NCBI GenBank assembly: GCA_004283055.1
Contig: SHLP01000006.1
Span: forward strand, 5,131-69,130
Reading direction: 5' to 3'
Length of the DNA: 64,000 nucleotides
Source of the DNA: Deltaproteobacteria bacterium
Lineage (GTDB): Bacteria; Myxococcota_A; Polyangia; Polyangiales; Houyiibacteriaceae
Part shown: positions 1 to 64,000 of the stretch, piece after piece
Numbering within the stretch: position 1 is the stretch's first letter
How the letters are laid out: each line of letters opens with the position of its first letter
The notes under the pieces: generated by a model
Databases searched by the model: none
What the model was told of the DNA's origin: nothing
Seen by the model: the letters and a program-made list of their open reading frames with translations, nothing else
Translations under genes and position numbers: made by a program

Positions 1-701
1 CCCGCGCCGTGTATGGGTTCTGGCCGGCAAACCGGGACGGAGACGACATCATCGTTTGGGACGACGAGGAGCGGACCCAACAGAAGCTTCGGTTCCACAT
101 GCTGCGGCAACAAGGGGTGAAGCCCAATGAGCAACCGTACCTATCGCTCGCGGACTTCGTGGCTCCGATCGCGTCTGGCGCTGCGGATTATCTCGGTGCC
201 TTTGCGGTCACGACGGGCATCGGCGCCGATGAGCTGGCCGACGAGTTCGAGCTCGCACACGATGACTACAACGCCATCATGGTGAAGGCGCTTGCCGACC
301 GTTTGGCCGAAGCGTTCGCCGAGCTGATGCACGAGCGCGCGCGCCGCGACTGGGGCTACGAGCCCGACGAGGGATTCAGCAGTGAAGAGCTCATTGCCGA
401 GAAGTACCGCGGCATTCGGCCGGCCTTTGGCTATCCCGCTTGCCCGGACCACACGGAGAAAACGGCTCTCTGGGAGCTGCTTGGGGCCGACGAGATCGGG
501 ATTTCTCTGACCGAGCACTTTGCGATGTATCCGGCTGCGAGCGTCAGCGGGCTTTATTTAGGACATCCCAAAGCCCGCTACTTCGCGGTGGGCCCCGTCG
601 ATCGCGAGCAGGTCGAGGATTACGCGCGCCGAAAAGAAGTGACTGTCTCCGAAGCGGAGCGCTGGCTTCAACCTAACCTCGGCTATCAGCGAGGGAGTTG
701 A
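1..701 (+). CDS. metH: Cobalamin-dependent methionine synthase, C-terminal reactivation (AdoMet-binding) domain; 5' end lies outside the window
   Basis: The frame is open from the window edge to TGA at 699-701. The translation ([60 protein letters not shown]) matches the conserved MetH C-terminus by eye. Confidence 0.85.
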
Positions 702-1969
702 TGCAGCGACCGCGTCTCCGAGACCTGCTGCCGGTCACCGTTCGAACGTTCGACCCAGAAGAGGTCACGACCAGGAGTCACCGGGAAACCGATCCGCGAG
801 GCGTCGGGCTTAGCGCCGAAGATGTCGAAGCCATTTGGGGCGCCGTCGTTCGATTTTACAAGTCGGGCTTGCACCCGGCGATTGCCATCTGCATTCGGCG
901 CAGAGGCGAGATCATTCTCGACCGCGCAATTGGTCACGCCCGCGGAAACAGCCCCCAGGACCCTGAAGGTGCGCCGCTCGTGCAAGCGACGCCGGACACG
1001 CTGTACAACTTCTTCTCGGGCTCGAAGTCCGTTACGGCGATGCTGATTCACCTCTTGCAGCAAGAGGAACAGCTTCACGTCGATGAACCAGTGGCAACGT
1101 TCATTCCGGAGTTTGCGAAACGCCGAAAGCACAGCATCACGATTCGCGACGTTCTCACCCATCGCGCCGGAATCCCGCCGACGCCCGAAGAAGCGATCGA
1201 CCTCGACCTGCTTTCGAGGCCAGAGGAGATCGTTCGGGCCTTTTGCGATCTCGAGCCAACCCACCGACCCGGCAGCGTGCAGGCGTATCAAGCCGTCACG
1301 AGCGGGTACATCTTGGGGGAGATCATTCGACGGGTAACCGGCCAAGAGATACGGGAGTTTTTGACGAAGAAAGTTCGAGAGCCCCTCGGAATGGAGCACT
1401 TCAACTATGGGGTCGCTCCTGAGCTCCTCGACCGTGTTGCGGTCGACGCCTTCACCGGGCCGACGCCAACTTGGCCATACAAGAACCTCGTCCACATCGC
1501 GTTCGGGGCGTCGATGCGTGAGCTCGTCGAGCTCGGCAATGACCCGCGGTTCCGGACCGCGGCCTCCCCAGCTGCCAACGTGATCGCCACCCCTGAAGAG
1601 ATTTCACGCTACTTCGAGACGCTTCTCTGCGGCGGCACGTATCAGGATGTCCGGGTTTTCGATCAGCGCACCGTCGCTCGCGCGGTAGAGCCTCAGGTCA
1701 CAGGGCAGGTCGATAGAGTTTTGATGATGCCGATCCCGCTTTCGATGGGTTTCATGCTTGGCCTGCGAAGCTTTGGGTTCTACGGACCACGTACGGCCAA
1801 CGCTTTTGGACACCTCGGCTTCACGAATGTGCTGGGCTGGGCAGATCCCGATCGAGACATCAGCGTCGCGCTCATGAACACCGGGAAGCCGCTCTTGTCG
1901 GCGCGCATGCTAGCCTGGCTCAACGTCACGCGCGTGATCGGCACACGAATTCCGCGAGACCGGGCATAG
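701..1969 (+). CDS. Serine hydrolase, beta-lactamase/esterase family
   Basis: ORF 698..1969. The ATG at 701 overlaps the metH stop (TGATG). It has an S-x-x-K motif (FSGSKSV) and the overall class C beta-lactamase-like pattern. Confidence 0.7.
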   Translation: MQRPRLRDLLPVTVRTFDPEEVTTRSHRETDPRGVGLSAEDVEAIWGAVVRFYKSGLHPAIAICIRRRGEIILDRAIGHARGNSPQDPEGAPLVQATPDTLYNFFSGSKSVTAMLIHLLQQEEQLHVDEPVATFIPEFAKRRKHSITIRDVLTHRAGIPPTPEEAIDLDLLSRPEEIVRAFCDLEPTHRPGSVQAYQAVTSGYILGEIIRRVTGQEIREFLTKKVREPLGMEHFNYGVAPELLDRVAVDAFTGPTPTWPYKNLVHIAFGASMRELVELGNDPRFRTAASPAANVIATPEEISRYFETLLCGGTYQDVRVFDQRTVARAVEPQVTGQVDRVLMMPIPLSMGFMLGLRSFGFYGPRTANAFGHLGFTNVLGWADPDRDISVALMNTGKPLLSARMLAWLNVTRVIGTRIPRDRA

Positions 1970-2051
1970 GGGCCGAACAACACGAGGCTGCGAGCCGTAT
2001 CCCTGGCGAACACGGCTTTGCCAACGGCTCCCCTATGCTACGCTTCGCCCG

Positions 2052-2927
2052 ATGAAATTCAGTGCGTCCATCGCCATGGCGCCGCCGGAGCAGTACGTGC
2101 CTGTGGCTCGAGAGGCGGAAAGACTCGGCTACCACGCCATCGTCCTCCCAGATTCGATCTTCTTTTCCGAGGAGGTCAGCAAGCCATACCCCTACACTCA
2201 GGACGGCAGTCGAATGTGGGACGGCGAGACACCGTGGATCGAGCCAATCGTCGGTGCGGCCGCGATGGCAGGCGCCACCGAATCGATCTTCTTCTATACG
2301 AGCGTCGTGAAGCTGCCCGTGCGCCATCCGGTTTTGGTAGCGAAGCAAGTCGCTTCTCTTGCGGTGCTTTCGAATAACCGTTTTGGCTTCGGCTGCGGTC
2401 TCGGTTGGTTGCCCGAAGAATTCAAATGGTGCGGCACGGAGTTCGAGACACGCGGAAAGCGCATGAACGAGTGCCTGGACATCCTCCGCCTCATCTGGGG
2501 AGGCGGAATGGTCGAATACCACGGCGAGCACTATGATTTCGGAAAGATTCAGATGAGCCCGGCGCCCAGCAAGCCGATCCCGATCTACATCGGCGGCCAT
2601 AGCAAGCCCGGGCTTCGACGCGCAGCGAAGTACGGCGACGGCTGGTCGTCGGCGATGCTCAAGTCGAAAGAGCTCATCGAGTTAGTGCGCCAGATCGAGG
2701 TCTTTCGAAAGGAGTACGGACGCAGCCATCTGCCGATGGAATATCAGGCGGTCGTTACCGACGTTTGGGACGCGGACGGCTTCAAGCGTCTCGAAGACGC
2801 CGGCGTGACGGACATCATTACCGTGCCATGGCTCATGTACGGGACGCCCATGGTAGGTGGGGACCTACAGGGTCGAATCGATGGCTTGAACCGATTTGCG
2901 GACACCGTGATCGCCAAGATGCAATGA
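2052..2927 (+). CDS. LLM-class (luciferase-like) F420-dependent oxidoreductase
   Basis: 291-aa ORF with a luciferase-like TIM-barrel pattern (LGYHAIVLPDS, RFGFGCGLGWLPEEF, IPIYIGGHS). It lies directly upstream of cofG and is coupled to it by an ATGA overlap. Confidence 0.7.
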   Translation: MKFSASIAMAPPEQYVPVAREAERLGYHAIVLPDSIFFSEEVSKPYPYTQDGSRMWDGETPWIEPIVGAAAMAGATESIFFYTSVVKLPVRHPVLVAKQVASLAVLSNNRFGFGCGLGWLPEEFKWCGTEFETRGKRMNECLDILRLIWGGGMVEYHGEHYDFGKIQMSPAPSKPIPIYIGGHSKPGLRRAAKYGDGWSSAMLKSKELIELVRQIEVFRKEYGRSHLPMEYQAVVTDVWDADGFKRLEDAGVTDIITVPWLMYGTPMVGGDLQGRIDGLNRFADTVIAKMQ

Positions 2928-4066
2928 GCTCGAGGCCTTCGATTCTCGAGAGCGCGCGCGTCGGCCCGGTCACTGAGCCGGCTGCCTATCAGTTGAGCGC
3001 CATGGACACTGGCGCGCTCTGCGAGCTGGCGCGTGAAAGGCGCGATCGCGCGTGGGGCAAGACCTTGACCTACTCGCCCAAGGTGTTTCTGCCGATCACG
3101 AACCTCTGTCGGAACCGCTGCGACTATTGCTCGTTTCGCCGCTCGCCGGGCGATCCCGGTGAATGGACGATGAGCCCGGTGGAGGTTCGCGATTGGCTTC
3201 ATCGCGCACGCGATCGAGGTTGTGTCGAAGCCCTCTTCTGCCTCGGCGACACGCCCGAGACGGGCTTTCGCGATTATCGTGCCTTGCTACGCTCCTGGGG
3301 TCACCAGCAAACCGTCGACTATCTTCGCTGGGCTGCAGAAGAAGCGCTGGCTGCAGGACTACTCCCGCACACCAATGCCGGGATTCTTTCGCGCAAAGAC
3401 ATGATCGCCCTCAAGCCCGTGAACGTTAGCCTCGGCCTGATGCTCGAAAACGTGAGCGAGCGTTTGTGTGAGAAGGGCATGCCGCACCATCGAGCGCCCG
3501 ACAAGCGTCCGGCCAAGCGCATCGAGATGACGCGACAAGCCGGCGAGCTTCGGATTCCCTTCACCTCGGGCATCTTGGTCGGAATCGGAGAGACGCTCGA
3601 AGAGCGAGTGGACACCATCCTGGCGATTCGGCGTCTTCATCGCGCGTACGGGCATATCGGCGAGGTCATCGTTCAGAACTTTCGCTCGCATCCCGAGACA
3701 CCGATGGGGCACAGCCGTGAACCCAGCGCCGATGGGCTCGCTGCCACCGTTGCGTTGACGCGACTCATCCTGGACGACGAGGTCAGCGTTCAGGCGCCCC
3801 CCAACCTCAACCCGGCGTCGACCGCCACTCTGATTCATGCGGGAATCAACGATTTCGGCGGCATTTCCCCGGTGAGCCCAGACTACATCAACCCGCAGCA
3901 TCCCTGGCCGTACCTCGAACGACTTCGCGAGGCTTGCGCGGCTGAAGGGTTTAGACTCGAACCTCGCTTGCCGGTATATCCTCAGCACCTCGAAGCGCAC
4001 GGCTTCGTCGACTCCTCTCTTCGCCCGAGCATCGATCGGCTTCAGATGGAGCTTGCCACGCCATGA
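2924..4066 (+). CDS. cofG: FO synthase subunit 1 (7,8-didemethyl-8-hydroxy-5-deazariboflavin synthase, radical SAM)
   Basis: The internal ATG at 2924 overlaps the upstream stop (ATGA), so the longer 2765 start was rejected. Radical-SAM CxxxCxxC motif CRNRCDYCSF. Confidence 0.85.
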   Translation: MSSRPSILESARVGPVTEPAAYQLSAMDTGALCELARERRDRAWGKTLTYSPKVFLPITNLCRNRCDYCSFRRSPGDPGEWTMSPVEVRDWLHRARDRGCVEALFCLGDTPETGFRDYRALLRSWGHQQTVDYLRWAAEEALAAGLLPHTNAGILSRKDMIALKPVNVSLGLMLENVSERLCEKGMPHHRAPDKRPAKRIEMTRQAGELRIPFTSGILVGIGETLEERVDTILAIRRLHRAYGHIGEVIVQNFRSHPETPMGHSREPSADGLAATVALTRLILDDEVSVQAPPNLNPASTATLIHAGINDFGGISPVSPDYINPQHPWPYLERLREACAAEGFRLEPRLPVYPQHLEAHGFVDSSLRPSIDRLQMELATP

Positions 4067-5328
4067 CAACCGCCCTCGAAACCTGTCTCCAGGGCGTCAC
4101 GGCCGAGATTCGCGCGATCCTCGAGCAAAGCCTCGACGGCGATGAGCTCAGCATCGAGCACGGCGTGAAGCTCAGCGGTGCACGGGGCAGCGATCTACAG
4201 GCCCTGTGCATGGTTGCCGACGAGCTCCGACGACAGCAAGTGGGCGACCGAGTCACCTACGTGATCAACCGAAACATCAACTTCACCAACGTCTGCATCA
4301 AGAACTGTAAGTTCTGCGCGTTCGCACGCAGCGTCCGTTCGGAGCAAGGTTACTTCCTTCCCAAGGAAGAGGTCGTACGGCGTGTAGTTCAAGCCTGGGA
4401 GATGGGCGCCACCGAGGTCTGCCTGCAGGCCGGGCTCTCGCCCAACCTCACAGGCGACAGCTACATCGATCTCTGCCGAGTGGTGAAGGATGCCGCGCCG
4501 GAGATTCATATTCATGCCTTCTCGCCCGAGGAGGTGAAATTCGGCGCTTCACTCAAGCGCGTTTCGTACGCGGAGTATTTGACGGAGCTACTCGATGCCG
4601 GCCTAGGGACCCTCCCTGGCACCTCGGCCGAAATCCTGGACGACCGCCTTCGCAAGACGATTTCACCGACGCGAATCACGACGCGCGAATGGCTCGACGT
4701 TGTTACCGCCGCCCATCGCCTGGGCATCCGAACGACATCGACCATGATGTTTGGGCACGTCGAGTCCGTCGAGGACCGCATTCGCCACATGGACCTTCTG
4801 CGAAGAGTGCAGCGAGAGACAAACGGGTTCACCGAGTTCGTTCCGCTCTCGTTCGTCCACGAGGAGGCTCCGCTTTTCGCAGCGAGCCAGGTGCCCGGGG
4901 TTCGTCCGGGGCCCACGGGTGACGAGGTGCTGCGGCTCTACGCAACGGCGCGCCTCATGCTCGGCCGAGACATTCCAAACCTTCAAGCGTCGTGGGTCAA
5001 AGAAGGCCTTCGGACCTCGCAGCTCTTACTCGGCTGCGGGGTGAACGACCTCGGCGGGACATTGATGAATGAAAGCATCTCCACGGCCGCTGGTGCGCGC
5101 CATGGGCAGCTGATGAGCCCGGCGACCTTGCGCAGAGTCATTCGAGACTCAGGGCGGGTGCCGGTGCAGCGCGATACGAGCTACGGTACGATCCGCGAGT
5201 TCGGGGACTCACCCGATGAGGACCCGATTGAGCCCCTCGATTCGATCCGAGATCCGGATGCAGTGTTTGGCTCGTACGATGCGCTGACCATGGACTCGCG
5301 CTTTCACTACGAGCCGCGCTCGGTCTAG
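4063..5328 (+). CDS. cofH: FO synthase subunit 2 (radical SAM)
   Basis: 421-aa ORF with an ATGA overlap to cofG. Radical-SAM motif CIKNCKFCAF. CofH/MqnC-like pattern. Confidence 0.85.
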   Translation: MTTALETCLQGVTAEIRAILEQSLDGDELSIEHGVKLSGARGSDLQALCMVADELRRQQVGDRVTYVINRNINFTNVCIKNCKFCAFARSVRSEQGYFLPKEEVVRRVVQAWEMGATEVCLQAGLSPNLTGDSYIDLCRVVKDAAPEIHIHAFSPEEVKFGASLKRVSYAEYLTELLDAGLGTLPGTSAEILDDRLRKTISPTRITTREWLDVVTAAHRLGIRTTSTMMFGHVESVEDRIRHMDLLRRVQRETNGFTEFVPLSFVHEEAPLFAASQVPGVRPGPTGDEVLRLYATARLMLGRDIPNLQASWVKEGLRTSQLLLGCGVNDLGGTLMNESISTAAGARHGQLMSPATLRRVIRDSGRVPVQRDTSYGTIREFGDSPDEDPIEPLDSIRDPDAVFGSYDALTMDSRFHYEPRSV

Positions 5329-5354
5329 TCCCTGCGGACTCAGGCGCTAGAAAA

Positions 5355-5951
5355 CTAGCGTCGCCGTAGTCGGTCGAGGTCGGACGGCCGGTCGACGTCG
5401 AATCCGATGGTGCTGCTGATCTGAATGCGAACGGTGAGACCGAGTCTGCACGCGCAGGCATGATGTCGGTCGAGGCTGTCCTCGTGTCCGAGGCAGCTTG
5501 GTAAGGCAGTCGCCGGCTTGACGGCGATGACATTGGTGCCTCGCTGCGCGAGGTCGGGCACCAGCACGACGTCGCTTTCCTCGAGTTGGCGCACCACGCG
5601 AGCAACACCGTCTACCGTCAGCTCCGGGAGGTCGCTCATACAGATCAACACGCTCGTCGCGCCGCGATCCTTCAAATCCTCGAGCGCTCCGTCAACGACC
5701 TCGGCCAAGCCTCGGCTTCCTGGGGCATCCGCGAGCGCTAGCGCACCCAGCCCCTCGGCGAGCTCCCGAGCTTGGGCGGAGTCGCTCACCGCGGCGATGG
5801 CGTCGATGTCCGGGGATGCCCGAAGGACCCGCACCACGTGTTCAAACAATCCGCGCGCCAACTCGGCGCGCTCGGCCTGCCCCAGCACTTCCGAGAGCCT
5901 CGACTTGCCTCGGTCGAAACTCTTGATGGGAACTAACGCCCAGCGGCTCAT
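5355..5951 (-). CDS. cofC: 2-phospho-L-lactate (or PEP/3PG) guanylyltransferase
   Basis: 198 aa. It shows the N-terminal [16 protein letters not shown] motif, SDLPEL and a GTN motif typical of CofC/FbiD. It has a 4-nt overlap with cofD. Confidence 0.75.
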
Positions 5952-6883
5952 TTCAGTTTCCGCGCGAACGCGATCAGCTCGCCGGCAAAGCGTACTCGAT
6001 CATCTATGGTTTGAATGTGTACGTTCGTTTCGAGGGTCGGGTAGGGCGCCTCGAAGGAATCTCCCGGGTGAACAGCGTATCCACCGAGCAGGTCTTCGTA
6101 GTGCGCCGCTACGGCCTCGGCCGAAGGCGGGCGCCCGTCGATCTCCGAAATCATCGCGGCGAGCGGGCCCTTGACCGCCTTGCCACCCAGAATCGGGCTC
6201 ACCGCAACCGTCGGCTTGAGCCGAACCGCTTCTTTTATTCCCGTCAAACCCAGGATGGGATCGATCGAAACGTAAGGGTTCGAAGGGCAAATCACGATCA
6301 AATCGGCGAGGTTCAGGGCATCGACAACCGAGCGGGTCGTTTCACCGCTGCCCCCGTGGCGGACGTTGCTCACCGGAAGCGCCGCCCGCTCCTTCACGAG
6401 CCACTCCTGAAACGCGAGCTCCTCGCCGCGCCTAGTGAGGATGGTCGTAGGACATGGCTCATCGCTCATCGGGAGAATCGGCCGCTCGACTCCGAGGGCT
6501 TTGCACAGGGTTGCAGTCGTTTGCGTGAGCGACTTGCCTCCCGACATAGCTTTCGTTCGGAAGAGGTGCGTGACCAGATCGCGGTCGCCGAGTTGAAACC
6601 AGTCGTCGACGCCGCGGCGCCTCGCTTCGCCCAGGACTTCGAATGTGTCGCCGCCGATTCCCCAGCCGCGGTCTTCGGGAGCAAGACCTGCGAGGGTGTA
6701 CATGACCGTATCGAGATCAGGGCTTATGTGGAGGCCCCAATGCTCGAAGTCATCGCCGGTGTTCACAACGGCCGTGAGCGAGCCTGGGGGGAGCACGCGA
6801 TCGAGCCCGTCGATGAGCCTCGCGCCGCCGACGCCTCCGGCCAGCGCGACGACAGACAGACCGTTCTCAGAACCGCCGGTCAT
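5948..6883 (-). CDS. cofD: LPPG:FO 2-phospho-L-lactate transferase
   Basis: The start was moved to the internal ATG at 6883, which forms an ATGA overlap with the cofE stop. N-terminus [13 protein letters not shown]...[26 protein letters not shown]. Confidence 0.85.
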
Positions 6884-7695
6884 GCGTACAAGTCGTTTTC
6901 CGGATCTCGGAGCAAGACTGCCGCGGAATCGTGTGACGCTTTGAAATGCAGCCCGCGAACCAAAGTCACCGGACGCCCCTCGTTGGCTTGCCCCGCGACG
7001 AGATCTGCTGCGGCCGCCACCGAATCTGCGACGGCCGATTCCGTGGCTTGCAGGACGCGACCATGGCGATCGACCGCACCGCGCCGGTCCCATACGGCGG
7101 GCAGCCCCGCAACTCCAAGCGCAAATCCCACGGTTCCCCGTCGAAATGGGCGTCCCCACGAGTCGGTAACGAGGACCGCGACCTCCGAGCCGTAGCGTTC
7201 GCAGAGTTTGCCGCGAAGCGACGCTGCACTCGCATCGGGATCGCGCGGCAAGGTCAGCACCCAGGGGCCGCTTCCCTGTGGCGCGCCCGAGGGCGCCGCG
7301 TTGCTCGAGTCGATACCAGCGTTGGCCGAAATGAAACCGAGACGGTGCCGGACGATCAGAGCGCCGCTGGTCTTCCTGGAGATGCCTACGCTCTCCCGCA
7401 AGATCAGCTCGACGAGGCGCGGGTCCTTCTCGAGCTCCATGCCGAGTTGAACGGCTGTATCGCCCGGAACGATGCTGCCCAAATCAACGAAACAACCTTC
7501 CGCACGCGAGACGATCTTGCTCGCGACGACGAGCACGTCACCGTCGGCAAGATCGATCTCTGCGCGTTCGAGGCTGGAGACGATCACCTCGTAAAGGTCA
7601 TCACCTACCTCGATCGTTGGTACGCCGGCGACGGTGCGAACCCAGAGCTCCGGCCCGACGCGAAGGTCGCCCGAACCCGGGTCGGCGCGGCTCAT
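6880..7695 (-). CDS. cofE: F420-0:gamma-glutamyl ligase, short form without the FbiB-type C-terminal nitroreductase domain
   Basis: The start was moved to the ATG at 7695, which forms an ATGA overlap with the npdG stop. 271 aa. Pattern [10 protein letters not shown]...[16 protein letters not shown]. Confidence 0.85.
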
Positions 7696-8348
7696 TCGGT
7701 CTCCGGAATGCCCGTAATACGAATCCCCGAGCCCACGCTCTTGTAGCGGCGATTGATGTGCAGGAGCACTGGCGTGATGGACTCGAGGGCGATAGCGTTC
7801 TTCAATACGCCTGCGTCGATGCCACGAAGGCCCAAGTCCGCGACCAGTGAAATCACGATCGCGCGAGCCTCTTTGTCGTTTCCGCAGACCAGCACATCGC
7901 AGTCGAAGGTATGCTCGGGATCGCCGAGGTGTTCGGAGCTTATGTGGTGCAGTGCCGCAACGAGCCGTGCGCCTTCGTTGAGCAAGGCACGGGCTTCCAA
8001 GGCGGCAGCTTGGCCTTCCGGCAAGTTGACGGAACGAACCTTGGGAGGCTGCAGAGGCACTGTGATGTCGACGATGACCTTTTCGCCGACGACATCCTTG
8101 ATCGAGTCGAACGTGGGTCGATGCGCGCTGTACGGCACCGTGACGATGATGAGCTCGGCGTACTCGCACGCTGCGCTGTTGTCGGCACCTTGGATGCTGA
8201 CTCCAAACTCCTCCGAGAACTCAGCGGCCTTTGCCGCTCCCTTTTCCGCTTGGCGCGAGCCGATGAACACGTCGTGCCCTGCCTTGGCCCAGCGAACGGC
8301 CAAGCCACGACCCTCGCGCCCGGTTCCACCTACGATTCCAATCTTCAT
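7692..8348 (-). CDS. npdG: NADPH-dependent F420 reductase
   Basis: The internal ATG at 8348 gives MKIGIVGGTGREGRGLAVRWAKAGHDVFIGSR, a Rossmann N-terminus typical of Fno/NpdG. It lies 7 nt downstream of the LLM gene. Confidence 0.8.
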   Translation of the reverse strand: MKIGIVGGTGREGRGLAVRWAKAGHDVFIGSRQAEKGAAKAAEFSEEFGVSIQGADNSAACEYAELIIVTVPYSAHRPTFDSIKDVVGEKVIVDITVPLQPPKVRSVNLPEGQAAALEARALLNEGARLVAALHHISSEHLGDPEHTFDCDVLVCGNDKEARAIVISLVADLGLRGIDAGVLKNAIALESITPVLLHINRRYKSVGSGIRITGIPETE

Positions 8349-8355
8349 TGCTGCC

Positions 8356-9405
8356 TCACGAGTTGAGCTCAGCCATGAAGCGGAGCGTGTCCATGTCCTG
8401 GGAACCAACCATCAGAGTTCCTACCGGCGAATCCTTCCAGCGCTGAAAGCGATCGCGAATTCGGTCTTTCGAGCCCACGAGGTAGAGCGCGTCGACCAAT
8501 TCGTCGGGGACGGCTGCAATGGCTTCATTGCGCTTGCCGTCGAGGAAAAGCGCCTGGACTTTTTCACAGGCTTCCTCGAAGCCGACGAGGCTTAGGTAGT
8601 CCTTGTAGAAGTTCTTCTTCTTCGACCCCATGCCCCCGATGTAGAGCGCGAGCTGCATCTTGCAAGGCATCATTGCGTGCTCCGGGTCTCCGATGATCAC
8701 CACGACTGTGGGCGCGATGTCGAAGGTGTCCACGCCCTTTCCGTTCCCGGCCTTAGCGAACCCCTCGTTGAAGTTCTTCATTAGAACTTCGGGGCGCTCC
8801 GGGTGCATACAGGTCAGCAAGCAACCATCCGCGATTTCGGCGGACATCGCCTGGGACTTCGGGGCCATCGAGCCCGTGAAGACCGGAATGTCCGCTCTGG
8901 CGCGTATCATGCTGCGAAGCGGCTTGCCCTGACCCGAAGAGCCCGGGCCGTGATACGGAATTTGGTAGCGTATCCCGTCGAACTCGAGCGGAGATTCCCG
9001 CGCGAAGATGTTCTTCACGATGGTGACGTATTCGCGAAGCCAGGTGAGTGACTTGTTGAAGGGCACGCCATGCCAACCTTCTACGACCTGTGGGCCCGAC
9101 GTTCCGAGCCCCATGATGAAGCGCCCGTTCGAGAGGATGTCCATCGTCATTGCCGTCATCGCAGCATTCGCAGGCGAGCGGCCAGGGAGCTGCATGATCG
9201 CGGTGCCCAACTTGATTGTCGACGTCTGAGACCCGACCCAGGCAAGCGGTGTGACCGCGTCGTTGCCCCAGGACTCCGCCGTCCATATCGAGTCGTACCC
9301 AAGCCGTTCGACTTCGGAGATCTTCTCGATGTCTACGAGCCCCTGAACGGTCGTGTTCAACTGAGGGCCCGCATACCCAAGCGTCAGACCAAGCTTCATC
9401 CGCAA
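8356..9405 (-). CDS. LLM-class F420-dependent oxidoreductase; resembles the Rv3520c-type family as I recall it
   Basis: 349 aa. MKLGLTLGYAG...LGYDSIWTAESWGNDAVTPLAWVGSQT...GLGTSGPQVVEGWHG. It is the first gene of the LLM-npdG-cofE-cofD-cofC operon. Confidence 0.7.
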   Translation of the reverse strand: MRMKLGLTLGYAGPQLNTTVQGLVDIEKISEVERLGYDSIWTAESWGNDAVTPLAWVGSQTSTIKLGTAIMQLPGRSPANAAMTAMTMDILSNGRFIMGLGTSGPQVVEGWHGVPFNKSLTWLREYVTIVKNIFARESPLEFDGIRYQIPYHGPGSSGQGKPLRSMIRARADIPVFTGSMAPKSQAMSAEIADGCLLTCMHPERPEVLMKNFNEGFAKAGNGKGVDTFDIAPTVVVIIGDPEHAMMPCKMQLALYIGGMGSKKKNFYKDYLSLVGFEEACEKVQALFLDGKRNEAIAAVPDELVDALYLVGSKDRIRDRFQRWKDSPVGTLMVGSQDMDTLRFMAELNS

Positions 9406-9413
9406 CTCCCACC

Positions 9414-9438
9414 AAAAAAGGGGACAGTCCCCTTTTTG
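9414..9438. other. Perfect palindrome AAAAAAGGGGAC-A-GTCCCCTTTTTG (terminator-like hairpin) in a divergent intergenic region
   Basis: Read directly from the sequence. The GGGGAC/GTCCCC arms are flanked by an A-tract and a T-tract. It lies 8 nt upstream of the LLM start codon at 9405. Confidence 0.6.
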
Positions 9439-9464
9439 AATTCGCGGCCGACCCTACCAGGAAG

Positions 9465-9478
9465 AAGAACGTGTTTCA
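9465..9478. promoter_or_regulatory. KstR-type operator candidate AAGAACGTGTTTCA
   Basis: Fits nnnAACnnGTTnnA. It is intergenic, 60 nt from the LLM start (9405) and 38 nt from the epimerase start (9516). Confidence 0.5.
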
Positions 9479-9515
9479 ATTTGAAGCGGGCGCTGCCGCA
9501 GGTCAGCCTGCCCCC

Positions 9516-10493
9516 ATGCGCGTGCTCGTCACTGGAGCCTTCGGGCGCCTTGGTCGCGAGGGCATGAACCGCCTCTTGCTCGAGGGGGATTCCGTGATCG
9601 CCTTCGACGTTCCGAACCGACGAAATCGAAGGCTCGCGAAGCGCTTCGCCGACCGAGCACGAATCGTCTGGGGCGATATCCGGTCCGCTGCTGACGTCGA
9701 CGCGGCCGTCGCGAGCTGCGACGCAATCATTCACAACGCCGGAGTCCTGGCGCCAGCCTCCGAGCTTCACCCCGAGCTCGCATACGCGGTCAACGTGGAA
9801 GGGACGAAGAACATCATCGCCGCGATCAGGCGCGAAAAGGCCCCACCCATCATCGTTTTCGCATCGTCACTGGCCGTCTGCGGCCCCCGCCTGCCCGGTG
9901 GTCCGCCACTCACCGGCGACCTCCCTGCCATTGCGACCGACAACTACACGTCGAACAAAGCGGAGTGCGAACGACTTCTCCGCGAGTCGGGCCTTCCGTA
10001 CGTCATCCTTCGAATCGGCGTGTCGGTGGGCCTACGGGCAGCCGCCGGTGATCTCTCGCCGGACGTTTTTCGCGTGCTCTTCAGCATCAACCCGGACACG
10101 CGTCTCGAATGGATTCATCCGGAGGATGTCGCCCTTGCGCAGATTCGAGCGATCAAGCGTCGAGGAGCACTTCGAAAGACATTGATGATTGGAGGCGGCG
10201 AAAGGTGCCGGCTCACATTCCGCGAATTCTACGGCGCAATGTTTGAAGCGACTGGGGTAGGGCGTTTTCCGCCCGAAGCGTATGGGAGCGGCGCGTACTA
10301 CTGCGATTGGCTGAACACCGACGAAAGCGAATCGCTATTGCACTACCAGCGCACGAGCTTCGATGAGTTCATCGCGCAAATGCGCAAGGAGTCACGACTC
10401 ACCCGGCCATTCGTTCGGATGCTCGCGCCGCTCATCCGCGCGTACATGCTGCGCTACTCGGATGCTTGGCAAAACAGGAGCAGGCGAGCCTAG
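9516..10493 (+). CDS. NAD(P)-dependent epimerase/dehydratase family protein (atypical SDR)
   Basis: The start was set at the internal ATG giving MRVLVTGAFGRLG (Rossmann motif). YTSNK catalytic motif. Confidence 0.7.
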   Translation: MRVLVTGAFGRLGREGMNRLLLEGDSVIAFDVPNRRNRRLAKRFADRARIVWGDIRSAADVDAAVASCDAIIHNAGVLAPASELHPELAYAVNVEGTKNIIAAIRREKAPPIIVFASSLAVCGPRLPGGPPLTGDLPAIATDNYTSNKAECERLLRESGLPYVILRIGVSVGLRAAAGDLSPDVFRVLFSINPDTRLEWIHPEDVALAQIRAIKRRGALRKTLMIGGGERCRLTFREFYGAMFEATGVGRFPPEAYGSGAYYCDWLNTDESESLLHYQRTSFDEFIAQMRKESRLTRPFVRMLAPLIRAYMLRYSDAWQNRSRRA

Positions 10494-10494
10494 G

Positions 10495-11277
10495 TCAAGC
10501 GCGCTGGCTCGATACTGAGAGCACCTCGCCGGTCATGTACGAGCTGTAGTCGCTGGCCAAGAAGACCATCACGTTTGAGATTTCCCACGGTTCGGCGCCT
10601 CGCCCGAACGCCTCGCGTTTCTGCAGGTCCTCTAATAGGCCCGGCGGAGTGACCTTTTCGAGGAATGGGTGCATCGCGAGCGATGGAGAAACACAGTTGA
10701 TGCGGACGTTGCGTTCAGCGGCCTCGATCGCCGCGCAGCGCGTCAGGGCCATGACGCCTGCTTTTGCAGCCGCGTAGTGCGATTGACCCTCTTGCGCACG
10801 CCAGCCGAGCACCGAAGCGTTGTTGACGATGGCGCCCTTGCCTCGCGGCATCATGTGCTTGAGCGCAGCCCGGGTGCAGCGAAAGCAGCCGTTGAGCGTC
10901 ACGTCCAGCACCACGTTCCACTGATCGTCGGTCATGTCGATGACCTTTGCGTAACCGCCGAGCCCGGCGTTGTTCATGAGGACGTCCACGTGCCCCATCT
11001 TGTCGACTGCGAGCTCGAACATCGTCTGCACTTCGTCTTCCTTGGTGACGTTGCAAAGGACGATTTCGGGGCGCACCCCCGTTTCAGCCTCGACTTTGTC
11101 GGCTGCCTCCCCGAGTCGCCGCTCGTGAATGTCGCTAATCACCAGCCCTGACGCCCCTTCTTCGGCGCAGCGAACGGCTGTCGCAAAGCCGATGCCCGTC
11201 CCCGCCGCGGCAGTGATGAGAACGTTCTTGCCTTTGAGCAGGCCGTGGCCGCCGACATACGTGGGTTTGCTGTTCAT
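10495..11277 (-). CDS. SDR family oxidoreductase
   Basis: 260 aa. TAAAGTGIG glycine motif and YAAAK catalytic motif. It is the last gene of the 16308-to-10495 operon. Confidence 0.8.
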   Translation of the reverse strand: MNSKPTYVGGHGLLKGKNVLITAAAGTGIGFATAVRCAEEGASGLVISDIHERRLGEAADKVEAETGVRPEIVLCNVTKEDEVQTMFELAVDKMGHVDVLMNNAGLGGYAKVIDMTDDQWNVVLDVTLNGCFRCTRAALKHMMPRGKGAIVNNASVLGWRAQEGQSHYAAAKAGVMALTRCAAIEAAERNVRINCVSPSLAMHPFLEKVTPPGLLEDLQKREAFGRGAEPWEISNVMVFLASDYSSYMTGEVLSVSSQRA

Positions 11278-12449
11278 CGCGGCTCCTTCGGCAGCCCGAG
11301 TCCTCGTTCGCCAATGATGTTTCGTTGGATCTGATTGGAACCCGCGTAGATCGTGTCAGCCCGTGAAAACAGGCACCACTTCTGCATGGCGGTAAGCTCA
11401 TACGGCGCCGCATCGAGCAGCTCGGCTTCCGGGCCGAGCACATCCATCGCGAGCTTGCCTAGGTCGCGATGCCAATTCGACCAGTAAAGCTTGCTGATCA
11501 GCGCTTCTCGGTTCAGATCCGCACCTTCGTGTTCCAGCATTCGAAGCGCGTTGACGCGCATGATTCTGAGGCCGATCGCGGCGTTCGCGATTCGCTGCCT
11601 GAGGATGGGGTCCTTTGCAGCTCCCGATTCTCGTGCGGCAGCGACGACCTGCTCGAATTCCTTCTGAAAGAGGTACTGCTGACCGAGCGTTGACGCTCCC
11701 CGCTCGAAGGCAAGCGTGCCCATGGCGACTTTCCACCCGTTGTTGACGCCGCCGACGAGATGATTCTTTTCTGCCTTGGCACCGTCGAAGAAAACCTCGG
11801 CGAACTCCGCGCTCCCGCTCATTTGTCGGATCGGGCGCACTTCGATGCCTTGCTGTTTCATCGGAACGAGAAGGCAGCTGATGCCGCGGTGCTTCGCGGC
11901 TTCTGGGTCGGTCCGGCAAAGAACGAAGCACCAGTCCGAGTACTGCGCACCCGAGGTCCAAATTTTTTGGCCCTCGATGATCCACTCGTCACCGACCAAT
12001 CTGGCTTTGGTCTGGACGTTGGCCAGGTCAGATCCCGCGCCGGGCTCCGAGTAGCCCTGACACCAAATTTCTTCGCCCGAGACAATCGGCGGTAGGAAAC
12101 GTTTCTGTTGCTCCGTCGAGCCAAAATGAATCAGGGTCGGTCCTAGAAGCGTCTCGCCGATGTGGCCAACGTTGCCCGGCCCGTTCGCGCGCACGTATTC
12201 CTCGTTGAACACCGCCTCTTCCTTGATCGAGCATCCGCGGCCGCCAAACGCCTTGGGCCAGCCAATGCAGTTCCAGCCAGCAGCGCCCATGACCCTGCCC
12301 CAGGCCACCCGCTCCTCGACGTAGCGGTCTTGGTCGCCGGAGGCGCCTCGGCCCTGCAGCTCTTTGAAGGGGCCATTGAGCTGCTCTTCCAACCAGGCGC
12401 GCGCCTCCTGACGGAACGCCTCTTCTTCGTCGCTTAGCTGTATCTCCAT
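11274..12449 (-). CDS. Acyl-CoA dehydrogenase family protein (C-terminal IYAGSNQIQRNII)
   Basis: The start was moved to the ATG at 12449, which forms a TGATG overlap with the upstream ACAD stop. N-terminus MEIQLSDEEEAFRQEARAWLEE. Confidence 0.85.
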   Translation of the reverse strand: MEIQLSDEEEAFRQEARAWLEEQLNGPFKELQGRGASGDQDRYVEERVAWGRVMGAAGWNCIGWPKAFGGRGCSIKEEAVFNEEYVRANGPGNVGHIGETLLGPTLIHFGSTEQQKRFLPPIVSGEEIWCQGYSEPGAGSDLANVQTKARLVGDEWIIEGQKIWTSGAQYSDWCFVLCRTDPEAAKHRGISCLLVPMKQQGIEVRPIRQMSGSAEFAEVFFDGAKAEKNHLVGGVNNGWKVAMGTLAFERGASTLGQQYLFQKEFEQVVAAARESGAAKDPILRQRIANAAIGLRIMRVNALRMLEHEGADLNREALISKLYWSNWHRDLGKLAMDVLGPEAELLDAAPYELTAMQKWCLFSRADTIYAGSNQIQRNIIGERGLGLPKEPR

Positions 12450-13594
12450 CACAAACCCATCTGCGCTGCGACTCGCTCGCGGTGAAAGGCGGGGCCCCCG
12501 AAGAGATTCTCGGTCGCCTTGGCTCGCTTGAAGTAAAGGTGTGCGGGGTGCTCCCAGGTGAAGCCAATCCCGCCGTGGATCTGAATCATTTCGGAGGCGC
12601 AGTGAAAGAAGGCATCTGAGCAATACGCCTTGGCGCTCGACGCCGCCTCCTCGAGGCTTTCGCCACCCTGCGTCGCCAGAGCACTCGCGTAGAACGCGGC
12701 GGATCGCGCCGACTCCACCAACGTCAGCATATCCGCACACTTGTGCTTGATCGCCTGGAACGAGCCGATCGGCCTTCCGAACTGCTTGCGCACCTTCGCG
12801 TACTCGACCGACATTTCAAGACACATCTCAGCGGCGCCCACTTGCTCCGCTGCGAGCGCAATTCGGGCGAGGTCCAGTGTCCTTTCGCAAAGCCACCAAC
12901 CTTTTCCTTCGTCGCCGAGCAGGGCGTCGTCGGGCACCGTCACTTCCAAGAGCTCGACGGATGCCATCCGCCGGGTCTGATCCATCGTTGGCAGCCACTT
13001 GCGTTTTAGCCCGTCCGCGTCCTTGGGCACCAGGAACAAGCTTACGCCATGGGGACCCGTGCCCGCGCTCCGCTCCGAGCGCGCTGCGACGATCAAGAGA
13101 TCGGCTGTGTGCCCGTCGAGCACGTAGCTCTTGGCGCCGCTGAGCAGGTAGCCGGCGCCGTTTCGTACGTAGCTCGCTTCGACACCGGCGGCGTCCATTC
13201 GGCCGTTCGTTTCTGCGAAGGCGAGAGTGGCCCGCGTTTCTCCGGCGGCAATGCCCGGGAGATAGAGCTCCTTCTGGGCTTCGCTCCCGCCGATCATGAG
13301 CGCATTGGCACCCAAACCAACGGTCGATAGAAACGGGGCGCAGAGCAGTGCGCGCCCGATCTCTTCCATCAACGGATGCAAGTCGAGGTAGCTCAGGCCG
13401 AGGCCGCCGTATTCCTCAGGAATGGTGAGCGCTGTCCACGCGAGCTCCTCCGAGAGCTGCGCCCAGGTTGCCGGGTCGTAGCCTCGCTCCGTTTCCATTG
13501 CGCTCCGAACACGAGCCTCAGAGGACGCCACCTCCAAGAAGCGTCGAGCGGCTCGTCTGAGCTCGTTCTGATCTTCCGAGAATGAAAACTCCAT
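12449..13594 (-). CDS. Acyl-CoA dehydrogenase family protein (partner subunit type)
   Basis: 381 aa. MEFSFSEDQNELRRAARRF...IHGGIGFTWEHPAHLYFKRA. Confidence 0.85.
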   Translation of the reverse strand: MEFSFSEDQNELRRAARRFLEVASSEARVRSAMETERGYDPATWAQLSEELAWTALTIPEEYGGLGLSYLDLHPLMEEIGRALLCAPFLSTVGLGANALMIGGSEAQKELYLPGIAAGETRATLAFAETNGRMDAAGVEASYVRNGAGYLLSGAKSYVLDGHTADLLIVAARSERSAGTGPHGVSLFLVPKDADGLKRKWLPTMDQTRRMASVELLEVTVPDDALLGDEGKGWWLCERTLDLARIALAAEQVGAAEMCLEMSVEYAKVRKQFGRPIGSFQAIKHKCADMLTLVESARSAAFYASALATQGGESLEEAASSAKAYCSDAFFHCASEMIQIHGGIGFTWEHPAHLYFKRAKATENLFGGPAFHRERVAAQMGL

Positions 13595-13598
13595 CCCC

Positions 13599-14381
13599 TC
13601 AGTCTCCTTGGTTCACGCTAGCGGCCGAAATGAAAGCGGGTGTTTCGCCGCCGCCATGAAGCACGAGATTCGCCCCGCTCACGTACGAGGCAAGAGGCGA
13701 GGCAAAAAACATGCACGCTCCTGCAACGTCGTCGGGCGTGCCGAGACGCTGTAGCGGCACGGTGCGTGCGACGCGCGCGATGCCATCCCCGTCGCCATAG
13801 TGAAGATGCGCCTGCTCGGTTCGAATCAGCCCCGCCGCGATCGAATTGACACGCACTTTGGGCGCCCATTCGATTGCAAGCGTCCCGGTCAGGTTGATCA
13901 GCCCGGCCTTGGCTGCGCCGTAAGCCGCTGTTCCGGGGGAAGGCCGCACCCCGGATACGCTGGCGATGTTGACGATCGAACCGCCTGACTCCTGAGCCTG
14001 CATGATGCGGTTCGCTTGCTGGGCGCAATGAAGGGCGGCGGTGAGGTTGAGCTGAATGATCTTTTCCGAGAACCGCGGAGAGGCCGTCGCTGCTTCCGCG
14101 AAGGGCGCGCCTCCGGCGTTGTTGACTAGCACGTCGAGCTGCCCGAGACGTTCGACGGTTTCGTCAACCATCTTTTCCACTTGTTTCGAATCCCGCACGT
14201 CGGCGCTCACGAACGATACTTTGTTGCCGCCAGCGCTTGGGAGCTCGTCGGGCTCGGTGCGCCCGCACACGGCGACCTTGGCGCCTGCTGCGAGGAACGC
14301 CTCAGCGATGCCCCGGCCAATTCCCCGGCTCCCGCCCGTGACCAGGATGGCTCTACCGACGAAGTCGAAGGGGTTGCTCAT
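13599..14381 (-). CDS. SDR family oxidoreductase
   Basis: 260 aa. VTGGSRGIG and YGAAK motifs. Confidence 0.8.
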   Translation of the reverse strand: MSNPFDFVGRAILVTGGSRGIGRGIAEAFLAAGAKVAVCGRTEPDELPSAGGNKVSFVSADVRDSKQVEKMVDETVERLGQLDVLVNNAGGAPFAEAATASPRFSEKIIQLNLTAALHCAQQANRIMQAQESGGSIVNIASVSGVRPSPGTAAYGAAKAGLINLTGTLAIEWAPKVRVNSIAAGLIRTEQAHLHYGDGDGIARVARTVPLQRLGTPDDVAGACMFFASPLASYVSGANLVLHGGGETPAFISAASVNQGD

Positions 14382-15289
14382 GTTCCGTACACTTTGACCG
14401 GTGGCTGCGCCTTGGATAGAAGCTCATCGACCGCCGTTCCCAGCGCGCCCGCATCCCATCGCTTGCTGATGGTCATCGTCTGCTCACGCCGGTAGCCGTC
14501 GAAGACTGTGACCGTGCCGCCAAAGACCTCCCAGACGCGCCCCGTGACGTCGCGCGACTGCGAGCTTGCAAGCCAGGCGACGAAGGGCGAGACATTGGCT
14601 GGGTCGTTCTCGTCGAAACCCTCGTCGGGCGCTTTCATGGCATCGCCGAACGCGCCTTCGGTCATTCGGGTCCGCGCAATCGGGCAAATTGCGTTCGCCG
14701 TGATGCCGTATCGACCGAGCTCGGCGGCCTGCACGAGAGTCAGCGTTGCGATGCCCGCCTTCGCCGCAGAGTAACTCGACTGACCGACGCTCCCGAGGAC
14801 TCCGGCGCCCGAGCTGGTATTGATGATACGCGCATCGACCTGCTCCCCGGCTTTGACGAGCCCTCTCCAATACGCAGCAGCGTGCCGAGACACACAAAAG
14901 TGCCCCTTGAGGTGAACCCGGATCACCGCATCCCATTCCTCTTCGCTACAGCTCACGAACATGCGGTCCCGGACGAAGCCTGCGTTGTTGACCACTGCAT
15001 CGAGTCGTCCGAACTCGTCGATGGCTTGCCGGACGAGCTCCTTGGTCTGTGCCCAATCCGCGACGTCCGCCCCGTTGGCCACGGCCTCTCCGCCCGAGTC
15101 GCGAATCGTCTGAACGACTTCGTCCGCCGGCCCGTGACCGCCGCCCTCGCCGCTGTTGCTCACGCCGAGGTCGTTCACCACGACTTTCGCGCCTTGTCGC
15201 GCGAGCTCGAGCGCATGCTCACGGCCGATGCCGCGACCTCCGCCGGTTACGATTACTACCCGTCCATCACAAATGCCAGTCATTCTCAA
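14378..15289 (-). CDS. SDR oxidoreductase, MFE-2/Hsd4A-like (3R)-hydroxyacyl-CoA dehydrogenase type
   Basis: 303 aa. VIVTGGGRGIGREHALELARQGAKVVVNDLG and YSAAK motifs. 4-nt overlaps on both sides. Confidence 0.7.
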   Translation of the reverse strand: MRMTGICDGRVVIVTGGGRGIGREHALELARQGAKVVVNDLGVSNSGEGGGHGPADEVVQTIRDSGGEAVANGADVADWAQTKELVRQAIDEFGRLDAVVNNAGFVRDRMFVSCSEEEWDAVIRVHLKGHFCVSRHAAAYWRGLVKAGEQVDARIINTSSGAGVLGSVGQSSYSAAKAGIATLTLVQAAELGRYGITANAICPIARTRMTEGAFGDAMKAPDEGFDENDPANVSPFVAWLASSQSRDVTGRVWEVFGGTVTVFDGYRREQTMTISKRWDAGALGTAVDELLSKAQPPVKVYGT

Positions 15290-16308
15290 ACCTCTGCGTC
15301 GGCCAGCTTGACCAACAGTTTCCCCCGATGTTCACCGCTGAACAGCCGAAGCAGATGAGCTGGAGCCTCGTCCAGACCTTCGACGATTTCATCGCGATAG
15401 CGAATCCTGCCCTCGCGGATCCATCGCGCGAGATCTGCCCGTGCCTCGTCGTATCGGGAAGCGAAATCCAAGGTAGTGAAGCCCTCCATGCGGGCGCTCT
15501 TCGCCAGGAGCCGGAGATAGTTGCTTGGTCCGGGTGGAAGCTTCGCATCGTTGATCTGTGAGATCGCGCCGCAAACCACCACCCGGCCGTGGTGGTTGAG
15601 ACGGGTCAGCGCCGTGTTGAGTATCTCCCCGCCGACGCTGTCGAAGAATACGTCGATGCCGTCTGGGCAGGCCTCATCCATGGCGGGGCGCAGGTTTGTC
15701 GTCTTGTAGTTGATTGCGGCATCGTAACCGAGCTCGTCGGTTAGCCAGGAGCACTTCTCATCGCTGCCCGTCAGTCCGACGGCCCGACACCCCTCGAGCT
15801 TTGCGATCTGGCCGACGATCGAGCCGACCCCACCTGCGGCGGCAGACACCAGCACGGTTTCGCCTTTTGTTGGTTTCCCGACCGCGAGCAAACCAAAGTA
15901 TGCTGTCAGCCCGGTTCCACCGAGGACGCTCAACATCGTAGAGAGGGGGATCCCCTCGATCGTCCTCACATTGCCGTGAAGCATTCGAGAGGAGACGACG
16001 CTGTACGATTCCCAGGCGGCTAACGCCTGCACGACTTGCCCAACCGACCAGCCCTCCGCTTTGGACTCAATGATCTCGGAGAGGGCTCCGCTCCGAATCG
16101 GCTCGCCGATCCCGATCGGAGGCAGGTACGATTTCGCCTCACTCATCCAGCCGCGTATCGCGGGGTCGATCGAAAGGTACAGGTTCTTGAGCAAGACCTC
16201 CCCGGCCGCGGGTACGCCTAGCGGAGCCTCCGCCTCCTCGAAATCCCCAATCGCCGGCACCCCAACCGGTCGCTTCCTCAACAAAATCTGCCGATTAACC
16301 TCCAACAC
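15286..16308 (-). CDS. NADP-dependent medium-chain reductase (YncB/alkenal double-bond reductase type)
   Basis: 340 aa with a GTG start. LYLSIDPAIRGWM and AAAGGVGSIVGQIAK motifs. Confidence 0.8.
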   Translation of the reverse strand: MLEVNRQILLRKRPVGVPAIGDFEEAEAPLGVPAAGEVLLKNLYLSIDPAIRGWMSEAKSYLPPIGIGEPIRSGALSEIIESKAEGWSVGQVVQALAAWESYSVVSSRMLHGNVRTIEGIPLSTMLSVLGGTGLTAYFGLLAVGKPTKGETVLVSAAAGGVGSIVGQIAKLEGCRAVGLTGSDEKCSWLTDELGYDAAINYKTTNLRPAMDEACPDGIDVFFDSVGGEILNTALTRLNHHGRVVVCGAISQINDAKLPPGPSNYLRLLAKSARMEGFTTLDFASRYDEARADLARWIREGRIRYRDEIVEGLDEAPAHLLRLFSGEHRGKLLVKLADAEV

Positions 16309-16320
16309 GCGACCTTAGAC

Positions 16321-16334
16321 TGAAACATGTTTCA
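16321..16334. promoter_or_regulatory. KstR-type operator candidate TGAAACATGTTTCA
   Basis: A 14-bp inverted repeat whose arms TGAAAC/GTTTCA are perfectly complementary around a non-palindromic central AT. It lies 13 nt upstream of the start codon at 16308. Confidence 0.6.
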
Positions 16335-16344
16335 CTTTCTGCAA

Positions 16345-16486
16345 GGGGACACGCTCCCTCTCTAAAACCTGCATGGTTCCCGATGCTTCGGACGCACAGC
16401 GCGAAAACCCGCTCGGACCTGGGTTTTCGCGGTGCGGGCCTTAAGTCCTTGAAAACGTGAGATTATTTGGGGTGGAGCGTGTCCCC
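16345..16486. repeat. REPIN-like element: two inverted ~66-nt REP units (GGGGACACGCTCC ... GCAC.CCGCGAAAACCC)
   Basis: The termini GGGGACACGCTCC (16345-16357) and GGAGCGTGTCCCC (16474-16486) are perfect inverted repeats. An internal hairpin is CGCGAAAACCC/GGGTTTTCGCG. The same unit occurs at 48614, 49342 and 50100-50162. Confidence 0.8.
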
Positions 16487-17451
16487 TAATTCCAGGTGAT
16501 GCCGCGCTGGTAGAGGACGGCGAGGTCCATGGTGAGGGCGATGGACCAGTGGAGGAGGGCGCCTAGGAAGAAGGAGCGGTGCCGGAGCGCGAGGTAGCCG
16601 AGGACGAACCCAGCGAGGATCGAGGCGTTCACCTCGAGGATCGGTTTTCCGTAGTGGCCGATGCTGTACATCATCACCATCCAGGGAAGGGCGCTCACGT
16701 CGAGGTCTCGGCCGAGGCCGAAGGTCATGAAGCCACGCCAAAAGCTCTCGCCCGAGAGAAAGACCATGAAGTAGGCGACCTGGTAGAGGATGAACAAGCG
16801 GATCGATGCCTCGGTGCCGCTGACGATGCCGCGGGTTTGTGGGTAGCTCGCTTGGAACTCGGGCAGGGCCGATGCCCACAAGACCAGCGGGACCATCACG
16901 ACGAAAAGGCCAAGATAGACCCAGCGCATCCGCGTCCCCCCGCGCACGACGTAGCCGTACTCGGCAGGCCGCTGTCGGAGTCTGAAGCGGAGGAGCAGGT
17001 ACGGAACTGCGAGCCGTAGCACTACGCTGCAGGTCGCGAAATACGCAAACCCGAACAACGGAGTTCGCACCCCTACCGGGACAAATCGCTCGAAAAGCAG
17101 TCGGTACGTATTGGAACGACCGAACGCCAAAAAAAGGATGAGCAGGAGCATCGAGCTGATCACGACGAACCGGGCTTCATGAGAAACGTCCGAGAAGCGA
17201 ATGCCCGTGAGCAAGCGAAGTAGACCGAAGTAGAACAGGCTGCCGGCAACGATGTAGAGCGCGATCGAGCTCGGCATCTGCCGCCCCCAGACGTGCCAGC
17301 TCCAGTTCAACGGCAGAAGCACAGCAACCGAAGCGGCCGCTACGCACCAGAATTGCCGGGTTCCAATCTCGATTCTTGCGTGGTCCAAGCGTTCGGCCAG
17401 CTCAGCCAAGCCGTTCGATGACCGCGGCCATGCCCTGGCCGCCGCCAACAC
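16486..17451 (-). CDS. Polytopic membrane protein, possibly CPBP (CAAX protease/Abi) family
   Basis: 321 aa and very hydrophobic. It has weak CPBP-like motifs (GESFWRG, YSIGH, HWSIALTMD). The annotated start overlaps the thiolase gene by 50 nt, so the true start is uncertain. Confidence 0.45.
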   Translation of the reverse strand: MLAAARAWPRSSNGLAELAERLDHARIEIGTRQFWCVAAASVAVLLPLNWSWHVWGRQMPSSIALYIVAGSLFYFGLLRLLTGIRFSDVSHEARFVVISSMLLLILFLAFGRSNTYRLLFERFVPVGVRTPLFGFAYFATCSVVLRLAVPYLLLRFRLRQRPAEYGYVVRGGTRMRWVYLGLFVVMVPLVLWASALPEFQASYPQTRGIVSGTEASIRLFILYQVAYFMVFLSGESFWRGFMTFGLGRDLDVSALPWMVMMYSIGHYGKPILEVNASILAGFVLGYLALRHRSFFLGALLHWSIALTMDLAVLYQRGITWN

Positions 17452-18622
17452 ACATCGTCTCGACGCCGTACCGGCCGTCGCGCGACTGCAGGTTGTGAAT
17501 CAGCGTCGTCATGATGCGAGCGCCGGTTTGGCCAAACGGGTGGCCGAGAGCGATGGCGCCGCCGTTGACGTTGAGCTTGTGGACGGGGATGCCGAGCTCG
17601 CGCGCCGAGGGAACGACCTGTGCGGCGAAGGCCTCGTTGATTTCGACGAGGTCGATGTCTTTGATGCGGAGACCGGCACGGTCGAGCGCCTGATTGGTAG
17701 CGGCGACGGGGCCCAATCCCATGATTTCTGGATTGAGAGCCGAGACGGCGGTCGAGACGATGCGTGCCAAGGGTGTGATGCCCAGCGCCCGTGCGCGGGC
17801 GTCGCTCATGACGATGACGGCCGCGGCGCCGTCGTTGAGCGGACAAGCATTTCCAGCGGTGACTGTCGCCTTCTCACCCAGCTGACCGAGGAGCACAGGA
17901 TTGAGCCCCGCAAGCTTCTGTGCCGTGGTCCCGTGGCGCGGGCAGTCGTCGGTGGCGACCACTTTGCCGCTCGGCGTCGTGACCGGCGTGATTTCTGCGT
18001 CGAAGAAACCGGATTTTTGCGCAGCTTCGGCTCGCTGCTGGGAGAGCGCCGCGAACTCGTCCTGCTCCTGTCGCGAGACGGCCATGTACTGCGCAACGTT
18101 CTCCGCGGTTTGAAGCATCGTGATGTAGACGTCGGGCAGGCCGCTCGCAGGCTCCCAGTAGCCTCCGTCGGTAGACATGAGCGAAGCCATGCGCGCCTCG
18201 GACTCGGCGAACCTGGGGTTCTTGGTGTTGTCCATGCCGTCGGACTTTCCAAGACCAAATCGGCTGACGCACTCGACGCCTGCCGCGATGAACACTTCGC
18301 CTTCACCGGCTTTGATCGCATGAGCCGCCATGCGAATCGTCTGCAACGAGGATGAGCAGTATCGATTGACCGTAGTTCCAGGCGAATCGAGGCCGGAGAG
18401 CAGACTCACGACCCGGCCCATGTTGTAGCCGTGCTCGCCCGCAGGCTGGGCACAGCCGATCATCAGGTCTTCGACGGTCGCAGGGTCGAGGTTCGGCACC
18501 TTCGCCAATGCGGCCTTCACCGCGATGGCAGCTAGGTCGTCGGGGCGCATCTCGATGAGCGACCCCTTGAATGCGCGTCCAATGGGTGTCCGCGCGGTTG
18601 AAACGATCACAGCTTCGGGCAT
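17402..18622 (-). CDS. Acetyl-CoA C-acyltransferase (thiolase)
   Basis: 406 aa. MPEAVIVSTARTPIGRAFKGS, nucleophile motif NRYCSSSLQ, C-terminal CVGGGQG. Confidence 0.9.
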   Translation of the reverse strand: MPEAVIVSTARTPIGRAFKGSLIEMRPDDLAAIAVKAALAKVPNLDPATVEDLMIGCAQPAGEHGYNMGRVVSLLSGLDSPGTTVNRYCSSSLQTIRMAAHAIKAGEGEVFIAAGVECVSRFGLGKSDGMDNTKNPRFAESEARMASLMSTDGGYWEPASGLPDVYITMLQTAENVAQYMAVSRQEQDEFAALSQQRAEAAQKSGFFDAEITPVTTPSGKVVATDDCPRHGTTAQKLAGLNPVLLGQLGEKATVTAGNACPLNDGAAAVIVMSDARARALGITPLARIVSTAVSALNPEIMGLGPVAATNQALDRAGLRIKDIDLVEINEAFAAQVVPSARELGIPVHKLNVNGGAIALGHPFGQTGARIMTTLIHNLQSRDGRYGVETMCVGGGQGMAAVIERLG

Positions 18623-18625
18623 GGC

Positions 18626-20323
18626 TTACTCCTCGATGAACATCAAATTCTGCGCACTGCGCAGAGCGTCCTTTAGCACCTTTCCCGTCGCGTTGCGGGG
18701 AAGCGGGGCGCTGCGGACCTCCCATTCGCTCGGAACCTTGTAGTAGGCGAGAACCTCTGCGACCCAGCGCTGCATTTCTTCGATTCCGAGCCGTTGGTTC
18801 GTCTCCCAGACGACGATAGCCTTGGCCACCTGACCGAGCTCTTCATGGTCGACGCCGATGACGGCTGCCTCTGCAATTGCCGGGTGTGCTTCCAGGCGCT
18901 GCTCGATTTCAAACGGATAGACGTTTTCTCCGCCTCGCAGAATCAAATCGCGCTTGCGTGAAGCGATGTACAGCTTGCCGTCTTGCAACCGTCCAATGTC
19001 GCCGGTACGAAGCCAGCGCCCGGCACCAATGGCGTGACGGGTCGCTTCGGGATCTTCCCAGTACTCACGCATCACCAGAGGTCCGCGCAGATGGATTTCT
19101 CCTTCTTCACCCTCCTCGACGGGCTTTCCTCGTGCGTTCCGGATTTCGACCTCGACGACCGGTACCGGGCGACCCACCGAGGCCGGATCGGCGCTGAGCT
19201 CTTCGCCCACGTTCAGGGTCGCGAAGGCAGTGCCCTCCGTCAGACCGTAGCCGACGCCCATGGTGTGGCTGCACTGGGGAAAGAGCCCGCGCGCCTTTTC
19301 GATCAGCGGAGCCGGGATGGGCGACCCGCCGCCTCCGACCGAGCGAAACGAGCTCAGGTCGTATTGACCGACTTTCGAATGGTTCAGCAGCCGGTGAAGC
19401 ACGGTGGCGGTATAGCCCCAACCCGTAATCTTTTCGCGTTCGATGAGAGCAAGCGTCGTTTCGGGGTCGAAGCGCCCCATGGGCCAAACCGTCTTGGCGC
19501 CTCCCGCGAGCGCCGTGACCGCAGCGCAGTGCAATCCGGAGACGTGAAAAAGCGGGCTCGTCACCAATATGCTGTTGGCAAGCTTCGGAAGCTCGGCTGC
19601 CTTGGGATTGGCCATCATCAGCCGCGCGCCGTGAAAGAAGCTGACCATCAGCATGTTGGTCACGTTGCCGTGCGTGTGAACGACGCCCTTGGCGCGGCCG
19701 GTGGTGCCGCTGGTGTACAGGATGATCGCCGGATCGCTCTCGTCGATGGGCTGCCTGGGGAGCTCTGCGTTTGGATACTCCCCGAGCAGCGCGTCGAACC
19801 CGTCCTCGACGATCAACATCGGTACACCGGGGTCGCCGCTGATTCGGGCGGCCCGCTTCTCGTCCGCGATCAGCAGCTTCGGCTTGCTGTGGCCGAGCGC
19901 ATACCGAATCTCGTCTTCGGTCCACCAACCGTTCAGGCCTACGCAAATGGCGCCGAGGCTCACACTTGCCCAAAACGAAACGATCCATTCCGGGCAGTTG
20001 GCCGCCAAAACGGCCACTCGGTCTCCACGGCCGACGCCGAACCGCTCTGCAAACGCTGCGGCTGCGCTCGCCACGAGTTTTTCATGATCGTCGAACGTGT
20101 AGCGTCGCTCCCGTTCGCCAGATCGAAACACCATGTACTCGGCGCCCGCAAACTCTCGGCCGCGCAGCAGGACGTCACGAAGGGAGCGCGCTCGCTTGGC
20201 GAACACCCGAACGCGCTCCCCAAGCACTTCTTCTTCGGCGAGCTCAAACGGCGCACCCGGCGCGAGCAGCTGTGCTTCGACCGCTGCGAGTCTGCTGGTC
20301 GCGGATGTCGTGGGATCGTTCAA
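18626..20323 (-). CDS. Acyl-CoA synthetase (AMP-forming, ANL family)
   Basis: 565 aa. AMP-binding motif YTSGTTGRAKGV and TGDIG motif. Confidence 0.85.
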   Translation of the reverse strand: MNDPTTSATSRLAAVEAQLLAPGAPFELAEEEVLGERVRVFAKRARSLRDVLLRGREFAGAEYMVFRSGERERRYTFDDHEKLVASAAAAFAERFGVGRGDRVAVLAANCPEWIVSFWASVSLGAICVGLNGWWTEDEIRYALGHSKPKLLIADEKRAARISGDPGVPMLIVEDGFDALLGEYPNAELPRQPIDESDPAIILYTSGTTGRAKGVVHTHGNVTNMLMVSFFHGARLMMANPKAAELPKLANSILVTSPLFHVSGLHCAAVTALAGGAKTVWPMGRFDPETTLALIEREKITGWGYTATVLHRLLNHSKVGQYDLSSFRSVGGGGSPIPAPLIEKARGLFPQCSHTMGVGYGLTEGTAFATLNVGEELSADPASVGRPVPVVEVEIRNARGKPVEEGEEGEIHLRGPLVMREYWEDPEATRHAIGAGRWLRTGDIGRLQDGKLYIASRKRDLILRGGENVYPFEIEQRLEAHPAIAEAAVIGVDHEELGQVAKAIVVWETNQRLGIEEMQRWVAEVLAYYKVPSEWEVRSAPLPRNATGKVLKDALRSAQNLMFIEE

Positions 20324-20337
20324 GGACGTGCCCTGCC

Positions 20338-20742
20338 TCAGCGCGCCATCTTCTCGCGGAGCTGGTCACGCAGCCAAGCCTCGGCCGAAGGCGTATCGCG
20401 AAACATCCGCACGGGGATTGGGCTCGGCGCCACCCAGGAAATGGCCGTCCAGAGGCCTTGTTGAATCGCATTGCTGAAGATCATTGCGCCACCGGCACAG
20501 TTTGCGATGAGATGGCCGCGATCACGGTCGATCCACTCGCTGATGCCTTTGCGCTGCGTTGCAGGCACCCGACCCACATCACGCGCGTCGATGATCACGC
20601 CGTAGACCTGTCCGCGGCGCGCCCATTCACTCATGACGCCGAGGTGCCGTTCCCATTCGGCGTCGTCGCATAGCCCCTTGTACGTCATGCGCATCAGTGG
20701 CTTTTCGGTCTCATCGAAGATCACTTGGCCCATGGCGTTCAT
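20338..20742 (-). CDS. Hypothetical protein, paralog of 23287..23769
   Basis: 134 aa, inside the acyl-CoA synthetase/thiolase operon. It aligns by eye with the 23287 product (ATQRKGISEWI / ARHRQTLAEWL; PSPIPVRMFRDTPSAEAWL / KPPIRTITTPDAASAAEAV). Confidence 0.5.
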   Translation of the reverse strand: MNAMGQVIFDETEKPLMRMTYKGLCDDAEWERHLGVMSEWARRGQVYGVIIDARDVGRVPATQRKGISEWIDRDRGHLIANCAGGAMIFSNAIQQGLWTAISWVAPSPIPVRMFRDTPSAEAWLRDQLREKMAR

Positions 20743-20769
20743 GCTCAGTTTAGTCAGCCTCGAACGGCC

Positions 20770-21534
20770 CTACAACGTGTATCCCCCATCGACGAAAATG
20801 GTTTGCCCGGTAATATAGCGGGCCCGCGCCGATGCGAGAAATACCGCGGCGTCGGCGACCTCCTCCGGAGTCCCAAAACGCCGAAGAGGCGTGTTTCGAG
20901 TCGCCGCATCGATCCATTCCTGGCTAAGCTCACCGCGTTCGACGAGCTTCGGAAACATTCCCGCGTCGACCACGCCCACCGCGACGATGTTGGCGCGGAC
21001 GCCGTTTCGACCCTCCTCTCGTGCGATGCCCCTCATGAGCGCCTCGATCGCGGCCTTGGGTGCAACCGAGAGCACATCTCCTGGCGGAAATCGTTTCAAG
21101 CCCGCCGAGCTGATGAACACGATGGAGCCGCGGCTCTTGCGAAGATGCGGGAGGGCCGCGTGCGCAACATGAAAGAAACCGTTCACATCCCATTCCATCG
21201 TGTTCCGCCACTGTTCCGGCGTGAGCTGGCTGATGTAGGGCTGCTCGATGTGTGTGCCGGCGGCGTGCGCAAGGCTGTGTATCGTACCGTGCTGCTCGAC
21301 GAGCCCATCGAGGCAGGCCTCCACGGAGTCGAGGTCTCCGAGCTCGATCGGGTGTATCGAGCAATGGCCGCCTCCAGCACGGATGCGTTCTGCGACCGCG
21401 ACCGCTGCATCTTCGTGGTGGCGGTACGTGATCGCGAGCGGAACCCCGGCTGCCGCAAACCCAAGCGCGATCGCGCTCCCGATACCACCGCTCCCTCCGA
21501 CGACCAGCGCTACGCCCTCTGGGAAATCAGCCAT
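20770..21534 (-). CDS. SDR family oxidoreductase
   Basis: 254 aa. VVGGSGGIGSAI motif and a classical SDR pattern. Confidence 0.8.
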   Translation of the reverse strand: MADFPEGVALVVGGSGGIGSAIALGFAAAGVPLAITYRHHEDAAVAVAERIRAGGGHCSIHPIELGDLDSVEACLDGLVEQHGTIHSLAHAAGTHIEQPYISQLTPEQWRNTMEWDVNGFFHVAHAALPHLRKSRGSIVFISSAGLKRFPPGDVLSVAPKAAIEALMRGIAREEGRNGVRANIVAVGVVDAGMFPKLVERGELSQEWIDAATRNTPLRRFGTPEEVADAAVFLASARARYITGQTIFVDGGYTL

Positions 21535-23158
21535 GCGCCAGCTCCCGAAGCTTGAATTTCACCACCTTGCCGGTCGCGTTGCGAGGCAGCGCCTCGACGA
21601 TCTCGACGCGCCTAGGGACTTTGAAGTTCGCCATGTTCTTCCGGCTCCAGGAAATCACTGCGTCGGCTGCAAGCGCCTGACCCGGCGCTGGGACGACGAA
21701 GGCCATCCCGACCTCGCCAAGTCGCTCGTCCGGCACCCCGATGACCGCAGCCTCACCCACGCCCGGCATCTGCAGCAAAGTGTTTTCGATTTCCGCGGGG
21801 TAGGCGTTGAAGCCGCCTACGATGAACATGTCTTTGAGGCGGTCGGTGATTTTGAGGTAGCCCCGCTCGTCCATGGTTCCGATGTCGCCGGTATGAAGCC
21901 AGCCCTCTGCATCGATGGCTCTTTTGGTTTCGTCATCCGCATCGAAGTAGCCCTTCATGACGTTGTAGCCGCGAACGACGATCTCGCCGGGCTGGTTCGC
22001 CGGAACGGCCTTGCCTTCCCGGTCGATGATCCGAACCTCGACATCCGGGATCGCCCGCCCGCTGGTCGTCGCGATGGTTTCCGCATCGTCGTCGAGTCGG
22101 CACATGCTCACGACCCCGCAGCTTTCGGTCAGTCCGTAGGCCGTAATCACCGTGTCGAAGCCGAGCTCGTCTTTCATGCGATGGATCAGCTCCACCGGGA
22201 TGACGGCTGCGCCAGTGACCGCCAGGCGTAGGCTCGAGATGTCGAAGCGCGAACGATCGGGGTGGAGCAGCATGGACTGATAGAGCGCAGGAGGCCCCGG
22301 GAGCATGGTGATGGCATCCTGCTCGATGCGTCGAAGCACCACGTTGACGTCGAAGACCGCTTCCGGAAACACCGTAGCGCCGCGCATCAAGGCGGAAAAC
22401 CAGCCCGCCTTGTACCCAAAACTATGAAAGAACGGCAGTACGATCAGATATCGGTCACCCTCGCGAAGCCCGACGATCGAGCTCCATTGATCGAAGGTGC
22501 GCAGGTTCTGTGCGTGCGTGCACATTGCGCCCTTGGGCTTGCCGGTCGTGCCTGACGTGAAAAGGATGTCCGCAAGATCGTCGGGTCGGACCTCGCTCGC
22601 GCGATCGGCCGCCGCGTTCGACGGCGCCTCCGAGGCGAGCTCGAGGAACGCGTCGTAGCTCAGTGTGCCCTCGGGGGCGTTCCCGCGCAGCACGATGATC
22701 TGCGCGAGTTGCGGAAGGTCTGCCCCGGCCTCGCCTAGGAGCGCGACGTAGTCGACGTCGAGGAAGCCGGTCACGGTGAACAGAGCTTTCGCGCCGCTCT
22801 TTCGGAGCAGGTACGCCGCTTCCATTCCTTTGTATCGGGTGTTGACTGGAACCAAGACCGCGCCGACCGTATGAATGGCCAAGGCACAGACGATCCACTC
22901 CCAGCTGTTCGGCGACCAGATGGCGACTCGATCGCCCTTGAGAATGCCCGCGGCGATTAGGGCCCGGGCCGCCTCGTCCACCCGCTCGGCAAGCTCGGCG
23001 AAGCTCAGGGTCATGGCGCCGTCTACGATGGCCGACCGATTACCAAGGGTTTCGGCCTGATTTTCCAACATTTCTGGAATCGTCTCGACCATGGCGCCCG
23101 TGATATCGCCATCCCCGAGCTTGGGCAACAGAGGACAACGGGTCACGGTATATTTCAC
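21527..23158 (-). CDS. Acyl-CoA synthetase (AMP-forming)
   Basis: 543 aa from the GTG at 23158; an alternative ATG is at 23092. FTSGTTGKPKGA and TGDIG motifs. Confidence 0.85.
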   Translation of the reverse strand: MKYTVTRCPLLPKLGDGDITGAMVETIPEMLENQAETLGNRSAIVDGAMTLSFAELAERVDEAARALIAAGILKGDRVAIWSPNSWEWIVCALAIHTVGAVLVPVNTRYKGMEAAYLLRKSGAKALFTVTGFLDVDYVALLGEAGADLPQLAQIIVLRGNAPEGTLSYDAFLELASEAPSNAAADRASEVRPDDLADILFTSGTTGKPKGAMCTHAQNLRTFDQWSSIVGLREGDRYLIVLPFFHSFGYKAGWFSALMRGATVFPEAVFDVNVVLRRIEQDAITMLPGPPALYQSMLLHPDRSRFDISSLRLAVTGAAVIPVELIHRMKDELGFDTVITAYGLTESCGVVSMCRLDDDAETIATTSGRAIPDVEVRIIDREGKAVPANQPGEIVVRGYNVMKGYFDADDETKRAIDAEGWLHTGDIGTMDERGYLKITDRLKDMFIVGGFNAYPAEIENTLLQMPGVGEAAVIGVPDERLGEVGMAFVVPAPGQALAADAVISWSRKNMANFKVPRRVEIVEALPRNATGKVVKFKLRELAHG

Positions 23159-23286
23159 CCGCGTTCTGGGATTGACGCGACGTGTTATGGCTTCATGCTC
23201 CCGCCGTTTCTTAGGAACCCTCAGTTTTATGAGGATTCCTCACTTACGTTTTCGCGACACTTGTTTCTTAGAGATTGGCTTATCGA

Positions 23287-23769
23287 ATGGACTGGGATTG
23301 GCGTGCGCGCCCGACCTACGAGTCGGACCGCCTGGGCGTCGACGGGAGACTCTTCCCCGTCGTTTTCTACAACATGAAGCAGCCGCGGCTCGTCGAGAAC
23401 CACGAGGTTGACCTCATGCTCGACTCGGCGGATTCGCACCTTCAGCGTGAGCTTCCGTTCGTTGCGCTGGTCTTGCAAAGGCGAGGCGCGGGCGTGATCG
23501 CGGCCCGCCATCGTCAAACCTTGGCGGAGTGGTTGGTCACGCGTCGCGAGGCCCTGGTACGCAGCGACCACTCGTTGGTCGTCGTCGTTCCGGAATCGAT
23601 CCACCGGGCTGTGCTTCGGGTCGTGTACCGGTTCCGAAAGCCACCTATTCGCACGATCACGACGCCGGATGCCGCGAGCGCCGCGGAGGCCGTGCGGACC
23701 GAGCTCCGGCGGATGAGACAGCCCGTCAGCGTCGAAATCGAGGGGTTCCTTCAGACACTGGCTCGCTGA
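23287..23769 (+). CDS. Hypothetical protein, paralog of 20338..20742
   Basis: I prefer the plus-strand ORF (23275..23769) over the overlapping minus ORF because of its paralogy to 20338..20742. The ATG at 23287 was chosen, so the start is uncertain. Confidence 0.45.
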   Translation: MDWDWRARPTYESDRLGVDGRLFPVVFYNMKQPRLVENHEVDLMLDSADSHLQRELPFVALVLQRRGAGVIAARHRQTLAEWLVTRREALVRSDHSLVVVVPESIHRAVLRVVYRFRKPPIRTITTPDAASAAEAVRTELRRMRQPVSVEIEGFLQTLAR

Positions 23770-23798
23770 GCGCGCTCTCGTCGGCTTGACCGGCGGAC

Positions 23799-23812
23799 TG
23801 AAACGCGTTTCA
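23799..23812. promoter_or_regulatory. KstR-type operator candidate TGAAACGCGTTTCA
   Basis: Perfect palindrome about 30 nt upstream of the echA GTG. It is preceded by GGCTTGAC (a -35-like element at 23783-23790). Confidence 0.6.
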
Positions 23813-23840
23813 CTTCGGCCCTGCTTCGAAGGGACGCGCT

Positions 23841-24602
23841 GTGGGCATTTCATACGGAATCATTGATGGAATTGCCGAAATCGTCGTCGACTATCCTCCC
23901 GTGAACGCCGTTCCCGTGGCGGGTTGGTTCGAGCTGGCGGAGCGAATCACCGAAGCGGGCAACGACCCCGAGACGCGCGCCGTCATCCTGCGGGCCGAAG
24001 GCAGAGGCTTCAACGCGGGCGTCGATATCAAGGAGATGCAGGAGACCGAGGGGTTCGATGCGCTGCTCGGCGCCAATCGCGGCTGCTGGGAATCGTTCAA
24101 AGCGGTGTACGAGTGCAAGGTCCCGGTCATCACCGCGGTGCACGGCTACTGCGTCGGCGGTGGAATTGGGCTGGCCGGCAACTCCGATATCCTGATCGCC
24201 GCCACGGGGACCAGGTTCGCCTTGCCGGAGGTCGATCGGGGCGCACTCGGCGCGGCGACTCACCTCGCTCGTCTCGTTCCCGCGCTCAAAATGCGAGCCA
24301 TGGTGCTCACCTGTGAGCCTGCGACGGCGGAGGAGCTCCACAGCTGGGGCTCGGTCTACGCCCTGGTCGAAGCCGATCAGCTCGCGGAGAAGGCGAGAGA
24401 CGTTGCGCGCGCGTTTACGAAAAAGATTCCTCGCGTCGTCCGTGCGGCGAAGGAGTGTCTCAACAACATCGATCCCGTCGACGTGAATCGTTCGTATCGC
24501 TTCGAGCAAGGCTTCACATTCGAGCTCAACTTGGCCGGCGTGGCGGACGAGGCGCGTGACGCGTTCGTCGACAAGCGCGACCCCGTCACCGATAAGAAGT
24601 GA
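23841..24602 (+). CDS. Enoyl-CoA hydratase/isomerase (EchA20-like)
   Basis: 253 aa with a GTG start and a crotonase fold pattern (GRGFNAGVDIKEM, HGYCVGGGIGLAG). It is followed by CoA-transferase A/B and NMO genes, as in echA20-ipdABC. Confidence 0.85.
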   Translation: MGISYGIIDGIAEIVVDYPPVNAVPVAGWFELAERITEAGNDPETRAVILRAEGRGFNAGVDIKEMQETEGFDALLGANRGCWESFKAVYECKVPVITAVHGYCVGGGIGLAGNSDILIAATGTRFALPEVDRGALGAATHLARLVPALKMRAMVLTCEPATAEELHSWGSVYALVEADQLAEKARDVARAFTKKIPRVVRAAKECLNNIDPVDVNRSYRFEQGFTFELNLAGVADEARDAFVDKRDPVTDKK

Positions 24603-24614
24603 GGTAGCTTCGTA

Positions 24615-25457
24615 ATGGACAAACGCATGACGGTGGACGACGCCGTTGCCGAGGTCACCGATGGCATGACCATCGGGATTGGGGGATGGGGCTCGCGGCG
24701 CAAGCCGATGGCCTTCGTGCGAGCACTGGTCCGTAGAGGCGTGAAGGATCTGACGGTCGTCTCCTACGGCGGTCCCGATATCGGTATCCTTTGCGCGACC
24801 GGGCAGCTGAAGAAGGCCGTCTACGGTTTCGTGTCGCTGGACTCGATCCCGCTCGAGCCGCATTTTCGAAAAGCGCGGCAGAACGGAGCACTCGAGGCCG
24901 TAGAGCTCGACGAGGGAATGTTTCTGCTTGGGCTCCGAGCTGCGGCCCAGCGGCTGCCGTTTTTACCCACGCGGGCGGGGCTGGGCTCCGATGTCCTCAA
25001 AATCAACCCGCACCTCAGAACCGTCAAGTCGCCCTACGACGACCGCGAAGAGCTCGTCGCCGTGCCGGCGCTCAAGGCCGACGTCGCCTTCATTCACATG
25101 AATCGCGCTGACGCCGCGGGAAACGGCCAGGCACTGGGCCGTGACCCGTACTTCGACAACCTCTTTTGTATGGCGGCGAACAAGGCATTCATGAGCTGCG
25201 AGAAGATCGTATCGACGGAGGAGCTGGTGGCTGGCGGTCCGCTTCAGAGCCTGCTCATCAATCGCATGATGGTGAGCGGCGTGGTCGAAGCGCCGGGCGG
25301 CGCGCATTTCACCGAGTGCCCGCCCGACTATGCGCGCGACGAGAAGCTCCAACGGGAGTACGCGGCGACCGCCAAAGACGAAGAGGCCTGGAAGGCGTTT
25401 CGAGCGAAGTACTTGGAAGTGACCGAGTCCGATTACCAGAACGCGGTGTCCAGATGA
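24615..25457 (+). CDS. CoA-transferase subunit A (IpdA-like)
   Basis: 280 aa. The pattern DGMTIGIGGWGSRRKP is typical of glutaconate/3-oxoacid CoA-transferase alpha subunits. Confidence 0.8.
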   Translation: MDKRMTVDDAVAEVTDGMTIGIGGWGSRRKPMAFVRALVRRGVKDLTVVSYGGPDIGILCATGQLKKAVYGFVSLDSIPLEPHFRKARQNGALEAVELDEGMFLLGLRAAAQRLPFLPTRAGLGSDVLKINPHLRTVKSPYDDREELVAVPALKADVAFIHMNRADAAGNGQALGRDPYFDNLFCMAANKAFMSCEKIVSTEELVAGGPLQSLLINRMMVSGVVEAPGGAHFTECPPDYARDEKLQREYAATAKDEEAWKAFRAKYLEVTESDYQNAVSR

Positions 25458-26218
25458 GCCACGACGAAGTGTCGCGCGCGGACGTCTGCGCGCTCGCCAT
25501 CGCAGAGTGCTTTCGCAATGACGGTGAAATCATGGTCAGCGCGATGGGAACGAGCCCGAGCCTCGGCGCCCGACTTGCGAAGTCGACGTTCGAGCCCGAC
25601 TTGCTGATGACCGATGGGTTCAACTTGCTGCTCCGCAATGTGCTCCCCCTCGGCGCCGCGCCAAGCGATGGTGACGTCGAAGGCTGGATGCCATTTGGAG
25701 CCGTGTTCGACACGCTGTGGTGGGGACGCCGTCACGTCATGATGGGCGCATCCCAAATCGATCAATTCGGCAACCAAAACATCGCGTGCATCGGCCGATG
25801 GGAGAAACCCAAGGCACAGCTTCTGGGCGTACGGGGAGCGCCTGGCAACACGATCAACCACGTGACCAGCTACTGGGTTCCGAATCACAACGACCGCGCT
25901 CTCGTGGCCAAGGTCGACATGGTGAGTGGGGTCGGATACGACCGCGCCGCTGCACTGGGTCCAAACGGGAGGCGCTTCCATGAAATTCGGCGCGTCGTGA
26001 CCAACCTCGGCGTCTTTGACTTCAACACTCCCGATCACCGAATGCGCCTGGTGACGCTGCATCCCGGCGTGGAGCTCGAGCGGGTGCTCGACAACACCGG
26101 CTTCGAGCTGGTCATTCCCGATGGGCTGGACGTGACCCCGGTCCCGACCCCAGAACAAATTGGCGTCCTGCGCGAGCTCGATCCGCAAGGGTACGCCCGG
26201 AAAGAAGTCGTAGAATGA
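25454..26218 (+). CDS. CoA-transferase subunit B (IpdB-like)
   Basis: The start was set at the ATG at 25454, which forms an ATGA overlap with subunit A. 254 aa. Confidence 0.8.
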   Translation: MSHDEVSRADVCALAIAECFRNDGEIMVSAMGTSPSLGARLAKSTFEPDLLMTDGFNLLLRNVLPLGAAPSDGDVEGWMPFGAVFDTLWWGRRHVMMGASQIDQFGNQNIACIGRWEKPKAQLLGVRGAPGNTINHVTSYWVPNHNDRALVAKVDMVSGVGYDRAAALGPNGRRFHEIRRVVTNLGVFDFNTPDHRMRLVTLHPGVELERVLDNTGFELVIPDGLDVTPVPTPEQIGVLRELDPQGYARKEVVE

Positions 26219-27612
26219 GTGCTCAGAAGAGGACGACGAAGCCTCCCGCCAAGAAGCGAAAGCCGGCTGCCCCGAAGAAGCGGAAGTCCGCTGCGCCGAA
26301 GGCAAAACCCAAGCGAACGACGAAGGCTCCCGCCAAGAAGCGCGCTTCGGCCGCGCCGAAAGCGAAGCGGACGACCAAAGCACCGGCAAGATCCGAAGCG
26401 CCGAAGGCCAAACGTACCCAGAAGACCACCCGAAAGAAGCGCGCGTCCGTTGCTCCCAAAGCGAAGCCGAAAGCCAAGGCGCCCAAGAGCAAGCCTCGGG
26501 TCAGGGTCGCCGCTGCGCAGGCAACCAAAGCCACGAACGCGACCAAGCCCAAGACGACGAAGTCGGCTCTTCACACCCGCATCTGCGACATGTTTGGCAT
26601 CGACTATCCGATCATTCAGACCGGCATGGGCTGGGTGTCGGGCGCGAGCCTCACATCAGCGACCAGCGGGGCGGGTGGTCTCGGCATCTTGGCCGCTGCG
26701 ACGATGACATTTCGGGAGCTTCAAGAGTCGATCGCGAAGGTCAAGAGCCGCACCGACAAACCCTTCGGCGTCAACATGCGTGCCGATCAGTCCGATATCA
26801 TGAAGAGGGTCGAGCTTCTCATCCACGAGAAGGTGAAGGTCGCGAGCTTCGCACAGGCGCCCGGTGAGCGTGTCATCAAGACGCTCAAGGACGCAGGCGT
26901 GCTCACCATGCCGACCATTGGCGCTCGTCGCCATGCGGAGAAGGTGCAAGCCTGGGGAGTCGACGCAGTCATCGCCCAAGGCCAGGAGGGGGGCGGCCAC
27001 ACCGGACAAATCCCTACCTCGATTCTGCTTCCAGACGTCTCGGCGGCGGTCGACATCCCCGTCGTGGGCGCCGGCGGTTTCCGCGACGGCCGCGGCCTCG
27101 TTGCAGCCTTGTCACTCGGAGGCGCGGGGATCGCAATGGGAACGCGCTTCTTGCTGACGAAGGAGAGCCAGGTGCCGGAGCACGTCAAGCGGATCTACCT
27201 CGACACCAAGGCCAACGGCACCGTCGTGACGAAGGCAGTAGACGGCTACCCCCAGCGGGTCATTCGAACTCTCCTCATCGACCAGCTCGAAAAGGCCAAC
27301 CCGCTGACTCGGTTCCCGCGCGCGGCGCTCAACGCCTTGTCGCTCATGAGGGTCACCGGCACTTCGCTCCCCGAGCTTCTCGAGGAGGGGCTCGCAATGA
27401 AGCAGAACCAAGAGCTGACCTGGGCGCAGCTAGCCATGGCGGCGAATGCCCCGATGTTGACTAAGGCCTCGATCGTAGATGGGCGCGTCGAGGCGGGCAT
27501 TCTGCCGACAGGCCAGATCACCGGGGTCATCGACGAGATTCCGAGCGTCGCCGAGCTCCTTCGACGCATCATGACCGAGGCTGAGGCAACGCTCGAAGGC
27601 CTGGGCGCCTGA
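26215..27612 (+). CDS. Nitronate monooxygenase/enoyl reductase family protein (IpdC-like) with a ~120-aa Lys/Ala/Pro-rich N-terminal extension
   Basis: ATGA overlap with the subunit B stop. Residues 1 to ~120 are KKRK/APKAK repeats. The NMO domain starts at ICDMFGIDYPIIQTGMGWVS and contains QGQEGGGH. Confidence 0.75.
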   Translation: MSAQKRTTKPPAKKRKPAAPKKRKSAAPKAKPKRTTKAPAKKRASAAPKAKRTTKAPARSEAPKAKRTQKTTRKKRASVAPKAKPKAKAPKSKPRVRVAAAQATKATNATKPKTTKSALHTRICDMFGIDYPIIQTGMGWVSGASLTSATSGAGGLGILAAATMTFRELQESIAKVKSRTDKPFGVNMRADQSDIMKRVELLIHEKVKVASFAQAPGERVIKTLKDAGVLTMPTIGARRHAEKVQAWGVDAVIAQGQEGGGHTGQIPTSILLPDVSAAVDIPVVGAGGFRDGRGLVAALSLGGAGIAMGTRFLLTKESQVPEHVKRIYLDTKANGTVVTKAVDGYPQRVIRTLLIDQLEKANPLTRFPRAALNALSLMRVTGTSLPELLEEGLAMKQNQELTWAQLAMAANAPMLTKASIVDGRVEAGILPTGQITGVIDEIPSVAELLRRIMTEAEATLEGLGA

Positions 27613-27621
27613 GCCGCAGCA

Positions 27622-28782
27622 ATGGATCTCAACTTCACCGATTCGGAGAACGCTTTTCGCCGCGAGTGCCGCTCTTGGCTCGAGGCCAACGTGCCTTCAC
27701 AACGTCTTCCGTCGGGCGACACCAAAGAGGGTTTCGCACTGCACCTGAACTGGGAGAACAAGCTCTTCGACGCAGGCTGGGCCGCGGTGTCCTGGCCGAA
27801 GGAGTACGGCGGGCGGGAGGCTACGCTCTTCGAGTGGCTGATCTTCGAAGAGGAGTACTACCGGGTTGGTGCCCCGAGCCGTGTCACCCAGAACGGCATC
27901 TTTCTCTTGGCGCCGACTTTGTTCGAATTTGGTACCGACGAGCAGAAGAGCCGAATTCTTCGGCCGATGGCGCGCGGTGATGTCACCTGGGGGCAGGCCT
28001 GGTCGGAGCCGAACGCTGGCAGCGACCTGGCCTCGCTCAAGAGCACGGCGCGCCGAGTCGAGGGGGGCTGGCGACTGACCGGCCAGAAGACCTGGTCTAC
28101 CCGCGCGGCTTTCTGCGACATGGCGTACGGCCTCTTCCGTACCGACCCTGACCAGGCGCGTCACCGTGGGCTGACCTATTTCATGTTCCCGCTTCGCGCC
28201 GAGGGCGTCACGGTGCGCGGGGTCGATCGACTCGACGGCGACGAAGGCTTTGCCGAGATCTTTCTCGACGATGTCTTCGTGCCCGAGACGGAGATTCTCG
28301 GCGAAGTGCATCACGGATGGAAGGTCGCGATGGCGACCACCAGCTCGGAGCGAGGTTTGAGCCTTCGGAGCCCCGGCCGATTCATGGCGATCGCATCTCG
28401 TTTGGTCAACCTCTATCATCGGTTCCGCGACCGCTCCGATCCGGTTCTTCGCGATCAAGTGATTCAGGCCTGGATGGACGCGCAGGTCTACCGCTGGTTT
28501 ACCTACCAGACGGTCACTCGCATGGCCGAGGGCGAAGAGATCGGGCCCGACTCGAGCATGAACAAGGTGTTCTGGTCGGAGATGGACGTGCGAACGCATG
28601 AAACCGCGCTCGCGATCATCGGTGATGCCCTCGAGCTCGACGAAGCCTCGCCAAGCGCTGTCGATGCCGGCGATTGGATGAGGGGTTTCCAGTTCGCACT
28701 CGCCGGGCCCATCTATGCGGGCACGAACGAAATCCAACGCAACATCATCGCGGAGCGCGTCCTCGGCCTTCCGCGGAAGTAA
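27622..28782 (+). CDS. Acyl-CoA dehydrogenase family protein (C-terminal IYAGTNEIQRNII)
   Basis: 386 aa. MDLNFTDSENAFRRECRSWLE. Confidence 0.85.
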   Translation: MDLNFTDSENAFRRECRSWLEANVPSQRLPSGDTKEGFALHLNWENKLFDAGWAAVSWPKEYGGREATLFEWLIFEEEYYRVGAPSRVTQNGIFLLAPTLFEFGTDEQKSRILRPMARGDVTWGQAWSEPNAGSDLASLKSTARRVEGGWRLTGQKTWSTRAAFCDMAYGLFRTDPDQARHRGLTYFMFPLRAEGVTVRGVDRLDGDEGFAEIFLDDVFVPETEILGEVHHGWKVAMATTSSERGLSLRSPGRFMAIASRLVNLYHRFRDRSDPVLRDQVIQAWMDAQVYRWFTYQTVTRMAEGEEIGPDSSMNKVFWSEMDVRTHETALAIIGDALELDEASPSAVDAGDWMRGFQFALAGPIYAGTNEIQRNIIAERVLGLPRK

Positions 28783-28786
28783 AATC

Positions 28787-29800
28787 ATGCGTTTTGCATT
28801 CACCGATGACCAAAAGATGCTGCGCGATACCGTTCGCGATGTCCTGCGGCGCGAGTGCTCGCCCGAGGTCGTGCGCGACGCCTGGGAAGGAAAGACCGAA
28901 GGGGCTCGTTCGGCGTGGAATACGCTCGCGCAAACCGGCTTGATCGGGATGACGGCGTCCGAAGGGGCCGGCGGCATGTCGATGAGCGAGCTCGACCTCT
29001 TGCTTCCCTTGGAAGAGACCGGCTACGCGGCGATGCCCGGTCCGATCGTCGATACGGCGGCAGTTGGAATCCCCCTGCTCGAAGCAGCGGGCACCGACGC
29101 ACAGAGGGAGCGCTGGCTTGGACTCGCTGCTGCCGGTGAGGCGCGAATCGTCGTCTCGTTCGAAGATCGAGAGATGGTGCCACACGCGGCATCCGCCGAC
29201 ATCTTGATCGCGGAGCGGGGAGGGGCAGGCTACTGCTTGCCGATCGACGAAGTCTCGGTCGTTCCCGAGCGGTCCGTCGACCGGACACGCGAGGTCGGCA
29301 AAGTCGCCTTCGAGCCGAGCCCGAGCTACCGAATGCGCGAAGACGTGAACACCGTAGCTCTCTTCGCGCTGGGCCGGGAGCGCGCCGCGCTCGCGACAGC
29401 CGCTCAACTCGTTGGGCTGTCGCGCCGCATGCTCGACATGGCCGTGCAGTACGCCAAAGACCGCGAGCAGTTTGGCAAACCGATCGGCGCACAGCAGGCG
29501 ATCAAGCATCGGCTCGCAAACGCCCTCATCGAGCAAGAGTTCGCGCGGCCGACTGTGTACCGCGCCGGCTGGTCGCTCGCGACAGGCGCCCGTGACGCTG
29601 AGGTGGACGTCTCCCTTGCTAAGATCTACGCAGGCCAGGCTGCAAAATTCGTGGCGAAACAAGCTCTGCAAGTGCACGGCGCGATCGGCTACACGATCGA
29701 ATGCGACCTGCATATGTGGATGAAACGCGCCTGGGCGCTGGCCGCGGCACATGGCGACGCAGCGCACCACCGCGAGCGGGTCGGCCGACACGTTCTTTGA
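28787..29800 (+). CDS. Acyl-CoA dehydrogenase family protein (partner subunit type)
   Basis: The internal ATG at 28787 gives MRFAFTDDQKMLRDTV, 4 nt after the preceding ACAD. Confidence 0.8.
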   Translation: MRFAFTDDQKMLRDTVRDVLRRECSPEVVRDAWEGKTEGARSAWNTLAQTGLIGMTASEGAGGMSMSELDLLLPLEETGYAAMPGPIVDTAAVGIPLLEAAGTDAQRERWLGLAAAGEARIVVSFEDREMVPHAASADILIAERGGAGYCLPIDEVSVVPERSVDRTREVGKVAFEPSPSYRMREDVNTVALFALGRERAALATAAQLVGLSRRMLDMAVQYAKDREQFGKPIGAQQAIKHRLANALIEQEFARPTVYRAGWSLATGARDAEVDVSLAKIYAGQAAKFVAKQALQVHGAIGYTIECDLHMWMKRAWALAAAHGDAAHHRERVGRHVL

Positions 29801-29867
29801 GCTCGGGGACCAGCCCCTTGCGGGGCAGTTCCAACCCCTCTAAAACCACCGTAATAGTGAGGATCAA

Positions 29868-31022
29868 ATGCCGGAAGCATACATCGTTGAAGCAGTTCGT
29901 TCGCCCGTTGGAAGAAAGAAGGGCGGCCTGAGCAAAGTCCACTCCGCGGACCTGGGCGCTCACGCCATCAAGGGCCTGATCGAGCGCACCGGGGTCGACC
30001 CGGGCGCCGTGGACGACGTTGTCTTCGGCTGCGTGGACTCGGTCGCGACCCAGGCCGGCGACATCGCTCGGACCTGTTGGTTAGCCGCCGGCTACCCGGA
30101 GCACGTTCCTGGTGTGACCGTCGATCGCCAGTGCGGGTCGTCTCAACAGGCGGTCCACTTCGCTGCGCAGGGCGTCATGAGCGGCACGCAGGACGTCGTC
30201 GTTGCCGGTGGTGTTCAGAACATGAGCATGATTCCGATCGGCGCCTCGATGATCGTCGGCAAGGAGCTCGGAATCCCCGACCCGTTTTCTACGTCGGTTG
30301 GTTGGAGCGAACGCTACGGCGACAGGCCGGTGAATCAGTTCTATGGCGCCGAAATGATCGCCAAGGACTGGGACCTCTCGCGAGAGGAGCTCGAGAAGTT
30401 TGCCCTCGAGAGCCACCGGCGCGCGATACAGGCCCAAAAAGAAGGGCGCTTCGATCGTGAGATCATTCCGTTCGGCGACGTCACGGCCGACGAGGGCCCT
30501 CGGGCCGACACCACGCTCGAGAAGATGGCAGCGCTTCCAATCCTGATGGAGGGCGGGCGGCTGACCGCTGCGGTGGCGAGTCAGATTTCAGATGGCTCCG
30601 CGGCCCTTCTCGTCGTCTCGGAAAAGGCCCTCAAAGAGCACCAGCTCACACCGCGGGCTCGTATCCACCATTTGAGCGTCCGGGGCGAAGACCCGATTCG
30701 TATGCTCTCGGCGCCGATCCCCGCGACCCGCTACGCCCTCGAGAAGTCGGGAATGAGCCTCGATGAAATCGACCTCGTCGAGATCAACGAAGCGTTCGCT
30801 CCGGTCGTTTGCGCGTGGGCGAAAGAGCTGGACGTCGATCTCGCGAAGGTGAACGTAAACGGCGGCGCCATTGCGCTCGGTCACCCACTGGGCGCGACTG
30901 GAGCCAAGCTCATGACGACGCTGTTGCACGAGCTCGAGCGCACCGGCGGCCGCTACGGGCTGCAAACGATGTGCGAGGGTGGTGGTCAGGCCAACGTCAC
31001 CATCATCGAACGACTGGGATGA
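29868..31022 (+). CDS. Acetyl-CoA acetyltransferase/thiolase (FadA5/FadA6-like)
   Basis: 384 aa. Nucleophile motif DRQCGSSQQ and C-terminal CEGGGQA. Confidence 0.9.
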   Translation: MPEAYIVEAVRSPVGRKKGGLSKVHSADLGAHAIKGLIERTGVDPGAVDDVVFGCVDSVATQAGDIARTCWLAAGYPEHVPGVTVDRQCGSSQQAVHFAAQGVMSGTQDVVVAGGVQNMSMIPIGASMIVGKELGIPDPFSTSVGWSERYGDRPVNQFYGAEMIAKDWDLSREELEKFALESHRRAIQAQKEGRFDREIIPFGDVTADEGPRADTTLEKMAALPILMEGGRLTAAVASQISDGSAALLVVSEKALKEHQLTPRARIHHLSVRGEDPIRMLSAPIPATRYALEKSGMSLDEIDLVEINEAFAPVVCAWAKELDVDLAKVNVNGGAIALGHPLGATGAKLMTTLLHELERTGGRYGLQTMCEGGGQANVTIIERLG

Positions 31023-31164
31023 GCCCGGCTGACTCCTCAGGTGGGGACTGAATCTATTTTCGAGTCTCACTCTCGAGCTGTGCTCTGTGATGTGACGCAC
31101 AGGACTCGGTGACTTTGTCGACATACCGCCACCGGCTCGGCATCCTTTGAGAGTCAGGTCGAGC

Positions 31165-31533
31165 ATGAGCTCCAAGCTCCCAAAAAAAGGTTCAGATCCA
31201 CCTCCTCCGCGGCGCAGGCAGTCGCAGGTTCGTCCCGCTGCGCAGCCCGATGAACGGCGCCAGGCTGCCCGATGGGCGTCCGATGCCAAGATCCAAATCC
31301 TCTCGCCAATTCAGACGCAGGCGACGGCGTTGGACGTGAGCGCGATGGGGATCCAAGTGGCTCTCGACCAGTGGCTCTCGACCGGCGCGCTTTGTGACCT
31401 GCGCATCACGACCCACACAGGGCGGGTGATCTTCAAGCGCGCGCGGGTCGTCTGGGCTCGTCGTGTCGGCGAAGAGTGCGTGGCTGGCTTGCACGTGGTC
31501 GGTTCCATCGTGCCGCCTCCCGAACAGCAGTAG
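31165..31533 (+). CDS. PilZ domain protein
   Basis: RxxxR (RQAAR) and DxSxxG (DVSAMG) c-di-GMP-binding motifs at canonical spacing. The N-terminus is basic. The start is uncertain (TTG 31147 or ATG 31165). Confidence 0.55.
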   Translation: MSSKLPKKGSDPPPPRRRQSQVRPAAQPDERRQAARWASDAKIQILSPIQTQATALDVSAMGIQVALDQWLSTGALCDLRITTHTGRVIFKRARVVWARRVGEECVAGLHVVGSIVPPPEQQ

Positions 31534-31562
31534 CCGGCAGTCCGTCCTTCGCTGGGTTTTTT
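31534..31562 (+). terminator. Weak intrinsic terminator candidate after the PilZ gene
   Basis: A short stem CCGGC...GCTGG (one G-U pair) is followed by TTTTTT at 31557-31562. Confidence 0.3.
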
Positions 31563-31606
31563 CGGCTCCGATAGCCAGGCGGCTTGACGCGGAGCCTCGG
31601 GCAAAA

Positions 31607-31620
31607 TAGAACACGTTTCA
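31607..31620. promoter_or_regulatory. KstR-type operator candidate TAGAACACGTTTCA
   Basis: About 40 nt upstream of the scp2 ATG. GGCTTGAC (31581-31588) lies 18 nt upstream, so the site would overlap a -10 position. Confidence 0.6.
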
Positions 31621-31661
31621 CTTCTAGTGGACCTTTTTCTACCCGGAACCGGGAGGTGGAC

Positions 31662-31997
31662 ATGGCCAAAGTAGCCAACACAGCAGAGTACTTCGACACC
31701 CTTGCCGATCGTTTCCTGGCCGACCAGGCCAAGGGTGTGAACGCGACCATCCAGTACACCCTCTCCGGTGAAGGTGGGGGCGAGTGGACCATCACGATCG
31801 CCGACGGCGAGTTCAAAGGCGTCGAGACAGGCGGCGTCGAGAAGCCGACGCTGAACGTGATGATGGACGCTGCGAAATTCGTCGAGATGGCGAACGGCGA
31901 CCTCGACGGCCGCAAAGCGTTCCTCACCCGCAAGCTCAAGGTCAAGGGCAACATCGCCCTCGCGCAAAAGATGCAGAAGTTCTTCCCTCAGGGTTAG
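31662..31997 (+). CDS. SCP2 sterol-binding domain protein
   Basis: The ATG at 31662 is preceded by GGGAGGTGG. 111 aa. C-terminal LTRKLKVKGNIALAQKMQKFF is typical of SCP2 domains. Confidence 0.75.
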   Translation: MAKVANTAEYFDTLADRFLADQAKGVNATIQYTLSGEGGGEWTITIADGEFKGVETGGVEKPTLNVMMDAAKFVEMANGDLDGRKAFLTRKLKVKGNIALAQKMQKFFPQG

Positions 31998-32024
31998 TCG
32001 GCTAGGGCGCAACGGGACAAGACC

Positions 32025-32933
32025 ATGAGCGAGATTCTTTCTGCTCCGTACGTTCTCGAATACACGTACACTCGAAGCACCGGACCGGTGGTTGGCCGCT
32101 TCTTGGAAAGCCTGCGCTACGAAGTCCTCGAAGGCGTCAAGACGGCGGACGGTCGTGTGCTTTGCCCTCCTCTCGAATACGACGAAGAAGGTGAGCCCAC
32201 CACGGACGAGTTCGTCCCGATGCGGCCGTCTGGCACGGTGAAGTCGTGGTCATGGGTGCCGGAGCCACGCAGGGGCCATCCCTTCGAACGCCCTTTCGCG
32301 TGGGCCCTCGTTCAAATCGACGGCGCGGACAATGCGATGGTCCATGCCGTCGACGCGGGAGAGGCCAAGCGGATGCACACCGGGATGCGTGTGCGTTTGC
32401 GCTGGGCCGATGAGAAGCACGGCACCATTCGCGACATCGCCTGCTTCGAGCCCATCGCTCCCTACCTGCCGAGCCCTGTTCATCTCGAGTACGACGTGAA
32501 TCCAGGTAAGCATTACAGCGCGTACCTCCGCGGCCTGCAGGAGGGCAAGCTCATCGGAGGCCGTGATCCGGAGGCGGGGAAGGTGTACGTGCCGCCGCGT
32601 GGAGCCGACCCTATGACCGGCAACCCGACCAACGAGTACGTCGAAGTGGCGGACGTCGGAGTGCTGACCACCTTTGCGATCATTCGGATTCCTTTCGAGG
32701 GCCAGAAGCTCAAGCCGCCGTATTGCTTCGGCGCAATCGTGCTCGATGGCGCCGACTCTCCGATCTATCACCTGGTTAGCGGTGTCCCATACGACGAGAT
32801 TCGCATGGGAATGCGCGTGAAGGCGAAGTGGAAGCCCAAAGAGCAATGGGACACCTCGCTGGAGAACATTCTCTACTTCGAGCCCACCGGCGAGCCGGAT
32901 GCGCCTTTCGATAGCTACAAGGAGCATCTCTAG
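32025..32933 (+). CDS. Tandem DUF35 (OB-fold) protein with degenerate zinc ribbons
   Basis: 302 aa with two OB-fold repeats (GTVKSWSWV...MRVRLRW and GVLTTFAIIRIP...MRVKAKW). It lies upstream of two thiolase-like genes. Confidence 0.65.
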   Translation: MSEILSAPYVLEYTYTRSTGPVVGRFLESLRYEVLEGVKTADGRVLCPPLEYDEEGEPTTDEFVPMRPSGTVKSWSWVPEPRRGHPFERPFAWALVQIDGADNAMVHAVDAGEAKRMHTGMRVRLRWADEKHGTIRDIACFEPIAPYLPSPVHLEYDVNPGKHYSAYLRGLQEGKLIGGRDPEAGKVYVPPRGADPMTGNPTNEYVEVADVGVLTTFAIIRIPFEGQKLKPPYCFGAIVLDGADSPIYHLVSGVPYDEIRMGMRVKAKWKPKEQWDTSLENILYFEPTGEPDAPFDSYKEHL

Positions 32934-33988
32934 TGCGTGACGTCGCCATCGTTTCTTTTTCGCAGCTCCCGTCGGTGACGGCGATCGATGCTACCGACGA
33001 AGCGGAGCTCGTTCAGCCGGTGACCTCGGATGCGATGAACCAGGTGGGTCTCACTCAGGACGACATCGGTTTCACTTGCTCGGGGAGCACCGATTACTTG
33101 CCGGGGCGGCCTTTTTCGTTCGTCGCTGCGGTAGACGGCCTAAAGGCATGGCCCCCGCTTCGAGAGTCCCACGTCGAGATGGACGGAGCGTTTGCGCTCT
33201 ATGAGGCCTGGGTCCGTCTCATGCACGGCGACATCGACACCGCACTGGTGTTTTCCTTTGGGAAGAGCTCGCTCGGCTCCGTCCCCGATATCCTCAACCT
33301 GCAAAACGACCCCTACTACGTTCAGCCGCTCGGGCTCGACTCGATCAGCGCCGCGGCGCTCCAGGCGCAGGCGATGATCGACGCAGGAAAAGCGACCGAG
33401 CGTGATTTCGCCGAGGTCGCGGCTCGCAATCGAAAGAACGCCGTCGACAACCCGAACGCGCAAATCAGGGGCGACTTCAGCGTGGAACAAATGCTCGAGG
33501 AGCCGTACATCAGCTCGCCGTTGCGCAAGAGCTTCTGTTCCCCAGTGTCCGACTCCGCCGCGGCTATCGTGCTTGCCGCGGGCGATCGGGCGCGAGAGCT
33601 GGTGAAGCGGCCGGCCTGGATTCGCGGAATCGATCACCGGACGGAGCCGCATTCGCTTGGCCAGCGTGACCTCACGACATCGCCATCTGCCAAACTCGCT
33701 TCCGAGAAAGCAGGCCTAGTGCAGGGAAGGGTCGACGTCGCCGAGCTGCACGCACCCTTTGCACATCAGGAGATCATACTTCGGGAAGCCATGGGGCTCG
33801 GCGACGAGGTGAGCATCAATCCTTCAGGCGGCGCCCTCGCAGCCAACTCGCTGATGACCGCAGGGCTGATTCGATTCGGCGAGGCGGCCAGCCGCCTTCT
33901 TTCCGGAAATGCGGGTCGTGCTCTGGCGCACACTAGTAACGGTGTATGCCTTCAACACAATCTGGTTGCCGTTTTGGAGGGGGAATAA
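32933..33988 (+). CDS. Thiolase-like protein lacking the nucleophilic cysteine (Ltp-like)
   Basis: The GTG start overlaps the upstream TAG (TAGTG). At the expected nucleophile position it reads VEMDGAFA instead of C-x-S-S/G. Confidence 0.65.
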   Translation: MRDVAIVSFSQLPSVTAIDATDEAELVQPVTSDAMNQVGLTQDDIGFTCSGSTDYLPGRPFSFVAAVDGLKAWPPLRESHVEMDGAFALYEAWVRLMHGDIDTALVFSFGKSSLGSVPDILNLQNDPYYVQPLGLDSISAAALQAQAMIDAGKATERDFAEVAARNRKNAVDNPNAQIRGDFSVEQMLEEPYISSPLRKSFCSPVSDSAAAIVLAAGDRARELVKRPAWIRGIDHRTEPHSLGQRDLTTSPSAKLASEKAGLVQGRVDVAELHAPFAHQEIILREAMGLGDEVSINPSGGALAANSLMTAGLIRFGEAASRLLSGNAGRALAHTSNGVCLQHNLVAVLEGE

Positions 33989-35136
33989 TGGCCGAGCCAT
34001 GTGCCGTCATCGGGATTGGCCAGACCAAGCATCGCGAGAGCCGTCGCGACCTGTCGATTCCGGGCTTGGTCCGCGACGCGGCGATCCGCGCATTGCAAGA
34101 CGCAGACATGACCTGGAAGGACATCGACTCCATCGTGATCGGAACCGCTCCAGACATGTTCGAGGGCGTCATGATGCCGGAGCTTTGGTTGTCAGACGCA
34201 CTCGGCGCAGCCGGAAAGCCGATTCTACGGGTTCACACCGCGGGCTCGGTCGGTGGCTCCACGGCCGTGGTAGCCGCGCATCTCGTTCAAGGCGGCGTTC
34301 ATGAGAAAGTTCTCACTCTGGCGTTCGAGAAGCAGAGCGAGTCCAACGCCATGTGGGCGCTCTCACCGGCGATTCCTTTCCAACCGCAGCTCGTTGCTGG
34401 TGCCGGCGGCTACTTTGCACCGCTCATCCGTTCGTACATCCGCCGAGCCGATGCGCACCCCGATACGGGTTGCGTGGTCGCCGTGAAGGACCGTCAACAC
34501 GGCTTGCTCAATCCGAACGCACACCTCCACCTCGACCAGACCCTAGAGCAGGTGAAAGCGTCGCCGATGCTATGGGACCCGATTCGCTACTCGGAGACTT
34601 GCCCTTCCTCGGACGGGGCGGTGGCGATGGTACTCGTGAGCGCGAAGCATGCAGGACGGGTCAGCAACCCAGCCTGGGTGAAGGGCACCTCGGTCCGGAC
34701 CGAACGCACGTTCTTTGCGGGCCGCGATCAGGTGAACCCCGCAGCCGGCAAGCTTTGCGCCAAGGACGTGTACGACGAGGCCGGCATCAGCAACCCGCTC
34801 CAAGAGATCGACTGCGCCGAGGTCTATGTTCCGTTTTCTTGGTTCGAACCGATGTGGCTCGAGAATCTGGGCTTTGCCGAAGAAGGCGAGGGCTGGAAAA
34901 TGACGATGGAGGGCAAAACCAAACTAGGTGGGGAGATGCCATGGAACATGTCCGGCGGCGTCATGTGTACCAATCCGATCGGGGCCAGCGGCATGCTTCG
35001 ATTCGCGGAGGCTGCGCGCCAGGTGCGTGGGACGGCGGAACGGCACCAGGTCGACGGTGCGAAGGTCGCCGTCGGTCACGCCTACGGAGGCGGTTCACAG
35101 TTCTTCGCGATGTGGGTCGTTGGCTCGGAGCGCTGA
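33988..35136 (+). CDS. SCP-x type thiolase-like lipid-transfer protein lacking the nucleophilic cysteine (Ltp-like)
   Basis: The start at ATG 33988 forms a TAATG overlap. MAEPCAVIGIGQTKH. At the expected nucleophile position it reads VHTAGSVGG. Confidence 0.75.
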   Translation: MAEPCAVIGIGQTKHRESRRDLSIPGLVRDAAIRALQDADMTWKDIDSIVIGTAPDMFEGVMMPELWLSDALGAAGKPILRVHTAGSVGGSTAVVAAHLVQGGVHEKVLTLAFEKQSESNAMWALSPAIPFQPQLVAGAGGYFAPLIRSYIRRADAHPDTGCVVAVKDRQHGLLNPNAHLHLDQTLEQVKASPMLWDPIRYSETCPSSDGAVAMVLVSAKHAGRVSNPAWVKGTSVRTERTFFAGRDQVNPAAGKLCAKDVYDEAGISNPLQEIDCAEVYVPFSWFEPMWLENLGFAEEGEGWKMTMEGKTKLGGEMPWNMSGGVMCTNPIGASGMLRFAEAARQVRGTAERHQVDGAKVAVGHAYGGGSQFFAMWVVGSER

Positions 35137-35148
35137 GCGGGAGGCACG

Positions 35149-36753
35149 ATGGAATATAACCTTGCAGACCTCTACGAGGCGATTGCGGACGCGGTGCCGG
35201 ACAACGTGGCCCTTGCCTCGGGCGACGTTCACCGCAGCTACGCTGAGCTGGACAAGCGGGCGAACCGTTTGGCCCACTACTTCAGTTCGCGCGGTATTGG
35301 TCCAGGCGACCACGTCGGGCTGCATCTCTTCAATGGACACGAGTTCGTCGAAGCGATTCTGGCGCTCTTCAAGATTCGGGCCGTCGGGATCAACATGAAC
35401 TACAGGTTCGTGGGACCCGAGGTACGGTACATGATCGAGAACGCCGACCTAGTCGGGATCATTACCCAGCGACGTTTTCTGCCGGTCATCAACGAGGCGA
35501 TGGAAGGTCGCGAGCCGCTGAGGGCGCTCATCGTGATCGAAGATGGTGCCGACGCCGGCACCGATCATGAGTTCATCGAGTACGAGGCCGCGCTCGCGCA
35601 GGGCTCCGAAGAGCGTGGTTTTGGGACTAGGTCCGGAAAAGACCTCTACATCATCTACACCGGTGGGACGACGGGGATGCCGAAGGGAGTCATGTGGCAG
35701 CATGAGGACCTGTTCTTTACCGGCCTTCAAGGCGGGTCCCCTGGAGGCGATCCCGTCGATTCGCCGGAGCAGCTCATCGAACAAGTCAAAGAGGGCTGGT
35801 ACACGGTCACGATGCTCCCCTGCGCACCGTTCATTCACGGCGCTGCGCAGTGGACCCAGTGGATATGCCACACCACCGGCGGGAAGCTCGTGCTTCAGGA
35901 CGGCCCGAGCTTCGACGCGAAGCGCATTCTATCTCTCATTGCCGAGGAGGAAGTTTCGACCATTTCGCTCGTAGGTGATGCGATGGCCATCCCCCTCATC
36001 GAGGAGCTGCGCCAAGGCGACTACGACGTGTCGAACCTGGCCGTCATTGCATCCGCGGGTGCGATTCTTTCGGCAAGCATCCAGAACGAGCTCGAAGCAC
36101 TCCTGCCCGACGTGATGATCATCAACAGCTTCGGGACGAGCGAATCGGGCGACCTCGGCCGAGCGGCAGGCGATGAGGAAAGCCACGAGAATCGCCCCTC
36201 CTTTTACATGGGTGACGAGGTCACCGTGCTGGACGAGAACGGCGAGCAGATCGAGCCGGGGTCTGGGACGGTTGGTCTGGTAGCCCGCTCGGGCCGACTG
36301 CCCATCGGCTATTACAAGGACCCCGAAAAGACCGCGGAGCGCTTCAAAGAGTTCAAAGGCAAGCGCTGGGTCGTTCCCGGGGACTTCGCCACTATCGAAG
36401 AAGACGGGCGCATCACCTTTCTCGGCCGGGGCAGCAAGTGCATCAACACGGGCGGCGAGAAGGTCTTCCCTGAGGAAGTGGAAGAAGCCTTGAAGGCGCA
36501 TCCGGACGTCATCGATGCGCTCGTCGTGGCCGTTCCCGACCCTCGCTTCGGATCCAAGGTTGCTGCGGTCTTCAATACCCGCGGCAATCAACGGCTCTCC
36601 CTCGAAGACATACAGCAGCATTGCCGCAAACACATCGCCGGGTACAAGGTCCCCCGACAGATCACGATCACAGAAACGGTTTCCCGCATGCCGAGTGGAA
36701 AACCCGACTACAAGTGGGCGGAGGAAATCGCCCGAAGTCACGCGAGCGCCTAG
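35149..36753 (+). CDS. Acyl-CoA synthetase (FadD19-like steroid/medium-chain CoA ligase type)
   Basis: 534 aa. The N-terminal pattern LADLYEAIADAVPDNVALASGD...ELDKRANRLAHYF and YTGGTTGMPKGV match this family. Confidence 0.85.
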   Translation: MEYNLADLYEAIADAVPDNVALASGDVHRSYAELDKRANRLAHYFSSRGIGPGDHVGLHLFNGHEFVEAILALFKIRAVGINMNYRFVGPEVRYMIENADLVGIITQRRFLPVINEAMEGREPLRALIVIEDGADAGTDHEFIEYEAALAQGSEERGFGTRSGKDLYIIYTGGTTGMPKGVMWQHEDLFFTGLQGGSPGGDPVDSPEQLIEQVKEGWYTVTMLPCAPFIHGAAQWTQWICHTTGGKLVLQDGPSFDAKRILSLIAEEEVSTISLVGDAMAIPLIEELRQGDYDVSNLAVIASAGAILSASIQNELEALLPDVMIINSFGTSESGDLGRAAGDEESHENRPSFYMGDEVTVLDENGEQIEPGSGTVGLVARSGRLPIGYYKDPEKTAERFKEFKGKRWVVPGDFATIEEDGRITFLGRGSKCINTGGEKVFPEEVEEALKAHPDVIDALVVAVPDPRFGSKVAAVFNTRGNQRLSLEDIQQHCRKHIAGYKVPRQITITETVSRMPSGKPDYKWAEEIARSHASA

Positions 36754-36787
36754 ACCGGAGCAATCGAGTCAAGTCAGCCGAGGAAGC

Positions 36788-37759
36788 ATGTCAGTAGCAC
36801 AGCAAGAAGAGGAGCTCTTTCCGGGCTATCCGCGTGGCTGGTTCGTGATCGGCGTGTCGGCCGAGCTCGCCGTCGGGGACGTGCGGCCGATCAGGTACTT
36901 CGGCCGGGAAATGGTTCTGTATCGCGCCCAAAGTGGCGCGCCTATCGTGCACGATGCGTTCTGTCCTCACCTAGGAGCACACCTCGGCCACGGCGGCAAA
37001 GTGGTCGGCGAAACGATTCAGTGCCCTTTTCACGCCTGGCGCTTCGATGAAACCGGTAAGTGTGTGGACGTCCCGTACGCCAAACGGATTCCCCCGCGCG
37101 CCTGCGTGAAGAACCGGCCGGTCCAGGAGCACAACGGTTTGATCTTCATGTGGAACGCGAGCGCCGAAGACGAAAAGCCGACATGGGAGATCCCCGACAT
37201 CCCGGAGTATGGAAGCGAAGGCTGGACCGATTGGGGGTCGGCCTTGATCGACATCAAGACGCATCCAAAGGAGATCGTCGAGAATCTGGCAGACAAGGGG
37301 CACTTTGGTCCGGTGCATGGCACCTGGGCCAACGAGTTTGGCAATGAGTTCAAAGGACACATCGGCATTCAGCGCGTAAAGGGGGTCGCGTACCCACGCG
37401 GAGGCGGTGAAGATCACTTCGAGCTCCAGTCGACGTACTACGGGCCAGGTTACATGCTCACCGAGATGCAGAGCGTGCTGCCCAACATCATGCTCTTGTG
37501 CCACACGCCGGTCGACCAGAGCCGGGTTCACGTTCGAATCGGCGCAATGATCGACATCTCGAACGTAAAAGAGGGCAAAGGGAAGTTTCTGGAAGGGTAC
37601 CGCGAAAACATCATCGTCGGCTTCAAGGAAGACATCGCAATCTGGGAGAATAAAAAATACCGAGCGCGACCGATTCTCTGCGATGGTGACGGCGATGTAG
37701 GAGCCCTGCGGCGCTGGTACCAGAAGTTCTACATGCCTCAGGCAGAGGTTGGATATTAG
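36788..37759 (+). CDS. Rieske [2Fe-2S] oxygenase, KshA-like (3-ketosteroid 9-alpha-monooxygenase oxygenase family)
   Basis: The start was set at ATG 36788. Rieske motif CPHLGAHLG...CPFHAWRF. Mononuclear iron motif DKGHFGPVH. C-terminal LRRWYQKFY. 323 aa, shorter than KshA as I recall it. Confidence 0.7.
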   Translation: MSVAQQEEELFPGYPRGWFVIGVSAELAVGDVRPIRYFGREMVLYRAQSGAPIVHDAFCPHLGAHLGHGGKVVGETIQCPFHAWRFDETGKCVDVPYAKRIPPRACVKNRPVQEHNGLIFMWNASAEDEKPTWEIPDIPEYGSEGWTDWGSALIDIKTHPKEIVENLADKGHFGPVHGTWANEFGNEFKGHIGIQRVKGVAYPRGGGEDHFELQSTYYGPGYMLTEMQSVLPNIMLLCHTPVDQSRVHVRIGAMIDISNVKEGKGKFLEGYRENIIVGFKEDIAIWENKKYRARPILCDGDGDVGALRRWYQKFYMPQAEVGY

Positions 37760-37761
37760 CC

Positions 37762-38340
37762 ATGGATGATCGAGCCAAGCGTATCGTTGAAACAGCCGTC
37801 GCACTTGCGGAGCGAGACGGATACCAGGCGGTTCGCCTGCGGGACGTTGCGGCCAGTGCCCAAGTTGCGCTGGGCACCGTCTATAAGCGCTTTGCCAGCA
37901 AAGAAGAGATCCTGATTGCCGCCCTCGAGCAGGAGAGCGAAAAGCTCGTGGCCAAGATTGGCAGAAAGCCCGTTCCCGGCGACGGCCCCCGGGAACGCGT
38001 GCACTTCGTCTTTTCGGCGCTCACCAAGGGGCTCTTGCGGCGACCCAATCTCGCAAAAGCGCTGGTCCGGTCTCTCGCTTCAGGTGACCCGAACATCACG
38101 GAGCGAGTAGCAAGCTTTCATGCGCTCATCACAGCAATGGTCATGGCTGCAATTCGCGGTGAGGCCGCATCAGAGCAGGCAGAATGGGGTGGGGACGTCG
38201 ACGAACGCGAGCGCACGATTGCGTCGATTCTGCAAAACGTTTGGTTTGCTTCGTTCGTTGGCTGGGCCGGCGGCTTGCACGAGGCGTCGCAGCTTCTCCT
38301 GGACATCGACAAGACGACCGAGCTCCTCTTGGCGGATTAG
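37762..38340 (+). CDS. TetR/AcrR family transcriptional regulator (KstR-like candidate)
   Basis: 192 aa. The N-terminal HTH is GYQAVRLRDVAASAQVALGTVYKRFASKEEIL. It starts 2 nt after the kshA-like stop. Confidence 0.85.
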   Translation: MDDRAKRIVETAVALAERDGYQAVRLRDVAASAQVALGTVYKRFASKEEILIAALEQESEKLVAKIGRKPVPGDGPRERVHFVFSALTKGLLRRPNLAKALVRSLASGDPNITERVASFHALITAMVMAAIRGEAASEQAEWGGDVDERERTIASILQNVWFASFVGWAGGLHEASQLLLDIDKTTELLLAD

Positions 38341-38377
38341 GTGAGGGCGCATCGACTCTGCTCTGCGATTTCGATGG

Positions 38378-40483
38378 GTGCTTCCTTGCCCGAAGGGCTG
38401 CGAGAACGCACTGGCGCAGGAAGTCAAAGACCTGGATATCGAGGTTGCGGACGTGCGCCCGACCGCGGTGCACGTTTCGGCGAGCTTGAAGGAGGGCTAT
38501 CGTCTTTGCCTGTGGTCGCGGGTGGCCTCACGTGTTCTGCTTCCGCTTCTCGAGCTCGACGCCGACGATGATACGGCGCTCTATGAGGCCCTGCGAGCGG
38601 TTCCCTGGTGGGAGCATTTCGACGCGAAGCAGACCTTTGCCATTGGCACCTCACAGGCCCCGAAGAGCGCATTCCCCTCGCACTACTGGGTGCAACGCGC
38701 GAAAGACGCGATTGTCGATACCTTTCGCGATCATGGAGGCGCGCGTCCGAGCATCGATAAGAAAGCGCCGGCGATTCGGCTGCACCTGCACATCGGCGAA
38801 CGCCAGCACGAGCTTGCTCTCGATTTCTCGGGGGAGGCCTTGCACCGGCGTGGCTACCGCAGAGCGGGAGGGAAGGCGCCCCTCAAAGAAAACCTGGCCG
38901 CCGCGATTCTCTACGTCGCCGGATGGCCCGAGGCCGCCCGGCAAGGGCTTTCCCTCATGGACCCCACCTGCGGCTCCGGTACATTTCTGATCGAAGGGGC
39001 CCTCATGGCGACCAACGTTGCTCCGGGGCTCCTGCGCGAGCGTTTCGGCTTCGAGCACTGGCGCAAGCACGATGCTTTGGCATTCAGAGCCGAGCGAGAT
39101 GCGGCGCGGATGGCTCGACGGGCTTCGTGTCCGGCTCGAATCTTCGGCTGCGACGCATCCGAGCAGGCGCTGGCTTATGCCCGGGAGAACCTCGCCGCGG
39201 CAGGTGTCGAACAGCACGTATCGCTAACGCTCAAAGAGCTCACCGAGATCCAAAGACCGACCGACGCGGGCATTTTGGTCTGCAATCCACCGTACGGTCA
39301 CCGCTTGGGCGACGAGGGGACTCTCTTTTTGTTTTACCAGTCGCTCGGAGATGCTCTCAAGCGAGCTTTCGACGGATGGACCGCCTACGTGTTTGCCGCT
39401 CATGGAGGCAACCTCAAGCACCTCGGCCTCCGGCCTTCGCGCCGGCACGTTCTCTATAACGGTGCAATCGAATGTCGCTTGGTGGAGATCCCCGTGAGGG
39501 GAGCGACGGCTGGCGAATCTGCCAAGCCACCCGCCTGGAGAAAGCCGAGCGACAAAGCGTCGATGTTCGCCAACCGAATACGGAAGAACAAGAAGAAATG
39601 GGGACGCTGGGCGAAGCGCAACGGAGTCGAATGCTACCGGATCTACGATGCCGACATCCCCGAATACCACGTCGCGGTCGACCTCTACGGCCCCAGGGCC
39701 GTGGTGCACATCTTCCAGAAGGAACGAGACGCAGACGATGATCGGGCCAAGCAGCGGGTGCAGGATGTCCTTCTGACGCTTCCCGAGGCACTAGCGATCG
39801 ACCCCGGCGACCTCGTGGTGAAGGTCCGACGCAAGCACGAGCAAGGCGACCAGTACGCCCGCATCTCCCAAGGGGACAGCGACATGGTCGTGAGCGAAGG
39901 CGAGCTTCGCTTCGTAGTCAACGTGGAGGACCGAATCGATACAGGCCTATTTCTCGATCACCGGACCGTTCGCGCCTACGCGCACGAGCGCTGCGAGGGC
40001 AAGCGCATGCTCAATCTCTTTGCGTACACCTGCTCGGTGAGCGTGGCGGCGGCGGTGGGTGGAGCCAAGCAAACCAGCAGCGTCGACCTGTCCAACACCT
40101 ACTTGGACTGGGGAAAAAAGAACTTCGAAGCCAACGGCGTCGACCCCGCGATGCACCGATTCATTCGCGACGATGCTACCCGCTGGATCGCCCGCGACCG
40201 CAACAGCTACGACTGGATATTCATCAATCCGCCTACGTTCTCGCGCTCCAAGATGAGCAAACGCGCTTTCAACATCCACAAAGACCACAAGAGCTTGCTC
40301 GGCGACGCCATGAGCTCCCTCGACACCAAGGGAGAGCTGCTCTTCACGACCCACGCGCGGGCCTTCGAACTAGACGAAGCGATCAGAAAGCGCTTCCGAG
40401 TCGAGGACGCGACCAAGGAATTCGTGCCGCCCGACTTCGTGAGGTATCCGTTCCAGGCGTTTCGTATCAGGCGTCGAGCTTGA
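38378..40483 (+). CDS. rlmL: Bifunctional 23S rRNA (guanine-N2/guanine-N7) methyltransferase RlmKL
   Basis: 701 aa with a GTG start. The N-terminus is THUMP-like (LWSRVASRVLLPL). Motif VCNPPYGHRLG. A second SAM methyltransferase domain is in the C-terminal half. Confidence 0.85.
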   Translation: MLPCPKGCENALAQEVKDLDIEVADVRPTAVHVSASLKEGYRLCLWSRVASRVLLPLLELDADDDTALYEALRAVPWWEHFDAKQTFAIGTSQAPKSAFPSHYWVQRAKDAIVDTFRDHGGARPSIDKKAPAIRLHLHIGERQHELALDFSGEALHRRGYRRAGGKAPLKENLAAAILYVAGWPEAARQGLSLMDPTCGSGTFLIEGALMATNVAPGLLRERFGFEHWRKHDALAFRAERDAARMARRASCPARIFGCDASEQALAYARENLAAAGVEQHVSLTLKELTEIQRPTDAGILVCNPPYGHRLGDEGTLFLFYQSLGDALKRAFDGWTAYVFAAHGGNLKHLGLRPSRRHVLYNGAIECRLVEIPVRGATAGESAKPPAWRKPSDKASMFANRIRKNKKKWGRWAKRNGVECYRIYDADIPEYHVAVDLYGPRAVVHIFQKERDADDDRAKQRVQDVLLTLPEALAIDPGDLVVKVRRKHEQGDQYARISQGDSDMVVSEGELRFVVNVEDRIDTGLFLDHRTVRAYAHERCEGKRMLNLFAYTCSVSVAAAVGGAKQTSSVDLSNTYLDWGKKNFEANGVDPAMHRFIRDDATRWIARDRNSYDWIFINPPTFSRSKMSKRAFNIHKDHKSLLGDAMSSLDTKGELLFTTHARAFELDEAIRKRFRVEDATKEFVPPDFVRYPFQAFRIRRRA

Positions 40484-41339
40484 ACACGCGCACCGCGTTG
40501 TCGCGAAGGAACTTCGGCCAGACCTCGTCTTTGAAGGGCACCTTCTGCATTTCAGTGAAGATGCGCTCGAGTGAGAGCCCCATCGGGAAATAGCCGGCGT
40601 ACATGATCTTGTCGGCGCCGCGGGTATTCGCGTAGTCGACGATCGCTTTCGGGTAGTGCTTCGGAGCGAACGCGCTCGTGCTGTAGTAGAGGTTGGGGTA
40701 CTTGAGCATGAGCTTGACCGCGAGGTCGACCCAGGGCTCGCCCCCGTGTCGCATCACGAATTTGAGCTCTGGGAAAAACCAGCACACCTCGTCGATGTGC
40801 TCGACCTTTTGCGGCGCCATCGGGATTCTCGGGCCGGGGACGCCCACGCAGAGGCAGATGGGAATGTCTAGGTCAACGCAGGTCGCGTAGATCGGATAGT
40901 ACTTCTTGTCGTTGAGCGGGACCTGTGGGCAGAGGCCCGAGGGAAAGCCCGTCACGGCTTTGAGGCCATGGTCCTTGTGGAGCTGCCGAATCTTGCGGAC
41001 CTCATCCATCCCGTTGTTTGGATTCGCGCCGTACGAGGGGAAAAAACGATCCGGCCGCTTCTGGCAGGCCTCGAGGTTCGCCGAGTTGGGTCCGGAAATG
41101 CCCAGCATGGCTTGCTCGACCCCCCATTTGTCCATTTGGCCAATGGCGTACTGGACATAGTCCTTCTGATCGCCGATCTCCGGGATATCCTTGAACATGT
41201 ACTGGGCCGGCATCTTGAAGGCCTTCCGGCTCTCCTCATCGAGCAGCAGCGGCTTGATGAACTCGTACCAGGCCGTCGGATCCCCGTCCGGGATGTTCAT
41301 CATCAGATCGATTGCTCTGAGACCGGTCGGTATCGGCAT
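40467..41339 (-). CDS. Amidohydrolase-2 family metal-dependent hydrolase/decarboxylase
   Basis: 290 aa with a TIM-barrel amidohydrolase pattern (MRHGGEPW, ADKIMYAGYFP). It overlaps the rlmKL 3' end convergently by 17 nt. Confidence 0.7.
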   Translation of the reverse strand: MPIPTGLRAIDLMMNIPDGDPTAWYEFIKPLLLDEESRKAFKMPAQYMFKDIPEIGDQKDYVQYAIGQMDKWGVEQAMLGISGPNSANLEACQKRPDRFFPSYGANPNNGMDEVRKIRQLHKDHGLKAVTGFPSGLCPQVPLNDKKYYPIYATCVDLDIPICLCVGVPGPRIPMAPQKVEHIDEVCWFFPELKFVMRHGGEPWVDLAVKLMLKYPNLYYSTSAFAPKHYPKAIVDYANTRGADKIMYAGYFPMGLSLERIFTEMQKVPFKDEVWPKFLRDNAVRVFKLDA

Positions 41340-41417
41340 GAAATAGCGTCCTTTCGGTGTCTCCCGCGGAGCCCTATGATGAAAAGCGGCCCACTGGACA
41401 TGTGCCCGCCCGTGGGC

Positions 41418-41431
41418 TAGAACACGTTCTA
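41418..41431. promoter_or_regulatory. KstR-type operator candidate TAGAACACGTTCTA (perfect palindrome)
   Basis: It lies in the divergent intergenic region between the amidohydrolase (start 41339) and the hsaA-like gene. Confidence 0.65.
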
Positions 41432-41464
41432 GTTTATGGACCGGCGCGCAGCACCTGTAAAGCG

Positions 41465-42715
41465 ATGAATGTAGACACCATCACACGCCCGCGGCTCGAG
41501 CCGATGGCCCCTGGAGAAAGCATCATGGACGGAGATCATAGCCCCATCCCGACGCGCGACGAGCTGATTCAGCGTGCCCGAGATTTGGCGCCGAAGCTGC
41601 GCGAGCGCTCCGAGAAGACTTCCGAGCTGCGGCGGCTCCCGGACGAGACCATCGAGGACTTCCATCGCCTCGGGTTCTTCAAAGTCGTCCAACCCAAACG
41701 CTACGGCGGCTACGAGATGGACCCGTCCATCATCTTCGACCTGCAGCTCGAGCTGGGGCGCGGCTGCGCTTCCAGCGCGTGGGTCTACGGTGTGCTGAAC
41801 GTTCACTCTTGGCAGCTATCGCTTTTCCCTCAAGAGGCTCAGGACGAGGTCTGGCGTGCGAATCCGAGAACGCTGATCTCCTCGTCGTACATGCCGGTCG
41901 CCGAGACGGAATGGGTCGACGGTGGCGTCAAGCTCAGCGGTCGATGGTCGTTCTCGAGCGGCTGTGATTTCTGCGAATGGGCGTTCCTCGGCGGCTTCGT
42001 GCCGACGGAAGAAGGCAAGCCCCCCGACATGCGAACCTTCCTCGTGCCGCGCTCGGACTACGAAATCATCGACAACTGGCACGTCACCGGCTTGCGGGGC
42101 TCTGGCAGCAAGGACGTGCTGGTCGACGGCGCCTTCGTGCCTGACCATCGCATGCACAAGTTCTCCGATGGGTTCAGGCAAAAGAGCCCCGGCAACGAAA
42201 TCAATCCATCACCTGTCTACAAGTACCCGTTCGGCCAAATCCACGTGCGTTCCGTGTCGACGCCTGCCGTTGGGGCCGCCTTTGGCGCGCTCGACGCCTA
42301 CGTCGATTTCATGAAGACCAAGGTGTCCCAGGCGACCGGCGGCAAAGCAAAGGACTCGTTTACGAACAGCCTCGTTGCCGCGGAGGCCACGGCCGCGCTC
42401 GACCGTGAGGTTTTGGCCTTGCGGCGTAACTTCCAAGAAATGTTCGGCTATCTCGAAAACGGAGAGAAAATCCCGCTCGATCGACGCGTTCACTTTCGAA
42501 ACGACTCAGCCCGCGCGGTCCGAGTATCGACCGAGGTGGTAGAGCAACTGTTCGTCGCCTGCGGCGCCCGCGCAGCCTTCGTAGACCACCCGGTCAATCG
42601 TCACTTCCAAGACATCCACGCGATTCGCTTGCACCATGCAAACGGGCCCGATGGACCGGCGGCCAACATGGGTGGCGTGCTCTTCGGCCAGAGCAACTCC
42701 GACTTCTTCATCTAG
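41465..42715 (+). CDS. Flavin-dependent monooxygenase, oxygenase component (HsaA/HpaB-C2-like, acyl-CoA dehydrogenase fold)
   Basis: The start must lie downstream of the operator. ATG 41465 was chosen, and later ATGs are possible. Pattern SELRRLPDETIEDFHRLGFFKVVQPKRYGGYEMD. Confidence 0.7.
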   Translation: MNVDTITRPRLEPMAPGESIMDGDHSPIPTRDELIQRARDLAPKLRERSEKTSELRRLPDETIEDFHRLGFFKVVQPKRYGGYEMDPSIIFDLQLELGRGCASSAWVYGVLNVHSWQLSLFPQEAQDEVWRANPRTLISSSYMPVAETEWVDGGVKLSGRWSFSSGCDFCEWAFLGGFVPTEEGKPPDMRTFLVPRSDYEIIDNWHVTGLRGSGSKDVLVDGAFVPDHRMHKFSDGFRQKSPGNEINPSPVYKYPFGQIHVRSVSTPAVGAAFGALDAYVDFMKTKVSQATGGKAKDSFTNSLVAAEATAALDREVLALRRNFQEMFGYLENGEKIPLDRRVHFRNDSARAVRVSTEVVEQLFVACGARAAFVDHPVNRHFQDIHAIRLHHANGPDGPAANMGGVLFGQSNSDFFI

Positions 42716-42720
42716 TAGGC

Positions 42721-43521
42721 ATGAACGATGCGGCGAGACGACAAAAAATCGAGCAACTCGGAGACGAGTTGTTTGAAGCTTTGCGGTCCCGTCGAACGCT
42801 GACCCCACTCACCGAACGCTGGCCGGACATGCGGATCGAGGACGCTTACCACGTGTCTCTGCGCATGTTGAACCGTCGTATCGAGGACGATGGCGAAAGA
42901 GTCATCGGCAAGAAGATCGGCGTGACCAGCCGTGCCGTGCAGGAAATGCTTGGCGTCTTTCAGCCCGACTTCGGTTACCTCACAGACAAGATGCTGGTTC
43001 CGAACGGCGGGCCAATGCCGATCAGCGAGCAGCTCATCCAGCCGCGCGCCGAAGGGGAGATCGCCTTCAGGCTCAAAAAAGACCTCGTGGGCCCCGGCGT
43101 TACCAACGACGATGTCCTGGACGCGACTGACTACGTGATGGCTTGTTTCGAGGTCGTCGACAGCCGTGTTCACGAGTGGAACGTGAAGATCCAAGACACC
43201 GTGGCCGACAACGCCAGCTGCGGCCTATTCGTCCTCGGTGATGAGCACGCAGATCCGCAGGCGCTCGATTTCCCGAATCTCAAGATGCGAGTCTACAAGA
43301 ACGGCGAGTTGCTGAGCGAGGGCGTGGGCTCGGCGGCGCTCGACTCGCCTCTGAACTGCGTGAGCTGGCTGGCCAATACCCTTTCGGAGTTCGGAATCAG
43401 CCTGAATGCGGGCGAGCTCGTGCTCTCCGGCTCGTTGGTGCCCCTCGAGCCCGTGGTCGCAGGCGACGAGATGCGCCTCGAAGTCGAAGGGCTCGGCACT
43501 GCATCGGTGCAGTTCACCTGA
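42721..43521 (+). CDS. 2-keto-4-pentenoate (2-hydroxypentadienoate) hydratase (MhpD/HsaE type)
   Basis: 266 aa. Pattern [19 protein letters not shown]...EGEIAF. Confidence 0.85.
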
Positions 43522-43535
43522 GGGAGCGGGCAGAG

Positions 43536-44432
43536 ATGACGACGAAAGTGAAAGCAGCGATCATCGGTTCCGGGAACATCGGCACCGACCTCCTCTACAA
43601 AGCGCTTCGAAGCGAAATCATCGAACCTGTCTGGATGGTGGGCATCGATCCTCAATCCGAGGGGCTTCGGCGAGCCAAAGAGCTCGGCCTCAAGACGACG
43701 GCCGAGGGCGTGGAGGGCATGGAGCCCCACATCGCTGAGGACAAAGTGCAGATCGCCTGGGACGCGACGAGCGCGTACGTACATGAGTCAAACAATGCCG
43801 CGTTGAAGAAGTACGGCGTGAAAATGGTCGACCTCACGCCTGCCGCCATAGGTCCTTTCTGTGTGCCACCGGTCAACCTCCGCGAGATGGTCGGGCGCTC
43901 CGAGCAAAACGTGAATATGGTGACCTGCGGGGGGCAGGCGACCATCCCGATGGTTGCAGCCGTCAGTCGCGTTCAGCCGGTGGAGTACGGAGAGATCATT
44001 GCTACGGTCTCCTCGAAGTCCGCCGGGCCTGGAACGCGCAAGAACATCGACGAGTTCACGCGCACCACGGCAAAGGGCGTCGAGGTCGTGGGCGGCGCGA
44101 AGCGCGGGAAGGCGATCATCATCATCAATCCCGCGGAGCCGCCTCTCATCATGCGGGACACGATTCACTGCCTCACCGAGGCCCCCCCGAAGCAAAACGA
44201 GATCATCGAATCGGCGAGGCAGATGATCGCAGAGGTCCAGAAGTATGTTCCCGGCTACAAACTGAAGAACGGCCCGGTCTTCGATGGCAATCGCGTATCG
44301 TTCTTCATGGAAGTCGAGGGGCTCGGCGACTTCTTGCCGAAGTATGCTGGCAATCTCGACATCATGACGGCCGCGGGTTTGCGGACCGCAGAGCTCATCG
44401 CTGAGGAAATCCAGCGCGCGGAGGCAGCATGA
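43536..44432 (+). CDS. Acetaldehyde dehydrogenase (acetylating) (MhpF/HsaG type)
   Basis: 298 aa. [14 protein letters not shown] and [14 protein letters not shown] motifs. Confidence 0.9.
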
Positions 44433-45457
44433 ATCTTCAGGGTAAGAGAGTTACGCTCCACGACATGAGCCTGCGCGACGGGATGCATCCCCAGCGCCAC
44501 CAGCTCACGCCCGCGCAAATGGTGGAAGTGGCGACGGCGCTCGACGCGGCGGGTGTACCGCTCATCGAGGTGACGCATGGCGACGGGCTCGGCGGAGCGT
44601 CCGTGAACTACGGCTTCCCGGCGGCGAGCGACGAGGAATACCTCCGGGCGGTCGTTCCGAAGATGAGCACCGCCAAGATTTCGGCCCTGCTGATCCCGGG
44701 TATCGGCACGGTGGATCATCTCCGGATGGCGCGTGATTGCGGGGTGGAAACAATCCGCGTCGCCACACATTGTACGGAGGCAGATGTGTCGGAGCAGCAC
44801 ATCAGCCTGGGCGCCAAAATGGAGATGGACACGGTGGGCTTCTTGATGATGGCGCACATGATCCCGCCTGAGGCGCTCCTCGAGCAGGCCGAGCTCATGC
44901 AAGGCTACGGCGCAAACTGCCTCTACATCACCGACTCAGCCGGGTACATGCTTCCCGACGATGTGACGGCCAGGGTCGGCCTGCTTCGCGAAAAGCTCGA
45001 TGCAGACGTCGAGGTAGGTTTCCATGGCCACCACAACATGCACATGGGGATCGCAAACTCGCTTGCGGCCATCGAAGCTGGCGCCGCACGAATTGACGGC
45101 TCCGTCGCGGGGATGGGCGCGGGCGCCGGCAACACGCCGCTCGAAGCATTCGTAGCCGTCTTGCACCGAATGGGCGTCGAGACGGGCGTCGACATGTGGA
45201 AGTTGATGGATGTGGCCGAGGAGATCGTCTATCCGCTGATGACGCACAAGGTTCGCGTCGATCGTGACTCGCTGACGCTTGGCTACGCGGGAGTCTACTC
45301 ATCCTTCTTGCTTCACGCGAAGCGTGCTGCCGAGAAGTACGGTCTCAAGTCGACCGACATTCTGGTAGAGCTGGGCCGGATGAAGACCGTTGGCGGCCAA
45401 GAAGACATGATCGAGGACGTCGCCCTCGACATGAAGAAGGCCGGAGCCGCAGAGTGA
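44429..45457 (+). CDS. 4-hydroxy-2-oxovalerate aldolase (MhpE/HsaF type)
   Basis: 342 aa with an ATGA overlap to the dehydrogenase. Pattern [11 protein letters not shown]...[10 protein letters not shown]. Confidence 0.9.
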
Positions 45458-45461
45458 CCGC

Positions 45462-46667
45462 GTGACTGATTTGGAAGCATTTCGCGCCGAAGCGCGCGCT
45501 TGGGTCGTCGAAAACGCGCCGAAGTCGCTCTGGGGCACGAGCGCCAGCGGCCCCTTTGAAGGCTACTGGGGCGGGTCCAAGTGCGAGCAGACCGACCCCG
45601 ATCTTCTTCGCTGGCGTGACCTTGGAATCGAAAAGCGATGGACGGCCCCGTCCTGGCCCGAGGAATACGGCGGCGGCGGCCTCAGTCGCGAACAGGAGCT
45701 CATCATCCACGAGGAGATGAAGGCGATCGGCGTGCCGCGTCCTGTCGGGGGGCAGGGACTCGCCATGTTCGGCCCGGTCCTCCTCCAATATGGGAACGAC
45801 GCGCAGCGAGCGCAGCATCTGCCTCCAATTGCGCGAGCCGAGGTGCGTTGGTGTCAGGGCTACTCGGAGCCAAATGCTGGCTCCGATCTAGCGAACCTTC
45901 AGCTCAAGGCGGCGCGCAACGGTGACGAGCTGGTGCTCAATGGCCAAAAAATCTGGACTTCGCACGCCAACCTGAGCGACTGGATCTACTGCCTCGCGCG
46001 AACCGATCCGAGCGCGCCCAAGAAGCAGATGGGCATTTCGGTCATTTTGGTGGACCTCGACACACCGGGGATCACCGTGCGACGAATCGATCTCATCAGC
46101 GGCTACTCGCCCTTCTGCGAAACCTTCTTCGACAACGTCCGTGTGCCGGCGGGTAATCTCGTTGGTGTCGAGAACGAAGGCTGGACAATCGCCAAAGCGA
46201 TTCTCGGCTATGAGCGCTCGTCCATCGGGCGCTCGATCGCCCGCCAGCCCGGGTCGGCGCAGCGCGAAGTCGTGGCCAGGGCACGGAGGCATCTGTCCGT
46301 GCCGGAAGGCGTCATTCCCGATCCATTGCTGCGCGACGAGCTGGCAGCTCTGGGGATGCTCGAAGAGGCGTTCCACCTCACGCTTGCGCGCATTCAACAG
46401 AGCGCCGAGTCAGGCACCCCTGGACCTGAGGGCTCCATCACGAAGATCGTAGGGTCCGAGCTCAAGCAGAGGCGATTCGAGCTCGGAATGAAGGTCGCGG
46501 GTGCGCAGGGGCTCGGCTGGGAAGGGCCGGGCTTCGACGAAGACGACCTTCAGTACACGCGGGACTGGCTGCGATCGCGCGCAAGCACGATTGAAGGAGG
46601 CTCGTCGGAGATTCAAAAGAACATCGTCTCCAAGCGGGTGCTCGGCCTGCCCGAGGGCAAGAAATGA
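45462..46667 (+). CDS. Acyl-CoA dehydrogenase family protein (C-terminal IEGGSSEIQKNIV)
   Basis: 401 aa with a GTG start. Confidence 0.85.
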   Translation: MTDLEAFRAEARAWVVENAPKSLWGTSASGPFEGYWGGSKCEQTDPDLLRWRDLGIEKRWTAPSWPEEYGGGGLSREQELIIHEEMKAIGVPRPVGGQGLAMFGPVLLQYGNDAQRAQHLPPIARAEVRWCQGYSEPNAGSDLANLQLKAARNGDELVLNGQKIWTSHANLSDWIYCLARTDPSAPKKQMGISVILVDLDTPGITVRRIDLISGYSPFCETFFDNVRVPAGNLVGVENEGWTIAKAILGYERSSIGRSIARQPGSAQREVVARARRHLSVPEGVIPDPLLRDELAALGMLEEAFHLTLARIQQSAESGTPGPEGSITKIVGSELKQRRFELGMKVAGAQGLGWEGPGFDEDDLQYTRDWLRSRASTIEGGSSEIQKNIVSKRVLGLPEGKK

Positions 46668-47833
46668 CCCGGGCAGTGACTCGAGAGACGAGCGAGGATA
46701 GGGCCCCTTCTCTCCTTTTGAACGAAGAGCAGAAGATGCTCTCGAAGACGGCCCACGATTTCATTCGTTCCCGAGGCCCTGCTGCGCGGATTCGGAGCTT
46801 TCGAGACTCCGGCGATGAAGTCGGGTTCTCCCGCGAGCTCTGGGGTGAGATGGCGGAGCTCGGCTGGCTTGGTCTACAGATCCCCGAGCGATATCAGGGA
46901 ATGGGGCTTGGCTTTTTCGACCTGGCCGTCGTTCTCGAGGAAAGCGGGCGCGAGCTGATGCCCGAGCCCTTCGTATCGACTTTGTTGCTCGGCGCCCAGG
47001 CGCTTCTTCTTGGCGGCAGCGAGCAGCAGAAGAGGGCGCTGTTGCCTGGGGTTGCTGCCGGGGACACGCTCGTCAGCGTCGGATACGAGGAAGCTGGCCG
47101 CCAAGGAGGCGCGTCTCTCCCCGCGATGCTTGCGAACGAGTCCGGCGATGGCTTCGAGCTCAGCGGTGAGAAGCTGCATGTCCTAGATGGACACATGGCA
47201 GATCGAATCATCGTGTCGGCGGCAACTTCGAGCCATGGATGCACGCTATTTTTGATCGATCCGGCGCAGCCGTCCGTCACCGTCACTCGGCAGTCGCGAA
47301 TCGACGGGTTGAGCTCAGCCATCGTGCGACTTGAAGGTGTGCCGGTGAAGCGCGATGCGATGGTCGGTGAGCTGGATGCCGGCGCAGCTCTCTTGGAAGC
47401 GGTTTTCGATCGTGCGTCTGTGGGCCTTGCGGCGCAGATGCTTGGAGCTTCGGAGCAGGCGTTTGCTGACACCATCGACTACATCAAGGAACGCGAGCAG
47501 TTTGGCGTCCCCATTGGCTCATTTCAGGCGCTTCAGCATCGCGCAGTATCCGTCTATACCGATATCGCGCTGACGCGTTCGGTCGTCCTTGCCGCCGCAA
47601 GGGCGGTCGACGAGTCGCCCGTGGAAGTCCCGCGCCTGGCTTCTCTCGCGCAGGCGATGGCGTCGGACACCTTCATGCACGCGGCAAAAGAAGCGATTCA
47701 AATGCACGGTGGGATCGGAGTCACCGATGCACACGACATTGGTTTCTACATGAAGCGAGCACAAGCAAGCTACATGATGTTTGGAACGCCTGCTCAGCAC
47801 CGGAAGCGTTGGGCAGAGCTCCACGGTTACTAG
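46664..47833 (+). CDS. Acyl-CoA dehydrogenase family protein (partner subunit type)
   Basis: ATGA overlap with the preceding ACAD. C-terminal MHGGIGVTDAHDIGFYMKRA. Confidence 0.8.
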   Translation: MTRAVTRETSEDRAPSLLLNEEQKMLSKTAHDFIRSRGPAARIRSFRDSGDEVGFSRELWGEMAELGWLGLQIPERYQGMGLGFFDLAVVLEESGRELMPEPFVSTLLLGAQALLLGGSEQQKRALLPGVAAGDTLVSVGYEEAGRQGGASLPAMLANESGDGFELSGEKLHVLDGHMADRIIVSAATSSHGCTLFLIDPAQPSVTVTRQSRIDGLSSAIVRLEGVPVKRDAMVGELDAGAALLEAVFDRASVGLAAQMLGASEQAFADTIDYIKEREQFGVPIGSFQALQHRAVSVYTDIALTRSVVLAAARAVDESPVEVPRLASLAQAMASDTFMHAAKEAIQMHGGIGVTDAHDIGFYMKRAQASYMMFGTPAQHRKRWAELHGY

Positions 47834-47861
47834 CGATCAGCAAGAAAGAGCGAGACGTACG

Positions 47862-48614
47862 ATGAAAAGGTTTGAGGGAAAGAACGTGGTGATCACCGGC
47901 GCGGCGGCGGGCATCGGCCAGGCCACCGCTCAGCGCATCGCCGAGGAGGGTGGCAACGTCGCTCTCATCGACATCAATGCGGAGGGGATGTCAGCCACGA
48001 AGCAGCTCGCGGAAGCGCAGGGAGTCAAAGCCTGGGTCTACGAGTGCAACGTCACGGACGGCGCTCGCGTCAGAGAGGTCATCGACCAAGCTTCGCTCGA
48101 CATGGGCGGCTTCGACACTCTGTGTCACTGCGCGGGCATACTTCGCACCTATCATACGCACGAGATGACGTTTGATCAGTGGCATGAAATCATCGATATC
48201 AACCTCAACGGCACGTTCTACGTGAACCACGCCGCGCTTCCACATCTTCTGAAGAATCGATTCAGCGCGATTGTGAACTGCTCATCGACGTCGGCGCTCG
48301 GCAGCCATCCTTGGATGAGCGCGTACGCAGCGTCGAAGGGCGGGATCCTCTCGATGACCCGAGCCCTGTACCAAGAGTACGTGAAGCAAGGCCTCCGAGC
48401 GAACTGCATCGTCCCTGGCGGCATCGCGACTTCCCTGCACGGCGATTTCAAAGCCCCCGACGGCGCCGACATGGAGCTACTCAAAGGCGCGATGCCCTTC
48501 GTAGGCTTTGCCAAACCCAAACATGCGGCATCGGTCATCGCATTCCTAGCGTCCGACGACGCCCGCTACATCAACGGCACCGAAATCCGAGCCGACGGCG
48601 GCGCCCTCTCCTAG
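47862..48614 (+). CDS. SDR family oxidoreductase
   Basis: The internal ATG at 47862 gives MKRFEGKNVVITGAAAGIGQA. YAASK motif. The TAG stop overlaps the first base of a REP unit. Confidence 0.8.
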   Translation: MKRFEGKNVVITGAAAGIGQATAQRIAEEGGNVALIDINAEGMSATKQLAEAQGVKAWVYECNVTDGARVREVIDQASLDMGGFDTLCHCAGILRTYHTHEMTFDQWHEIIDINLNGTFYVNHAALPHLLKNRFSAIVNCSSTSALGSHPWMSAYAASKGGILSMTRALYQEYVKQGLRANCIVPGGIATSLHGDFKAPDGADMELLKGAMPFVGFAKPKHAASVIAFLASDDARYINGTEIRADGGALS

Positions 48615-48677
48615 GGGACACGCTCCCCCTCCAAAACCCTCTTTATTACGGGTGCCTAGGTGGCACACCGCGAAAAC
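48614..48677 (+). repeat. REP unit (solo, left-end orientation): GGGGACACGCTCC...CTAGGTGGCACACCGCGAAAAC
   Basis: It aligns with the units at 16345, 16486 (reverse complement), 49342 and 50162 (reverse complement). Confidence 0.75.
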
Positions 48678-48708
48678 CGCAGGGCTTGTTGTGCGTGCGA
48701 CGACCGGG

Positions 48709-49341
48709 TCAGCTCTTGTCGCGGGCAAGCTCCTGCACGCGGAGAAGAACGCTCGCGTCAACCTTGTGCAGCGCACCGGCATCGTGCGGCGGTTGAGGGT
48801 CGTACTCGATCATTAGCTGCAAAGCTTGAGCGGTCGTTACATCCGTGAGCTGTTCGGCAAGATGCAATGCCATGTCGATCCCGCTTGAGACTCCGGCGGC
48901 TGTGATGATCTTGCCTTCCTGAACTATGCGCTCCTCGGTCGGAACAGCGCCGTACTTCAGCAACATGGGTCGCGCGGAGAAATGGGTCGTGGCCTTCTGT
49001 CCTTTGAGCAGACCGGCAGCAGCAAGGAGCAGGGACCCTGTGCACACAGAGGTCGTAAACCGACTCGTCTCATGGGCCCTTCGAATCCAATCGAGAATCA
49101 CACCATCGTGCACCAGCGCGCGAGTCCCAATCCCACCTGGAATCAAGACTATGTCGGGGGCGGTCACCTCACCGAAGGTGCAATCGACCATCAGGCCCAA
49201 GAATCCATTGTCGGTCCGAACTTCTCCCTTGCGATGCCCGACAAAACGAACTTGGGCCCCGGGAAGACGCTGCAAGACCTCATAGGGCCCAACTGCATCG
49301 AGCGCCGTCACCTGCTCAAATATCGCCACCGCAATTTCCAT
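48709..49341 (-). CDS. DJ-1/PfpI family protein (type 1 glutamine amidotransferase-like)
   Basis: 210 aa. MEIAVAIFEQVTALDAVGPYEVL and the nucleophile elbow SVCTGS. Its start codon abuts the REP unit at 49342. Confidence 0.8.
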   Translation of the reverse strand: MEIAVAIFEQVTALDAVGPYEVLQRLPGAQVRFVGHRKGEVRTDNGFLGLMVDCTFGEVTAPDIVLIPGGIGTRALVHDGVILDWIRRAHETSRFTTSVCTGSLLLAAAGLLKGQKATTHFSARPMLLKYGAVPTEERIVQEGKIITAAGVSSGIDMALHLAEQLTDVTTAQALQLMIEYDPQPPHDAGALHKVDASVLLRVQELARDKS

Positions 49342-50162
49342 GGGGACACGCTATACCCCGAAAAACGAAGAGATAACAAGCAGCTAGGTGGTGCACCGCG
49401 AAAACACAACTTTCGGCGGGCTTGGTCGACAACGATCCCATGCCCCGTCTGCCCCGAAATCTCGCGGTCGCTCCGCACCAGCCACATCATGTCATTTTGA
49501 GAGGCAACAATCGTCGGCGCCTTTTTTCCTACCCTCGCGAGAAGCACTTTTTTCTAAGTCGTCTAATGCAAGGCAGCCACAGACAGAAAGTCCCGGTGCA
49601 CGCCGTCACGTTGATGAGCAATCATGTACACCTCATCGCCACACCGTGTGACCATCTTCAGCTTTCGCGGTTCGTTCGTCACTTTGCTCAACGATACGCG
49701 CAGTTCCGAAACGCGAGTCGTGGAGCGACCGGGAAGCTATTTGAGCAACGGTACAAGTGCGTTCCGATCCTCACCGATGAGCAAATGGCGATTACCACGG
49801 CGTATGTTGAGCTCAATCCAGTACATGCAAGGATTTGCTCAGAGCCAGAAGCGTATCGTTGGTCGACGTATCCGCAGCACGCAGGGTACCGAGCGCACGA
49901 GCCGCTCATTTCACAGCTGTGGAGTCCAAGCGCTTGGTACCAATCCCTTGGGAGCGACCCGAACCAAAGAGCTGCCGCGTTTCGTGATTGGTTTGCCTAC
50001 TACCGTGCGCGCGACGATTGGGCTGAAGTCTATCCAGATCCAGCATCTCCCAGCGACCGCAAGCGGTTCGAACGTCCCGATCGGAGCGGCGCAACATGAG
50101 TTTTCGCGGTGTGCGACCTAAGTGTTGGGAATGAAAGTGGTTTTCGGGCAGGAGCGTGTCCC
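49342..50162 (+). mobile_element. RAYT gene flanked by inverted REP units (REPtron-like, 821 bp)
   Basis: The left unit (49342-49405) and the right unit (50100-50162, inverted) share the terminal GGGGACACGCT/AGCGTGTCCC and the subterminal GCACCGCGAAAAC/GTTTTCGCGGTGTGC. Confidence 0.75.
49440..50099 (+). CDS. REP-associated tyrosine transposase (RAYT; IS200-like Y1 HUH transposase)
   Basis: HUH motif SNHVHLIATP and catalytic Tyr motif TTAYVELNPV. ATG 49440 is preferred over TTG 49422. The stop codon abuts the right REP unit. Confidence 0.8.
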   Translation: MPRLPRNLAVAPHQPHHVILRGNNRRRLFSYPREKHFFLSRLMQGSHRQKVPVHAVTLMSNHVHLIATPCDHLQLSRFVRHFAQRYAQFRNASRGATGKLFEQRYKCVPILTDEQMAITTAYVELNPVHARICSEPEAYRWSTYPQHAGYRAHEPLISQLWSPSAWYQSLGSDPNQRAAAFRDWFAYYRARDDWAEVYPDPASPSDRKRFERPDRSGAT

Positions 50163-51895
50163 TAGGGCAGGTGGCCGCGGACGAAGGGTAGGTACGTTGG
50201 GTGCCAAAAGCGTTCTCGGACGAAGGACTCGATGTCTTCGGGGATATTCGCTCGGCGAGCGACGCCGTCGGCGATGGCTTGTTGGACTACGGCGGTCGCC
50301 ACGCGGACAGAGGTTTCTTGGAGGTCGTTGACCGGTGGGTAGATCAGACCCCCTTCGACGTATTTCTCGATGGTGTAGTCGGCGAGGGCTTGGGCCGCGC
50401 GCAACACCATGTCGTCCGTGATCGACTTGGCGTCGCTCAGGATCGCCCCGAAACCGAGCCCTGGAAAGATGAAGGCGTTGTTGCCCTGGCCGATTGGGTG
50501 AGTGACGCCGCCCATCATGACCGGATCGAAGGGGCTTCCGGTTGCGACGATCGCCTTGCCGTCCGTCCAGCGAAAAATATCGACGGGTTTGGCCTCGGCC
50601 GAGCTCGTGGGGTTGGAGAGCGGGAAGATGATCGGCCTCTTGTGATTTTCGGCCATTGCGCGGACGACTTCCTCATTGAAGGCGTCTGGTCGACCCGACA
50701 GGCCTAGAAGAACGGTCGCTCCAGCATTGCGAATAGTATCGACGAGGTCAGGCGTGTCGCCGTCGAACTTCCACTCTCGGGTGATTGTGCGGTCATGCGT
50801 GAAGTCGCGCTTGTATTCCTCCATGTCGCGGTCGCTCATCAGCAACCCACGGGAGTCGAGCACGAACACGCGTGCTTTCGCTTCCGCGCGGCTCAATCCT
50901 GCCTGAACCAAACCCTCGCGAATCGCCCAGGCGACGCCAACCCCGCCTGCGCCGGCGCCGTGAATGACGAAAATCTCGTCTTTGAGGCTCTCGCTGCGCA
51001 GGTGACAGGCTGCCAGGATGCCTGCGAGAGCCACTGCCCCGGTTCCCTGAATGTCGTCATTGAATGACGGGCCGCGCTCGCGATAGCGTTCGAGGACTGT
51101 GAAAGCCGCGGTCTTCGAAAGGTCCTCCCACTGAATGACAGCGTCGGGCCAACGGGCCCAAACCGCGTCGACGAATTGGTCGAGAAACTTGTAGTAATCG
51201 TCACCACGAAGCCGCTTCTGACGAACCCCCAAGTAGTTTGGGTCATTGATCAGATCCATCCGGTCGGTTCCCACATCGAGCGCCACTGGCATCGTGTGAA
51301 AGGGACTGACGCCGCCGCCAACGGTGTAGAGGGCCATCTTTCCTATCGGTATCGCCAGGCCACCGTAGCCTTGGTCGCCGATCCCGAGAATTGCCGAGGA
51401 GTCCGTCGCCACGATCATGCGGACGTCTTCCATGGGGTAGCATTCGAGCGTTTGATCGGCTCGATCGATGTTCAAGGGCGAATACGAAAGACCCCGGGGG
51501 TTCTGGTATAGCGCGCTGAACTGCTGCACCGCTGCGCCGACGGTCGGCGTGTAGACGATGGGCAGCATCTCGTCGAGGTGCTTTTCGAGTAGCGCGTAAA
51601 AGAGAATCTCTTGCCGCTCCTGGACGGCGCGAAGGTACTGGTACTTGTCGATGTCGGTCGGTGCCTGGACGAAGCCCTCGTAGACGCGTTCGATCTGCTG
51701 TTCGAGCGTGTTGTACTGAGGTGGAAGAAGGCCGCCAAGCCGAAGCGCGACGCGCTCTTCGTAGCTGAAAGCCGTTCCCTTGTTGCTCAGCACCAATCTC
51801 AGAAGCGCGATCCCATCGAGAAAGACCTCCATGTACTGGCGTCCGTGGTCGTCCTCTTTGATATCAAACAGGCGGCTAATGCGTTTACGGGGCAT
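50162..51895 (-). CDS. maeA: NAD-dependent malic enzyme
   Basis: 577 aa with the malic enzyme pattern (VYTPTVGAAV, VTDSSAILGIGDQG, FNDDIQGTGAV, HGAGAGGVG). Confidence 0.88.
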   Translation of the reverse strand: MPRKRISRLFDIKEDDHGRQYMEVFLDGIALLRLVLSNKGTAFSYEERVALRLGGLLPPQYNTLEQQIERVYEGFVQAPTDIDKYQYLRAVQERQEILFYALLEKHLDEMLPIVYTPTVGAAVQQFSALYQNPRGLSYSPLNIDRADQTLECYPMEDVRMIVATDSSAILGIGDQGYGGLAIPIGKMALYTVGGGVSPFHTMPVALDVGTDRMDLINDPNYLGVRQKRLRGDDYYKFLDQFVDAVWARWPDAVIQWEDLSKTAAFTVLERYRERGPSFNDDIQGTGAVALAGILAACHLRSESLKDEIFVIHGAGAGGVGVAWAIREGLVQAGLSRAEAKARVFVLDSRGLLMSDRDMEEYKRDFTHDRTITREWKFDGDTPDLVDTIRNAGATVLLGLSGRPDAFNEEVVRAMAENHKRPIIFPLSNPTSSAEAKPVDIFRWTDGKAIVATGSPFDPVMMGGVTHPIGQGNNAFIFPGLGFGAILSDAKSITDDMVLRAAQALADYTIEKYVEGGLIYPPVNDLQETSVRVATAVVQQAIADGVARRANIPEDIESFVRERFWHPTYLPFVRGHLP

Positions 51896-51908
51896 TTCGG
51901 TCCTTTCC

Positions 51909-52985
51909 TCAGGCTGCTTCGATGGCGGTCACCACGGCGCCCGCCATCTCCGTCGTCCCGAGTGAACGCTGTCCCCCGCTCAAATCGGCCGTCCTGAGGC
52001 CACTGTCGAGAACTTTTTGAACCGCGTTCTCAATCGTGTTGGCATCTTCATCGAGGTTGAGACTGTGCCGAAGCAGCATCGCCGCGCTCAAGATGGTGCC
52101 AAGTGGGTTCGCAATCCCCTTGCCGGCAATGTCCGGCGCCGAGCCGTGGATGGGCTCATAGACGCCCAGAGTGCCTTCGCCGAGCGATGCGCTTGGGAGA
52201 AGCCCGAGCGAGCCCGTCAAGACAGCGCCTTCATCGGACAGAATGTCACCGAACATGTTGCCGCTGACGATGACATCGAACGACGCAGGGTCGGTGACGA
52301 GACGCATGGCGGCAGAATCCACGAGCTGGTGGTCGAGACGAACGTCAGGGTTGGCCTTGCCGACCTCGGTCGCAATCTCCCGCCAGACCTGCATCGTCGC
52401 CAAGACGTTGGCCTTGTCGATCGAAGTGACATGTCCGCCGCGCTTTCTGGCGACCTGGAAGGCCAAGTCGACGATGCGACGAATCTCGTTCTCGTCGTAC
52501 ACCATCGTGTCGAAGCCCGTGCGTAGGCCGTTCCTCGTCTCCTTGCCCTTTGGCTGTCCGAAGTAGATTCCGCCCGTCAGCTCCCGGATGAAAACGATGT
52601 CCACGCCGCGGAGCCGCTCAGCCTTGAGAGGGGACGCGGAGTCTAGCCCTCGGAACAGCTTCACCGGGCGAACGTTGGCGAAGAGCTTCAGGGCTTTTCG
52701 CATCCCGAGCAGGCCTTGTTCCGGACGAACCTTCGCCTTCGGATCGTCCCATTTCGGCCCGCCCACCGCGCCGAGCAGCACCGCGTCCGCACTCCGGCAA
52801 TCAACGATGGTGTCGTCCGGCAGAGGAACGCCCGTTTCGTCGATGGCAATCCCGCCTATGAGCTGCGTCGAATAGCTAAACGTGTGTCCCGATTTGCTCG
52901 CGACGGCTTCCAGCACTTGGCGAGTCGCGTCTACGATTTCGGGTCCAATGCCATCGCCTGGAAGAAGTGTGATCTTGGCTTTCAT
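51909..52985 (-). CDS. leuB: 3-isopropylmalate dehydrogenase
   Basis: 358 aa. MKAKITLLPGDGIGPEI and NMFGDILSDE motifs. Confidence 0.9.
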   Translation of the reverse strand: MKAKITLLPGDGIGPEIVDATRQVLEAVASKSGHTFSYSTQLIGGIAIDETGVPLPDDTIVDCRSADAVLLGAVGGPKWDDPKAKVRPEQGLLGMRKALKLFANVRPVKLFRGLDSASPLKAERLRGVDIVFIRELTGGIYFGQPKGKETRNGLRTGFDTMVYDENEIRRIVDLAFQVARKRGGHVTSIDKANVLATMQVWREIATEVGKANPDVRLDHQLVDSAAMRLVTDPASFDVIVSGNMFGDILSDEGAVLTGSLGLLPSASLGEGTLGVYEPIHGSAPDIAGKGIANPLGTILSAAMLLRHSLNLDEDANTIENAVQKVLDSGLRTADLSGGQRSLGTTEMAGAVVTAIEAA

Positions 52986-53041
52986 GTCCTATTACCTATG
53001 CGGCCGGACATGATGCACGGCGCGCGTCTCGCGGGCAATGG

Positions 53042-54670
53042 CTAAGTCCGGGCCACAGGGGCTTCCGGCTGAGCTTTCTGCCTCGCGCGCTCTAGCGAGA
53101 GTCCATACTCGATGCTGTCGACCAGCGCTTGGAGTGAAGCTTCGATGATATTGCTCGATGCGCCCACCGTGCTCCAGCTGTCGTGAGACGATTGACTGTC
53201 GATGAGCACCCGCGTGGTCGCGCCGGTTCCGCTCCGCCCGTCGAGAATGCGCACCTTATAGTCCGTGAGATGCATGTCGGCGACCTCGGGGAAGAACGGT
53301 CGCAGAGCCTTGCGAATCGCCGAGTCCAGGGCGCTCACCGGGCCGTTGCCTTCACCTGCGGTGTGCACGACTTCATCGCCAATCCGCACCTTTACCGTGG
53401 CCTCGGCGAACATGCCGCCACCGCGACGCCGACCGACGCCGGCCTGAAAGTCCAGCACTTCGAAAGGAGCTTCATAGTCGGCCTGGTGCCGAGCCATCAG
53501 AACCGCAACGGAAGCCTCGGCTGCCTCGTACGCGAAGCCCTTGGCTTCGAGCTCCTTGATCTTCTCTAGAACCAGTCCCCCGCTCGCAGAGCTCACTTCG
53601 AGCCCCAGCTCTTCGGCCTTGCTCCGCAAGTTGCTTCGCCCCGACAGCTCGCTCACGACTACGCGCGACTCGTTGCCAACGAGCGTGGGGTCGACGTGTT
53701 CGTAAGACTCAGGATGACGCCGGATGGCCGAAACGTGGATGCCGCCCTTATGTGCGAATGCACTTCGCCCAACGTAGGCTGCATGCTCGTTGGGGCTCAG
53801 GTTCGCGATCTCTGCGACGAAGTGGCTGAGGTCGTGAAGCTGCTCGAGGCCGCCTTTCGGAAGACATTGAAGCCCGAGCTTGAGCTCTAGATTGGGAATG
53901 ACGGAGCAGAGGTTCGCGTTGCCGCAGCGCTCACCGTAACCGTTGATCGTCCCTTGTACGTGGCGCGCGCCTGCGCGAACCGCAGCAATGGAATTGGCGA
54001 CGCCGCATTCTCCGTCGTTGTGGGCGTGGATGCCGAGGCGCGCGTCGGGAAGCGCAAGCTTGACGGTGTTGACCATCTCTTCGATCGCCCAGGGCATCGA
54101 GCCGCCGTTCGTATCGCAAAGAGTGAGGGTTTCCGCACCAGCGCGGTCAGCGGCCCGCAGAGTCTCGAGCGCATAGCTGGGGTCCGACTTGTAGCCGTCG
54201 AAGAAATGCTCAGCATCGTAGATCACGCGGCGCCCGCTTTGCCTCAGGAACGCGACGCTCTCTTCGATCATTCGCAGGTTTTCCTCGAGGCTGGTTCGCA
54301 GCACCTCAGTGACATGCATGTTCCAGGTCTTGCCGAAGATGGTGCAGACCGGCGTTTCGGCTGCGATCAGTGTTTGAAGCTGAGGGTCGTCCTCCGCGCG
54401 AAGCTCGGCCCGGCACGTCGACCCGAAGGCTGCGATTGTCACGTTTTCCCAGGCCATGTCCTTCGCACGCTCGAAGAACTCGACGTCCTTGGGGTTCGAG
54501 CCTGGCCAGCCGCCCTCGATGAACGTCGCGCCGATGGTATCGAGGTGTTCCGCGATACGAAGCTTGTCGTCACAGGACAGGCTCATCCCTTCCATCTGCG
54601 TGCCGTCGCGCAGGGTGGTGTCATAGACCTCCACGACGGGCCCAGAGACGCTATGGCCGTTGTTGCTCAT
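53042..54670 (-). CDS. cimA: Citramalate synthase (LeuA-family, CimA type)
   Basis: 542 aa. VEVYDTTLRDGTQMEGMSLSCDDKLRIAEHLD and GWPGSNPKD motifs, plus a C-terminal LeuA-dimer regulatory domain. It overlaps leuD by 20 nt. Confidence 0.75.
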   Translation of the reverse strand: MSNNGHSVSGPVVEVYDTTLRDGTQMEGMSLSCDDKLRIAEHLDTIGATFIEGGWPGSNPKDVEFFERAKDMAWENVTIAAFGSTCRAELRAEDDPQLQTLIAAETPVCTIFGKTWNMHVTEVLRTSLEENLRMIEESVAFLRQSGRRVIYDAEHFFDGYKSDPSYALETLRAADRAGAETLTLCDTNGGSMPWAIEEMVNTVKLALPDARLGIHAHNDGECGVANSIAAVRAGARHVQGTINGYGERCGNANLCSVIPNLELKLGLQCLPKGGLEQLHDLSHFVAEIANLSPNEHAAYVGRSAFAHKGGIHVSAIRRHPESYEHVDPTLVGNESRVVVSELSGRSNLRSKAEELGLEVSSASGGLVLEKIKELEAKGFAYEAAEASVAVLMARHQADYEAPFEVLDFQAGVGRRRGGGMFAEATVKVRIGDEVVHTAGEGNGPVSALDSAIRKALRPFFPEVADMHLTDYKVRILDGRSGTGATTRVLIDSQSSHDSWSTVGASSNIIEASLQALVDSIEYGLSLERARQKAQPEAPVART

Positions 54671-55238
54671 ATCTCGCGATCTGATCGTCGAACGAAAGCA
54701 GGTAGCCGAGCTGGTCGATGCCCTCGAGAAGGCAGTGCTTAGAGAACGAGTCGATGGGGAAGGTTGTTTCGAGACTGCCCAGGGCGGTGACGGACTGAGT
54801 CGGAAGATCGATGGTAATCTTGGTGGAACGATCGCCCTGAACGGCTTCCATCAGCGCCTTGTAGACCGGTTCGCTCACCTCGACCGGGAGCAGTCCATTT
54901 TTCAAGGAGTTGCTCTTGAAGATGTCGGCGAACCCAGTCGAAATCATCGCCCGAAAGCCCCAGCCGACCAAAGCCCAGGGCGCGTGCTCTCGCGACGAGC
55001 CGCTTCCGAAGTTGTTGCCTGCGAGAAGAATCTGCGCGCCCTGCGACGCGGGTTCGTTGAGCACGAAGTTGGGGTTGTCGGACCCGTCTTTGAGATAGCG
55101 CCAGTCGCAAAAAAGGCTGTCACCCAGCCCGTGCTTGTCCGTCACCTTGAGAAAGCGGGCAGGGATGATCTGGTCGGTGTCGACGTTCTCTTCGGGCAGA
55201 GGGACAGCGTGAGACGTCAGTGTAGTGAATTTCGCCAT
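54651..55238 (-). CDS. leuD: 3-isopropylmalate dehydratase small subunit
   Basis: 195 aa. DTDQIIPARFLK and GNNFGSGSSREHAPWAL motifs. Confidence 0.9.
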   Translation of the reverse strand: MAKFTTLTSHAVPLPEENVDTDQIIPARFLKVTDKHGLGDSLFCDWRYLKDGSDNPNFVLNEPASQGAQILLAGNNFGSGSSREHAPWALVGWGFRAMISTGFADIFKSNSLKNGLLPVEVSEPVYKALMEAVQGDRSTKITIDLPTQSVTALGSLETTFPIDSFSKHCLLEGIDQLGYLLSFDDQIARYEQQRP

Positions 55239-55249
55239 GACTCAGCCTT

Positions 55250-56659
55250 TCAAGAAAGGAGCAAGCTCCTCGGGTCCGTGACTTCGCCTTTGACCGCAGA
55301 TGCGGCGGCGGTCAGAGGGGAGGCCAGGAAGGTTCGGCCGCCTTTGCCCTGGCGTCCTTCGAAGTTGCGGTTCGAAGTGCTGACGGCATATTGCCCCGGC
55401 TCGAGGTTGTCACCGTTCATCGCGATGCACATCGAGCAACCGGGCTCACGCCATTCTGCCCCCGCGTCTTTGAAAATCTGGTCGAGCCCTTCGGCTTCCG
55501 CCTGCTTTTTGATGTCGTGAGAGCCTGGCACGACGAGTGTTCGCACTCCGTCCGCCACCTTCCGTCCGCTAAATACGCCGGCTGCCATGCGAAGGTCGCT
55601 GATTCGCGAGTTGGTGCAGGAGCCGATGAACACTACGTCGATCCTCTTTCCTAGTAGGGGCTGTCCCGGCTGCAGGTTCATGTACCCCATGGCTTTCTCG
55701 AATGCGGCCTGCTGGGACGCATCTTCGAAACGCTCTCTGGTCGGCACGGGCTCGCTGATCTGCATGCCCATTCCGGGGTTGGTTCCGTACGTGATCATCG
55801 GCTCGAGCTTGTTGGCGTCGATGACGACCGTCTTGTCGAAGGTCGCGCCTTCGTCGGTGCGGAGCTGCCTCCAGCGTTCGACCGCCGCGTCCCAATCTGC
55901 CCCCCGAGGCACGTGGTCACGCCCCTCGAGGTACTCGAATGTGGTTTCATCGGGGCCGATCATGCCAGCACGCGCGCCCGCCTCGATGCTCATGTTGCAG
56001 ACCGTCATCCGACCTTCCATGTCCAAGGACCGGATCGCGGAGCCGGTGAATTCGATCACGTGCCCGGTGCCGCCCCCCGTACCGATTTCGGCGCAAAGCG
56101 CCAAAATAATGTCCTTGGCTGTGACGCCCGGCATGAGCTGACCCTCGACTCGGACTTCGAGGGTTTTCGCCTTCCGCTGCAAGAGGCACTGCGTAGCCAA
56201 AACATGCTCCACCTCGCTCGTTCCGATACCAAACGCCAGGGCGCCAAACGCCCCATGGGTCGACGTATGGCTATCCCCGCAAACGATGGTCTTGCCGGGT
56301 TGCGTGAAGCCGCGCTCCGGCCCGATGACGTGCACGATCCCGTTCCGGCTGTCACCAAGCGCGTAAAGCTCGATGCCAAAGTCCTTGCAGTTGCGCTCCA
56401 ATTGTCCGAGCTGTGCCTTCGCCTGGTCGTCGATGACCCACAGTGCTTTGGGCAGCGTCGGGGTCGAGTGGTCCATCGTTGCAATGGTCTTATCGGGGCG
56501 CCGAACCTCGATGCCTCGCTCTCGAAGGCCGGTGAAGGCCTGCGGCGACGTAACCTCGTGGATGAGATGCAGGTCGATGTAGAGAACAGCCGGACTGTCC
56601 GGCTCCTCGACGACTACGTGCTCGTCCCAGACTTTTTGAAATAGTGTTCTTGGTTGCAT
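55250..56659 (-). CDS. leuC: 3-isopropylmalate dehydratase large subunit
   Basis: 469 aa. [32 protein letters not shown] and GSCTNSR motifs. Confidence 0.9.
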
Positions 56660-56667
56660 GATCTTCG

Positions 56668-58308
56668 TTACGCAGCGCTTCCCGCTGCCTTGCTCTCGGG
56701 TTGCTTGGCTTCTCTGATCGCGAGGATGCGGTTGATGGCCGCCAGGTAGGCCTTGGCGCTGGCGACGATGACGTCGGTGTGCGCGCCGTGGCCGTGAAAC
56801 ACGCGAGCTCGGGTGTGAGCGTACTGAGGATTGATCTTGTCGGGTTCGGCGTCGCTTTGCTCATCGGGCGCTACCCGAACGCTCACTTCGCCGAGGGCGT
56901 CGATCCCCTCCGTCACAGATTGGACGGTGTACTCGATCAACGTGGCGGGGACGTGAACCAGCGACTGGATGGCCTTGTACACTGCGTCGACGGGGCCGGT
57001 ACCCACCTCCGCTGCCGTGTGGCTGACTCCGTCGGGCCCGGTGAGCCTGACCGTCGCGGTCGGCATTCCGGTGCCACAGCCAACCTGGATTGCGTCGAGT
57101 CGCCAGAATTCCTCGGGCTGGTAGAGCTCGTCGCTGACCAGCGCCAACAAATCGGCGTCTGTGATGAGCTTCTTCTTGTCGGCAAGCTTCTTGAAGCGTG
57201 CAAACGCCTTGTCGAGCCCGTCGCCCGAGATCGGGTAGCCCAGCTCCACCAAGCGGTTTGCGAACGCATGCCGGCCGGAATGCTTGCCAAGTACGAGCTG
57301 CGTCTGTCCGGCGCCCACCGTCTCGGGACGCATGATCTCGTACGTCTCTTCGTGCTTGAGCATTCCGTCCTGGTGGATGCCGGCTTCGTGCGCAAACGCG
57401 TTGGCGCCTACGATGGCCTTGTTCGGCTGCACCATCATGCCCGTCACCTTGCTGACCAGACGGCTCGCGCGGGTGAGTTGCGTGGTGTCAACCTTGGTTT
57501 CGATCGAGTAGAGATCGCGTCGCACGTGGAGCGCCATGACGACCTCTTCGAGTGATGCGTTCCCCGCTCGCTCACCGATGCCGTTGATCGCTACTTCGAC
57601 CTGACGTGCCCCGTGCTGGACGGCCGACAAGCTGTTGGCCACGGCCAAGCCGAGATCGTTGTGGCAATGGACGCTGATCACCGCCTTCTCGATCCCAGGG
57701 ACGTTTTCCCGAAGCAATGCGATCCGCCCGCCGAACTCCTCCGGAATCGTATACCCGACCGTGTCCGGGATGTTCAGCGTACGCGCACCGGCCTCGATTG
57801 CGGCCTGCAGGGCTTCGTACAGGAAATCCATCTCCGTTCGGCCGGCGTCCTCGGGGCTGAACTCGACATCGTCACAGAAGCTGCGCGCGTACGCGACCAT
57901 CTCGCCAATCTTGGCGAGCACTTGATCGCGGCTCATCCGCAGCTTGTGCTCACGATGGATCGGAGAGGTCGCGAGGAAAGTGTGGATCCGGCCATGCTTA
58001 GCCGGGGCGACCGCTTCGGCAGCCTTCTCGATATCGGGTTTGTGAGCTCGCGCCAGGCTACAAATCATTGGCGGCTCGGAAGACGCCCGACCCTCGACGC
58101 CGGTCACGCCCACGGCCTCGGCGATTGTCTTCACCGCCCGCAGGTCGTCGGGCGAAGCGGCCGCAAAGCCCGCTTCGATGATGTCCACTCCCAGTCGCGA
58201 TAGGGTCTTCGCCACCTCTAGCTTTTCCGACGAGGTCATCGTAGCGCCAGGTGATTGCTCTCCGTCTCGGAGGGTTGTGTCGAAGATCCGTACGTGATCG
58301 GGTTGCAT
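56668..58308 (-). CDS. leuA: 2-isopropylmalate synthase
   Basis: 546 aa. [14 protein letters not shown] and [13 protein letters not shown] motifs. Confidence 0.9.
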
Positions 58309-58346
58309 GATTCATTCTCCCGACGCCGCCTGAGGCGACGCCTGAC

Positions 58347-59928
<1,582 letters not shown>

Positions 59929-59929
<1 letters not shown>

Positions 59930-61701
59930 TAGCTGTCCTCTCCGGTTTCGAAAATTGGGTTGTGCTCCGGCTCACCCGGTTTGCCGGGCCGCTGAATCAT
60001 CTTGTCGAGGTCGGCTCCGGCCGGCACCATCGGGTACACGGCGTCCTCCTGCTCCACGCGGAAGTCGATGACGACGGTACCCTCCGTGGCCTCCGCCTGG
60101 CGAACGGCTGCTTCGACCTCCGACCGTTTCTCCACGCGAACGCCCGTTAGACCGTGTGCTTCCGCGAGCTTCACGAAGTCCGGGCTGAGTAGGGGCGTCG
60201 CCACGTAGCGTCCGCCGTAGAAGAACTGCTGCCACTGACGCACCATGCCGAGAAAGCCATTGTTGATGATGGCGATGTTGACTTTGACGCCCTCTTGGGC
60301 ACAGGTGGACAGCTCTGCGGCCGTCATTTGAAATCCACCGTCGCCGCAGACTACCCAAACGGACTCGTTGGGCTCGGCGAATTTCGCGCCGATGGCGGCG
60401 GGCAAAGCAAAGCCCATCGTTCCGAGCCCTCCCGAGGTGAGCAACTTCCGCGGGTAGTCGTGCTTGTAGTATTGGGCTTCCCACATCTGATGTTGGCCGA
60501 CGTCCGTGACGACGAGCGCTTTGCCTTCGGTGAACCGGTAGAGGTCGTGGATCACGTGGGCGGCGTAGAGCTTTCCGAGATCGGGAAGGTTCTTGATGTC
60601 CCGGACGGCCGATCCGCCTTTGCTTTCATCGATGTAGGCGAGCCATTCCGGGCGGTCGCAGCGTCCGACGAGAGGCGTGAGTGCCTCGAGGACCTCACGC
60701 GCATCGCCGACGATCGGCACGTCGACGCGAACGTTCTTGTTGATCTCCGCCGGGTCGAGCTCGATGTGAATTTTCTTGGCGTTTTGCGCGTAGGTCTTGA
60801 GGTTGCCCGTGACCCGGTCATCGAAGCGCATTCCGACCGCGATGATCAAATCAGCGTCTTGGATGGCCTGGTTGACCCAGGTCTCTCCGTGCATGCCCAT
60901 CATGCCGAGGTTTCGCTCATGGGTTGCTGGAAAACCACCGAGGCCCAGCAGGGTGCAGGCCACCGGAATGTTCGTCGTTTCGACGAACCTCGTGAGGCTC
61001 TCCGTTGCCTGTGCCTTGATGACCCCATACCCCGAGAACAGAATCGGACGCTTCGCGTTCTTGATGAGATCGACGGCGTCGTCGAGCTGATCCGCCAGCG
61101 GCGCGTAGTCGGGACGGTAGCCCGGGAGCTCGATCTCTTCGTCGCTCCACTCGAATACACAGGATTTCTGCTGTGCGTCCTTGGTGATGTCGACGACGAC
61201 TGGTCCGGGGCGGCCGGAACGGGCGATGTAAAAGGCCTCGCGAATCGTCGGGGCGATTTGCTCGGGTTCGGTCACCAGGTAGTTGTGCTTGGTTACCGGG
61301 ATGGTGCAGCCGGTGATGTCGGTTTCCTGGAATGCGTCGCTGCCGATGAGGTGCGAGGGGACCTGCCCAGTGATGCAGACCATCGGAATCGAATCGAGCA
61401 TGGCGGTCGCGATCCCAGTGACCAGGTTCGTGGCGCCCGGACCCGAGGTTGCGATGCAAACGCCGACCTGTCCCGAGGCGCGGGCGTACCCATCGGCCAT
61501 GTGCGAGGCGCCTTGCTCGTGGCGCGTCAGCACGTGGTGAATGGGGTATTCGGTCATCGCGTCGTAGGCCGGCATGATCGCGCCGCCCGGATACCCGAAG
61601 CAGACCTCGACCCCCTCGCGTACGAGCGCTTCCCAAATGATCTGAGATCCGGAGAGCGATTCGCCGATGCGATTTTTGAGCTTGGGATTGGCGGGTGTCA
61701 C
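59929..61701 (-). CDS. ilvB: Acetolactate synthase large subunit
   Basis: The start was set at GTG 61701, preceded by AAGGAG with a 6-nt spacer. FGYPGG and the ThDP motif GGLGTMGFALPAAIGA...GDGGF. Confidence 0.9.
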
Positions 61702-61893
61702 GAGGTTCTCCTTCGGTGCTGGCTGGCTCCAACTAGTTGATTTGAGGCGGTATTCAAGCGCCAGACGCCCCACGAGAAAGGCGCCGGGTCGATCACCGAC
61801 CGGGCGCCCCTTCCGAAGACGAATTTCGTCGTGCCCGACGGATGCCAGCTCGCTGTAGTTTTGCGTTTTGAGTGTCTATTCATGGGTCTAAGG

Positions 61894-61928
61894 AAACAAA
61901 AAAGCCCCCGCATGCTCGATGCGAGGGC
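61894..61928 (-). terminator. Intrinsic terminator (attenuator) in the ilvB leader
   Basis: The minus-strand RNA is GCCCUCGCAU-CGAGC-AUGCGGGGGC followed by UUUUUUGUUU. That gives a 10-bp stem (one G-U pair) and a 5-nt loop. Confidence 0.75.
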
Positions 61929-61972
61929 CAGAAACGGAGTGGGTTGGTCTGTGGGTTGGTTCTGGTCCCCGC

Positions 61973-62092
61973 CTATGCCTGCGTAACGAGCAGGAGGCTA
62001 ATAATGAGGCCGACTACGACTACAACGGACCCGACGATGCCCGCGCGAAGCGCGTCCACCGGGTGATTGATAGCGATCGACTCACGAACCAT
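61973..62092 (-). CDS. Candidate ilv-leu leader peptide (39 aa): MVRESIAINHPVDALRAGIVGSVVVVVGLIISLLLVTQA
   Basis: Translated codon by codon from the minus strand. 19 of 39 residues are Ile/Val/Leu, with a run IVGSVVVVVGLIISLLLV using GTA, GTT and ATT codons. The stop lies 3 nt before an antiterminator arm. Confidence 0.55.
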   Translation of the reverse strand: MVRESIAINHPVDALRAGIVGSVVVVVGLIISLLLVTQA

Positions 62093-62101
62093 TACCACCC
62101 C

Positions 62102-62130
62102 ATTCTGCGGCCAACCTCCGCCAGGGTCAA
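62102..62130 (-). promoter_or_regulatory. Sigma70-like promoter candidate for the ilv leader (TTGACC-17 nt-CAGAAT)
   Basis: On the minus strand, -35 is at 62130-62125 and -10 at 62107-62102. The leader ATG follows 9 nt after the -10, so the 5' UTR would be very short. Confidence 0.4.
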
Positions 62131-62176
62131 GAGGGGCGCTCGCGACCGCCTCAAGCCAACGGAATCACCTGCTTTC

Positions 62177-63775
62177 TCAGCGTTCGTCCCAGTCGACGGC
62201 GAGGGTCTGCTCGATGGGGCTCGCGATCAGGGGCTCCGAGCGCCGCTCGATTTGGTCGACGAACACGTCCCACCAGGCCTCGGCGTCGGCGCGGGTCCAT
62301 TGGCCGGCCGCAAGTTGATCGAGAGCGTCAGCGAGCTCTTGTGCGGAGGCTGGCCTCTTGGCCTGATCCTTTTCCAAGCAAGCCATGATGAGTGCCTCGA
62401 GCCCTTCGGGGATCTCGAGCGGCGACGCTTCCGAGAGCGGAGTCGGCTTGGTGTGAACGTGGTGAAGGCAGACCTCCATGATCGTCTTCCCATTGAAGAC
62501 GTGGCGGCCTGACAAAAGGTAGTATCCAACTGCACCTAGGGCGTAGATGTCGGTGCGCGCGTCGATGGCCTGCGGTTCCTGGATCGCTTCGGGGCTCAAG
62601 TAGTGAGGCGTACCCTTGATCGACAGGGTGTTGGTTTTCTCGAGGTCGTCGACCTTGCCGAGATTCTTCACGAGGCCGAAATCCAAAACTTTGGTCACAT
62701 CGCGCACGCCGCCCTGGCGCGCGAGCATGACGTTGCTCGGTTTGATGTCGCGATGAATCAAGCCCACCTCGTGCGCTTCATTGAGCGCAAGCGCCGCGTC
62801 TCGAAGGATGCGTACGACCCGCTCGACCGGCTGCGGACCGCCCGCCTGGACCACTTGGGTAAGGGTCGCCCCGTCGAGCAGCTCCATGGCGTAGTAGAAG
62901 AGCCCGTCTGGCGTCCTGCCGTAGTCGTAGATGGTGACGGTGTTCGGGTGGGTGAGCTTTGCGGTTAGCTGCACTTCGCGACGGAAGCGCTCGAGGGCCT
63001 CCGCGTCCGCAATCTCCGGACGCAAGAGCTTGATGGCGGTCGGTCGTTTCAACATGCCGTGCTGCGCCTCGTAGACGACTCCCATCGCGCCCTCGCCGAG
63101 CTTGCGGCGAAGATTGTATTGACCGAGGCTCTGGATGTCGCTCACCTCTTTGCGTAGGCGATGAATGACCCGGGACGCCAGCGCCGCCAGGCCGATGGTG
63201 AGCGTCCACCACATGAGCGTGATCACCGACTGCGCGGAGGCGACGCGCGGTTTCGACTCCGCGGGGTAGCCGAATACTCGCCAGATCCCGAGGTCAATGC
63301 TCAGGTAGTGATAGTACATCGCTGCCACCAGCGGGATCCCGATCAGGATACCGAGAAACGTGGTGCGGAGGGCCGAGCTCGGGACGAAGACGCTCCGGGC
63401 GAACATCACGAGCGCCAAGATGAAGGCTGTGATCGTGTCGGCCCCGACCTCTGGTCGAATCTGCAGTCCCATGCCGATGTAGCAAATGCTGGTGAGGAAG
63501 ATGCCAGCGTTTTCGATTCCGTGAATCGTGTTGACCGAGAGGTTCCCGCGTCGGCAGATCAGCCAAACCGCCAGCATGGGAACGATCCCGGCGGCGTGGA
63601 TCAGGAAGCCGGGGTTGGTGACCTGGTCCTCGATGACCCCAAATAGAAGACCCAGGACCAGGCGAAACGCCAAGGCCGTGCCGCCCAGGGCAGCGCCGAT
63701 GAGGCCAAAGGTCGCAACGCGCCGCTGCAGAAAGGCGCGGGCTTCAGGATTTGCGAAGTAGGTGCTGCTGCTCAT
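62177..63775 (-). CDS. Hanks-type Ser/Thr protein kinase with an N-terminal polytopic membrane domain
   Basis: The start was set at ATG 63775 to avoid overlapping the upstream permease. There are about 6-7 hydrophobic helices, followed by GEGAMGVVYEA...AIKLL, HRDIKPSN and DFGL motifs. Confidence 0.8.
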   Translation of the reverse strand: MSSSTYFANPEARAFLQRRVATFGLIGAALGGTALAFRLVLGLLFGVIEDQVTNPGFLIHAAGIVPMLAVWLICRRGNLSVNTIHGIENAGIFLTSICYIGMGLQIRPEVGADTITAFILALVMFARSVFVPSSALRTTFLGILIGIPLVAAMYYHYLSIDLGIWRVFGYPAESKPRVASAQSVITLMWWTLTIGLAALASRVIHRLRKEVSDIQSLGQYNLRRKLGEGAMGVVYEAQHGMLKRPTAIKLLRPEIADAEALERFRREVQLTAKLTHPNTVTIYDYGRTPDGLFYYAMELLDGATLTQVVQAGGPQPVERVVRILRDAALALNEAHEVGLIHRDIKPSNVMLARQGGVRDVTKVLDFGLVKNLGKVDDLEKTNTLSIKGTPHYLSPEAIQEPQAIDARTDIYALGAVGYYLLSGRHVFNGKTIMEVCLHHVHTKPTPLSEASPLEIPEGLEALIMACLEKDQAKRPASAQELADALDQLAAGQWTRADAEAWWDVFVDQIERRSEPLIASPIEQTLAVDWDER

Positions 63776-63794
63776 GCCGGCATGCCCATCATGA

Positions 63795-64000
63795 CTAACT
63801 CCGGAGGTTGTAGCCACTGCGCAGCAGCGCGCTTGCTGCACCGAGGACTACGAAGAAGGACATCAGCACGACCGCGGCGCTGGTGACGGGAGAGACGTCC
63901 GCCACCCCGAGGAAGCCATACCGAAGCCCGTTGACCATGTAGAGCAGCGGGTTGAGACGACTCACCGTGTTCCAGGGCTCCGGGAGAAGATCGATCGAGT
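63795..64000 (-). CDS. ABC-2 type transporter permease, C-terminal fragment; 5' end lies outside the window
   Basis: The minus-strand translation ...LNPLLYMVNGLRYGFLGVADVSPVTSAAVVLMSFFVVLGAASALLLRSGYNLRS ends at TAG 63795-63797. It resembles YadH/NodJ-type C-termini. It is absent from the ORF track because it is truncated. Confidence 0.5.
   Translation of the reverse strand, partial: SIDLLPEPWNTVSRLNPLLYMVNGLRYGFLGVADVSPVTSAAVVLMSFFVVLGAASALLRSGYNLRS

Follow-up and report, generated by a model that had tools for sequence, protein, structure and literature searches.

We place, with some reserve, a five-gene operon for an LLM-class oxidoreductase, Fno, CofE, CofD and CofC in a Polyangiales-like myxobacterium within a KstR-type steroid-catabolic regulon. 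The operon lies in the window, by which we mean the whole 64-kb stretch of DNA that was analysed. Its host is a Polyangiales-type Myxococcota MAG (an uncultured marine myxobacterium) and not an actinobacterium.

The F420 operon and the adjoining steroid cluster

The operon is encoded on the minus strand in the order LLM, npdG/fno, cofE, cofD, cofC. NCBIfam equivalog or subfamily cut-offs were applied to its five proteins, all of which passed.

8356 to 9399, minus strand: LLM, an Rv3520c-family F420-dependent oxidoreductase of the LLM class, 347 aa, opening the operon (TIGR03559; Pfam Bac_luciferase)
7692 to 8348, minus strand: npdG/fno, NADPH-dependent F420 reductase (TIGR01915, 204 bits, cut-off 150)
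6880 to 7695, minus strand: cofE, F420-0:glutamate ligase, 271 aa (TIGR01916, 245 bits, cut-off 181)
5948 to 6883, minus strand: cofD, 2-phospho-L-lactate transferase (TIGR01819, 267 bits, cut-off 257)
5355 to 5951, minus strand: cofC, guanylyltransferase, last gene of the operon (TIGR03552, 123 bits, cut-off 105)

A first-pass annotation of this DNA had described a gap of 7 nt followed by three overlaps of the ATGA type, and the junction sequences confirmed this: the TGA stop of the LLM gene is followed by GGCAGCA (7 nt) and the ATG of npdG, and the npdG/cofE, cofE/cofD and cofD/cofC pairs are each joined via an ATGA overlap. It had also placed the LLM gene at 8356-9405 and the intergenic region at 9406-9515. 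The genes stood but the start probably needs correction: the ATG at 9399 (347 aa), used as the start on 15 public contigs and preceded at 6 nt by a GGGAG Shine-Dalgarno sequence, is likelier than the TTG at 9405. The intergenic region therefore becomes 9400-9515. Tested against the Rv3520c-family model, as had been proposed, the LLM protein scored 362 bits (TIGR03559 F420_Rv3520c, cut-off 335); its closest solved structures are F420-dependent Mer enzymes. CofE is the single-domain form without the FbiB C-terminal domain, its TIGR01916 match covering residues 21-269 of 271. A second F420 unit converges on cofC, with a gap of 26 nt between cofC and cofH, and its first product belongs to the Rv2161c family (TIGR03619, NCBIfam).

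2052 to 5328, plus strand: LLM2-cofG-cofH, joined via ATGA overlaps

The lipid/steroid cluster reported immediately to the right of the F420 operon was borne out. It spans ~9.5-48.6 kb and contains kshA, an hsaA-like gene, hsaEFG, a fadD3 equivalog, ipdAB, an echA20-type gene, chsH2/ltp2-type genes and several ACAD pairs. Three of its features concern us here.

9516 to 10493, plus strand: divergent NAD-dependent epimerase / 3-beta-HSD-like SDR (Pfam 3Beta_HSD, Epimerase; NCBIfam matches weak)
10495 to 16308, minus strand: steroid-type operon ADH(Zn)-SDR-SDR-ACAD-ACAD-SDR, with a perfect box at its head
37762 to 38340, plus strand: KstR-like TetR-family repressor, 192 aa, beginning 2 nt past kshA

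The last SDR of the ADH-SDR-ACAD operon is PRK07831, an Rv3548c-type protein, and the synteny of this operon with the F420 operon persists among relatives to 73% LLM identity. The best PDB matches of the KstR-like protein were to M. tuberculosis KstR (5cw8/3mnl; E 2e-23, full length), with KstR2 at 3e-4. Its sole NCBIfam match was NF033703 KstR, at 125 bits and under the cut-off of 280.

Predicted operator and promoter of the F420 operon

In M. tuberculosis and M. smegmatis the KstR regulon comprises the TetR-family repressor Rv3574 and the operator TnnAACnnGTTnnA, and includes Rv3520c. Five sites of this type were found in the window.

9465 to 9478: predicted KstR-type operator AAGAACGTGTTTCA, reading TGAAACACGTTCTT towards LLM
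16321 to 16334: perfect operator TGAAACATGTTTCA, heading the ADH-SDR-ACAD operon
23799 to 23812: perfect operator TGAAACGCGTTTCA, heading the operon of the echA20-type gene, ipdA, ipdB, NMO, ACADs and thiolase
31607 to 31620: perfect operator TAGAACACGTTTCA, heading the SCP2-chsH2-ltp2-ltp2-fadD-kshA-kstR gene string
41418 to 41431: perfect operator TAGAACACGTTCTA, between an amidohydrolase gene (minus strand) and hsaA-like-hsaE-hsaG-hsaF (plus strand)

Their placement is non-random. The loose pattern TnnAACnnGTTnnA gave four exact matches in the 64-kb window against 0.34 expected, while its one-mismatch matches numbered 9, close to the 9.5 expected by chance. With a strict pattern made of the half-sites in use within the window (TRRAACNNGTTYYA, at most one mismatch), the 64 kb yielded only the four perfect boxes and the 9465 site, where 0.60 was expected, and each of the five falls in a promoter region belonging to steroid or steroid-adjacent genes. 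The KstR-type site claimed at 9465-9478 is indeed present, as the sole near-match beside four perfect boxes; its one mismatch to TnnAACnnGTTnnA is an outer T replaced by A on the LLM side. No box was found upstream of LLM2-cofG-cofH when the strict pattern was run over the window. The 9465 box thus stands before fno and cofC/D/E only, among the genes of F420 synthesis and recharge. The proposed steroid-responsive cofactor supply would therefore cover these four genes but not the FO synthase genes cofG and cofH, and the committed step of FO synthesis would not be co-induced.

The intergenic region holds further elements. For the promoter the comparison covered 41 distinct sequences, the window's own and those of related contigs.

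9474 to 9479, minus strand: putative -35 hexamer TTGAAA of the LLM-F420 promoter, read from the sequence
9451 to 9459, minus strand: putative extended -10 element, TGgTAGGGT, spaced 17 nt from the -35 hexamer on its downstream side
9501 to 9510, minus strand: conserved upstream element CAGGCTGACC, 16 nt upstream of TCAAATTGAAAC
9415 to 9437: perfect palindrome AAAAAGGGGAC-A-GTCCCCTTTTT within the LLM 5' leader

The TG and TA of the -10 element are each 93% conserved at a fixed spacing. Conservation is 73-100% over the -35, TGn, TA and spacer positions, TTGAAA having formed part of the pattern used to search for the related promoters, and ~35-70% over the first 15-20 nt of the leader past the -10. 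In an alignment of five relatives the -35 TTGAAA is unchanged and CAGGCTGACC is invariant, including in L092, which has no divergent gene and keeps the extended -10 element despite a different upstream gene; the gap from CAGGCTGACC to TCAAATTGAAAC is 16 nt in all cases. Five of the six bases of the hexamer fall inside the operator, which overlaps the -35 of this conserved putative promoter reading into the LLM-F420 operon. The leader palindrome occurs once in the window, with an RNA fold energy of -21.6 kcal/mol (z-score -2.35), and matched no Rfam family. It is found in 20 of 46 related leaders, in seven of them in more than one copy, and shows compensatory variants such as GGGGTCTGACCCC.

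The operator itself varies. Of the 41 promoter sequences, eight, spread over several sub-clades, have it in perfect form, 18 carry one mismatch and 15 two or more. The perfect form also stands at the LLM promoter of L089 (TGAAACACGTTCTA); the L009 operator is identical to the window's, and that of L010 differs at two central free bases only. The operator at the LLM-F420 promoter is evolutionarily labile and under weaker constraint than the ADH-operon box, because its outer base in the window is non-consensus, two or more mismatches occur in 15 of the 41 sequences, and the ADH-operon box is perfect in all eight relatives with a readable region.

Relatives and alternative explanations

Gene neighbourhoods in related genomes, which the first-pass annotation had suggested checking, revealed KstR-type boxes or steroid genes linked to F420 genes in five arrangements, four of them unlike that of the window. 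L090 carries a single co-directional string, SDR-fadD-thiolase-SDR-SDR-ACAD-ACAD-SDR-[9 nt]-LLM-fno-cofE-cofD-cofC, with a perfect box right before the fadD gene, so that the F420 operon forms the tail of a steroid beta-oxidation operon; the 3-beta-HSD-like gene is missing there. L011 has tandem perfect boxes before CoA-transferase III (racemase)-SRPBCC-LLM-fno-cofEDC, and a second tandem pair before a P450-cofG-cofH operon whose P450 (CYP142-type) best matches the steroid C26-monooxygenases CYP142/CYP125 in the PDB. A perfect box precedes hyp-ADH-cofG in L094. In L095 one lies between a fadD3 orthologue and an LLM gene that stands alone, apart from cofEDC, adjoining ring C/D-type genes. No box was found in L091 and L093, which counts against the regulon reading. 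Some 70 LLM loci of other phyla lack strict boxes, which counts in its favour. Among 80 such loci the Rv3520c-family LLM adjoins cof genes in 11 (Alpha- and Gammaproteobacteria, Acidobacteria and Ca. Multivorans; beside cofG/H/D/E and fno), without steroid context, so the pairing predates the steroid link. The other 69 stand apart from cof genes, and several of them follow ACAD pairs.

It could be argued that control by the operator is directed solely, or for the most part, at the divergent 3-beta-HSD-like gene, whose ATG is just 38 nt away, and that the F420 operon is a housekeeping unit with a constitutive promoter of its own. L092 fits this, since it lacks that gene and has lost the right half of the box while retaining the LLM promoter, as do the decayed boxes in 15 of the 41 promoter sequences and the missing box at cofG/cofH. 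We nevertheless regard this as unlikely: a dimer bound to a box that shares five of six bases with the conserved LLM -35 could not spare the LLM promoter, the F420 operon of L090 follows a steroid operon after 9 nt, and L011, L094 and L095 have perfect boxes before F420 genes or LLM where the 3-beta-HSD-like gene is missing. That the 9465 site is a chance resemblance arising from the TTGAAA hexamer seems very improbable to us. Its left half-site coincides with the hexamer, and loose-pattern near-matches are at chance frequency; however, the strict pattern matched nothing else beyond the four perfect boxes, perfect versions exist in L089 and in the eight related sequences, and L010 departs only at free bases. 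Once the hexamer has fixed TGAAAC, chance alone is calculated to supply a right half-site with at most one mismatch in ~1.5% of cases.

The LLM protein might instead be a generic companion of F420 clusters (a housekeeping client or a biosynthesis accessory) with no role in steroids, its Rv3520c membership reflecting paralogy. The 11 loci without steroid genes agree with this, and the LLM could possibly take over dehydro-F420-0 reduction from the absent FbiB C-terminal domain, as CofE is single-domain and the cluster showed no nitroreductase-type gene. Against it stand the 69 loci away from cof genes, several behind ACAD pairs, the L095 gene that shares a perfect box with fadD3 at a distance from cofEDC, and the boxes before cofG in L011 and L094, which it leaves unexplained. 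M. tuberculosis, moreover, carries both full-length FbiB and Rv3520c. We consider this explanation rather improbable, and retain membership of the steroid regulon as the preferred reading.

Known systems and proposed role of F420

As in the mycobacterial KstR regulon, the window's cluster encodes a KstR-homologous repressor, shares the operator architecture, with four perfect copies before steroid-catabolic operons, and has an Rv3520c-family LLM behind a KstR-type operator. Unlike that regulon, the host is a myxobacterium, the repressor scores 125 bits where the KstR equivalog cut-off is 280, ring C/D genes that are under KstR2 in mycobacteria have KstR-type boxes, and the LLM gene is co-operonic with fno and cofE/D/C. 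To our knowledge no mycobacterial Rv3520c-type LLM gene is co-operonic with F420 genes, fbiA/B/C/D lying elsewhere. Rv3520c is listed among the M. tuberculosis cholesterol genes. The separate cofG and cofH, the single-domain CofE and the presence of fno and LLM-class genes resemble non-actinobacterial F420 clusters (Proteobacteria, Chloroflexi; CofC/CofD/CofE/CofG/CofH and Fno), as does the pairing of this LLM family with cof genes, seen in 11 of 80 loci of other phyla, whereas in the window and in related myxobacterial loci the cluster is embedded in steroid-catabolic genes, with KstR-type operators before it.

The absence of any reported coupling between F420 synthesis and a steroid regulon, as the first-pass annotation had it, holds in so far as our literature search found no paper discussing it, and a 2021 review of F420 nowhere mentions steroids, cholesterol or Myxococcota. 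The co-location of cofC, cofD and cofE with steroid-degradation genes has however already been printed, without discussion, in a figure legend for Sterolibacterium denitrificans (SEDNCHOL_10763-10772; PMC6678751), where they are directly beside genes for acyl-CoA synthetase 3, an isomerase, an enoyl-CoA hydratase and SDR-ACAD-ACAD-SDR (PMC6678751). In that organism cofC/D/E adjoin steroid ring C/D genes. The SDR-ACAD-ACAD-SDR neighbourhood is almost the same as the window's, although S. denitrificans is a betaproteobacterium with an oxygen-independent pathway and the legend lists no LLM, fno or KstR-type operator (PMC6678751).

We propose that the KstR homologue adjoining kshA would bind 14-bp palindromes of the form T(GA/AG)AAC-NN-GTT(TC/CT)A. 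The palindrome at 9465-9478 would cover the -35 and part of the spacer of TTGAAA-N17-TAGGGT, the putative promoter reading into LLM, so that bound repressor should block RNA polymerase; the divergent 3-beta-HSD-like gene is probably under the same control. A steroid-derived effector may then free the repressor, and LLM, Fno, CofC, CofD and CofE would be made together, with Fno loading F420 with hydride from NADPH and CofC, CofD and CofE turning the deazaflavin FO into F420-n. The LLM enzyme would act on a steroid-derived intermediate in a redox step that draws on F420H2 or F420, and its neighbours (fadD3, the Rv3548c-type SDR, ACAD pairs) suggest a place in the ring C/D or CoA-ester stage of the pathway. 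An F420-dependent step in the steroid pathway, as first suggested, is supported by the computable checks, while we infer its responsiveness to steroid. Since an F420 operon with an Rv3520c-family enzyme carries the same repressor site as the steroid genes, F420 probably serves a step of bacterial steroid breakdown.

F420 genes and the adjoining steroid supercluster

The F420 genes of the window are given below, with the score of each product against the cut-off of its family model. The biosynthesis set is complete, as CofC, CofD, CofE, CofG and CofH all exceed their equivalog cut-offs.

F420 genes of the window (bits obtained vs cut-off)
2052-5328, plus strand: second F420 unit, LLM2-cofG-cofH, with ATGA overlaps, converging on cofC
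CofG: 418 bits vs 213 (NCBIfam equivalog)
CofH: 470 bits vs 374 (NCBIfam equivalog)
CofC: 123 bits vs 105, TIGR03552
CofD: 267 bits vs 257, TIGR01819
6880-7695: CofE, 245 bits vs 181, TIGR01916; single-domain, 271 aa
Minus strand: NADPH-dependent F420 reductase (npdG/fno), TIGR01915, above cut-off
8356-9399, minus strand: LLM, first gene of the LLM-npdG/fno-cofE-cofD-cofC operon

The first-pass annotation had described five packed genes on the minus strand, and reading the junctions of 5355-9399 bore this out: LLM and npdG are separated by 7 nt (TGA-GGCAGCA-ATG), and the remaining three junctions are ATGA, with 4-nt overlaps. These gaps leave no room for a promoter or terminator, and LLM-fno-cofE-cofD-cofC is predicted to be a single transcription unit. 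The one terminator-like match in cofC is no more than chance predicts (2 matches vs 4.3 expected). LLM had been placed at 8356-9405; the gene stands, and its start is more likely the ATG at 9399 than the TTG at 9405, since a GGGAG Shine-Dalgarno precedes the ATG and the gene calls of 15 public contigs begin there.

LLM was observed to pass the cut-off of the Rv3520c-family model TIGR03559 (362 bits vs 335), its residues 2-331 aligning to positions 1-324 of 325, i.e. over the full length; the runner-up family was TIGR04024, at 186 bits. Actinobacterial members of the family among the loci compared are 47-51% identical to it, and its closest solved structures are F420-dependent Mer enzymes. Judging by these structures and by the co-operonic fno and cofE/D/C, its cofactor is putatively F420/F420H2 and not FMN. 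The product of 2052-2927, LLM2, belongs to the Rv2161c family. Since gene identities and junctions all match, the earlier description of the anatomy was correct.

CofE differs from the actinobacterial FbiB-type ligase in having no C-terminal nitroreductase-like domain. Against the bifunctional model NF009810 it aligns only to positions 12-242 of 449 (193 bits, cut-off 304), and neither a stand-alone nitroreductase nor an FbiB C-terminal domain is visible in the F420 cluster, 2052-9399. The single-domain form bears on the reduction of dehydro-F420-0, or on the use of 2-phospholactate versus 3-phosphoglycerate.

The steroid cluster said to start immediately to the right of the F420 operon was identified as an actinobacterial-style supercluster of about 9.5-48.6 kb (9516-48614), with the following contents.

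Steroid supercluster
9516-10493, plus strand: 3-beta-HSD/epimerase-like SDR, divergent from LLM
10495-16308, minus strand: ADH(Zn)-SDR-SDR-ACAD-ACAD-SDR operon; last gene PRK07831, an Rv3548c-type equivalog
CasG-like steroid-CoA ligase and thiolase
FadD3, equivalog cut-off passed (769 bits vs 657)
EchA20-type hydratase, IpdA/IpdB-type CoA transferases and NMO-type reductase
ACAD pairs, SCP2 and ChsH2/Ltp2-type genes
KshA, with Rieske and KshA_C domains
HsaA-like oxygenase, 408 bits, slightly below cut-off
HsaE/G/F
37762-38340, plus strand: KstR-like TetR-family regulator, directly after kshA

Housekeeping genes (leu/ilv) follow past 50 kb, and an IS200/Y1-type transposase gene (Pfam Y1_Tnp, 49440-50099) separates the steroid cluster, at its right end, from the malic-enzyme and leu/ilv genes. 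Several MAGs that bear the labels Deltaproteobacteria, Myxococcales or Polyangiales encode proteins identical to those of the window, and the host is a myxobacterium, not an actinobacterium. The supercluster of this Polyangiales-type MAG is of the actinobacterial 9,10-seco type and includes both a KstR homologue and operators of KstR type. Putative horizontal transfer from Actinobacteria seems likely. The ring C/D genes (echA20-type, ipdAB, fadD3) carry KstR-type boxes here, whereas in mycobacteria they are under KstR2 control. A literature search on steroid catabolism in Myxococcales found no paper.

KstR homologue, operators and the putative LLM promoter

The product of 37762-38340 is clearly a KstR homologue by sequence. 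Its best match in the PDB was M. tuberculosis KstR (E 2e-23, full length), KstR2 following at 3e-4, and its sole NCBIfam match was NF033703 KstR, at 125 bits and below the cut-off of 280. Public records name it a generic TetR/AcrR regulator. The 90%-identity protein cluster of this 192-aa protein has as representative a 699-aa RlmK/L methyltransferase, which is the product of the adjacent gene (38378-40483); a fused gene call has probably misled the clustering here.

Exact matches to TNNAACNNGTTNNA number four in the 64-kb window vs 0.34 expected, a count reached in 0/100 shuffles. They lie at 16321, 23799, 31607 and 41418, all intergenic and before steroid operons, and their half-sites are TGAAAC or TAGAAC. 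Homology of the regulator together with this operator architecture justifies the label "KstR-type" at those levels. Since one-mismatch matches to TNNAACNNGTTNNA were at chance level, the loose motif statistics were dropped in favour of exact matches and of the half-sites that the window itself uses. With at most one mismatch, the stricter half-site pattern gave 5 matches in 64 kb vs 0.60 expected, and the sole addition to the four perfect boxes was AAGAACGTGTTTCA at 9465-9478, precisely the site claimed in the first-pass annotation. It agrees with 7/8 specified bases of TnnAACnnGTTnnA and lies 66 nt upstream of the LLM ATG. No box was found upstream of LLM2-cofG-cofH in the window. In about 70 LLM loci of other phyla, strict KstR-type boxes were absent and only loose chance matches occurred.

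Towards LLM, the intergenic region reads CAGGCTGACC-N16-TCAAA-TTGAAA-CACGTTCTTCTTCC-TGG-TAGGGT-leader-GGGAG-N6-ATG. TTGAAA-N17-TAGGGT with its TGn extension would make a good sigma-70-type promoter, and the operator, reading TGAAACACGTTCTT in this direction, takes in five of the six -35 bases and nine spacer bases. A sigma-70/terminator scanner returned nothing useful on 9400-9515; the promoter was first read by eye and then checked by conservation. In a MAFFT alignment of five relatives the invariant islands were CAGGCTGACC and the -35-to--10 stretch, while the leader was variable. Scanning metagenomes with these two invariant strings added 41 loci that are arranged in the same way: SDR, 3-beta-HSD-like gene in the opposite orientation, promoter, LLM-fno-cofE-cofD-cofC. 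Together with the window and four previously found relatives they comprise 41 distinct promoter sequences. In this set the TG and the TA of the extended -10, at fixed spacing, reach 93% conservation each, and the first 15-20 nt of the leader past the -10 about 35-70%. One relative, L092, keeps the LLM promoter although unrelated genes replace the divergent gene.

The operator itself is perfect in 8 of the 41 promoter sequences, has one mismatch in 18 and at least two in 15, the least conserved position being the outer one at which the window departs from the consensus. In L009 it is identical to that of the window, in L010 the two free central bases alone differ, and in L089 (86% LLM identity) it is the perfect palindrome TGAAACACGTTCTA. 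As a control, the box of the ADH-SDR-ACAD operon (16321-16334 in the window) was perfect in 8/8 readable relatives, including three with a decayed LLM box. We read these comparisons as pointing to an ancestral LLM promoter with a full operator, kept or nearly so in most lineages including that of the window, and to a weaker constraint on this operator than on the core steroid operators. A chance match at 9465 is essentially excluded.

Two other elements were seen in this region. The 10-nt CAGGCTGACC (9501-9510) lies exactly 16 nt upstream of TCAAATTGAAAC and is invariant in every aligned relative, including L092 with its different upstream gene; candidate functions are a site for a second regulator and an UP-like element. 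The LLM leader contains a perfect palindrome, AAAAAGGGGAC-N-GTCCCCTTTTT (9415-9437), also seen in L105, L121, L122, L104 and L117. Of 46 related leaders, 20 contain it and 7 have it at least twice; the loop is flipped in some copies, and stem variants with compensatory changes (GGGGTCTGACCCC) occur. The 64-kb window has a single copy. A known RNA element was considered and rejected, there being no Rfam match and no copy in L009 or L089. The palindrome looks like a variable-copy insert rather than a riboswitch, and its behaviour is that of a small hairpin of the mobile or repeat kind, candidate roles being attenuator, mRNA stabiliser or REP-like element.

F420 and steroid genes in relatives

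Neighbourhoods in related genomes were compared as the first-pass annotation had proposed, and the association of box and F420 genes was observed to recur in several independent arrangements, which are the strongest evidence for functional coupling of F420 and steroid genes. In L090 (80% LLM identity) there is no 3-beta-HSD-like gene; LLM-fno-cofE-cofD-cofC starts 9 nt after an Rv3548c-type SDR in a 13-gene co-directional string with steroid-type genes, and a perfect box precedes the second gene, a fadD homologue. L011 (64%) carries tandem perfect boxes before CoA-transferase III (racemase-like)-SRPBCC-LLM-fno-cofE-cofD-cofC. At 14705-18053 of the same locus, tandem perfect TAGAACACGTTCTA (two copies, starts 23 nt apart) precedes P450-cofG-cofH, whose stops and starts overlap. 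The closest solved relatives of this P450 are the CYP142/CYP125 steroid C26-monooxygenases (E 1e-82), so that a homologue of these enzymes is co-operonic with FO synthase. A perfect box precedes hyp-ADH(Zn)-cofG in L094 (67%), and in L095 (68%) one lies between a FadD3 orthologue and LLM, with ring C/D-type genes and an ERG4/ERG24-type gene alongside. No boxes were found in L091 or L093. The F420 operon and the SDR-ACAD-ACAD-SDR block stay syntenic down to 73% LLM identity.

In L093 (Byssovorax MAG, 68%; 8712-11029) LLM begins 14 nt after an ERG4/ERG24 sterol-reductase-like gene, and in L095 the ERG4/ERG24-type gene (4584-5858) ends an NMO-ECH-ACAD-ACAD-thiolase operon of ring C/D-like type. 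The myxobacterial phylum is known as a sterol producer, and these neighbours suggest a link between F420, LLM and sterol double-bond reduction. Among marine Gammaproteobacteria, in Halieaceae and other Pseudomonadales (L031, L032, L039, L074, L079), an Rv3520c-type LLM repeatedly comes directly after an ACAD_a-ACAD_b-like pair, 31-37% identical to the pair of the window, and cof genes are absent from the vicinity. Heteromeric acyl-CoA dehydrogenases may thus be partners of the Rv3520c-type LLM. Boxes of the form ..AACATGTT.. include an ATG (L011 8440; L090 2272) which is the start of the downstream gene, by the recorded call in L090 and by the longest ORF in L011. Either the annotated starts may be wrong or the transcripts leaderless.

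Proposed steroid-linked supply of F420

The steroid-linked supply of F420 proposed in the first-pass annotation is supported as far as sequence evidence reaches. KstR-type repression, which a steroid-derived effector (a CoA thioester) would be expected to relieve, would act on the promoter driving LLM, Fno and the F420 tail-assembly enzymes, F420 maturation and recharge would thereby be tied to steroid catabolism, and LLM would act on a ring C/D or CoA-ester intermediate. We consider this three-part model, taken jointly, somewhat better than an even bet. As cofG/cofH have no box in the window, co-induction would be limited to FO-to-F420 conversion and F420 reduction.

The same missing box, and the loss of the LLM box together with the 3-beta-HSD-like gene in L092, would also fit a box that serves mainly the divergent 3-beta-HSD-like gene. 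This is hard to square with the overlap of box and -35 hexamer in the LLM promoter, and with the four arrangements from which the 3-beta-HSD-like gene is missing, and we consider it unlikely. These two observations are also difficult to reconcile with LLM being a general client of F420, or even an accessory of its biosynthesis, to which we give a slightly smaller chance. An accessory role is conceivable since CofE has no FbiB reductase domain, and in 11/80 loci (Alpha- and Gammaproteobacteria, Acidobacteria and others) the LLM family stands beside cof genes with no steroid context, so the LLM-cof pairing is older than the steroid link.

Beyond the repression and coupling model lies a broader and more tentative reading, to which we give rather less than an even chance: F420 would be a pathway-dedicated cofactor for a conserved redox step by Rv3520c-family LLMs in bacterial steroid/sterol ring metabolism, and several lineages would hence have wired cofC/D/E, cofG/H and fno directly into steroid regulons. 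These lineages would be the Polyangiales-type myxobacteria and, possibly, Sterolibacterium.

Rv3520c reportedly belongs to the KstR regulon. It recurs in lists of mycobacterial (M. tuberculosis) cholesterol genes, where its label goes no further than possible or probable F420-dependent oxidoreductase. The literature found on F420 with steroid, KstR, Sterolibacterium or Myxococcota does not discuss F420 biosynthesis genes in a steroid regulon, and steroid, cholesterol and Myxococc* occur nowhere in the text of a 2021 F420 review. The sole precedent found for co-location of cof and steroid genes is a figure legend (PMC6678751), in which cofC, cofD and cofE of Sterolibacterium denitrificans adjoin the steroid genes ACS3-isomerase-ECH-SDR-ACAD-ACAD-SDR, uncommented in that legend. 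What is new here is that a predicted KstR regulon turns up in a phylum new to it and takes in cofactor supply as well.

The window documents that myxobacteria abundant in sediments have a 9,10-seco pathway for steroids, of actinobacterial style and with predicted KstR control. Two questions meet in it, the role of F420 in aerobic bacteria beyond Actinobacteria and the function of Rv3520c, and a cofactor-supply operon under a steroid-gene operator, with its recurrent arrangements, makes both directly testable. It raises the questions of which steroid-derived intermediate LLM reduces or oxidises with F420, and whether F420 is made on demand. If the broader reading is true, this would be the first defined physiological role of F420 outside Actinobacteria, Chloroflexi and methanogens, and Rv3520c would gain a function in the cholesterol catabolism of M. 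tuberculosis.

Follow-up and report, generated by a model that had tools for sequence, protein, structure and literature searches.

Do the steroid operons in this window, the whole 64-kb stretch of DNA analysed (from a MAG of an uncultured Polyangiales/Myxococcota lineage of marine sediment), answer to one TetR repressor like KstR (Rv3574 / MSMEG_6042), which represses cholesterol catabolism in mycobacteria and rhodococci? An earlier note had described five 14-bp palindromes, all intergenic and upstream of operons, four of them fitting the KstR consensus exactly and the fifth deviating at one end. Re-reading of the window confirmed this description. Four sites are exact TnnAACnnGTTnnA, the 9465 site carries a single mismatch at an outer position, and each site precedes an operon or gene start (Table 1). 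With realistic start codons, the non-coding share of the window, which contains all five sites, amounts to a few percent. Comparison with the data of Kendall 2007 showed that the motif is the published 14-bp KstR core, occurring with both TAGAAC and TGAAAC arms. Its 6-nt arms and 2-nt centre are too short for a hairpin and are typical of a dimeric TetR operator.

Exact TnnAACnnGTTnnA matches were found four times in the window with 0.34 expected, and none of 100 dinucleotide shuffles contained four or more. The one-mismatch class showed no enrichment (9 observed, 9.5 expected), so that the 9465 site is not supportable by counts alone. In addition, an independent matrix built solely from 15 KstR sites published for M. 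tuberculosis (Kendall 2007) placed the five sites at ranks 1 to 5 of the window, followed by a match of 9.9 bits. Genuine M. tuberculosis sites reach 17.2-24.4 bits on the same matrix. The 16.8 bits of the 9465 site were not attained in any of 30 random Markov sequences of 64 kb.

The sites are also conserved in relatives. Across about 120 related loci (1.66 Mb in total), the sites at 16321, 23799, 31607 and 41418 showed 95-99% conservation compared to 58-78% in their flanks (24-34 distinct sequences per site), and nearly all exact matches were located at the five orthologous positions or immediately before the TetR gene. The 9465 site is the weakest of the five and evolutionarily labile: its position is kept while the right arm decays, strict consensus being present in 3 of 12 relatives. 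The site is exact in L131 and lost in L130.

Table 1. Operators, putative promoters and genes of the window
Feature	Position	Strand	Basis and remarks
Operator A TAGAACACGTTTCA	31607-31620		Exact consensus; 21.4 bits; 96% conserved, flanks 65% (24 distinct orthologous sequences); 41 nt to ATG 31662 (+)
Putative promoter A, -35-like TTGACG	31584-31589	+	At least 90% conserved, spacer variable
Operon A (SCP2 to TetR)	31662-38340	+	Pfam and NCBIfam matches; gene gaps 27, -1, -4, 12, 34, 2 nt
KstR-like TetR repressor, 192 aa	37762-38340	+	Sequence and predicted-fold similarity
RlmKL gene	38378-40483		37 nt after TetR
Operator B TAGAACACGTTCTA, perfect palindrome	41418-41431		Exact consensus; 24.4 bits (top score); 95% conserved, flanks 75% (n=24); 33 nt to ATG 41465 (+), 78 nt to ATG 41339 (-)
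Putative hsaA promoter, -35-like TGGACA	41395-41400	+	Conserved hexamer
Putative amidohydrolase promoter	41433-41461	-	TTTACA (41461-41456), 17-nt spacer, CATAAA (41438-41433)
Operon B (hsaA)	41465-48614	+	HsaA model, Pfam; gaps 5, 14, -4, 4, -4, 28 nt
Amidohydrolase_2 gene	40467-41339	-	Pfam PF04909; divergent from hsaA across operator B
Operator C TGAAACGCGTTTCA	23799-23812		Exact consensus; 17.3 bits; 99% conserved, flanks 78% (n=34); 28 nt to GTG 23841 (+)
Putative promoter C, -35-like TTGACC	23786-23791	+	Conserved in all relatives
Operon C (ring C/D)	23841-31022	+	Pfam, PRK07938; gaps 12, -4, -4, 9, 4, 67 nt
Operator D TGAAACATGTTTCA	16321-16334		Exact consensus; 19.3 bits; heads operon 16308->10495; 99% conserved, flanks 58% (n=26); 12 nt to GTG 16308 (-)
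Putative promoter D, -35-like TTGCAG	16339-16344	-	Conserved cTTGCA.AAAg[operator]gTCTa
Operon D	10495-16308	-	CurA-like NADPH reductase, two SDRs, two acyl-CoA dehydrogenases, SDR
Steroid-related block without KstR-type operator here	16486-23158	-	FadD3, SDR, hypothetical, CasG-like steroid-24-oyl-CoA ligase, thiolase, CPBP membrane protein
Operator E AAGAACGTGTTTCA (minus strand TGAAACACGTTCTT)	9465-9478		One outer mismatch; 16.8 bits; 87% conserved, flanks 76%; 37 nt to ATG 9516 (+), 65 nt to ATG 9399 (-)
NAD-dependent epimerase / 3beta-HSD-family SDR	9516-10493	+	NCBIfam SDR and epimerase matches; orthologues carry PF01073 3Beta_HSD
LLM-F420 operon	5355-9399	-	TIGR03559, CofC/CofD/CofE matches; gaps 7, -4, -4, -4 nt
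Rv3520c-family F420-dependent LLM	8356-9399	-	TIGR03559, 362 bits (cutoff 335)
fno	7692-8348	-	LLM-F420 operon member
cofE	6880-7695	-	CofE match
cofD	5948-6883	-	CofD match
cofC	5355-5951	-	CofC match

The only TetR protein found in the window by phmmer is encoded at 37762-38340. Its best sequence match in the PDB is M. tuberculosis KstR, aligned over the full length (E 2e-23, 31% identity), and the KstR equivalog model of NCBIfam was matched with an E-value of 1.7e-36 compared to 1e-10 for FadR, the next-best family. All top 15 Foldseek matches of its AF2 model (pLDDT 86) are KstR structures (TM 0.72-0.80), and the next-best folds are those of the acyl-CoA-binding TetRs FadR and FasR. The match to KstR2, on the other hand, is confined to the HTH (E 2.8e-4). 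Because of the low identity and a score far below the NCBIfam cutoff (125.5 vs 280 bits), we regard the protein from its sequence as KstR-like, not as a certified KstR orthologue.

Taken together, the five palindromes are in our opinion quite likely the operators of a dimer of this TetR protein, by which the promoters of the steroid operons would be repressed. Alternatively, it might be that they are real operators of another regulator encoded outside the window, for example a closer KstR orthologue or a fatty-acid/acyl-CoA-responsive TetR of the PsrA or FadR type, and that the 37762 protein binds elsewhere. Since the regulator search covered the window only, another protein could own the sites, and the score of the 37762 protein below the equivalog cutoff would fit this explanation. 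Three of the sites read TGAAAC-NN-GTTTCA, which is presumably also similar to fatty-acid TetR operators of the GAAAC/GTTTC type. These acyl-CoA-responsive TetR dimers (FadR of Thermus and Bacillus, M. tuberculosis FasR) are released or modulated by CoA thioesters, and Pseudomonas PsrA is an acyl-CoA-responsive TetR repressor, too. The likeness of the half-sites is superficial, and the regulons of these proteins consist of fatty-acid instead of steroid genes. KstR, however, is by far the best match of the 37762 protein in sequence, and its best match in fold, too. Furthermore, the sites score like genuine sites on the M. tuberculosis KstR matrix, and motif and TetR gene stay adjacent across 45-98% protein identity. 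At 45-63% TetR identity (L041, L042, L043, L045, L047) the motif still adjoins the TetR gene or its operon, and in the more distant relatives L045 and L047 it lies 8-9 nt upstream of the TetR start codon. Another regulator is therefore unlikely.

In relatives, -35-like hexamers are conserved at fixed spacing to the operators, suggesting that each operator is situated on a core promoter. No promoter was detected at the five sites with the strict sigma-70 consensus, so the promoter assignments are based on conservation. In front of operon A and of hsaA, a 17-nt spacer separates the -35-like hexamer from the operator left arm TAGAAC, which in operon A occupies the putative -10 position. Operator C takes up the spacer and extends over the putative -10 (TTCACT), and operator D lies within the spacer, followed by a conserved gTCTAa. 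As the GTG at 16308 is located just 12 nt past operator D, the mRNA of operon D may carry no leader or one of very few nucleotides. Operator B starts 1 nt downstream of the putative -10 of the divergent amidohydrolase gene, whose putative promoter hexamers (TTTATG and TGTAAA on the plus strand) show a conservation of at least 90% among 24 sequences.

The overlap of every site with a promoter-like region, with the left arm coinciding with the -10 position in two of them, would also be expected if the palindromes were promoter or activator elements, for example if a positive regulator bound there or an unusual sigma factor recognised them. The operator is offset from the conserved -35 by N17 in some promoters but by N7 in others, a shift of 10 nt that would not occur with a fixed promoter element. 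Moreover, a dyad-symmetric site whose 2-nt centre varies is the usual form for a TetR dimer, and in mycobacteria repression through the identical motif is proven (Kendall 2007), making this explanation even less probable than a foreign regulator. Chance occurrence or a dispersed REP-like repeat, to which the unenriched one-mismatch class might point, is refuted by the enrichment of exact matches, the matrix ranking with a fifth-site score that no random sequence reached, and the conservation of the sites in dozens of species at orthologous positions. Moreover, their flanks are unrelated to one another.

The KstR-like reading of the sites agrees with the genes that follow them. Operon A encodes SCP2, a ChsH2-type OB-fold protein, two Ltp-type thiolase-like proteins, an acyl-CoA synthetase, a KshA-like Rieske oxygenase and the TetR repressor, with a synteny retained down to 62% TetR identity. 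The tight packing places the TetR gene in the operon that starts behind the 31607 site, as the earlier note had stated, and autoregulation is further supported by the motif directly before the TetR start in L045 and L047. That TetR is the last gene does not necessarily hold, with RlmKL following and no terminator found in between (RlmKL is absent in L037). Operator B is common to the amidohydrolase gene, which still adjoins it in L037 and L042, and the divergent operon B for an HsaA-like oxygenase (408 bits on the HsaA model, cutoff 450), HsaE-, HsaG- and HsaF-like meta-cleavage enzymes, two acyl-CoA dehydrogenases and an SDR. Operon C comprises genes for an EchA20-type hydratase (PRK07938, 385 bits, above the 260-bit cutoff), the IpdA/IpdB CoA-transferase, an IpdC-like NMO/FabK-type reductase, two acyl-CoA dehydrogenases (fadE) and a thiolase. 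The gene order of operon D is identical in L130-L133.

Operator E is located between the SDR gene and the LLM-F420 operon, with a terminator-shaped hairpin between the operator and the LLM start codon. The five genes of this operon occur together in L130-L134, co-oriented and in the same order in L130-L133, and with fno inverted in L134. In M. tuberculosis, Rv3520c is flanked by a KstR site (Kendall 2007).

The earlier note had combined most of the catabolic region at 9.5-48.6 kb and the F420 operon into one steroid-responsive regulon. The F420 operon indeed faces the 9465 site, but about 7 kb (16486-23158) have to be excluded, as this block lacks an operator: the M. tuberculosis-derived matrix gave no match in 23159-23287 upstream of it. 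In sister lineages, TGCAACGAGTTGCA or GGCAACGGGTTCCA is present upstream of FadD3 at a distance of about 45 nt. The FadD3 model was matched with 768 bits (cutoff 657), the CasG model by the CasG-like ligase with 658 bits vs 750. A response to steroids is suggested by the gene content.

As in the KstR system, the operators appear to overlap promoters and the repressor appears to be autoregulated. The contents of the two regulons would overlap in hsaA, kshA, a fadD19-type ligase, ltp genes and an Rv3520c-family LLM. The M. tuberculosis sites flank Rv3520c/Rv3521, Rv3515c, Rv3525c/Rv3526 and Rv3570c (Kendall 2007). In parallel, the sites of the window precede an Rv3520c-family LLM, ltp-type genes, an operon with fadD and kshA-like genes, and hsaA. 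In contrast to KstR, whose gene is divergent from fadE34, the repressor gene lies within a catabolic operon, the host belongs to the Myxococcota instead of the Actinobacteria, and an operon with F420 biosynthesis genes is added. The ring C/D operon, too, is preceded by a site of KstR type, not of KstR2 type. In actinobacteria, ring C/D (HIP) genes are controlled by a second TetR repressor, KstR2 (Rv3557c), whose targets echA20, ipdAB, ipdC, fadE genes, fadA6 and fadD3 are present here in similar operons. The KstR2-type motif AnCAAGnnCTTGnT has no exact match in the window, and its one-mismatch matches are all coding; unlike the actinobacterial KstR/KstR2 pair, the window holds a single TetR.

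Bound to the five palindromes, the TetR dimer would take the place of the -10 hexamer itself (31607, and 41418 rightward), sit inside the -35/-10 spacer (23799, 16321) or directly follow the -10 (41418 leftward, probably 9465 leftward). Through this overlap it would exclude RNA polymerase, so that five to seven transcription units would be silenced. Repression would concern side-chain and ring A/B as well as ring C/D steroid catabolism, the reductase/SDR/ACAD operon and the amidohydrolase gene, and less securely the operon that starts with the Rv3520c-type F420 oxidoreductase and also provides for F420 synthesis. With the repressor gene inside a repressed operon, the circuit would be autoregulated. 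By analogy with KstR and the other acyl-CoA-binding TetRs closest to it in structure, a steroid-CoA thioester formed by the co-encoded acyl-CoA synthetases would most likely release the repressor. Thus a familiar kind of gene switch would now be found in a new bacterial group, the Myxococcota.

All five 14-mers which the earlier note had claimed as KstR-type operators (sites A to E, at 31607, 41418, 23799, 16321 and 9465) are present, and their intergenic placement holds with realistic start codons. The consensus TnnAACnnGTTnnA was found four times as an exact match in the window (0.34 expected), a number reached in none of 100 shuffled sequences, whereas matches with one mismatch were not enriched (9 observed, 9.5 expected). 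The fifth, near-exact site at 9465 therefore required independent support. A scoring matrix was built from 15 KstR sites of M. tuberculosis (Kendall et al. 2007), to which the window sequence contributed nothing. With this matrix the five sites, all located in putative promoter regions, took ranks 1 to 5 in the window (24.4, 21.4, 19.3, 17.3 and 16.8 bits), and the sixth-ranked match reached 9.9 bits. Genuine M. tuberculosis KstR sites score 17.2-24.4 bits under the same matrix, and the best scores in 30 random 64-kb sequences all stayed below 16.8 bits. An outer mismatch is no disqualifier; two M. tuberculosis sites of this kind, at Rv3531c and Rv3570c, have positive experimental evidence (Kendall et al. 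2007).

The TetR regulator encoded at 37762-38340 (+) comprises 192 amino acids, and a phmmer search with this protein against all six-frame ORFs of the window revealed no second TetR. Its closest solved relative is KstR of M. tuberculosis (31% identity, E 2e-23, residues 3-192, phmmer against PDB). The best family is the NCBIfam KstR model NF033703 with an E value of 1.7e-36, 26 orders apart from the next one (1e-10). With 125.5 bits the protein remains below the 280-bit cutoff of this equivalog model, which represents the Rv3574 orthologues. The model of the Bacillus-type FadR gave an E value of 1e-10 (41.8 bits, cutoff 200); the genes of the predicted regulon are steroid-specific as well as belonging to generic beta-oxidation. 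Precomputed matches to PF00440 (TetR_N, HTH) and PF17925 (TetR_C_20, ligand) are shared with the homologues. Using the AlphaFold model (pLDDT 86), the top 15 PDB matches in Foldseek were all KstR (TM 0.72-0.80), followed by a TetR protein of RHA1 and the acyl-CoA-binding regulators FadR and FasR. Similarity to KstR therefore covers the full length in sequence and fold; KstR2 chains align to residues 4-86, the HTH, with E ~3e-4. We call the protein KstR-like and predict from its sequence and modelled fold that it acts like KstR, the equivalog score being the one point at which it falls outside the family.

The TetR protein is residue-for-residue identical in the MAG assemblies GCA_013043065.1, GCA_018679225.1 and GCA_013042225.1, and homologues with 61-96% identity carry the labels Polyangiales, Myxococcales or Myxococcota MAGs. 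Scanning one genome per GTDB species, we found 45 loci that encode TetR relatives (45-98% identity), the majority under the label of uncultured Myxococcota MAGs (e.g. Myxococcales bacterium SG8_38). For footprinting, these were combined with 78 loci for which the CasG-like ligase served as anchor. We counted 66 exact motifs in the TetR-anchored loci (753 kb) and 69 in the ligase-anchored loci (906 kb), nearly always at the five orthologous positions (Table) or straight before the TetR gene. About 4 exact motifs were stray, which is not above the chance prediction. The two central nucleotides of the palindrome vary freely among the relatives. An origin of the sites by chance or as REP elements is ruled out by the exact-match enrichment, the cross-species conservation and the matrix ranking.

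Table. Positions, gene content and putative promoters of the predicted operons. Conservation among related loci is given as operator vs flanks, with the number of distinct sequences (n); promoter elements are inferred from conservation.
Feature	Position	Strand	Genes or sequence elements	Conservation
Site A	31607			0.96 vs 0.65 (n=24)
Promoter A			TTGACG-N17-TAGAAC (= operator left arm)	
Operon A	31662-38340		SCP2, ChsH2-type OB-fold, two Ltp-type thiolase-like, acyl-CoA synthetase, KshA-like Rieske oxygenase, TetR	
Site B	41418			0.95 vs 0.75 (n=24)
Promoter B, rightward			TGGACA-N17-TAGAAC	
Promoter B, leftward (amidohydrolase)			TTTACA-N17-CATAAA, operator begins 1 nt on	
Operon B	41465-48614		HsaA-like oxygenase, HsaE/G/F-like enzymes, two ACADs (acyl-CoA dehydrogenases), SDR	
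Site C	23799			0.99 vs 0.78 (n=34)
Promoter C			TTGACC-N7-operator; operator occupies spacer up to -10 position	
Operon C	23841-31022		EchA20-type hydratase, IpdAB-type CoA-transferase, IpdC-like NMO/FabK-type reductase, two ACADs, thiolase	
Site D	16321			0.99 vs 0.58 (n=26)
Promoter D		-	TTGCAG-N4-operator-gTCTAa	
Operon D	16308->10495	-	CurA-like reductase, SDRs, ACADs	
Site E	9465			0.87 vs 0.76 (n=12)
Promoter E		-	CTGACC-N16-TCAAAT-operator	
LLM-F420 operon	left of site 9465	-	LLM, fno, cofE, cofD, cofC; gaps 7, -4, -4, -4 nt	
FadD3 block	23158->16486	-	FadD3, SDR, hypothetical protein, CasG-like ligase, thiolase, CPBP protein	

In the window, site 31607 heads the operon bearing the TetR gene, a placement in line with autoregulation. 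In two loci with a 62-63% identical TetR (L041 and L043) the site is still found at the head of the operon from SCP2 to TetR, and in another one of this identity (L042) it adjoins the amidohydrolase gene. Where TetR identity drops to 56% and 45% (L045 and L047), the site lies 8-9 nt in front of the TetR start codon, in L045 with KshA paralogues as neighbours. This joint occurrence of motif and TetR gene is the strongest available evidence that the motif would be read by the 37762-38340 TetR and not by another factor, and that the regulator would control its own synthesis. In these distant relatives the SCP2 operon can be preceded by tandem sites: L043 (4690-4718) contains two overlapping operators, ctAGAACAAGTACTAGAACACGTTCTAg, and L041 (3830-3858) an additional TAGAAC half-site 6 nt upstream.

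Side-chain and ring A/B degradation genes are located behind the sites, as is the gene of the Rv3520c-family F420-dependent oxidoreductase (LLM, 8356-9399, minus strand). Counterparts of the site-preceded window genes flank KstR sites in M. tuberculosis (Kendall et al. 2007). The two Ltp-type thiolase-like proteins of operon A matched PRK07937 with 501 bits (cutoff 419) and PRK08313 with 632 bits (cutoff 514), its acyl-CoA synthetase matched PRK07798 with 686 bits (cutoff 543), and the EchA20-type hydratase of operon C scored 385 bits (cutoff 260). The HsaA-like oxygenase of operon B remained with 408 bits under the 450-bit cutoff. The respective Rv numbers bear the names hsaA, kshA, fadD19 and ltp3/4 in the M. 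tuberculosis annotation. The amidohydrolase gene is oriented divergently from operon B. Two small conserved ORFs precede operators, one of 122 amino acids with a weak precomputed PF07238 match (PilZ-like, 31165-31533) just 5' of operator A and one of 160 amino acids matching no family (23287-23769) just 5' of operator C.

The position of TetR as the last gene of operon A, as supposed in the earlier note, is doubtful, since the RlmKL gene starts 37 nt downstream and a terminator scan detected none between both genes, nor inside the operons. RlmKL (38378-40483) is a housekeeping gene for a fused rRNA methyltransferase. It is located between the genes of TetR and the amidohydrolase and may share a transcript with the steroid operon. 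It is missing from the position after TetR in the related locus L037.

In actinobacteria, the gene set of operon C is part of the KstR2 regulon. The KstR2 operator AnCAAGnnCTTGnT has no exact match in the window, including upstream of the ring C/D genes. Matches with one mismatch numbered 6 (1.2 expected; 29967, 38805, 40286, 42107, 49925 and 63021), all of them within coding DNA and none 5' of echA20 or fadD3. Their confinement to coding DNA probably indicates an effect of codon usage or base composition. In contrast to the KstR/KstR2 pair, the ring C/D operon is here equipped with a KstR-type operator, and neither a KstR2 motif nor another TetR lies close by. Compared to KstR, the system belongs to another phylum, the protein identity is low, the repressor gene is embedded in a catabolic operon and an F420 operon is attached. 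The mechanism, here predicted from sequence, is common to both (for KstR: Kendall et al. 2007) and is no new one.

The assignment of most of the region to one regulon has to be narrowed by the minus-strand FadD3 block, which has no operator. FadD3 itself is well matched by its model (768 bits, cutoff 657). A KstR-like palindrome upstream of FadD3 is present in sister lineages only and absent in the sub-lineage of the window. In the former, TGCAACGAGTTGCA or GGCAACGGGTTCCA is located about 45 nt 5' of FadD3 (L067:7092 and L068:7113; L071 and L076 in the alignment), whereas in the latter a short hairpin GAGGAATCCTC at ~23230-23242 replaces this stretch, leaving the block operator-less here. The last gene of the block (16486-17451) encodes a CPBP-family protein that resembles membrane proteases and, weakly, the archaeomyxosortase MrtA (70.6 bits, cutoff 200), and is followed by a terminator-like hairpin (~16400-16430, minus strand).

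To the left of site E, the LLM (TIGR03559, 362 bits, cutoff 335) heads the F420 operon; to the right lies an SDR gene whose orthologues contain a 3beta-HSD domain. The left arm TGAAAC and the neighbouring TCAAAT are fixed among relatives, and the right arm decays to GTGCTT, GTTCTC or GCTCTT, depending on the relative. Of the 12 relatives compared for conservation, 3 retain the strict consensus; in further loci the site is exact (L131), deleted (L130) or degenerate (L133). The five genes LLM, fno, cofE, cofD and cofC are clustered in five further genomes, co-oriented and in the same order in L130-L133 and with an inverted fno in L134. In L132 (1-14040) an LLM of 80% identity and fno-cofE-cofD-cofC are fused behind ligase, thiolase, SDR and ACAD genes with at most 9 nt between genes. 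An exact site TAGAACATGTTTCA 6 nt before the ligase gene would, by its position, govern this fused set, which has neither a separate E site nor a 3beta-HSD-like gene. The recurrence in L132 and the losses elsewhere indicate a link between repressor and F420 operon that is recurrent yet evolutionarily labile.

Beside the steroid cluster a full F420 gene set is encoded on both strands (2052-9399; cofG/cofH and an LLM on the plus strand, LLM-fno-cofE-cofD-cofC on the minus strand), a layout recurring in L130, L131 and L133. A terminator-shaped hairpin AAAAAAGGGGACAGTCCCCTTTTT (9412-9438), bordered by runs of A and T, separates operator E from the LLM start at 9399 (minus strand). Conserved among relatives, it is duplicated around a palindrome GGGTTAACCC in L058, L085 and L096, and present in two copies without this palindrome in L130. 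The leader that separates the LLM gene from site 9465 matched no Rfam family and its folding z-score of -0.77 was unremarkable. The hairpin might act as an attenuator in the leader, or insulate the divergent genes from each other. In L134 (8712-14210), a MAG of Byssovorax sp., the homologous LLM-cofE-cofD-cofC group adjoins an ERG4/ERG24-type sterol reductase gene and two P450 genes, and no KstR-type site was found at this F420 group. Judging by these neighbours, the F420 LLM may have to do with the modification of sterols and not with their breakdown.

A scan with the strict sigma-70 consensus gave no promoter at any of the sites, and fewer promoter-like matches than in shuffled sequences, so that our promoter assignments are derived from cross-species conservation. 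In the related loci the hexamers are at least 90% conserved and the spacers variable. The offset of the operator from the -35 hexamer varies by 10 nt among the promoters, which speaks for the operator as a protein-binding site in its own right, distinct from the promoter elements. The GTG at 16308 is just 12 nt past operator D, suggesting a very short or absent leader. From this layout, bound TetR would be predicted to repress RNA synthesis by simple steric hindrance, as already proposed for mycobacterial KstR (Kendall et al. 2007). The 5' region of hsaA (41432-41464) and its orthologues is unusually conserved (TTTATGGcC ... cTGTAAAGCggtGA). We explain this by the divergent amidohydrolase promoter, which overlaps the region; an RNA element within the hsaA leader is conceivable as an alternative.

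KstR regulons are described in mycolic-acid actinobacteria. Two large surveys of steroid degraders make no mention of Deltaproteobacteria or myxobacteria, and within the incomplete coverage of our search, which leaves an earlier description possible, no paper was found that treats KstR or the breakdown of steroids in this phylum, the Myxococcota. The GC content is flat along the window (0.58-0.64) and thus gives no compositional sign of recent transfer. We propose, as a tentative reading that we hold with rather more doubt than confidence, that an actinobacterial-style steroid catabolon, consisting of 9,10-seco genes, a KstR repressor-operator pair and F420 genes for an Rv3520c-type oxidoreductase, is established in a widespread marine-sediment clade of the Myxococcota, where one KstR-like repressor replaces the two tiers of KstR and KstR2 and also gates the F420 supply.

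The predicted protein-operator pair would retain the DNA specificity of KstR at 31% identity and in a different phylum. This suggests a simpler one-repressor design, also covering the ring C/D genes and the F420 cofactor operon, and the interest would be greater if this design and a joint acquisition of the F420 genes prove true. A single 14-bp matrix is a ready predictor of steroid regulons in no fewer than 45 Myxococcota MAGs at species level, which come, by their record names, from marine and estuarine sediments and elsewhere. The locus is of use in annotation and in studying how sterols are turned over in sediments, in which, if the reading is true, these Myxococcota would be unrecognised sterol degraders.

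What the first reader, a model, noticed from the sequence alone, without database searches (positions are those of the whole stretch)
23841..27612. echA20-ipdA-ipdB-ipdC gene order of steroid ring C/D (HIP) degradation in a genome that does not look actinobacterial
Seen: an enoyl-CoA hydratase (253 aa), CoA-transferase alpha (280 aa), CoA-transferase beta (254 aa, ATGA-coupled) and an NMO-family reductase lie in one operon. Two ACADs and a thiolase follow.

Established knowledge: this order and these sizes match, as I recall them, Rv3550-Rv3553 of M. tuberculosis. Those genes hydrolyse the last two steroid rings as CoA thioesters.

Several other features of the window are not the actinobacterial pattern: split cofG/cofH, short CofE, fused rlmKL, a PilZ protein and REP/RAYT elements. 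Inference: this is a Proteobacteria- or Myxococcota-like organism carrying an actinobacterial-style steroid core with KstR-type control, either acquired horizontally or an under-described lineage of steroid degraders.
Basis: partly seen in the sequence, partly recalled or inferred. Interest (0 to 1): 0.6.

Follow-up and report, generated by a model that had tools for sequence, protein, structure and literature searches.

The report
Steroid ring-breakdown operon in a myxobacterium
An uncultured sediment myxobacterium carries a complete, conserved counterpart of the mycobacterial genes that break open the last two rings of steroids, which points to a bacterial phylum that the main surveys of steroid degraders did not list.

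Summary
Window 23841-27612 encodes EchA20, IpdA, IpdB and an IpdC-type flavoreductase. An IpdE1/IpdE2-like ACAD pair and a FadA6-type thiolase follow, and fadD3 plus an SDR lie divergently upstream.

IpdA and IpdB score 351 and 274 bits against solved Rhodococcus and M. tuberculosis IpdAB, but only 88 and 63 bits against glutaconate CoA-transferase. IpdB has Gly where true CoA-transferases have the catalytic Glu.

The genome is 100% complete by marker genes. Its nearest relatives are labelled Polyangiales, Myxococcales or delta proteobacterium, so it is a Myxococcota MAG. IpdB was found in all 35 other genomes of the genus searched and in 110 of 401 sampled genomes of the phylum. It was not found in other families of the same order.

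A six-protein tree puts the operon in one clade with Actinomycetota operons (100/100). Inside that clade the myxobacterial operons form their own group (97/97). A second, proteobacterial-type arrangement exists elsewhere in the phylum, and a single myxobacterial origin is rejected (AU p about 1e-101).

A KstR-type operator, not a KstR2 one, sits just upstream of echA20 and is conserved across these myxobacterial lineages.

The enzymes are ordinary; the host phylum and the regulatory wiring are new. The scan noted the same thing before in another myxobacterial genome.

The parts
20770..21534 (-). SDR oxidoreductase co-oriented with and downstream of fadD3. It is a candidate ring ketone/hydroxyl dehydrogenase of IpdF type; the assignment is uncertain.
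   Evidence: Pfam adh_short_C2, 182 bits. Only generic NCBIfam hits below cut-off. The fadD3-SDR pair is conserved in the genus (84-93% identity), and next to fadD3 in two other myxobacterial families and in Burkholderia.
21527..23158 (-). FadD3-type HIP-CoA ligase, divergent from the echA20 operon.
   Evidence: NF005801 'FadD3 family acyl-CoA ligase', 768 bits against a cut-off of 657.
23287..23769 (+). 160-aa ORF of unknown function between fadD3 and echA20.
   Evidence: No Pfam or NCBIfam hit. Found by tblastn only in loci of the same genus, at 59-79% identity, which is lower than for the enzymes. Also called as a gene in public assemblies.
23799..23812 (.). KstR-type operator TGAAACGCGTTTCA, 29 nt upstream of the echA20 GTG start.
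   Evidence: The pattern TnnAACnnGTTnnA occurs 4 times in the window against 0.34 expected. A box at the same place is present in 10 of 10 other genus loci and 14 of 14 other type-A Myxococcota loci with upstream sequence, and in none of the Actinomycetota loci.
23841..24602 (+). EchA20, the crotonase-family ring-D hydrolase.
   Evidence: NF005925 (PRK07938 equivalog), 385 bits against 260. It is the only match above cut-off among 21 crotonase-like matches in the genome.
24615..25457 (+). IpdA, alpha subunit of the ring-C hydrolase IpdAB.
   Evidence: 351 bits to R. jostii IpdA (6CO6_A) and 348 bits to M. tuberculosis IpdA (6CON_A), against 88 bits to glutaconate CoA-transferase. Single copy in the genome.
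25454..26218 (+). IpdB, beta subunit of IpdAB. Its start overlaps the ipdA stop (ATGA).
   Evidence: 274 bits to 6CON_B and 264 bits to 6CO6_B, against 63 bits to glutaconate CoA-transferase B. Gly55 aligns with RHA1 Gly57-beta, the position of the catalytic Glu in class I CoA-transferases (PMC5380842). Single copy.
26215..27612 (+). IpdC-type FMN enoyl reductase/dehydrogenase with a Lys/Ala/Pro-rich N-terminal tail of about 110 aa (26215-26544).
   Evidence: Pfam NMO, 260 bits; FabK-like TIGR03151, 246 bits, below cut-off. 56% identical to the gene in the ipdC position in Nocardia farcinica. Tail sequence; tail conservation.
27622..28782 (+). Large ACAD subunit (IpdE1/ScdC1-like).
   Evidence: All three ACAD Pfam domains are present. 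Syntenic with ipdC in Myxococcota, Actinomycetota and Proteobacteria loci.
28787..29800 (+). Small ACAD subunit (IpdE2/ScdC2-like). The likely start is the ATG at 28787, behind a GGAAG.
   Evidence: The best NCBIfam hit is NF050027 'acyl-CoA dehydrogenase IpdE2', 139 bits, below the 450 cut-off. No Acyl-CoA_dh_M hit. Start candidates.
29868..31022 (+). FadA6-type thiolase.
   Evidence: NF005865 (PRK07801 equivalog), 709 bits against 591.
10495..16308 (-). Second operon, behind a KstR box at 16321-16334. In order of transcription (16308 down to 10495): enone-reductase-like MDR, two SDRs (PRK07791 and PRK07856 types), an ACAD pair, and an SDR of PRK07831 type (10495-11277). These are probably the remaining HIP-pathway genes.
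   Evidence: NF005861, 464 bits against 373; NF005893, 393 against 255; NF005880, 431 against 336; ACAD pair best matched by pimC/pimD- and IpdE2-type models below cut-off. Box. Matching these models to Rv3548c, Rv3549c and Rv3559c rests on my recollection only.
31607..31620 (.). KstR-type box TAGAACACGTTTCA before the side-chain operon. That operon comprises a ChsH2-OB protein, two Ltp-type thiolases, a FadD19-like ligase and KshA.
   Evidence: Gene identities: PF01796, 81 bits; NF005924, 501 against 419; NF006180, 632 against 514; NF005863, 686 against 543; KshA_C, 174 bits.
37762..38340 (+). KstR-like TetR repressor.
   Evidence: The best NCBIfam hit is NF033703 KstR, 125 bits, below the 280 cut-off. 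The best solved relatives are M. tuberculosis KstR 5CW8 and 3MNL, 86 bits.
41418..41431 (.). Perfect KstR consensus box TAGAACACGTTCTA before hsaA and hsaEGF.
   Evidence: HsaA NF045629, 408 bits (cut-off 450). Acetaldehyde dehydrogenase and aldolase are above cut-off.

Best explanation
Window 20.8-31.0 kb is the HIP (steroid ring C/D) catabolic module of a complete aerobic 9,10-seco steroid pathway. It is native to a species-rich genus of uncultured Polyangiales-type Myxococcota with genomes of about 4 Mb.

Inferred pathway, by orthology to the M. tuberculosis and R. jostii enzymes:
1. FadD3 activates HIP to HIP-CoA.
2. The IpdE1/E2-like ACAD pair and accessory hydratase and SDR enzymes shorten the propionyl side chain.
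3. An SDR (IpdF-type) and IpdC make the enone HIEC-CoA.
4. EchA20 hydrolyses ring D to COCHEA-CoA.
5. IpdAB hydrolyses ring C.
6. FadA6 cleaves off acetyl-CoA.

The operon is repressed by a KstR-like TetR through a TnnAACnnGTTnnA operator at -29. The ring C/D genes therefore share one regulon with the side-chain and ring A/B genes, and have no separate KstR2 regulon as in mycobacteria.

Shown here: gene identities, orthology, distribution, phylogeny and operator conservation. Inferred: enzyme activities, substrate and repression.
For: Orthology:
- PDB scores and Gly55-beta (PMC5380842).
- EchA20, FadD3 and FadA6 are above the NCBIfam equivalog cut-offs.
- ipdA, ipdB and echA20 are single copy.

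Pathway context in the window: KshA (KshA_C, 174 bits), HsaA, HsaEGF, Ltp-type thiolases, a ChsH2-OB protein, FadD19-like and CasG-like ligases, and an F420 LLM oxidoreductase of Rv3520c type.

Elsewhere in the genome, each next to a strict KstR box: KstD-like (576 bits), HsaB-like, HsaC-like with HsaD-like, a P450, two more Rieske proteins whose only NCBIfam hit is the same weak one as the window's KshA, and a thiolase.

Native to the host:
- GC is uniform at 0.58-0.64.
- leu and ilv genes lie on the same contig.
- In relatives the operon sits on contigs of up to 1.9 Mb.
- It is present in all 35 other genus genomes searched.

Regulation: box enrichment and conservation of the box across divergent Myxococcota.

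Phylogeny.
Against: - There is no experimental or expression evidence.
- Several components score below the curated equivalog cut-offs: HsaA 408 of 450, HsaC 230 of 450, HsaD 198 of 400, KstD 576 of 788, KstR 125 of 280, IpdE2 139 of 450. Those models were built largely on Actinobacteria.
- KshB and a steroid uptake system were not looked for.
- No exact KstR box was seen by eye in the fadD3-orf160 spacer; no tool search was run on it.
- The natural substrate (sterol, bile acid or another polycyclic lipid) is unknown.
Confidence: 0.8

Rival explanations
1. The same enzymes act on a non-steroid polycyclic or alicyclic lipid, such as a hopanoid or other terpenoid fragment or a bacterial sterol-like compound. 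The IpdAB/EchA20 module then opens a hydrindane-type CoA thioester that does not derive from eukaryotic steroids.
For: The substrate is untested. The genome has three paralogous Rieske proteins (KshA_C shown for the window copy; the other two give the same sole weak NCBIfam hit) and F420-dependent enzymes inside the regulon, which hints at unusual substrates. A related Acidimicrobiia locus comes from a family named 'Candidatus Hopanoidivoransaceae'. Most ring A/B enzymes fall below the equivalog cut-offs.
Against: The full set that defines the 9,10-seco pathway is present and co-regulated (KstD, KshA, HsaA-D, HsaEFG, FadD3, IpdABC, EchA20). Sterol and bile-acid side-chain genes (FadD19-like, CasG-like, Ltp/ChsH2-type) lie beside it.
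Confidence: 0.12
2. The operon is a recent horizontal acquisition from an actinobacterium: a genomic island, or an actinobacterial contig mis-binned into the MAG.
For: The gene order matches Actinobacteria. The operon clusters with Actinomycetota at 100/100. It was not found in the other families of the same order.
Against: - Identity to any actinobacterial IpdB is only 53-63%.
- Type-A Myxococcota operons form their own clade at 97/97.
- The operon is present in all 35 other genus genomes searched, some on Mb-scale contigs.
- Composition is uniform and housekeeping genes lie on the same contig.
- The KstR box is shared with other Myxococcota but with no actinobacterial locus.
Confidence: 0.03
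3. The two CoA-transferase-like genes encode an ordinary class I CoA-transferase (glutaconate or 3-oxoadipate type) in a generic beta-oxidation cluster.
For: Automatic annotations call them 'acyl CoA:acetate/3-ketoacid CoA transferase'. Pfam sees only CoA_trans.
Against: Scores are four times higher to IpdAB than to glutaconate CoA-transferase. The catalytic beta-Glu is replaced by Gly. A Sinorhizobium 3-oxoadipate-type pair is only 33% identical and sits on a very long branch. There is synteny with echA20, ipdC and fadD3.
Confidence: 0.02

Closest known systems
HIP (ring C/D) catabolic genes of the KstR2 regulon of Mycobacterium tuberculosis and Rhodococcus jostii RHA1 (echA20-ipdA-ipdB-ipdC, fadD3, ipdF, fadE30-33, fadA6; Crowe et al. 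2017, PMC5380842)
   Same: It has the same enzymes and the same core order, echA20-ipdA-ipdB-ipdC. IpdA and IpdB are about 53-60% identical to the solved proteins. IpdB has Gly at the beta-subunit position where CoA-transferases have the catalytic Glu. fadD3 lies nearby and divergent.
   Different: The host phylum is Myxococcota. The IpdE-like ACAD pair and fadA6 follow ipdC directly in one operon. No KstR2 operator is present; a KstR-type box precedes echA20 instead. IpdC carries a basic low-complexity N-terminal tail. A genus-specific 160-aa ORF sits between fadD3 and echA20.
Proteobacterial scd-type cluster (Comamonas testosteroni scdL1L2-scdY-scdK-scdN-scdC1C2-scdF; seen here in Novosphingobium aromaticivorans pNL2, a Vibrio alfacsensis plasmid and Burkholderia arboris)
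   Same: It has the same tail of the operon (ACAD pair then thiolase), and a fadD3-SDR pair is adjacent in Burkholderia.
   Different: In Proteobacteria the order is ipdA-ipdB-hydratase-ipdC-echA20. Identity is only 40-47% for IpdB and 43-46% for IpdC and EchA20. The six-protein tree separates this type at 100/100. Many other Myxococcota families carry this second type, but the window's genus does not.
HIP operons of uncultured Actinomycetota (Acidimicrobiia and Actinomycetes MAGs, e.g. L056, L086, L099)
   Same: They have the identical seven-gene order echA20-ipdA-ipdB-ipdC-ACAD-ACAD-fadA6 and belong to the same deep clade.
   Different: No KstR-type box lies upstream (0 of about 45 loci). 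Three Actinomycetes loci have the KstR2 box. They form clades separate from the myxobacterial one.

Membership tests
IpdAB ring-C hydrolase (class I CoA-transferase fold) | Two adjacent genes encode alpha and beta subunits that are closer to characterised IpdAB than to any true CoA-transferase. | tested here: met
   351 and 274 bits to 6CO6/6CON chains, against 88 and 63 bits to glutaconate CoA-transferase 1POI.
IpdAB ring-C hydrolase (class I CoA-transferase fold) | The catalytic Glu of the beta subunit of class I CoA-transferases is absent (Gly57-beta in RHA1; PMC5380842). | tested here: met
   Window IpdB has Gly55 in the invariant TDG motif, aligned with RHA1 ..ITDGE.. (alignment A1).
IpdAB ring-C hydrolase (class I CoA-transferase fold) | The conserved alpha-subunit glutamate used for catalysis (Glu105-alpha, as I recall it from Crowe et al. 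2018; that paper is not held). | tested here: inconclusive
   The D-E-G-M motif (window IpdA Glu100) is conserved with both solved IpdA chains. I could not verify that this is the residue named in the paper.
IpdAB ring-C hydrolase (class I CoA-transferase fold) | Hydrolysis of COCHEA-CoA. | not testable with these tools
   Needs an enzyme assay.
EchA20 (ring-D hydrolase, crotonase superfamily) | Score above the curated equivalog cut-off, and synteny with ipdAB. | tested here: met
   NF005925, 385 bits against 260. It is the only one of 21 crotonase-like matches in the genome above cut-off.
FadD3 HIP-CoA ligase | Score above the curated equivalog cut-off. | tested here: met
   NF005801, 768 bits against 657.
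IpdC (FMN-dependent acyl-CoA reductase/dehydrogenase) | An NMO/FabK-like flavoenzyme encoded directly after ipdB. | tested here: met
   Pfam NMO, 260 bits. Position conserved. 56% identical to the Nocardia farcinica gene in that position. No curated IpdC model matched, so orthology rests on synteny and identity.
KstR regulon (TetR repressor plus TnnAACnnGTTnnA operator) | The operator motif lies at promoters of steroid catabolic operons. | tested here: met
   4 boxes against 0.34 expected, all at operon heads. 18 strict boxes genome-wide, including ones beside KstD-, HsaB-, HsaC/D- and KshA-like and P450 genes. Conserved across Myxococcota.
KstR regulon (TetR repressor plus TnnAACnnGTTnnA operator) | The repressor is a KstR equivalog. 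| tested here: not met
   NF033703, 125 bits, below the 280 cut-off. KstR is still the best family and the best solved relative. It works like KstR but is not a curated equivalog.
KstR2 regulon (actinobacterial control of HIP genes) | The AnCAAGnnCTTGnT operator lies upstream of HIP genes. | tested here: not met
   0 matches in the window. None upstream of echA20 or ipdA in any Myxococcota locus, while 3 Actinomycetes loci have it. The 11 genome-wide matches are not near steroid genes of contig C82.
Aerobic 9,10-seco steroid pathway | KstD, KshA, HsaA-D and HsaEFG are present in the genome. | tested here: met
   All have best-hit candidates. Only the acetaldehyde dehydrogenase and aldolase (HsaG/HsaF types) exceed equivalog cut-offs. 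KshB and an uptake system were not searched.

The most novel reading that the evidence does not exclude
Myxococcota are a large, overlooked phylum of aerobic steroid degraders. About a quarter of sampled genomes carry ipdAB, in two operon types of separate origin: one shares ancestry with Actinomycetota, the other with Proteobacteria. In the actinobacterial-type lineages the ring C/D genes are wired to a KstR-type operator, giving a single steroid regulon. In the window's genus and its sister genus, IpdC has also gained a histone-H1-like basic tail, which may tether the enzyme to an anionic surface such as the nucleoid, polyphosphate or the membrane.
Probability: 0.45. Interest if true: 0.65.

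Novelty: new member of a known kind. Interest (0 to 1): 0.45.

Why it matters
Two genome and metagenome surveys of the aerobic steroid pathway (Bergstrand 2016, Holert 2018) report it only from Actinobacteria and Proteobacteria. Neither mentions myxobacteria, and my full-text searches found no paper that does.

If these sediment myxobacteria really mineralise sterols or bile acids, they add a phylum to the carbon cycle of steroids in estuarine, marine and soil sediments. That would also link to the phylum's known sterol biosynthesis and predatory lifestyle.

The result gives a third major lineage for reconstructing how the pathway spread between phyla. The KstR-only wiring offers a natural comparison for how the mycobacterial two-repressor system (KstR and KstR2) arose.

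The enzymes themselves are orthologues of well-studied ones, so no new chemistry is implied.

Tried and rejected
- A tree of IpdA+IpdB alone (96 rows) left the backbone unresolved. It could not place the window's clade relative to Actinomycetota. I replaced it with a six-protein syntenic concatenation.
- The KstR2 operator search gave nothing in the window and only chance-level hits genome-wide.
- Crowe et al. 2018 (IpdAB structure paper) is not held, so the alpha-subunit catalytic Glu could not be verified.
- The 14 control genomes of the genome search include no steroid degrader. I took reference operons from the plasmid collection and from PDB alignments instead.
- The 208-aa minus-strand ORF 23227-23853 has no family hit. 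It overlaps the conserved plus-strand 160-aa ORF and the echA20 start, so I treat it as spurious.
- Glutaconate or 3-oxoadipate CoA-transferase identity was considered and rejected on scores and on the missing catalytic Glu.
- Mis-binning was considered and rejected on genus-wide conservation and Mb-scale contigs.
- I did not fold any protein, because solved structures at 53-60% identity make that unnecessary.

Full report
**Observation.** The ORF list and family scans confirm a plus-strand run:
- EchA20, 23841-24602: NF005925, 385 bits against a cut-off of 260.
- IpdA, 24615-25457.
- IpdB, 25454-26218, with an ATGA overlap onto ipdA.
- An NMO-family flavoprotein, 26215-27612, again with an ATGA overlap.
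- Two ACADs, 27622-28782 and 28787-29800. The second is best matched by the IpdE2 model.
- A thiolase, 29868-31022, above the PRK07801 (FadA6-type) equivalog cut-off at 709 bits against 591.

Divergently upstream lie a FadD3-family ligase (768 bits against 657) and an SDR. The 465-aa length of the NMO protein is due to a Lys/Ala/Pro-rich N-terminal tail of about 110 aa.

**Are these IpdAB or ordinary CoA-transferases?** Against all PDB sequences, IpdA scores 351 and 348 bits to the solved R. jostii and M. tuberculosis IpdA, and 88 bits to glutaconate CoA-transferase. IpdB scores 274 and 264 bits against 63 bits. Crowe et al. 2017 (PMC5380842) note that IpdAB lacks the catalytic beta-subunit Glu of class I transferases, which is Gly57-beta in RHA1. 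The window's IpdB has Gly55 in the same invariant TDG motif. ipdA, ipdB and echA20 are single copy in the genome.

**Context.** The window from about 10 to 48 kb is a large steroid cluster. It holds:
- CasG-like and FadD19-like ligases, Ltp-type thiolases with a ChsH2-OB protein, and several ACAD pairs.
- SDRs above the PRK07791, PRK07856 and PRK07831 cut-offs.
- A KshA (KshA_C domain, 174 bits), HsaA, and the HsaEGF meta-cleavage trio.
- A KstR-like TetR, and an F420-dependent LLM oxidoreductase of the Rv3520c subfamily next to F420 biosynthesis genes.

The flanks are housekeeping genes: rlmKL, and leuABCD, ilvC and ilvB. GC is uniform.

A genome-wide scan for strict KstR boxes led to further genes elsewhere in the assembly, each next to a box:
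- A KstD-like dehydrogenase (576 bits to NF005882).
- An HsaB-like reductase.
- An HsaC-like and HsaD-like pair.
- A P450.
- Two more Rieske proteins, whose only NCBIfam hit is the same weak one as the window's KshA.
- A further thiolase.

Most of these score below the curated equivalog cut-offs, but in each case except the P450 and the Rieske proteins the steroid family is the best hit.

**Host.** The assembly is 4.31 Mb, 100% complete and 1.6% contaminated by marker genes. The closest IpdB clusters and syntenic loci come from MAGs titled 'Polyangiales bacterium', 'Myxococcales bacterium' (including SG8_38), 'Deltaproteobacteria bacterium' and 'uncultured delta proteobacterium'.

**Distribution.**
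- IpdB was found in 24 of 24 and 18 of 18 genomes of the same genus in two draws, that is 35 distinct genomes, at 74-92% identity. Several are on contigs of 0.6 to 1.9 Mb.
- It was found in one of five other genera of the family.
- It was found in none of the other families of the same order that were sampled, for example 0 of 29 in the largest.
- Across the phylum, 110 of 401 sampled genomes and 62 of 254 genera have it.

**Two operon types.** Synteny analysis shows two arrangements.
- Type A is echA20-ipdA-ipdB-ipdC-ACAD-ACAD-fadA6. It occurs in the window's genus, in several other myxobacterial families, and in many uncultured Actinomycetota.
- Type B is ipdA-ipdB-(hydratase)-ipdC-echA20-ACAD-ACAD-thiolase. 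It occurs in many other myxobacterial families and has the same order as in Novosphingobium pNL2, a Vibrio plasmid and Burkholderia.

The window's IpdB is 53-58% identical to Actinobacteria and 40-47% to Proteobacteria.

**Phylogeny.** IpdA+IpdB alone left the backbone unresolved. A concatenation of six syntenic proteins (43 rows, 1901 columns, IQ-TREE, ultrafast bootstrap/SH-aLRT) gives three results.
- A 100/100 branch unites Actinomycetota with type-A Myxococcota, apart from type-B Myxococcota and Proteobacteria.
- Within that clade, all type-A Myxococcota form one group at 97/97.
- The window's genus plus the neighbouring genus (HKST-UBA22) form a group at 100/100.

Forcing all Myxococcota into one clade costs 302 log-likelihood units (AU p about 1e-101). 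At least one transfer between phyla therefore occurred, but it was ancient, and no sampled actinobacterium is a near donor. Inside the type-A clade, a genome of the same class is more distant than genomes of other classes. Together with the absence from sister families, this suggests later transfer within the phylum into the ancestor of the two genera. That is an inference. The direction of transfer cannot be read from an unrooted tree.

**Regulation.** TnnAACnnGTTnnA occurs four times in the window against 0.34 expected. Each lies at the head of an operon, and one is 29 nt before the echA20 start. The KstR2 motif is absent. The TetR at 37762-38340 is most like M. tuberculosis KstR, though below the equivalog cut-off.

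The box upstream of echA20 is present in all 10 other genus loci and all 14 other type-A myxobacterial loci that have upstream sequence. Their proteins are only 55-70% identical to the window's. The box is upstream in none of about 45 Actinomycetota loci, three of which carry the KstR2 box, and in none of the type-B loci. This footprint argues that the ring C/D genes of these myxobacteria belong to the KstR-type regulon. That differs from the two-regulon arrangement of mycobacteria.

**Literature.** Bergstrand 2016 and Holert 2018 do not mention myxobacteria or Deltaproteobacteria. Full-text searches combining Myxococcota with steroid or cholesterol degradation, kstD, kshA or ipdA returned nothing relevant. 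A 2026 preprint on a sterol reductase mentions uncultured myxobacteria only in connection with sterol biosynthesis. Subscription journals are not covered, so prior description cannot be excluded. Earlier notes of this scan reached the same reading on another myxobacterial genome. That is not independent evidence.

**Verdict.** The finding is a true, complete and conserved HIP module of the known kind, in a phylum not listed among steroid degraders. The notable variations are its single-regulator wiring and the tailed IpdC. The function is inferred from orthology only.

Noticed in passing
window 26215-26544 (N-terminus of IpdC): A Lys/Ala/Pro-rich, histone-H1-like tail (MSAQKRTTKPPAKKRK...) of 56-111 aa is fused to IpdC. 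It is conserved but variable in length in most species of the genus. A different AKK-rich tail of 69 aa occurs in the neighbouring genus. The tail is absent in three genus members and in all other lineages examined. This is unusual for a catabolic flavoenzyme, and its function is unknown.
   Followed up: partly
window 23287-23769 (+): A 160-aa ORF without any family match lies between fadD3 and the KstR box of echA20. It is found only in the genus and evolves faster (59-79% identity) than the neighbouring enzymes (about 90%).
   Followed up: partly
loci L111, L113-L116, L119, L121, L123, L125 and others (Myxococcota, other classes): Many other myxobacterial families carry a second, proteobacterial-type HIP operon (ipdA-ipdB-hydratase-ipdC-echA20-...). 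It has neither a KstR nor a KstR2 box upstream, so its regulator is unknown.
   Followed up: partly
loci L048-L103 (Acidimicrobiia MAGs): Dozens of Acidimicrobiia, including sponge-associated 'Candidatus Poriferisocius', have type-A HIP operons with neither the KstR nor the KstR2 operator pattern upstream.
   Followed up: no
locus L057 (MAG 'Myxococcales bacterium SP234'): Its IpdAB is nearly identical to that of Acidimicrobiaceae MAGs from the same study and nests inside that clade. This is probably a mis-binned contig and not a myxobacterial gene.
   Followed up: no
loci L041, L042, L043, L047: Contigs labelled Desulfurellales, Spirochaetales, Geobacter and Binatia carry type-B operons that nest among Myxococcota. 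L042 is almost identical to a genome of the window's phylum. The public labels are probably unreliable.
   Followed up: no
window 41357-42715 (hsaA): The longest hsaA ORF begins upstream of the KstR box at 41418-41431, and the HsaA profile match starts only at residue 72. The true start is probably downstream of the box.
   Followed up: no
window 49422-50099 (+): A REP-associated tyrosine transposase (RAYT)-like gene (NF047646, 53 bits, below cut-off) lies just after the steroid cluster, between it and the malic enzyme and leu/ilv genes.
   Followed up: no
locus L133 (Sinorhizobium meliloti pSymA): The distant CoA-transferase pair used as outgroup lies between a cofH gene and an F420-dependent LLM oxidoreductase. 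This is another link between this transferase fold and F420 enzymes.
   Followed up: no

Follow-up and report, generated by a model that had tools for sequence, protein, structure and literature searches.

A RAYT-like Y1 transposase gene framed by inverted units of a dispersed 64-nt repeat family in an uncultured Myxococcota genome

The transposase gene and its flanking units

The stretch of DNA analysed here (the window; 64,000 nt, contig C82:5131-69130) belongs to a draft genome of 4.31 Mb, assembled in 293 contigs with a G+C content of 63%. Its closest public relatives were assembled from metagenomes and carry the labels Polyangiaceae, Myxococcales or Myxococcota. At positions 49440-50099, the plus strand carries a gene for a RAYT-like (TIRYT-type) HUH/Y1 tyrosine transposase of 219 aa, which ends with a TGA stop codon (50097-50099), has an alternative TTG start at 49422, and is accompanied by genes that Pfam assigned to DJ-1/PfpI, short-chain dehydrogenase and malic enzyme families. 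As had been predicted from the letters of the window, the gene is framed by two inverted copies of one unit. The left copy (49342-49405, plus strand), with GGGGACACGCT as its outer end and CACCGCGAAAAC as its inner end, is 64 nt long, and its outer end adjoins the ATG of the minus-strand DJ-1/PfpI gene (CAT at 49339-49341). The right copy (50100-50163, minus strand) begins with its inner end directly after the transposase stop codon, and at its outer end it shares bases with the TAG stop codon (50162-50164) of the malic enzyme gene, which lies on the minus strand. The start of this right unit had been placed correctly in the original prediction, but its end had been set at 50162; one more base, at 50163, completes AGGGACACGC.

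All five units predicted in the window were present. A solo unit on the plus strand (48614-48677) takes its first G from the TAG stop (48612-48614) of the upstream short-chain dehydrogenase gene; its orthologue was found in the congeneric genomes G005, G024 and G042, and it was missing at the orthologous place in G023. The left unit of the transposase locus had its orthologue at the same position in G005, G023, G024, G042 and G017. The remaining two units form an inverted dimer with the outer ends facing outward, composed of a plus-strand unit (16345-16408), a 14-nt spacer (16409-16422), and a minus-strand unit (16423-16486). An orthologous dimer is present in G042, and spacers of the same length were seen in dimers at further loci and in other species. 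The flanking gene, on the minus strand, takes the G of its TAG stop from the outer end of the second unit. Across the five units of the window, 30 of the 64 columns were invariant. A sixth occurrence of GGGGACACGCT, at 47060, was rejected as a chance match, since it lies within a coding region and lacks the rest of the unit.

The 219-aa product matched Y1_Tnp (Pfam PF01797) with 37.6 bits, against a cut-off of 23 bits, and both motifs previously read from its translation were recovered, with the HUH motif as H62-V-H64 and the catalytic tyrosine in Y122-VELNP. H62-V-H64 and Y122 were invariant in alignments. The class-2 signature Y---NP was also present (Y122-V-E-L-N126-P127), and sets of 12 and 43 sequences showed no variation at its Y, N, and P; this signature is common to all class-2 (TnpAREP-like) proteins (PMC6006769). 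With the NCBIfam model NF047646 (REP_Tyr_transpos), which was built on canonical RAYTs, the protein scored 52.8 bits, below the 80-bit equivalog cut-off, so that its earlier designation as a RAYT stands for a RAYT-like class-2 Y1 protein and falls for a canonical RAYT.

A PDB search with the single protein sequence yielded nothing relevant, and a profile built from the protein together with its relatives gave E. coli TnpAREP (4ER8) as the best PDB match (30.6 bits), followed by ISDra2 TnpA (28.8 bits). The predicted structure (AlphaFold, AF2; mean pLDDT of 85.5 and pTM of 0.82) likewise had 4ER8 as its best fold match, with 159 aligned columns and an E-value of 2.2e-6; the IS608 and ISDra2 transposases came behind it (111-135 columns), and its top 30 fold matches were all Y1 transposases. 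The C-terminal 75 aa (residues 145-219) were modelled as helical up to about residue 191 and gave no Pfam HTH match; a C-terminal HTH-like domain (Bac_DnaA_C, HTH_23 or HTH_28) has been reported for proteins of subclass 2.1 (PMC6006769). Beyond the genus, the nearest relatives of the protein were found in Oxalobacteraceae, with 35-40% identity.

Structure, number and arrangement of the units

Each unit is made up of a conserved outer end, gGGGACACGCTCC, a variable core, and a conserved inner end, GCACACCGCGAAAAC. The outer terminus, which can be written GGG(G)ACACGCTCC(CC) and is preceded by a 5' (T)A tag, begins with GGGGACAC and fits the motif GGGG[AT][CG]A[CG] (GGGGWSAS); the inner terminus reads GCACACCGCGAAAAC(CS). 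The core of about 38 nt evolves fast, with an A-tract and positions T32-T33, C35 and T43-T44 (64-nt numbering) as its constant features. The length of the unit was 64 nt throughout, or 66 nt when the frequent C-C/G continuation at the inner end is counted.

The strict pattern GGGACACGCT-N40-48-CGCGAAAAC matched the genome 20 times, versus 0 for a reversed control, and an nhmmer profile search returned 28 hits at E<1e-3, corresponding to 27 units because two of the hits are one copy split over a contig join. The 27 units are spread over 17 contigs and 20 loci: 13 occur singly, two are the arms of the transposase gene, and the others make up six inverted dimers. In all six dimers the outer ends point outward, with spacers of 14, 14, 14, 35, 51, and 58 nt. 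The units are thus a dispersed, genome-wide family that exceeds chance, and the repeat is not confined to the transposase locus. Assembly-wide, no second inverted pair of termini at insertion-sequence distance was found beyond this locus. Six Y1-like paralogues of about 302-410 aa in the same genome were also considered as alternative mobilisers and discarded, as their flanks had no inverted GGGGWSAS termini and a single motif was seen downstream of the copy on contig C152.

The units had originally been labelled as repetitive extragenic palindromes (REPs). When 144 distinct units of the genus were folded singly, their mean MFE was -11.0 kcal/mol, compared with -10.7 kcal/mol for column shuffles (p=0.33), and mutual information over the 144 units revealed no Watson-Crick covariation, the strongest pairs being neighbouring columns. 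The sole recurrent pairing was a possible outer-end hairpin of 4-5 bp (GGGGA-CACGC-TCCCC), for which covariation is uninformative because the G-run is invariant. An Rfam scan of positions 48400-50400 at E<=1 gave no match. The 64-nt unit, which folds like its shuffled controls, is not a repetitive extragenic palindrome.

This genome does have a palindromic REP in the true sense, AAAAAGGGGACWGTCCCCTTTTT. It goes with a different, more distantly related RAYT-like gene on contig C95 (217 aa, NCBIfam score of 75.7 bits), which is framed by the perfect palindrome AAAAAGGGGAC(A/T)GTCCCCTTTTT. The 13-nt core of this palindrome was present in 40 copies in the genome, versus 0 for four composition-matched palindromes, and the cores were often paired, 35-40 nt apart.

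The original prediction had also suggested looking for a REPIN population, that is, for many near-identical doublets. The dimers themselves were present, but the mean nearest-neighbour core identity in this genome was 0.64, against 0.634 ± 0.009 for column shuffles, and none of the units reached 0.8; there is no sign of recent copying in this genome. Several units resembled their positional orthologues in other species (identity up to 0.90) more than they resembled any copy in their own genome. A classical REP/REPIN-RAYT system, in which the units would be palindromes, the doublets REPINs, and the whole a replicating population under a RAYT of Bertels group 2 or 3, is in keeping with the six short-spaced inverted dimers and their recurring 14-nt spacer, with the single-copy, syntenic transposase gene, and with a TAG tag that recalls the GTAG tag of REPs (PMC3733652). 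We nevertheless hold such a system to be quite improbable, given that the units are not self-complementary and do not covary, that near-identical copies are absent from this genome, and that its true palindromic REP goes with a different gene.

Inheritance of the locus and constraint on the unit ends

Orthologues of the transposase gene were 83-87% identical in G023, G005, G024, and G042 and 54-68% identical in eleven further congeneric genomes. Inverted units framed the orthologue, with unchanged spacing, in every locus examined (G005, G023, G024, G042, G001, G007, G012 and others), with at least 15 congeneric genomes having the gene and its units in this form, and the same neighbour genes were found at the orthologous loci across species. 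The reading frame, for which inactivating mutations relative to homologues had been named as a possible objection, was intact, and the gene is the sole member of its clade in the genome. As judged from coding-sequence comparison, the gene is under purifying selection: the pairwise dN/dS of four orthologues ranged from 0.10 to 0.14, with synonymous differences (pS) of 0.42-0.54. A paralogous clade (44-51% identity), found in many congeners and having no member in this genome, was framed by a different repeat with the common terminus GGGACACGCTCC.

The association between gene and repeat was surveyed in congener genomes with a fixed-length pattern that allowed three mismatches and gave 0-4 matches in the control. 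The number of matches per genome ranged from background to 131. At least 10 units were found in 13 of the 16 genomes carrying the orthologous (clade-A) gene, in 2 of the 16 with the paralogous clade only, and in 5 of the 23 with neither gene (all five being assemblies 66-90% complete), these counts being descriptive and not a test, since the genomes are related to each other. In G017, a deletion between the arms has removed the open reading frame: the left arm is intact, 35 nt of the right arm remain, and the site still has the DJ-1 gene on one side and the malic enzyme gene on the other. The pattern matched this genome 8 times, versus 3 times for the reversed control.

To compare the ends (positions 1-13 and 53-64) with the core, orthologous units were located via their flanking genes, which avoids the bias of end-based discovery. 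Substitutions at orthologous sites affected 56 of 775 end positions (7.2%) and 322 of 1209 core positions (26.6%), i.e. four times less at the ends, in comparisons that are not independent of one another and two of which include a disrupted or replaced unit, inflating the figure for the ends. Both ends have therefore been held constant in place while synonymous sites changed by about 45%. We tentatively put forward, as a possibility about which we have considerable doubt, that both ends might be kept by continuing sequence-specific selection at fixed positions on the chromosome in different species, with the outer end acting as a (T)A-tagged GGGGACAC mini-hairpin related to the REP of contig C95.

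Several loci recorded the loss or alteration of units. The truncated unit on contig C268 is what is left of a dimer, still complete in G005 and G042, after an internal loss of 108 nt; this loss took out the TAG of the convergent gene, whose open reading frame was thereby lengthened. Among 15 loci compared with G005, G024, G023, and G042, no clean empty site was found. The candidate on contig C267 turned out to be a deletion, with the outer 10 nt of the unit remaining in G024 and G023; the one on C89 was an intergenic segment replaced in G023; and at those on C211 and C60 the adjoining sequence differed, being a gene for a HAD-like hydrolase or else a segment of 866 nt that is richer in AT. The young copies of G042, when compared with this genome, gave no clean empty sites either, as they lie within larger repeat mosaics.

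Near-identical copies were present in G042, G046, and G047, and the consensus sequences of the inner end differed between species, which together point to lineage-specific spread. The near-identical copies of G042 sit at the ends of the larger mosaics, one of which consists of two inverted units about 470 nt apart, so that the copying there may be that of a larger element.

The conservation in place could also be read as a sign that the units are now mainly immobile host elements, for instance sites of a nucleoid protein such as IHF or signals in 3'-UTRs and operon spacers, with the transposase kept for another task. Conservation of the ends and of a few core positions at orthologous sites, together with the lack of recent copying here, fits this explanation, as does the placing of the units right where genes end, with convergent or co-directional neighbours. 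The IHF consensus is WATCAANNNNTTR, and the core A-tract with TTTCAAnnnnTTR resembles it, which we regard as a lead only. The lineage-specific spread indicated by the range of copy number among congeners and by the species-specific inner ends speaks against immobile units; in addition, units have been deleted without visible replacement. Overall, we find this explanation unlikely.

Gene borders, related systems and a proposed mechanism

Among the 59 units with known flanks, the base 5' of the G-run was an A in 49, and TA preceded the G-run in 30, the dinucleotide TA making up 1.4% of the genome's dinucleotides. TA before the G-run gives TAG in half of the units, so that TAG stops of neighbouring genes abut them; a full GTAG was seen in a few units only. 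In this genome, 13 of the 27 outer ends had a real-looking gene's stop codon at a distance of 7 nt or less, and 9 of these 13 stops were TAG, usually sharing its G with the first G of the unit (TAG accounts for 36% of the stops in long open reading frames; binomial p=0.016). A start codon was found 0-6 nt from four outer ends. A Shine-Dalgarno role for the units (GGAG 9 nt before an abutting ATG) was considered and set aside as a general rule, as it suits a few units but not the DJ-1 gene at the left arm. The same gene-border behaviour has been reported for GTAG-tagged REPs by Di Nocera et al. (PMC3733652).

A target-site duplication of TA or CTAG was not general, TA being found on both sides in 1 of the 6 dimers of the genome. 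This bears on the idea that an unrelated DDE transposase, such as one that duplicates TA, moves miniature inverted-repeat elements of which the units are the ends, the association to the Y1 gene being incidental. One dimer (on contig C252) and one in G005 are indeed flanked on both sides by TA or CTAG, and an IS30-like element adjoins units; this element, however, interrupts units and is not bounded by them, and the duplication is as inconsistent as noted above. The assembly has no further gene with these termini on either side, and a DDE partner with the same termini was not found; all orthologous loci examined have kept the arms around the Y1 gene, and the units have their terminal motif in common with homologues in another phylum. 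We consider an origin of this kind very improbable.

Few domesticated transposases are as common in bacteria as the RAYT-like ones. For the large branch formed by TIRYTs and subclass 2.1, no DNA substrate and no benefit to the host have, to our knowledge, been established. RAYT-like genes framed by long terminal inverted repeats, and not by REPs, were described by Di Nocera, De Gregorio and Rocco in 2013, who named the genes TIRYTs and the loci TIRtrons, found the GGGGWSAS motif to be common to many of the inverted repeats, and noted that in some species these repeats form moderately abundant families of singles and dimers (PMC3733652). Quentin et al. (2018) placed 20 of 26 TIRYTs in subclass 2.1, which includes 291 of the 292 sequences assigned by Bertels et al. 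to RAYT Group 1, and did not find REP-like DNA for this subclass (PMC6006769). The 16-mers flanking RAYT Group 1 genes number about 12 per replicon (Bertels et al. 2017, PMC5581495).

The locus described here shares features with the TIRtrons that Di Nocera et al. list for Stenotrophomonas maltophilia K279a (ORFs 1152 and 4509) and Koribacter versatilis (ORF 1552). In both cases, long inverted repeats that are not stem-loops frame the gene, the repeat opens with GGGGWSAS (here GGGGACAC; the repeat sequences were compared by motif only), and a moderately abundant family of singles and dimers is formed. Homologues from Oxalobacteraceae were framed by inverted GGGGTCAGAGTC or GGGGACAGAGTC, i.e. 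GGGG(T/A)CAGAGTC, often with TA or TT before it; the GGGGWSAS forms at the flanks of these betaproteobacterial homologues are GGGGTCAG or GGGGACAG. Since the start of the unit fits the TIRYT motif and the homologues are likewise framed, the locus can be assigned to the TIRYT/TIRtron kind. The repeat family had been thought previously unnoted; its kind is thus an already described one, linked to subclass 2.1, and only this particular family, in uncultured Myxococcota, appears to be undescribed. Unlike the TIRtrons cited, it has an uncultured Myxococcota host and a unit of fixed length (64-66 nt) with a second conserved (inner) end, and its TA(G) tagging, abutment to stop codons and in-place conservation across species were measured.

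With subclass 2.1 and Group 1, the system shares the Y---NP signature, a low copy number and GGGG[AT][CG]A[CG] flanking repeats, and the 27 units are similar in scale to the 16-mers counted for Group 1; whereas no REP-like DNA was found for the subclass, a clear cognate repeat family is present here. E. coli TnpAREP (RayT/YafM, with its REPs and BIMEs), the best match by both profile and fold, aligns at the HUH motif and the tyrosine with about 14% identity and is also a single-copy gene with inverted cognate repeats around it; the tagged ends of E. coli REPs can, as here, supply the TAG stops of neighbouring genes. The REPs of E. coli are, however, palindromes of 20-40 nt with a GTAG tag, in contrast to the non-palindromic 64-nt unit with at most a 5-bp terminal hairpin. 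Members of the IS200/IS605 family (IS608 and ISDra2 TnpA) have the HUH/Y1 fold, and presumably the single-strand chemistry, in common with the present protein, but they are multi-copy elements that move in one piece, they lack inverted repeats at their ends, and their transposases are of class 1 without Y---NP, whereas the gene described here is single-copy and syntenic and has inverted arms.

Taken with the evidence on inheritance, these comparisons make it probable, in our judgement, that the locus is a TIRtron, that is, a domesticated, single-copy and vertically inherited class-2 Y1 transposase gene of the TIRYT type with its cognate 64-66-nt units. The biochemistry of E. coli TnpAREP and of IS608 TnpA is established. 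By analogy with these two enzymes, the transposase would recognise and bind the outer terminus of the unit in single-stranded DNA, would most likely cut and rejoin beside the junction between the TA and the G-run, and would thereby allow units and dimers to be copied or moved while the gene stays in place. Association, constraint and inheritance can be read directly from the sequences, and it is from the same analogy that we infer binding and cleavage of the units by the 219-aa protein.

The locus extends a known kind of system to uncultured Myxococcota and leaves the knowledge of the kind itself unchanged. It offers a compact case in which a defined repeat family, a measurable constraint on the ends, and stop codons shared with neighbouring genes occur together. 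The genus spans repeat numbers from background to about 130 and includes one relative from which the gene has been cleanly deleted. Were both ends indeed under continuing selection in place and the protein a member of subclass 2.1, which is the largest RAYT-like group, the system would give this group a defined substrate and, with congeners that have or lack the gene and the one with the deletion, a natural test bed.

The family also suggests which 13-15 nt to test as a recognition site. The outer end of the 64-nt unit and the palindrome of the second RAYT-like gene, on contig C95, have a GGGGAC core in common, which supports the outer end as the recognition element. One copy of the C95-type palindrome lies in the window itself, at positions 9417-9435.

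A palindromic repeat and further transposase-like genes

A second repeat, AAAAAGGGGAC(A/T)GTCCCCTTTTT, was found at positions 9417-9435 of the window and twice on another contig of the same draft genome (C95:8832 and C95:9564; locus L001). This repeat is truly palindromic and distinct from the 64-nt unit framing the 219-aa transposase. Its core occurs 40 times genome-wide, versus 0 for control palindromes, and the palindrome is frequently paired, with a spacing of 35-40 nt. On contig C95, it also lies on either side of another RAYT-like gene, which encodes 217 aa. Together, palindrome and gene look like a classical REP/REPIN-RAYT system; the palindrome could serve as a two-way terminator too.

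Six additional Y1-like ORFs of 302-410 aa were identified in this genome (C14:2528-3436, C31:136-1044, and C4:2611-3519, in minus-strand coordinates, as well as ORFs on contigs C152, C292, and C254). They form two groups, each with three visibly similar copies, and exhibit HEH or HSH instead of HVH, while the Y---NP motif is kept. The flanks of all six lacked inverted GGGGWSAS termini, the motif of TIRYT/TIRtron inverted repeats that is present at the outer end of the 64-nt unit; a lone GGGGWSAS motif was observed downstream of the C152 ORF. These ORFs may represent a multi-copy, more insertion-sequence-like branch.

Insertions and deletions at the 64-nt unit

At three different loci, an IS30-like element was inserted at the outer end of the unit, where GGGGACA was replaced: two outside the window in the same genome (C15:~12134 and C39:~12371) and one in the congener G023 (C133:~5485-6570). 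The element, whose ORF begins with an HTH_38 domain, extends beyond the contig ends, which fall inside it. These insertions are reminiscent of insertion sequences targeting REPs.

In another congener, G017, a clean deletion has removed the transposase ORF; the left arm lies on one side of it and what remains of the right arm (35 nt) on the other (locus L061, G017:C218:20500-24500; units at 1347-1410 and 1406-1446 of the locus), with both neighbouring genes retained. Only eight matches to the unit's two-end pattern were found in the G017 genome. A further deletion, of 108 nt, was internal to a former dimer in the draft genome (C268:13049-13122) and took out the TAG of a convergent gene, whose ORF now continues across what is left of the unit, overlapping the opposite gene at its 3' end.

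Other repeats and mosaics

A ~210-320-nt repeat with GGGGCGCGGAAAAAAGCGCGATAYGGGG as inverted ends occurs at C194:~150-370, at C252:100600-100803, and at the end of C140, and breaks the draft assembly at many contig ends; it appears to be a distinct miniature element of high copy number. In the congener G042, a subfamily whose units are nearly identical to one another was located where larger repeat mosaics end (L086, G042:C701:950-2050, and L077-L085). In one case, two inverted units are separated by ~470 nt and the spacer between them is internally inverted; this arrangement may be a longer non-autonomous element with the unit as its terminal repeat. Finally, long hexanucleotide-repeat tracts (GCTGGC, ACTGAC, GCTGTC) adjoin several units and repeat mosaics in the draft genome (C24:~4130-4260; C252:100500-100600 and 101240-101400), with matches at many places in related genomes.
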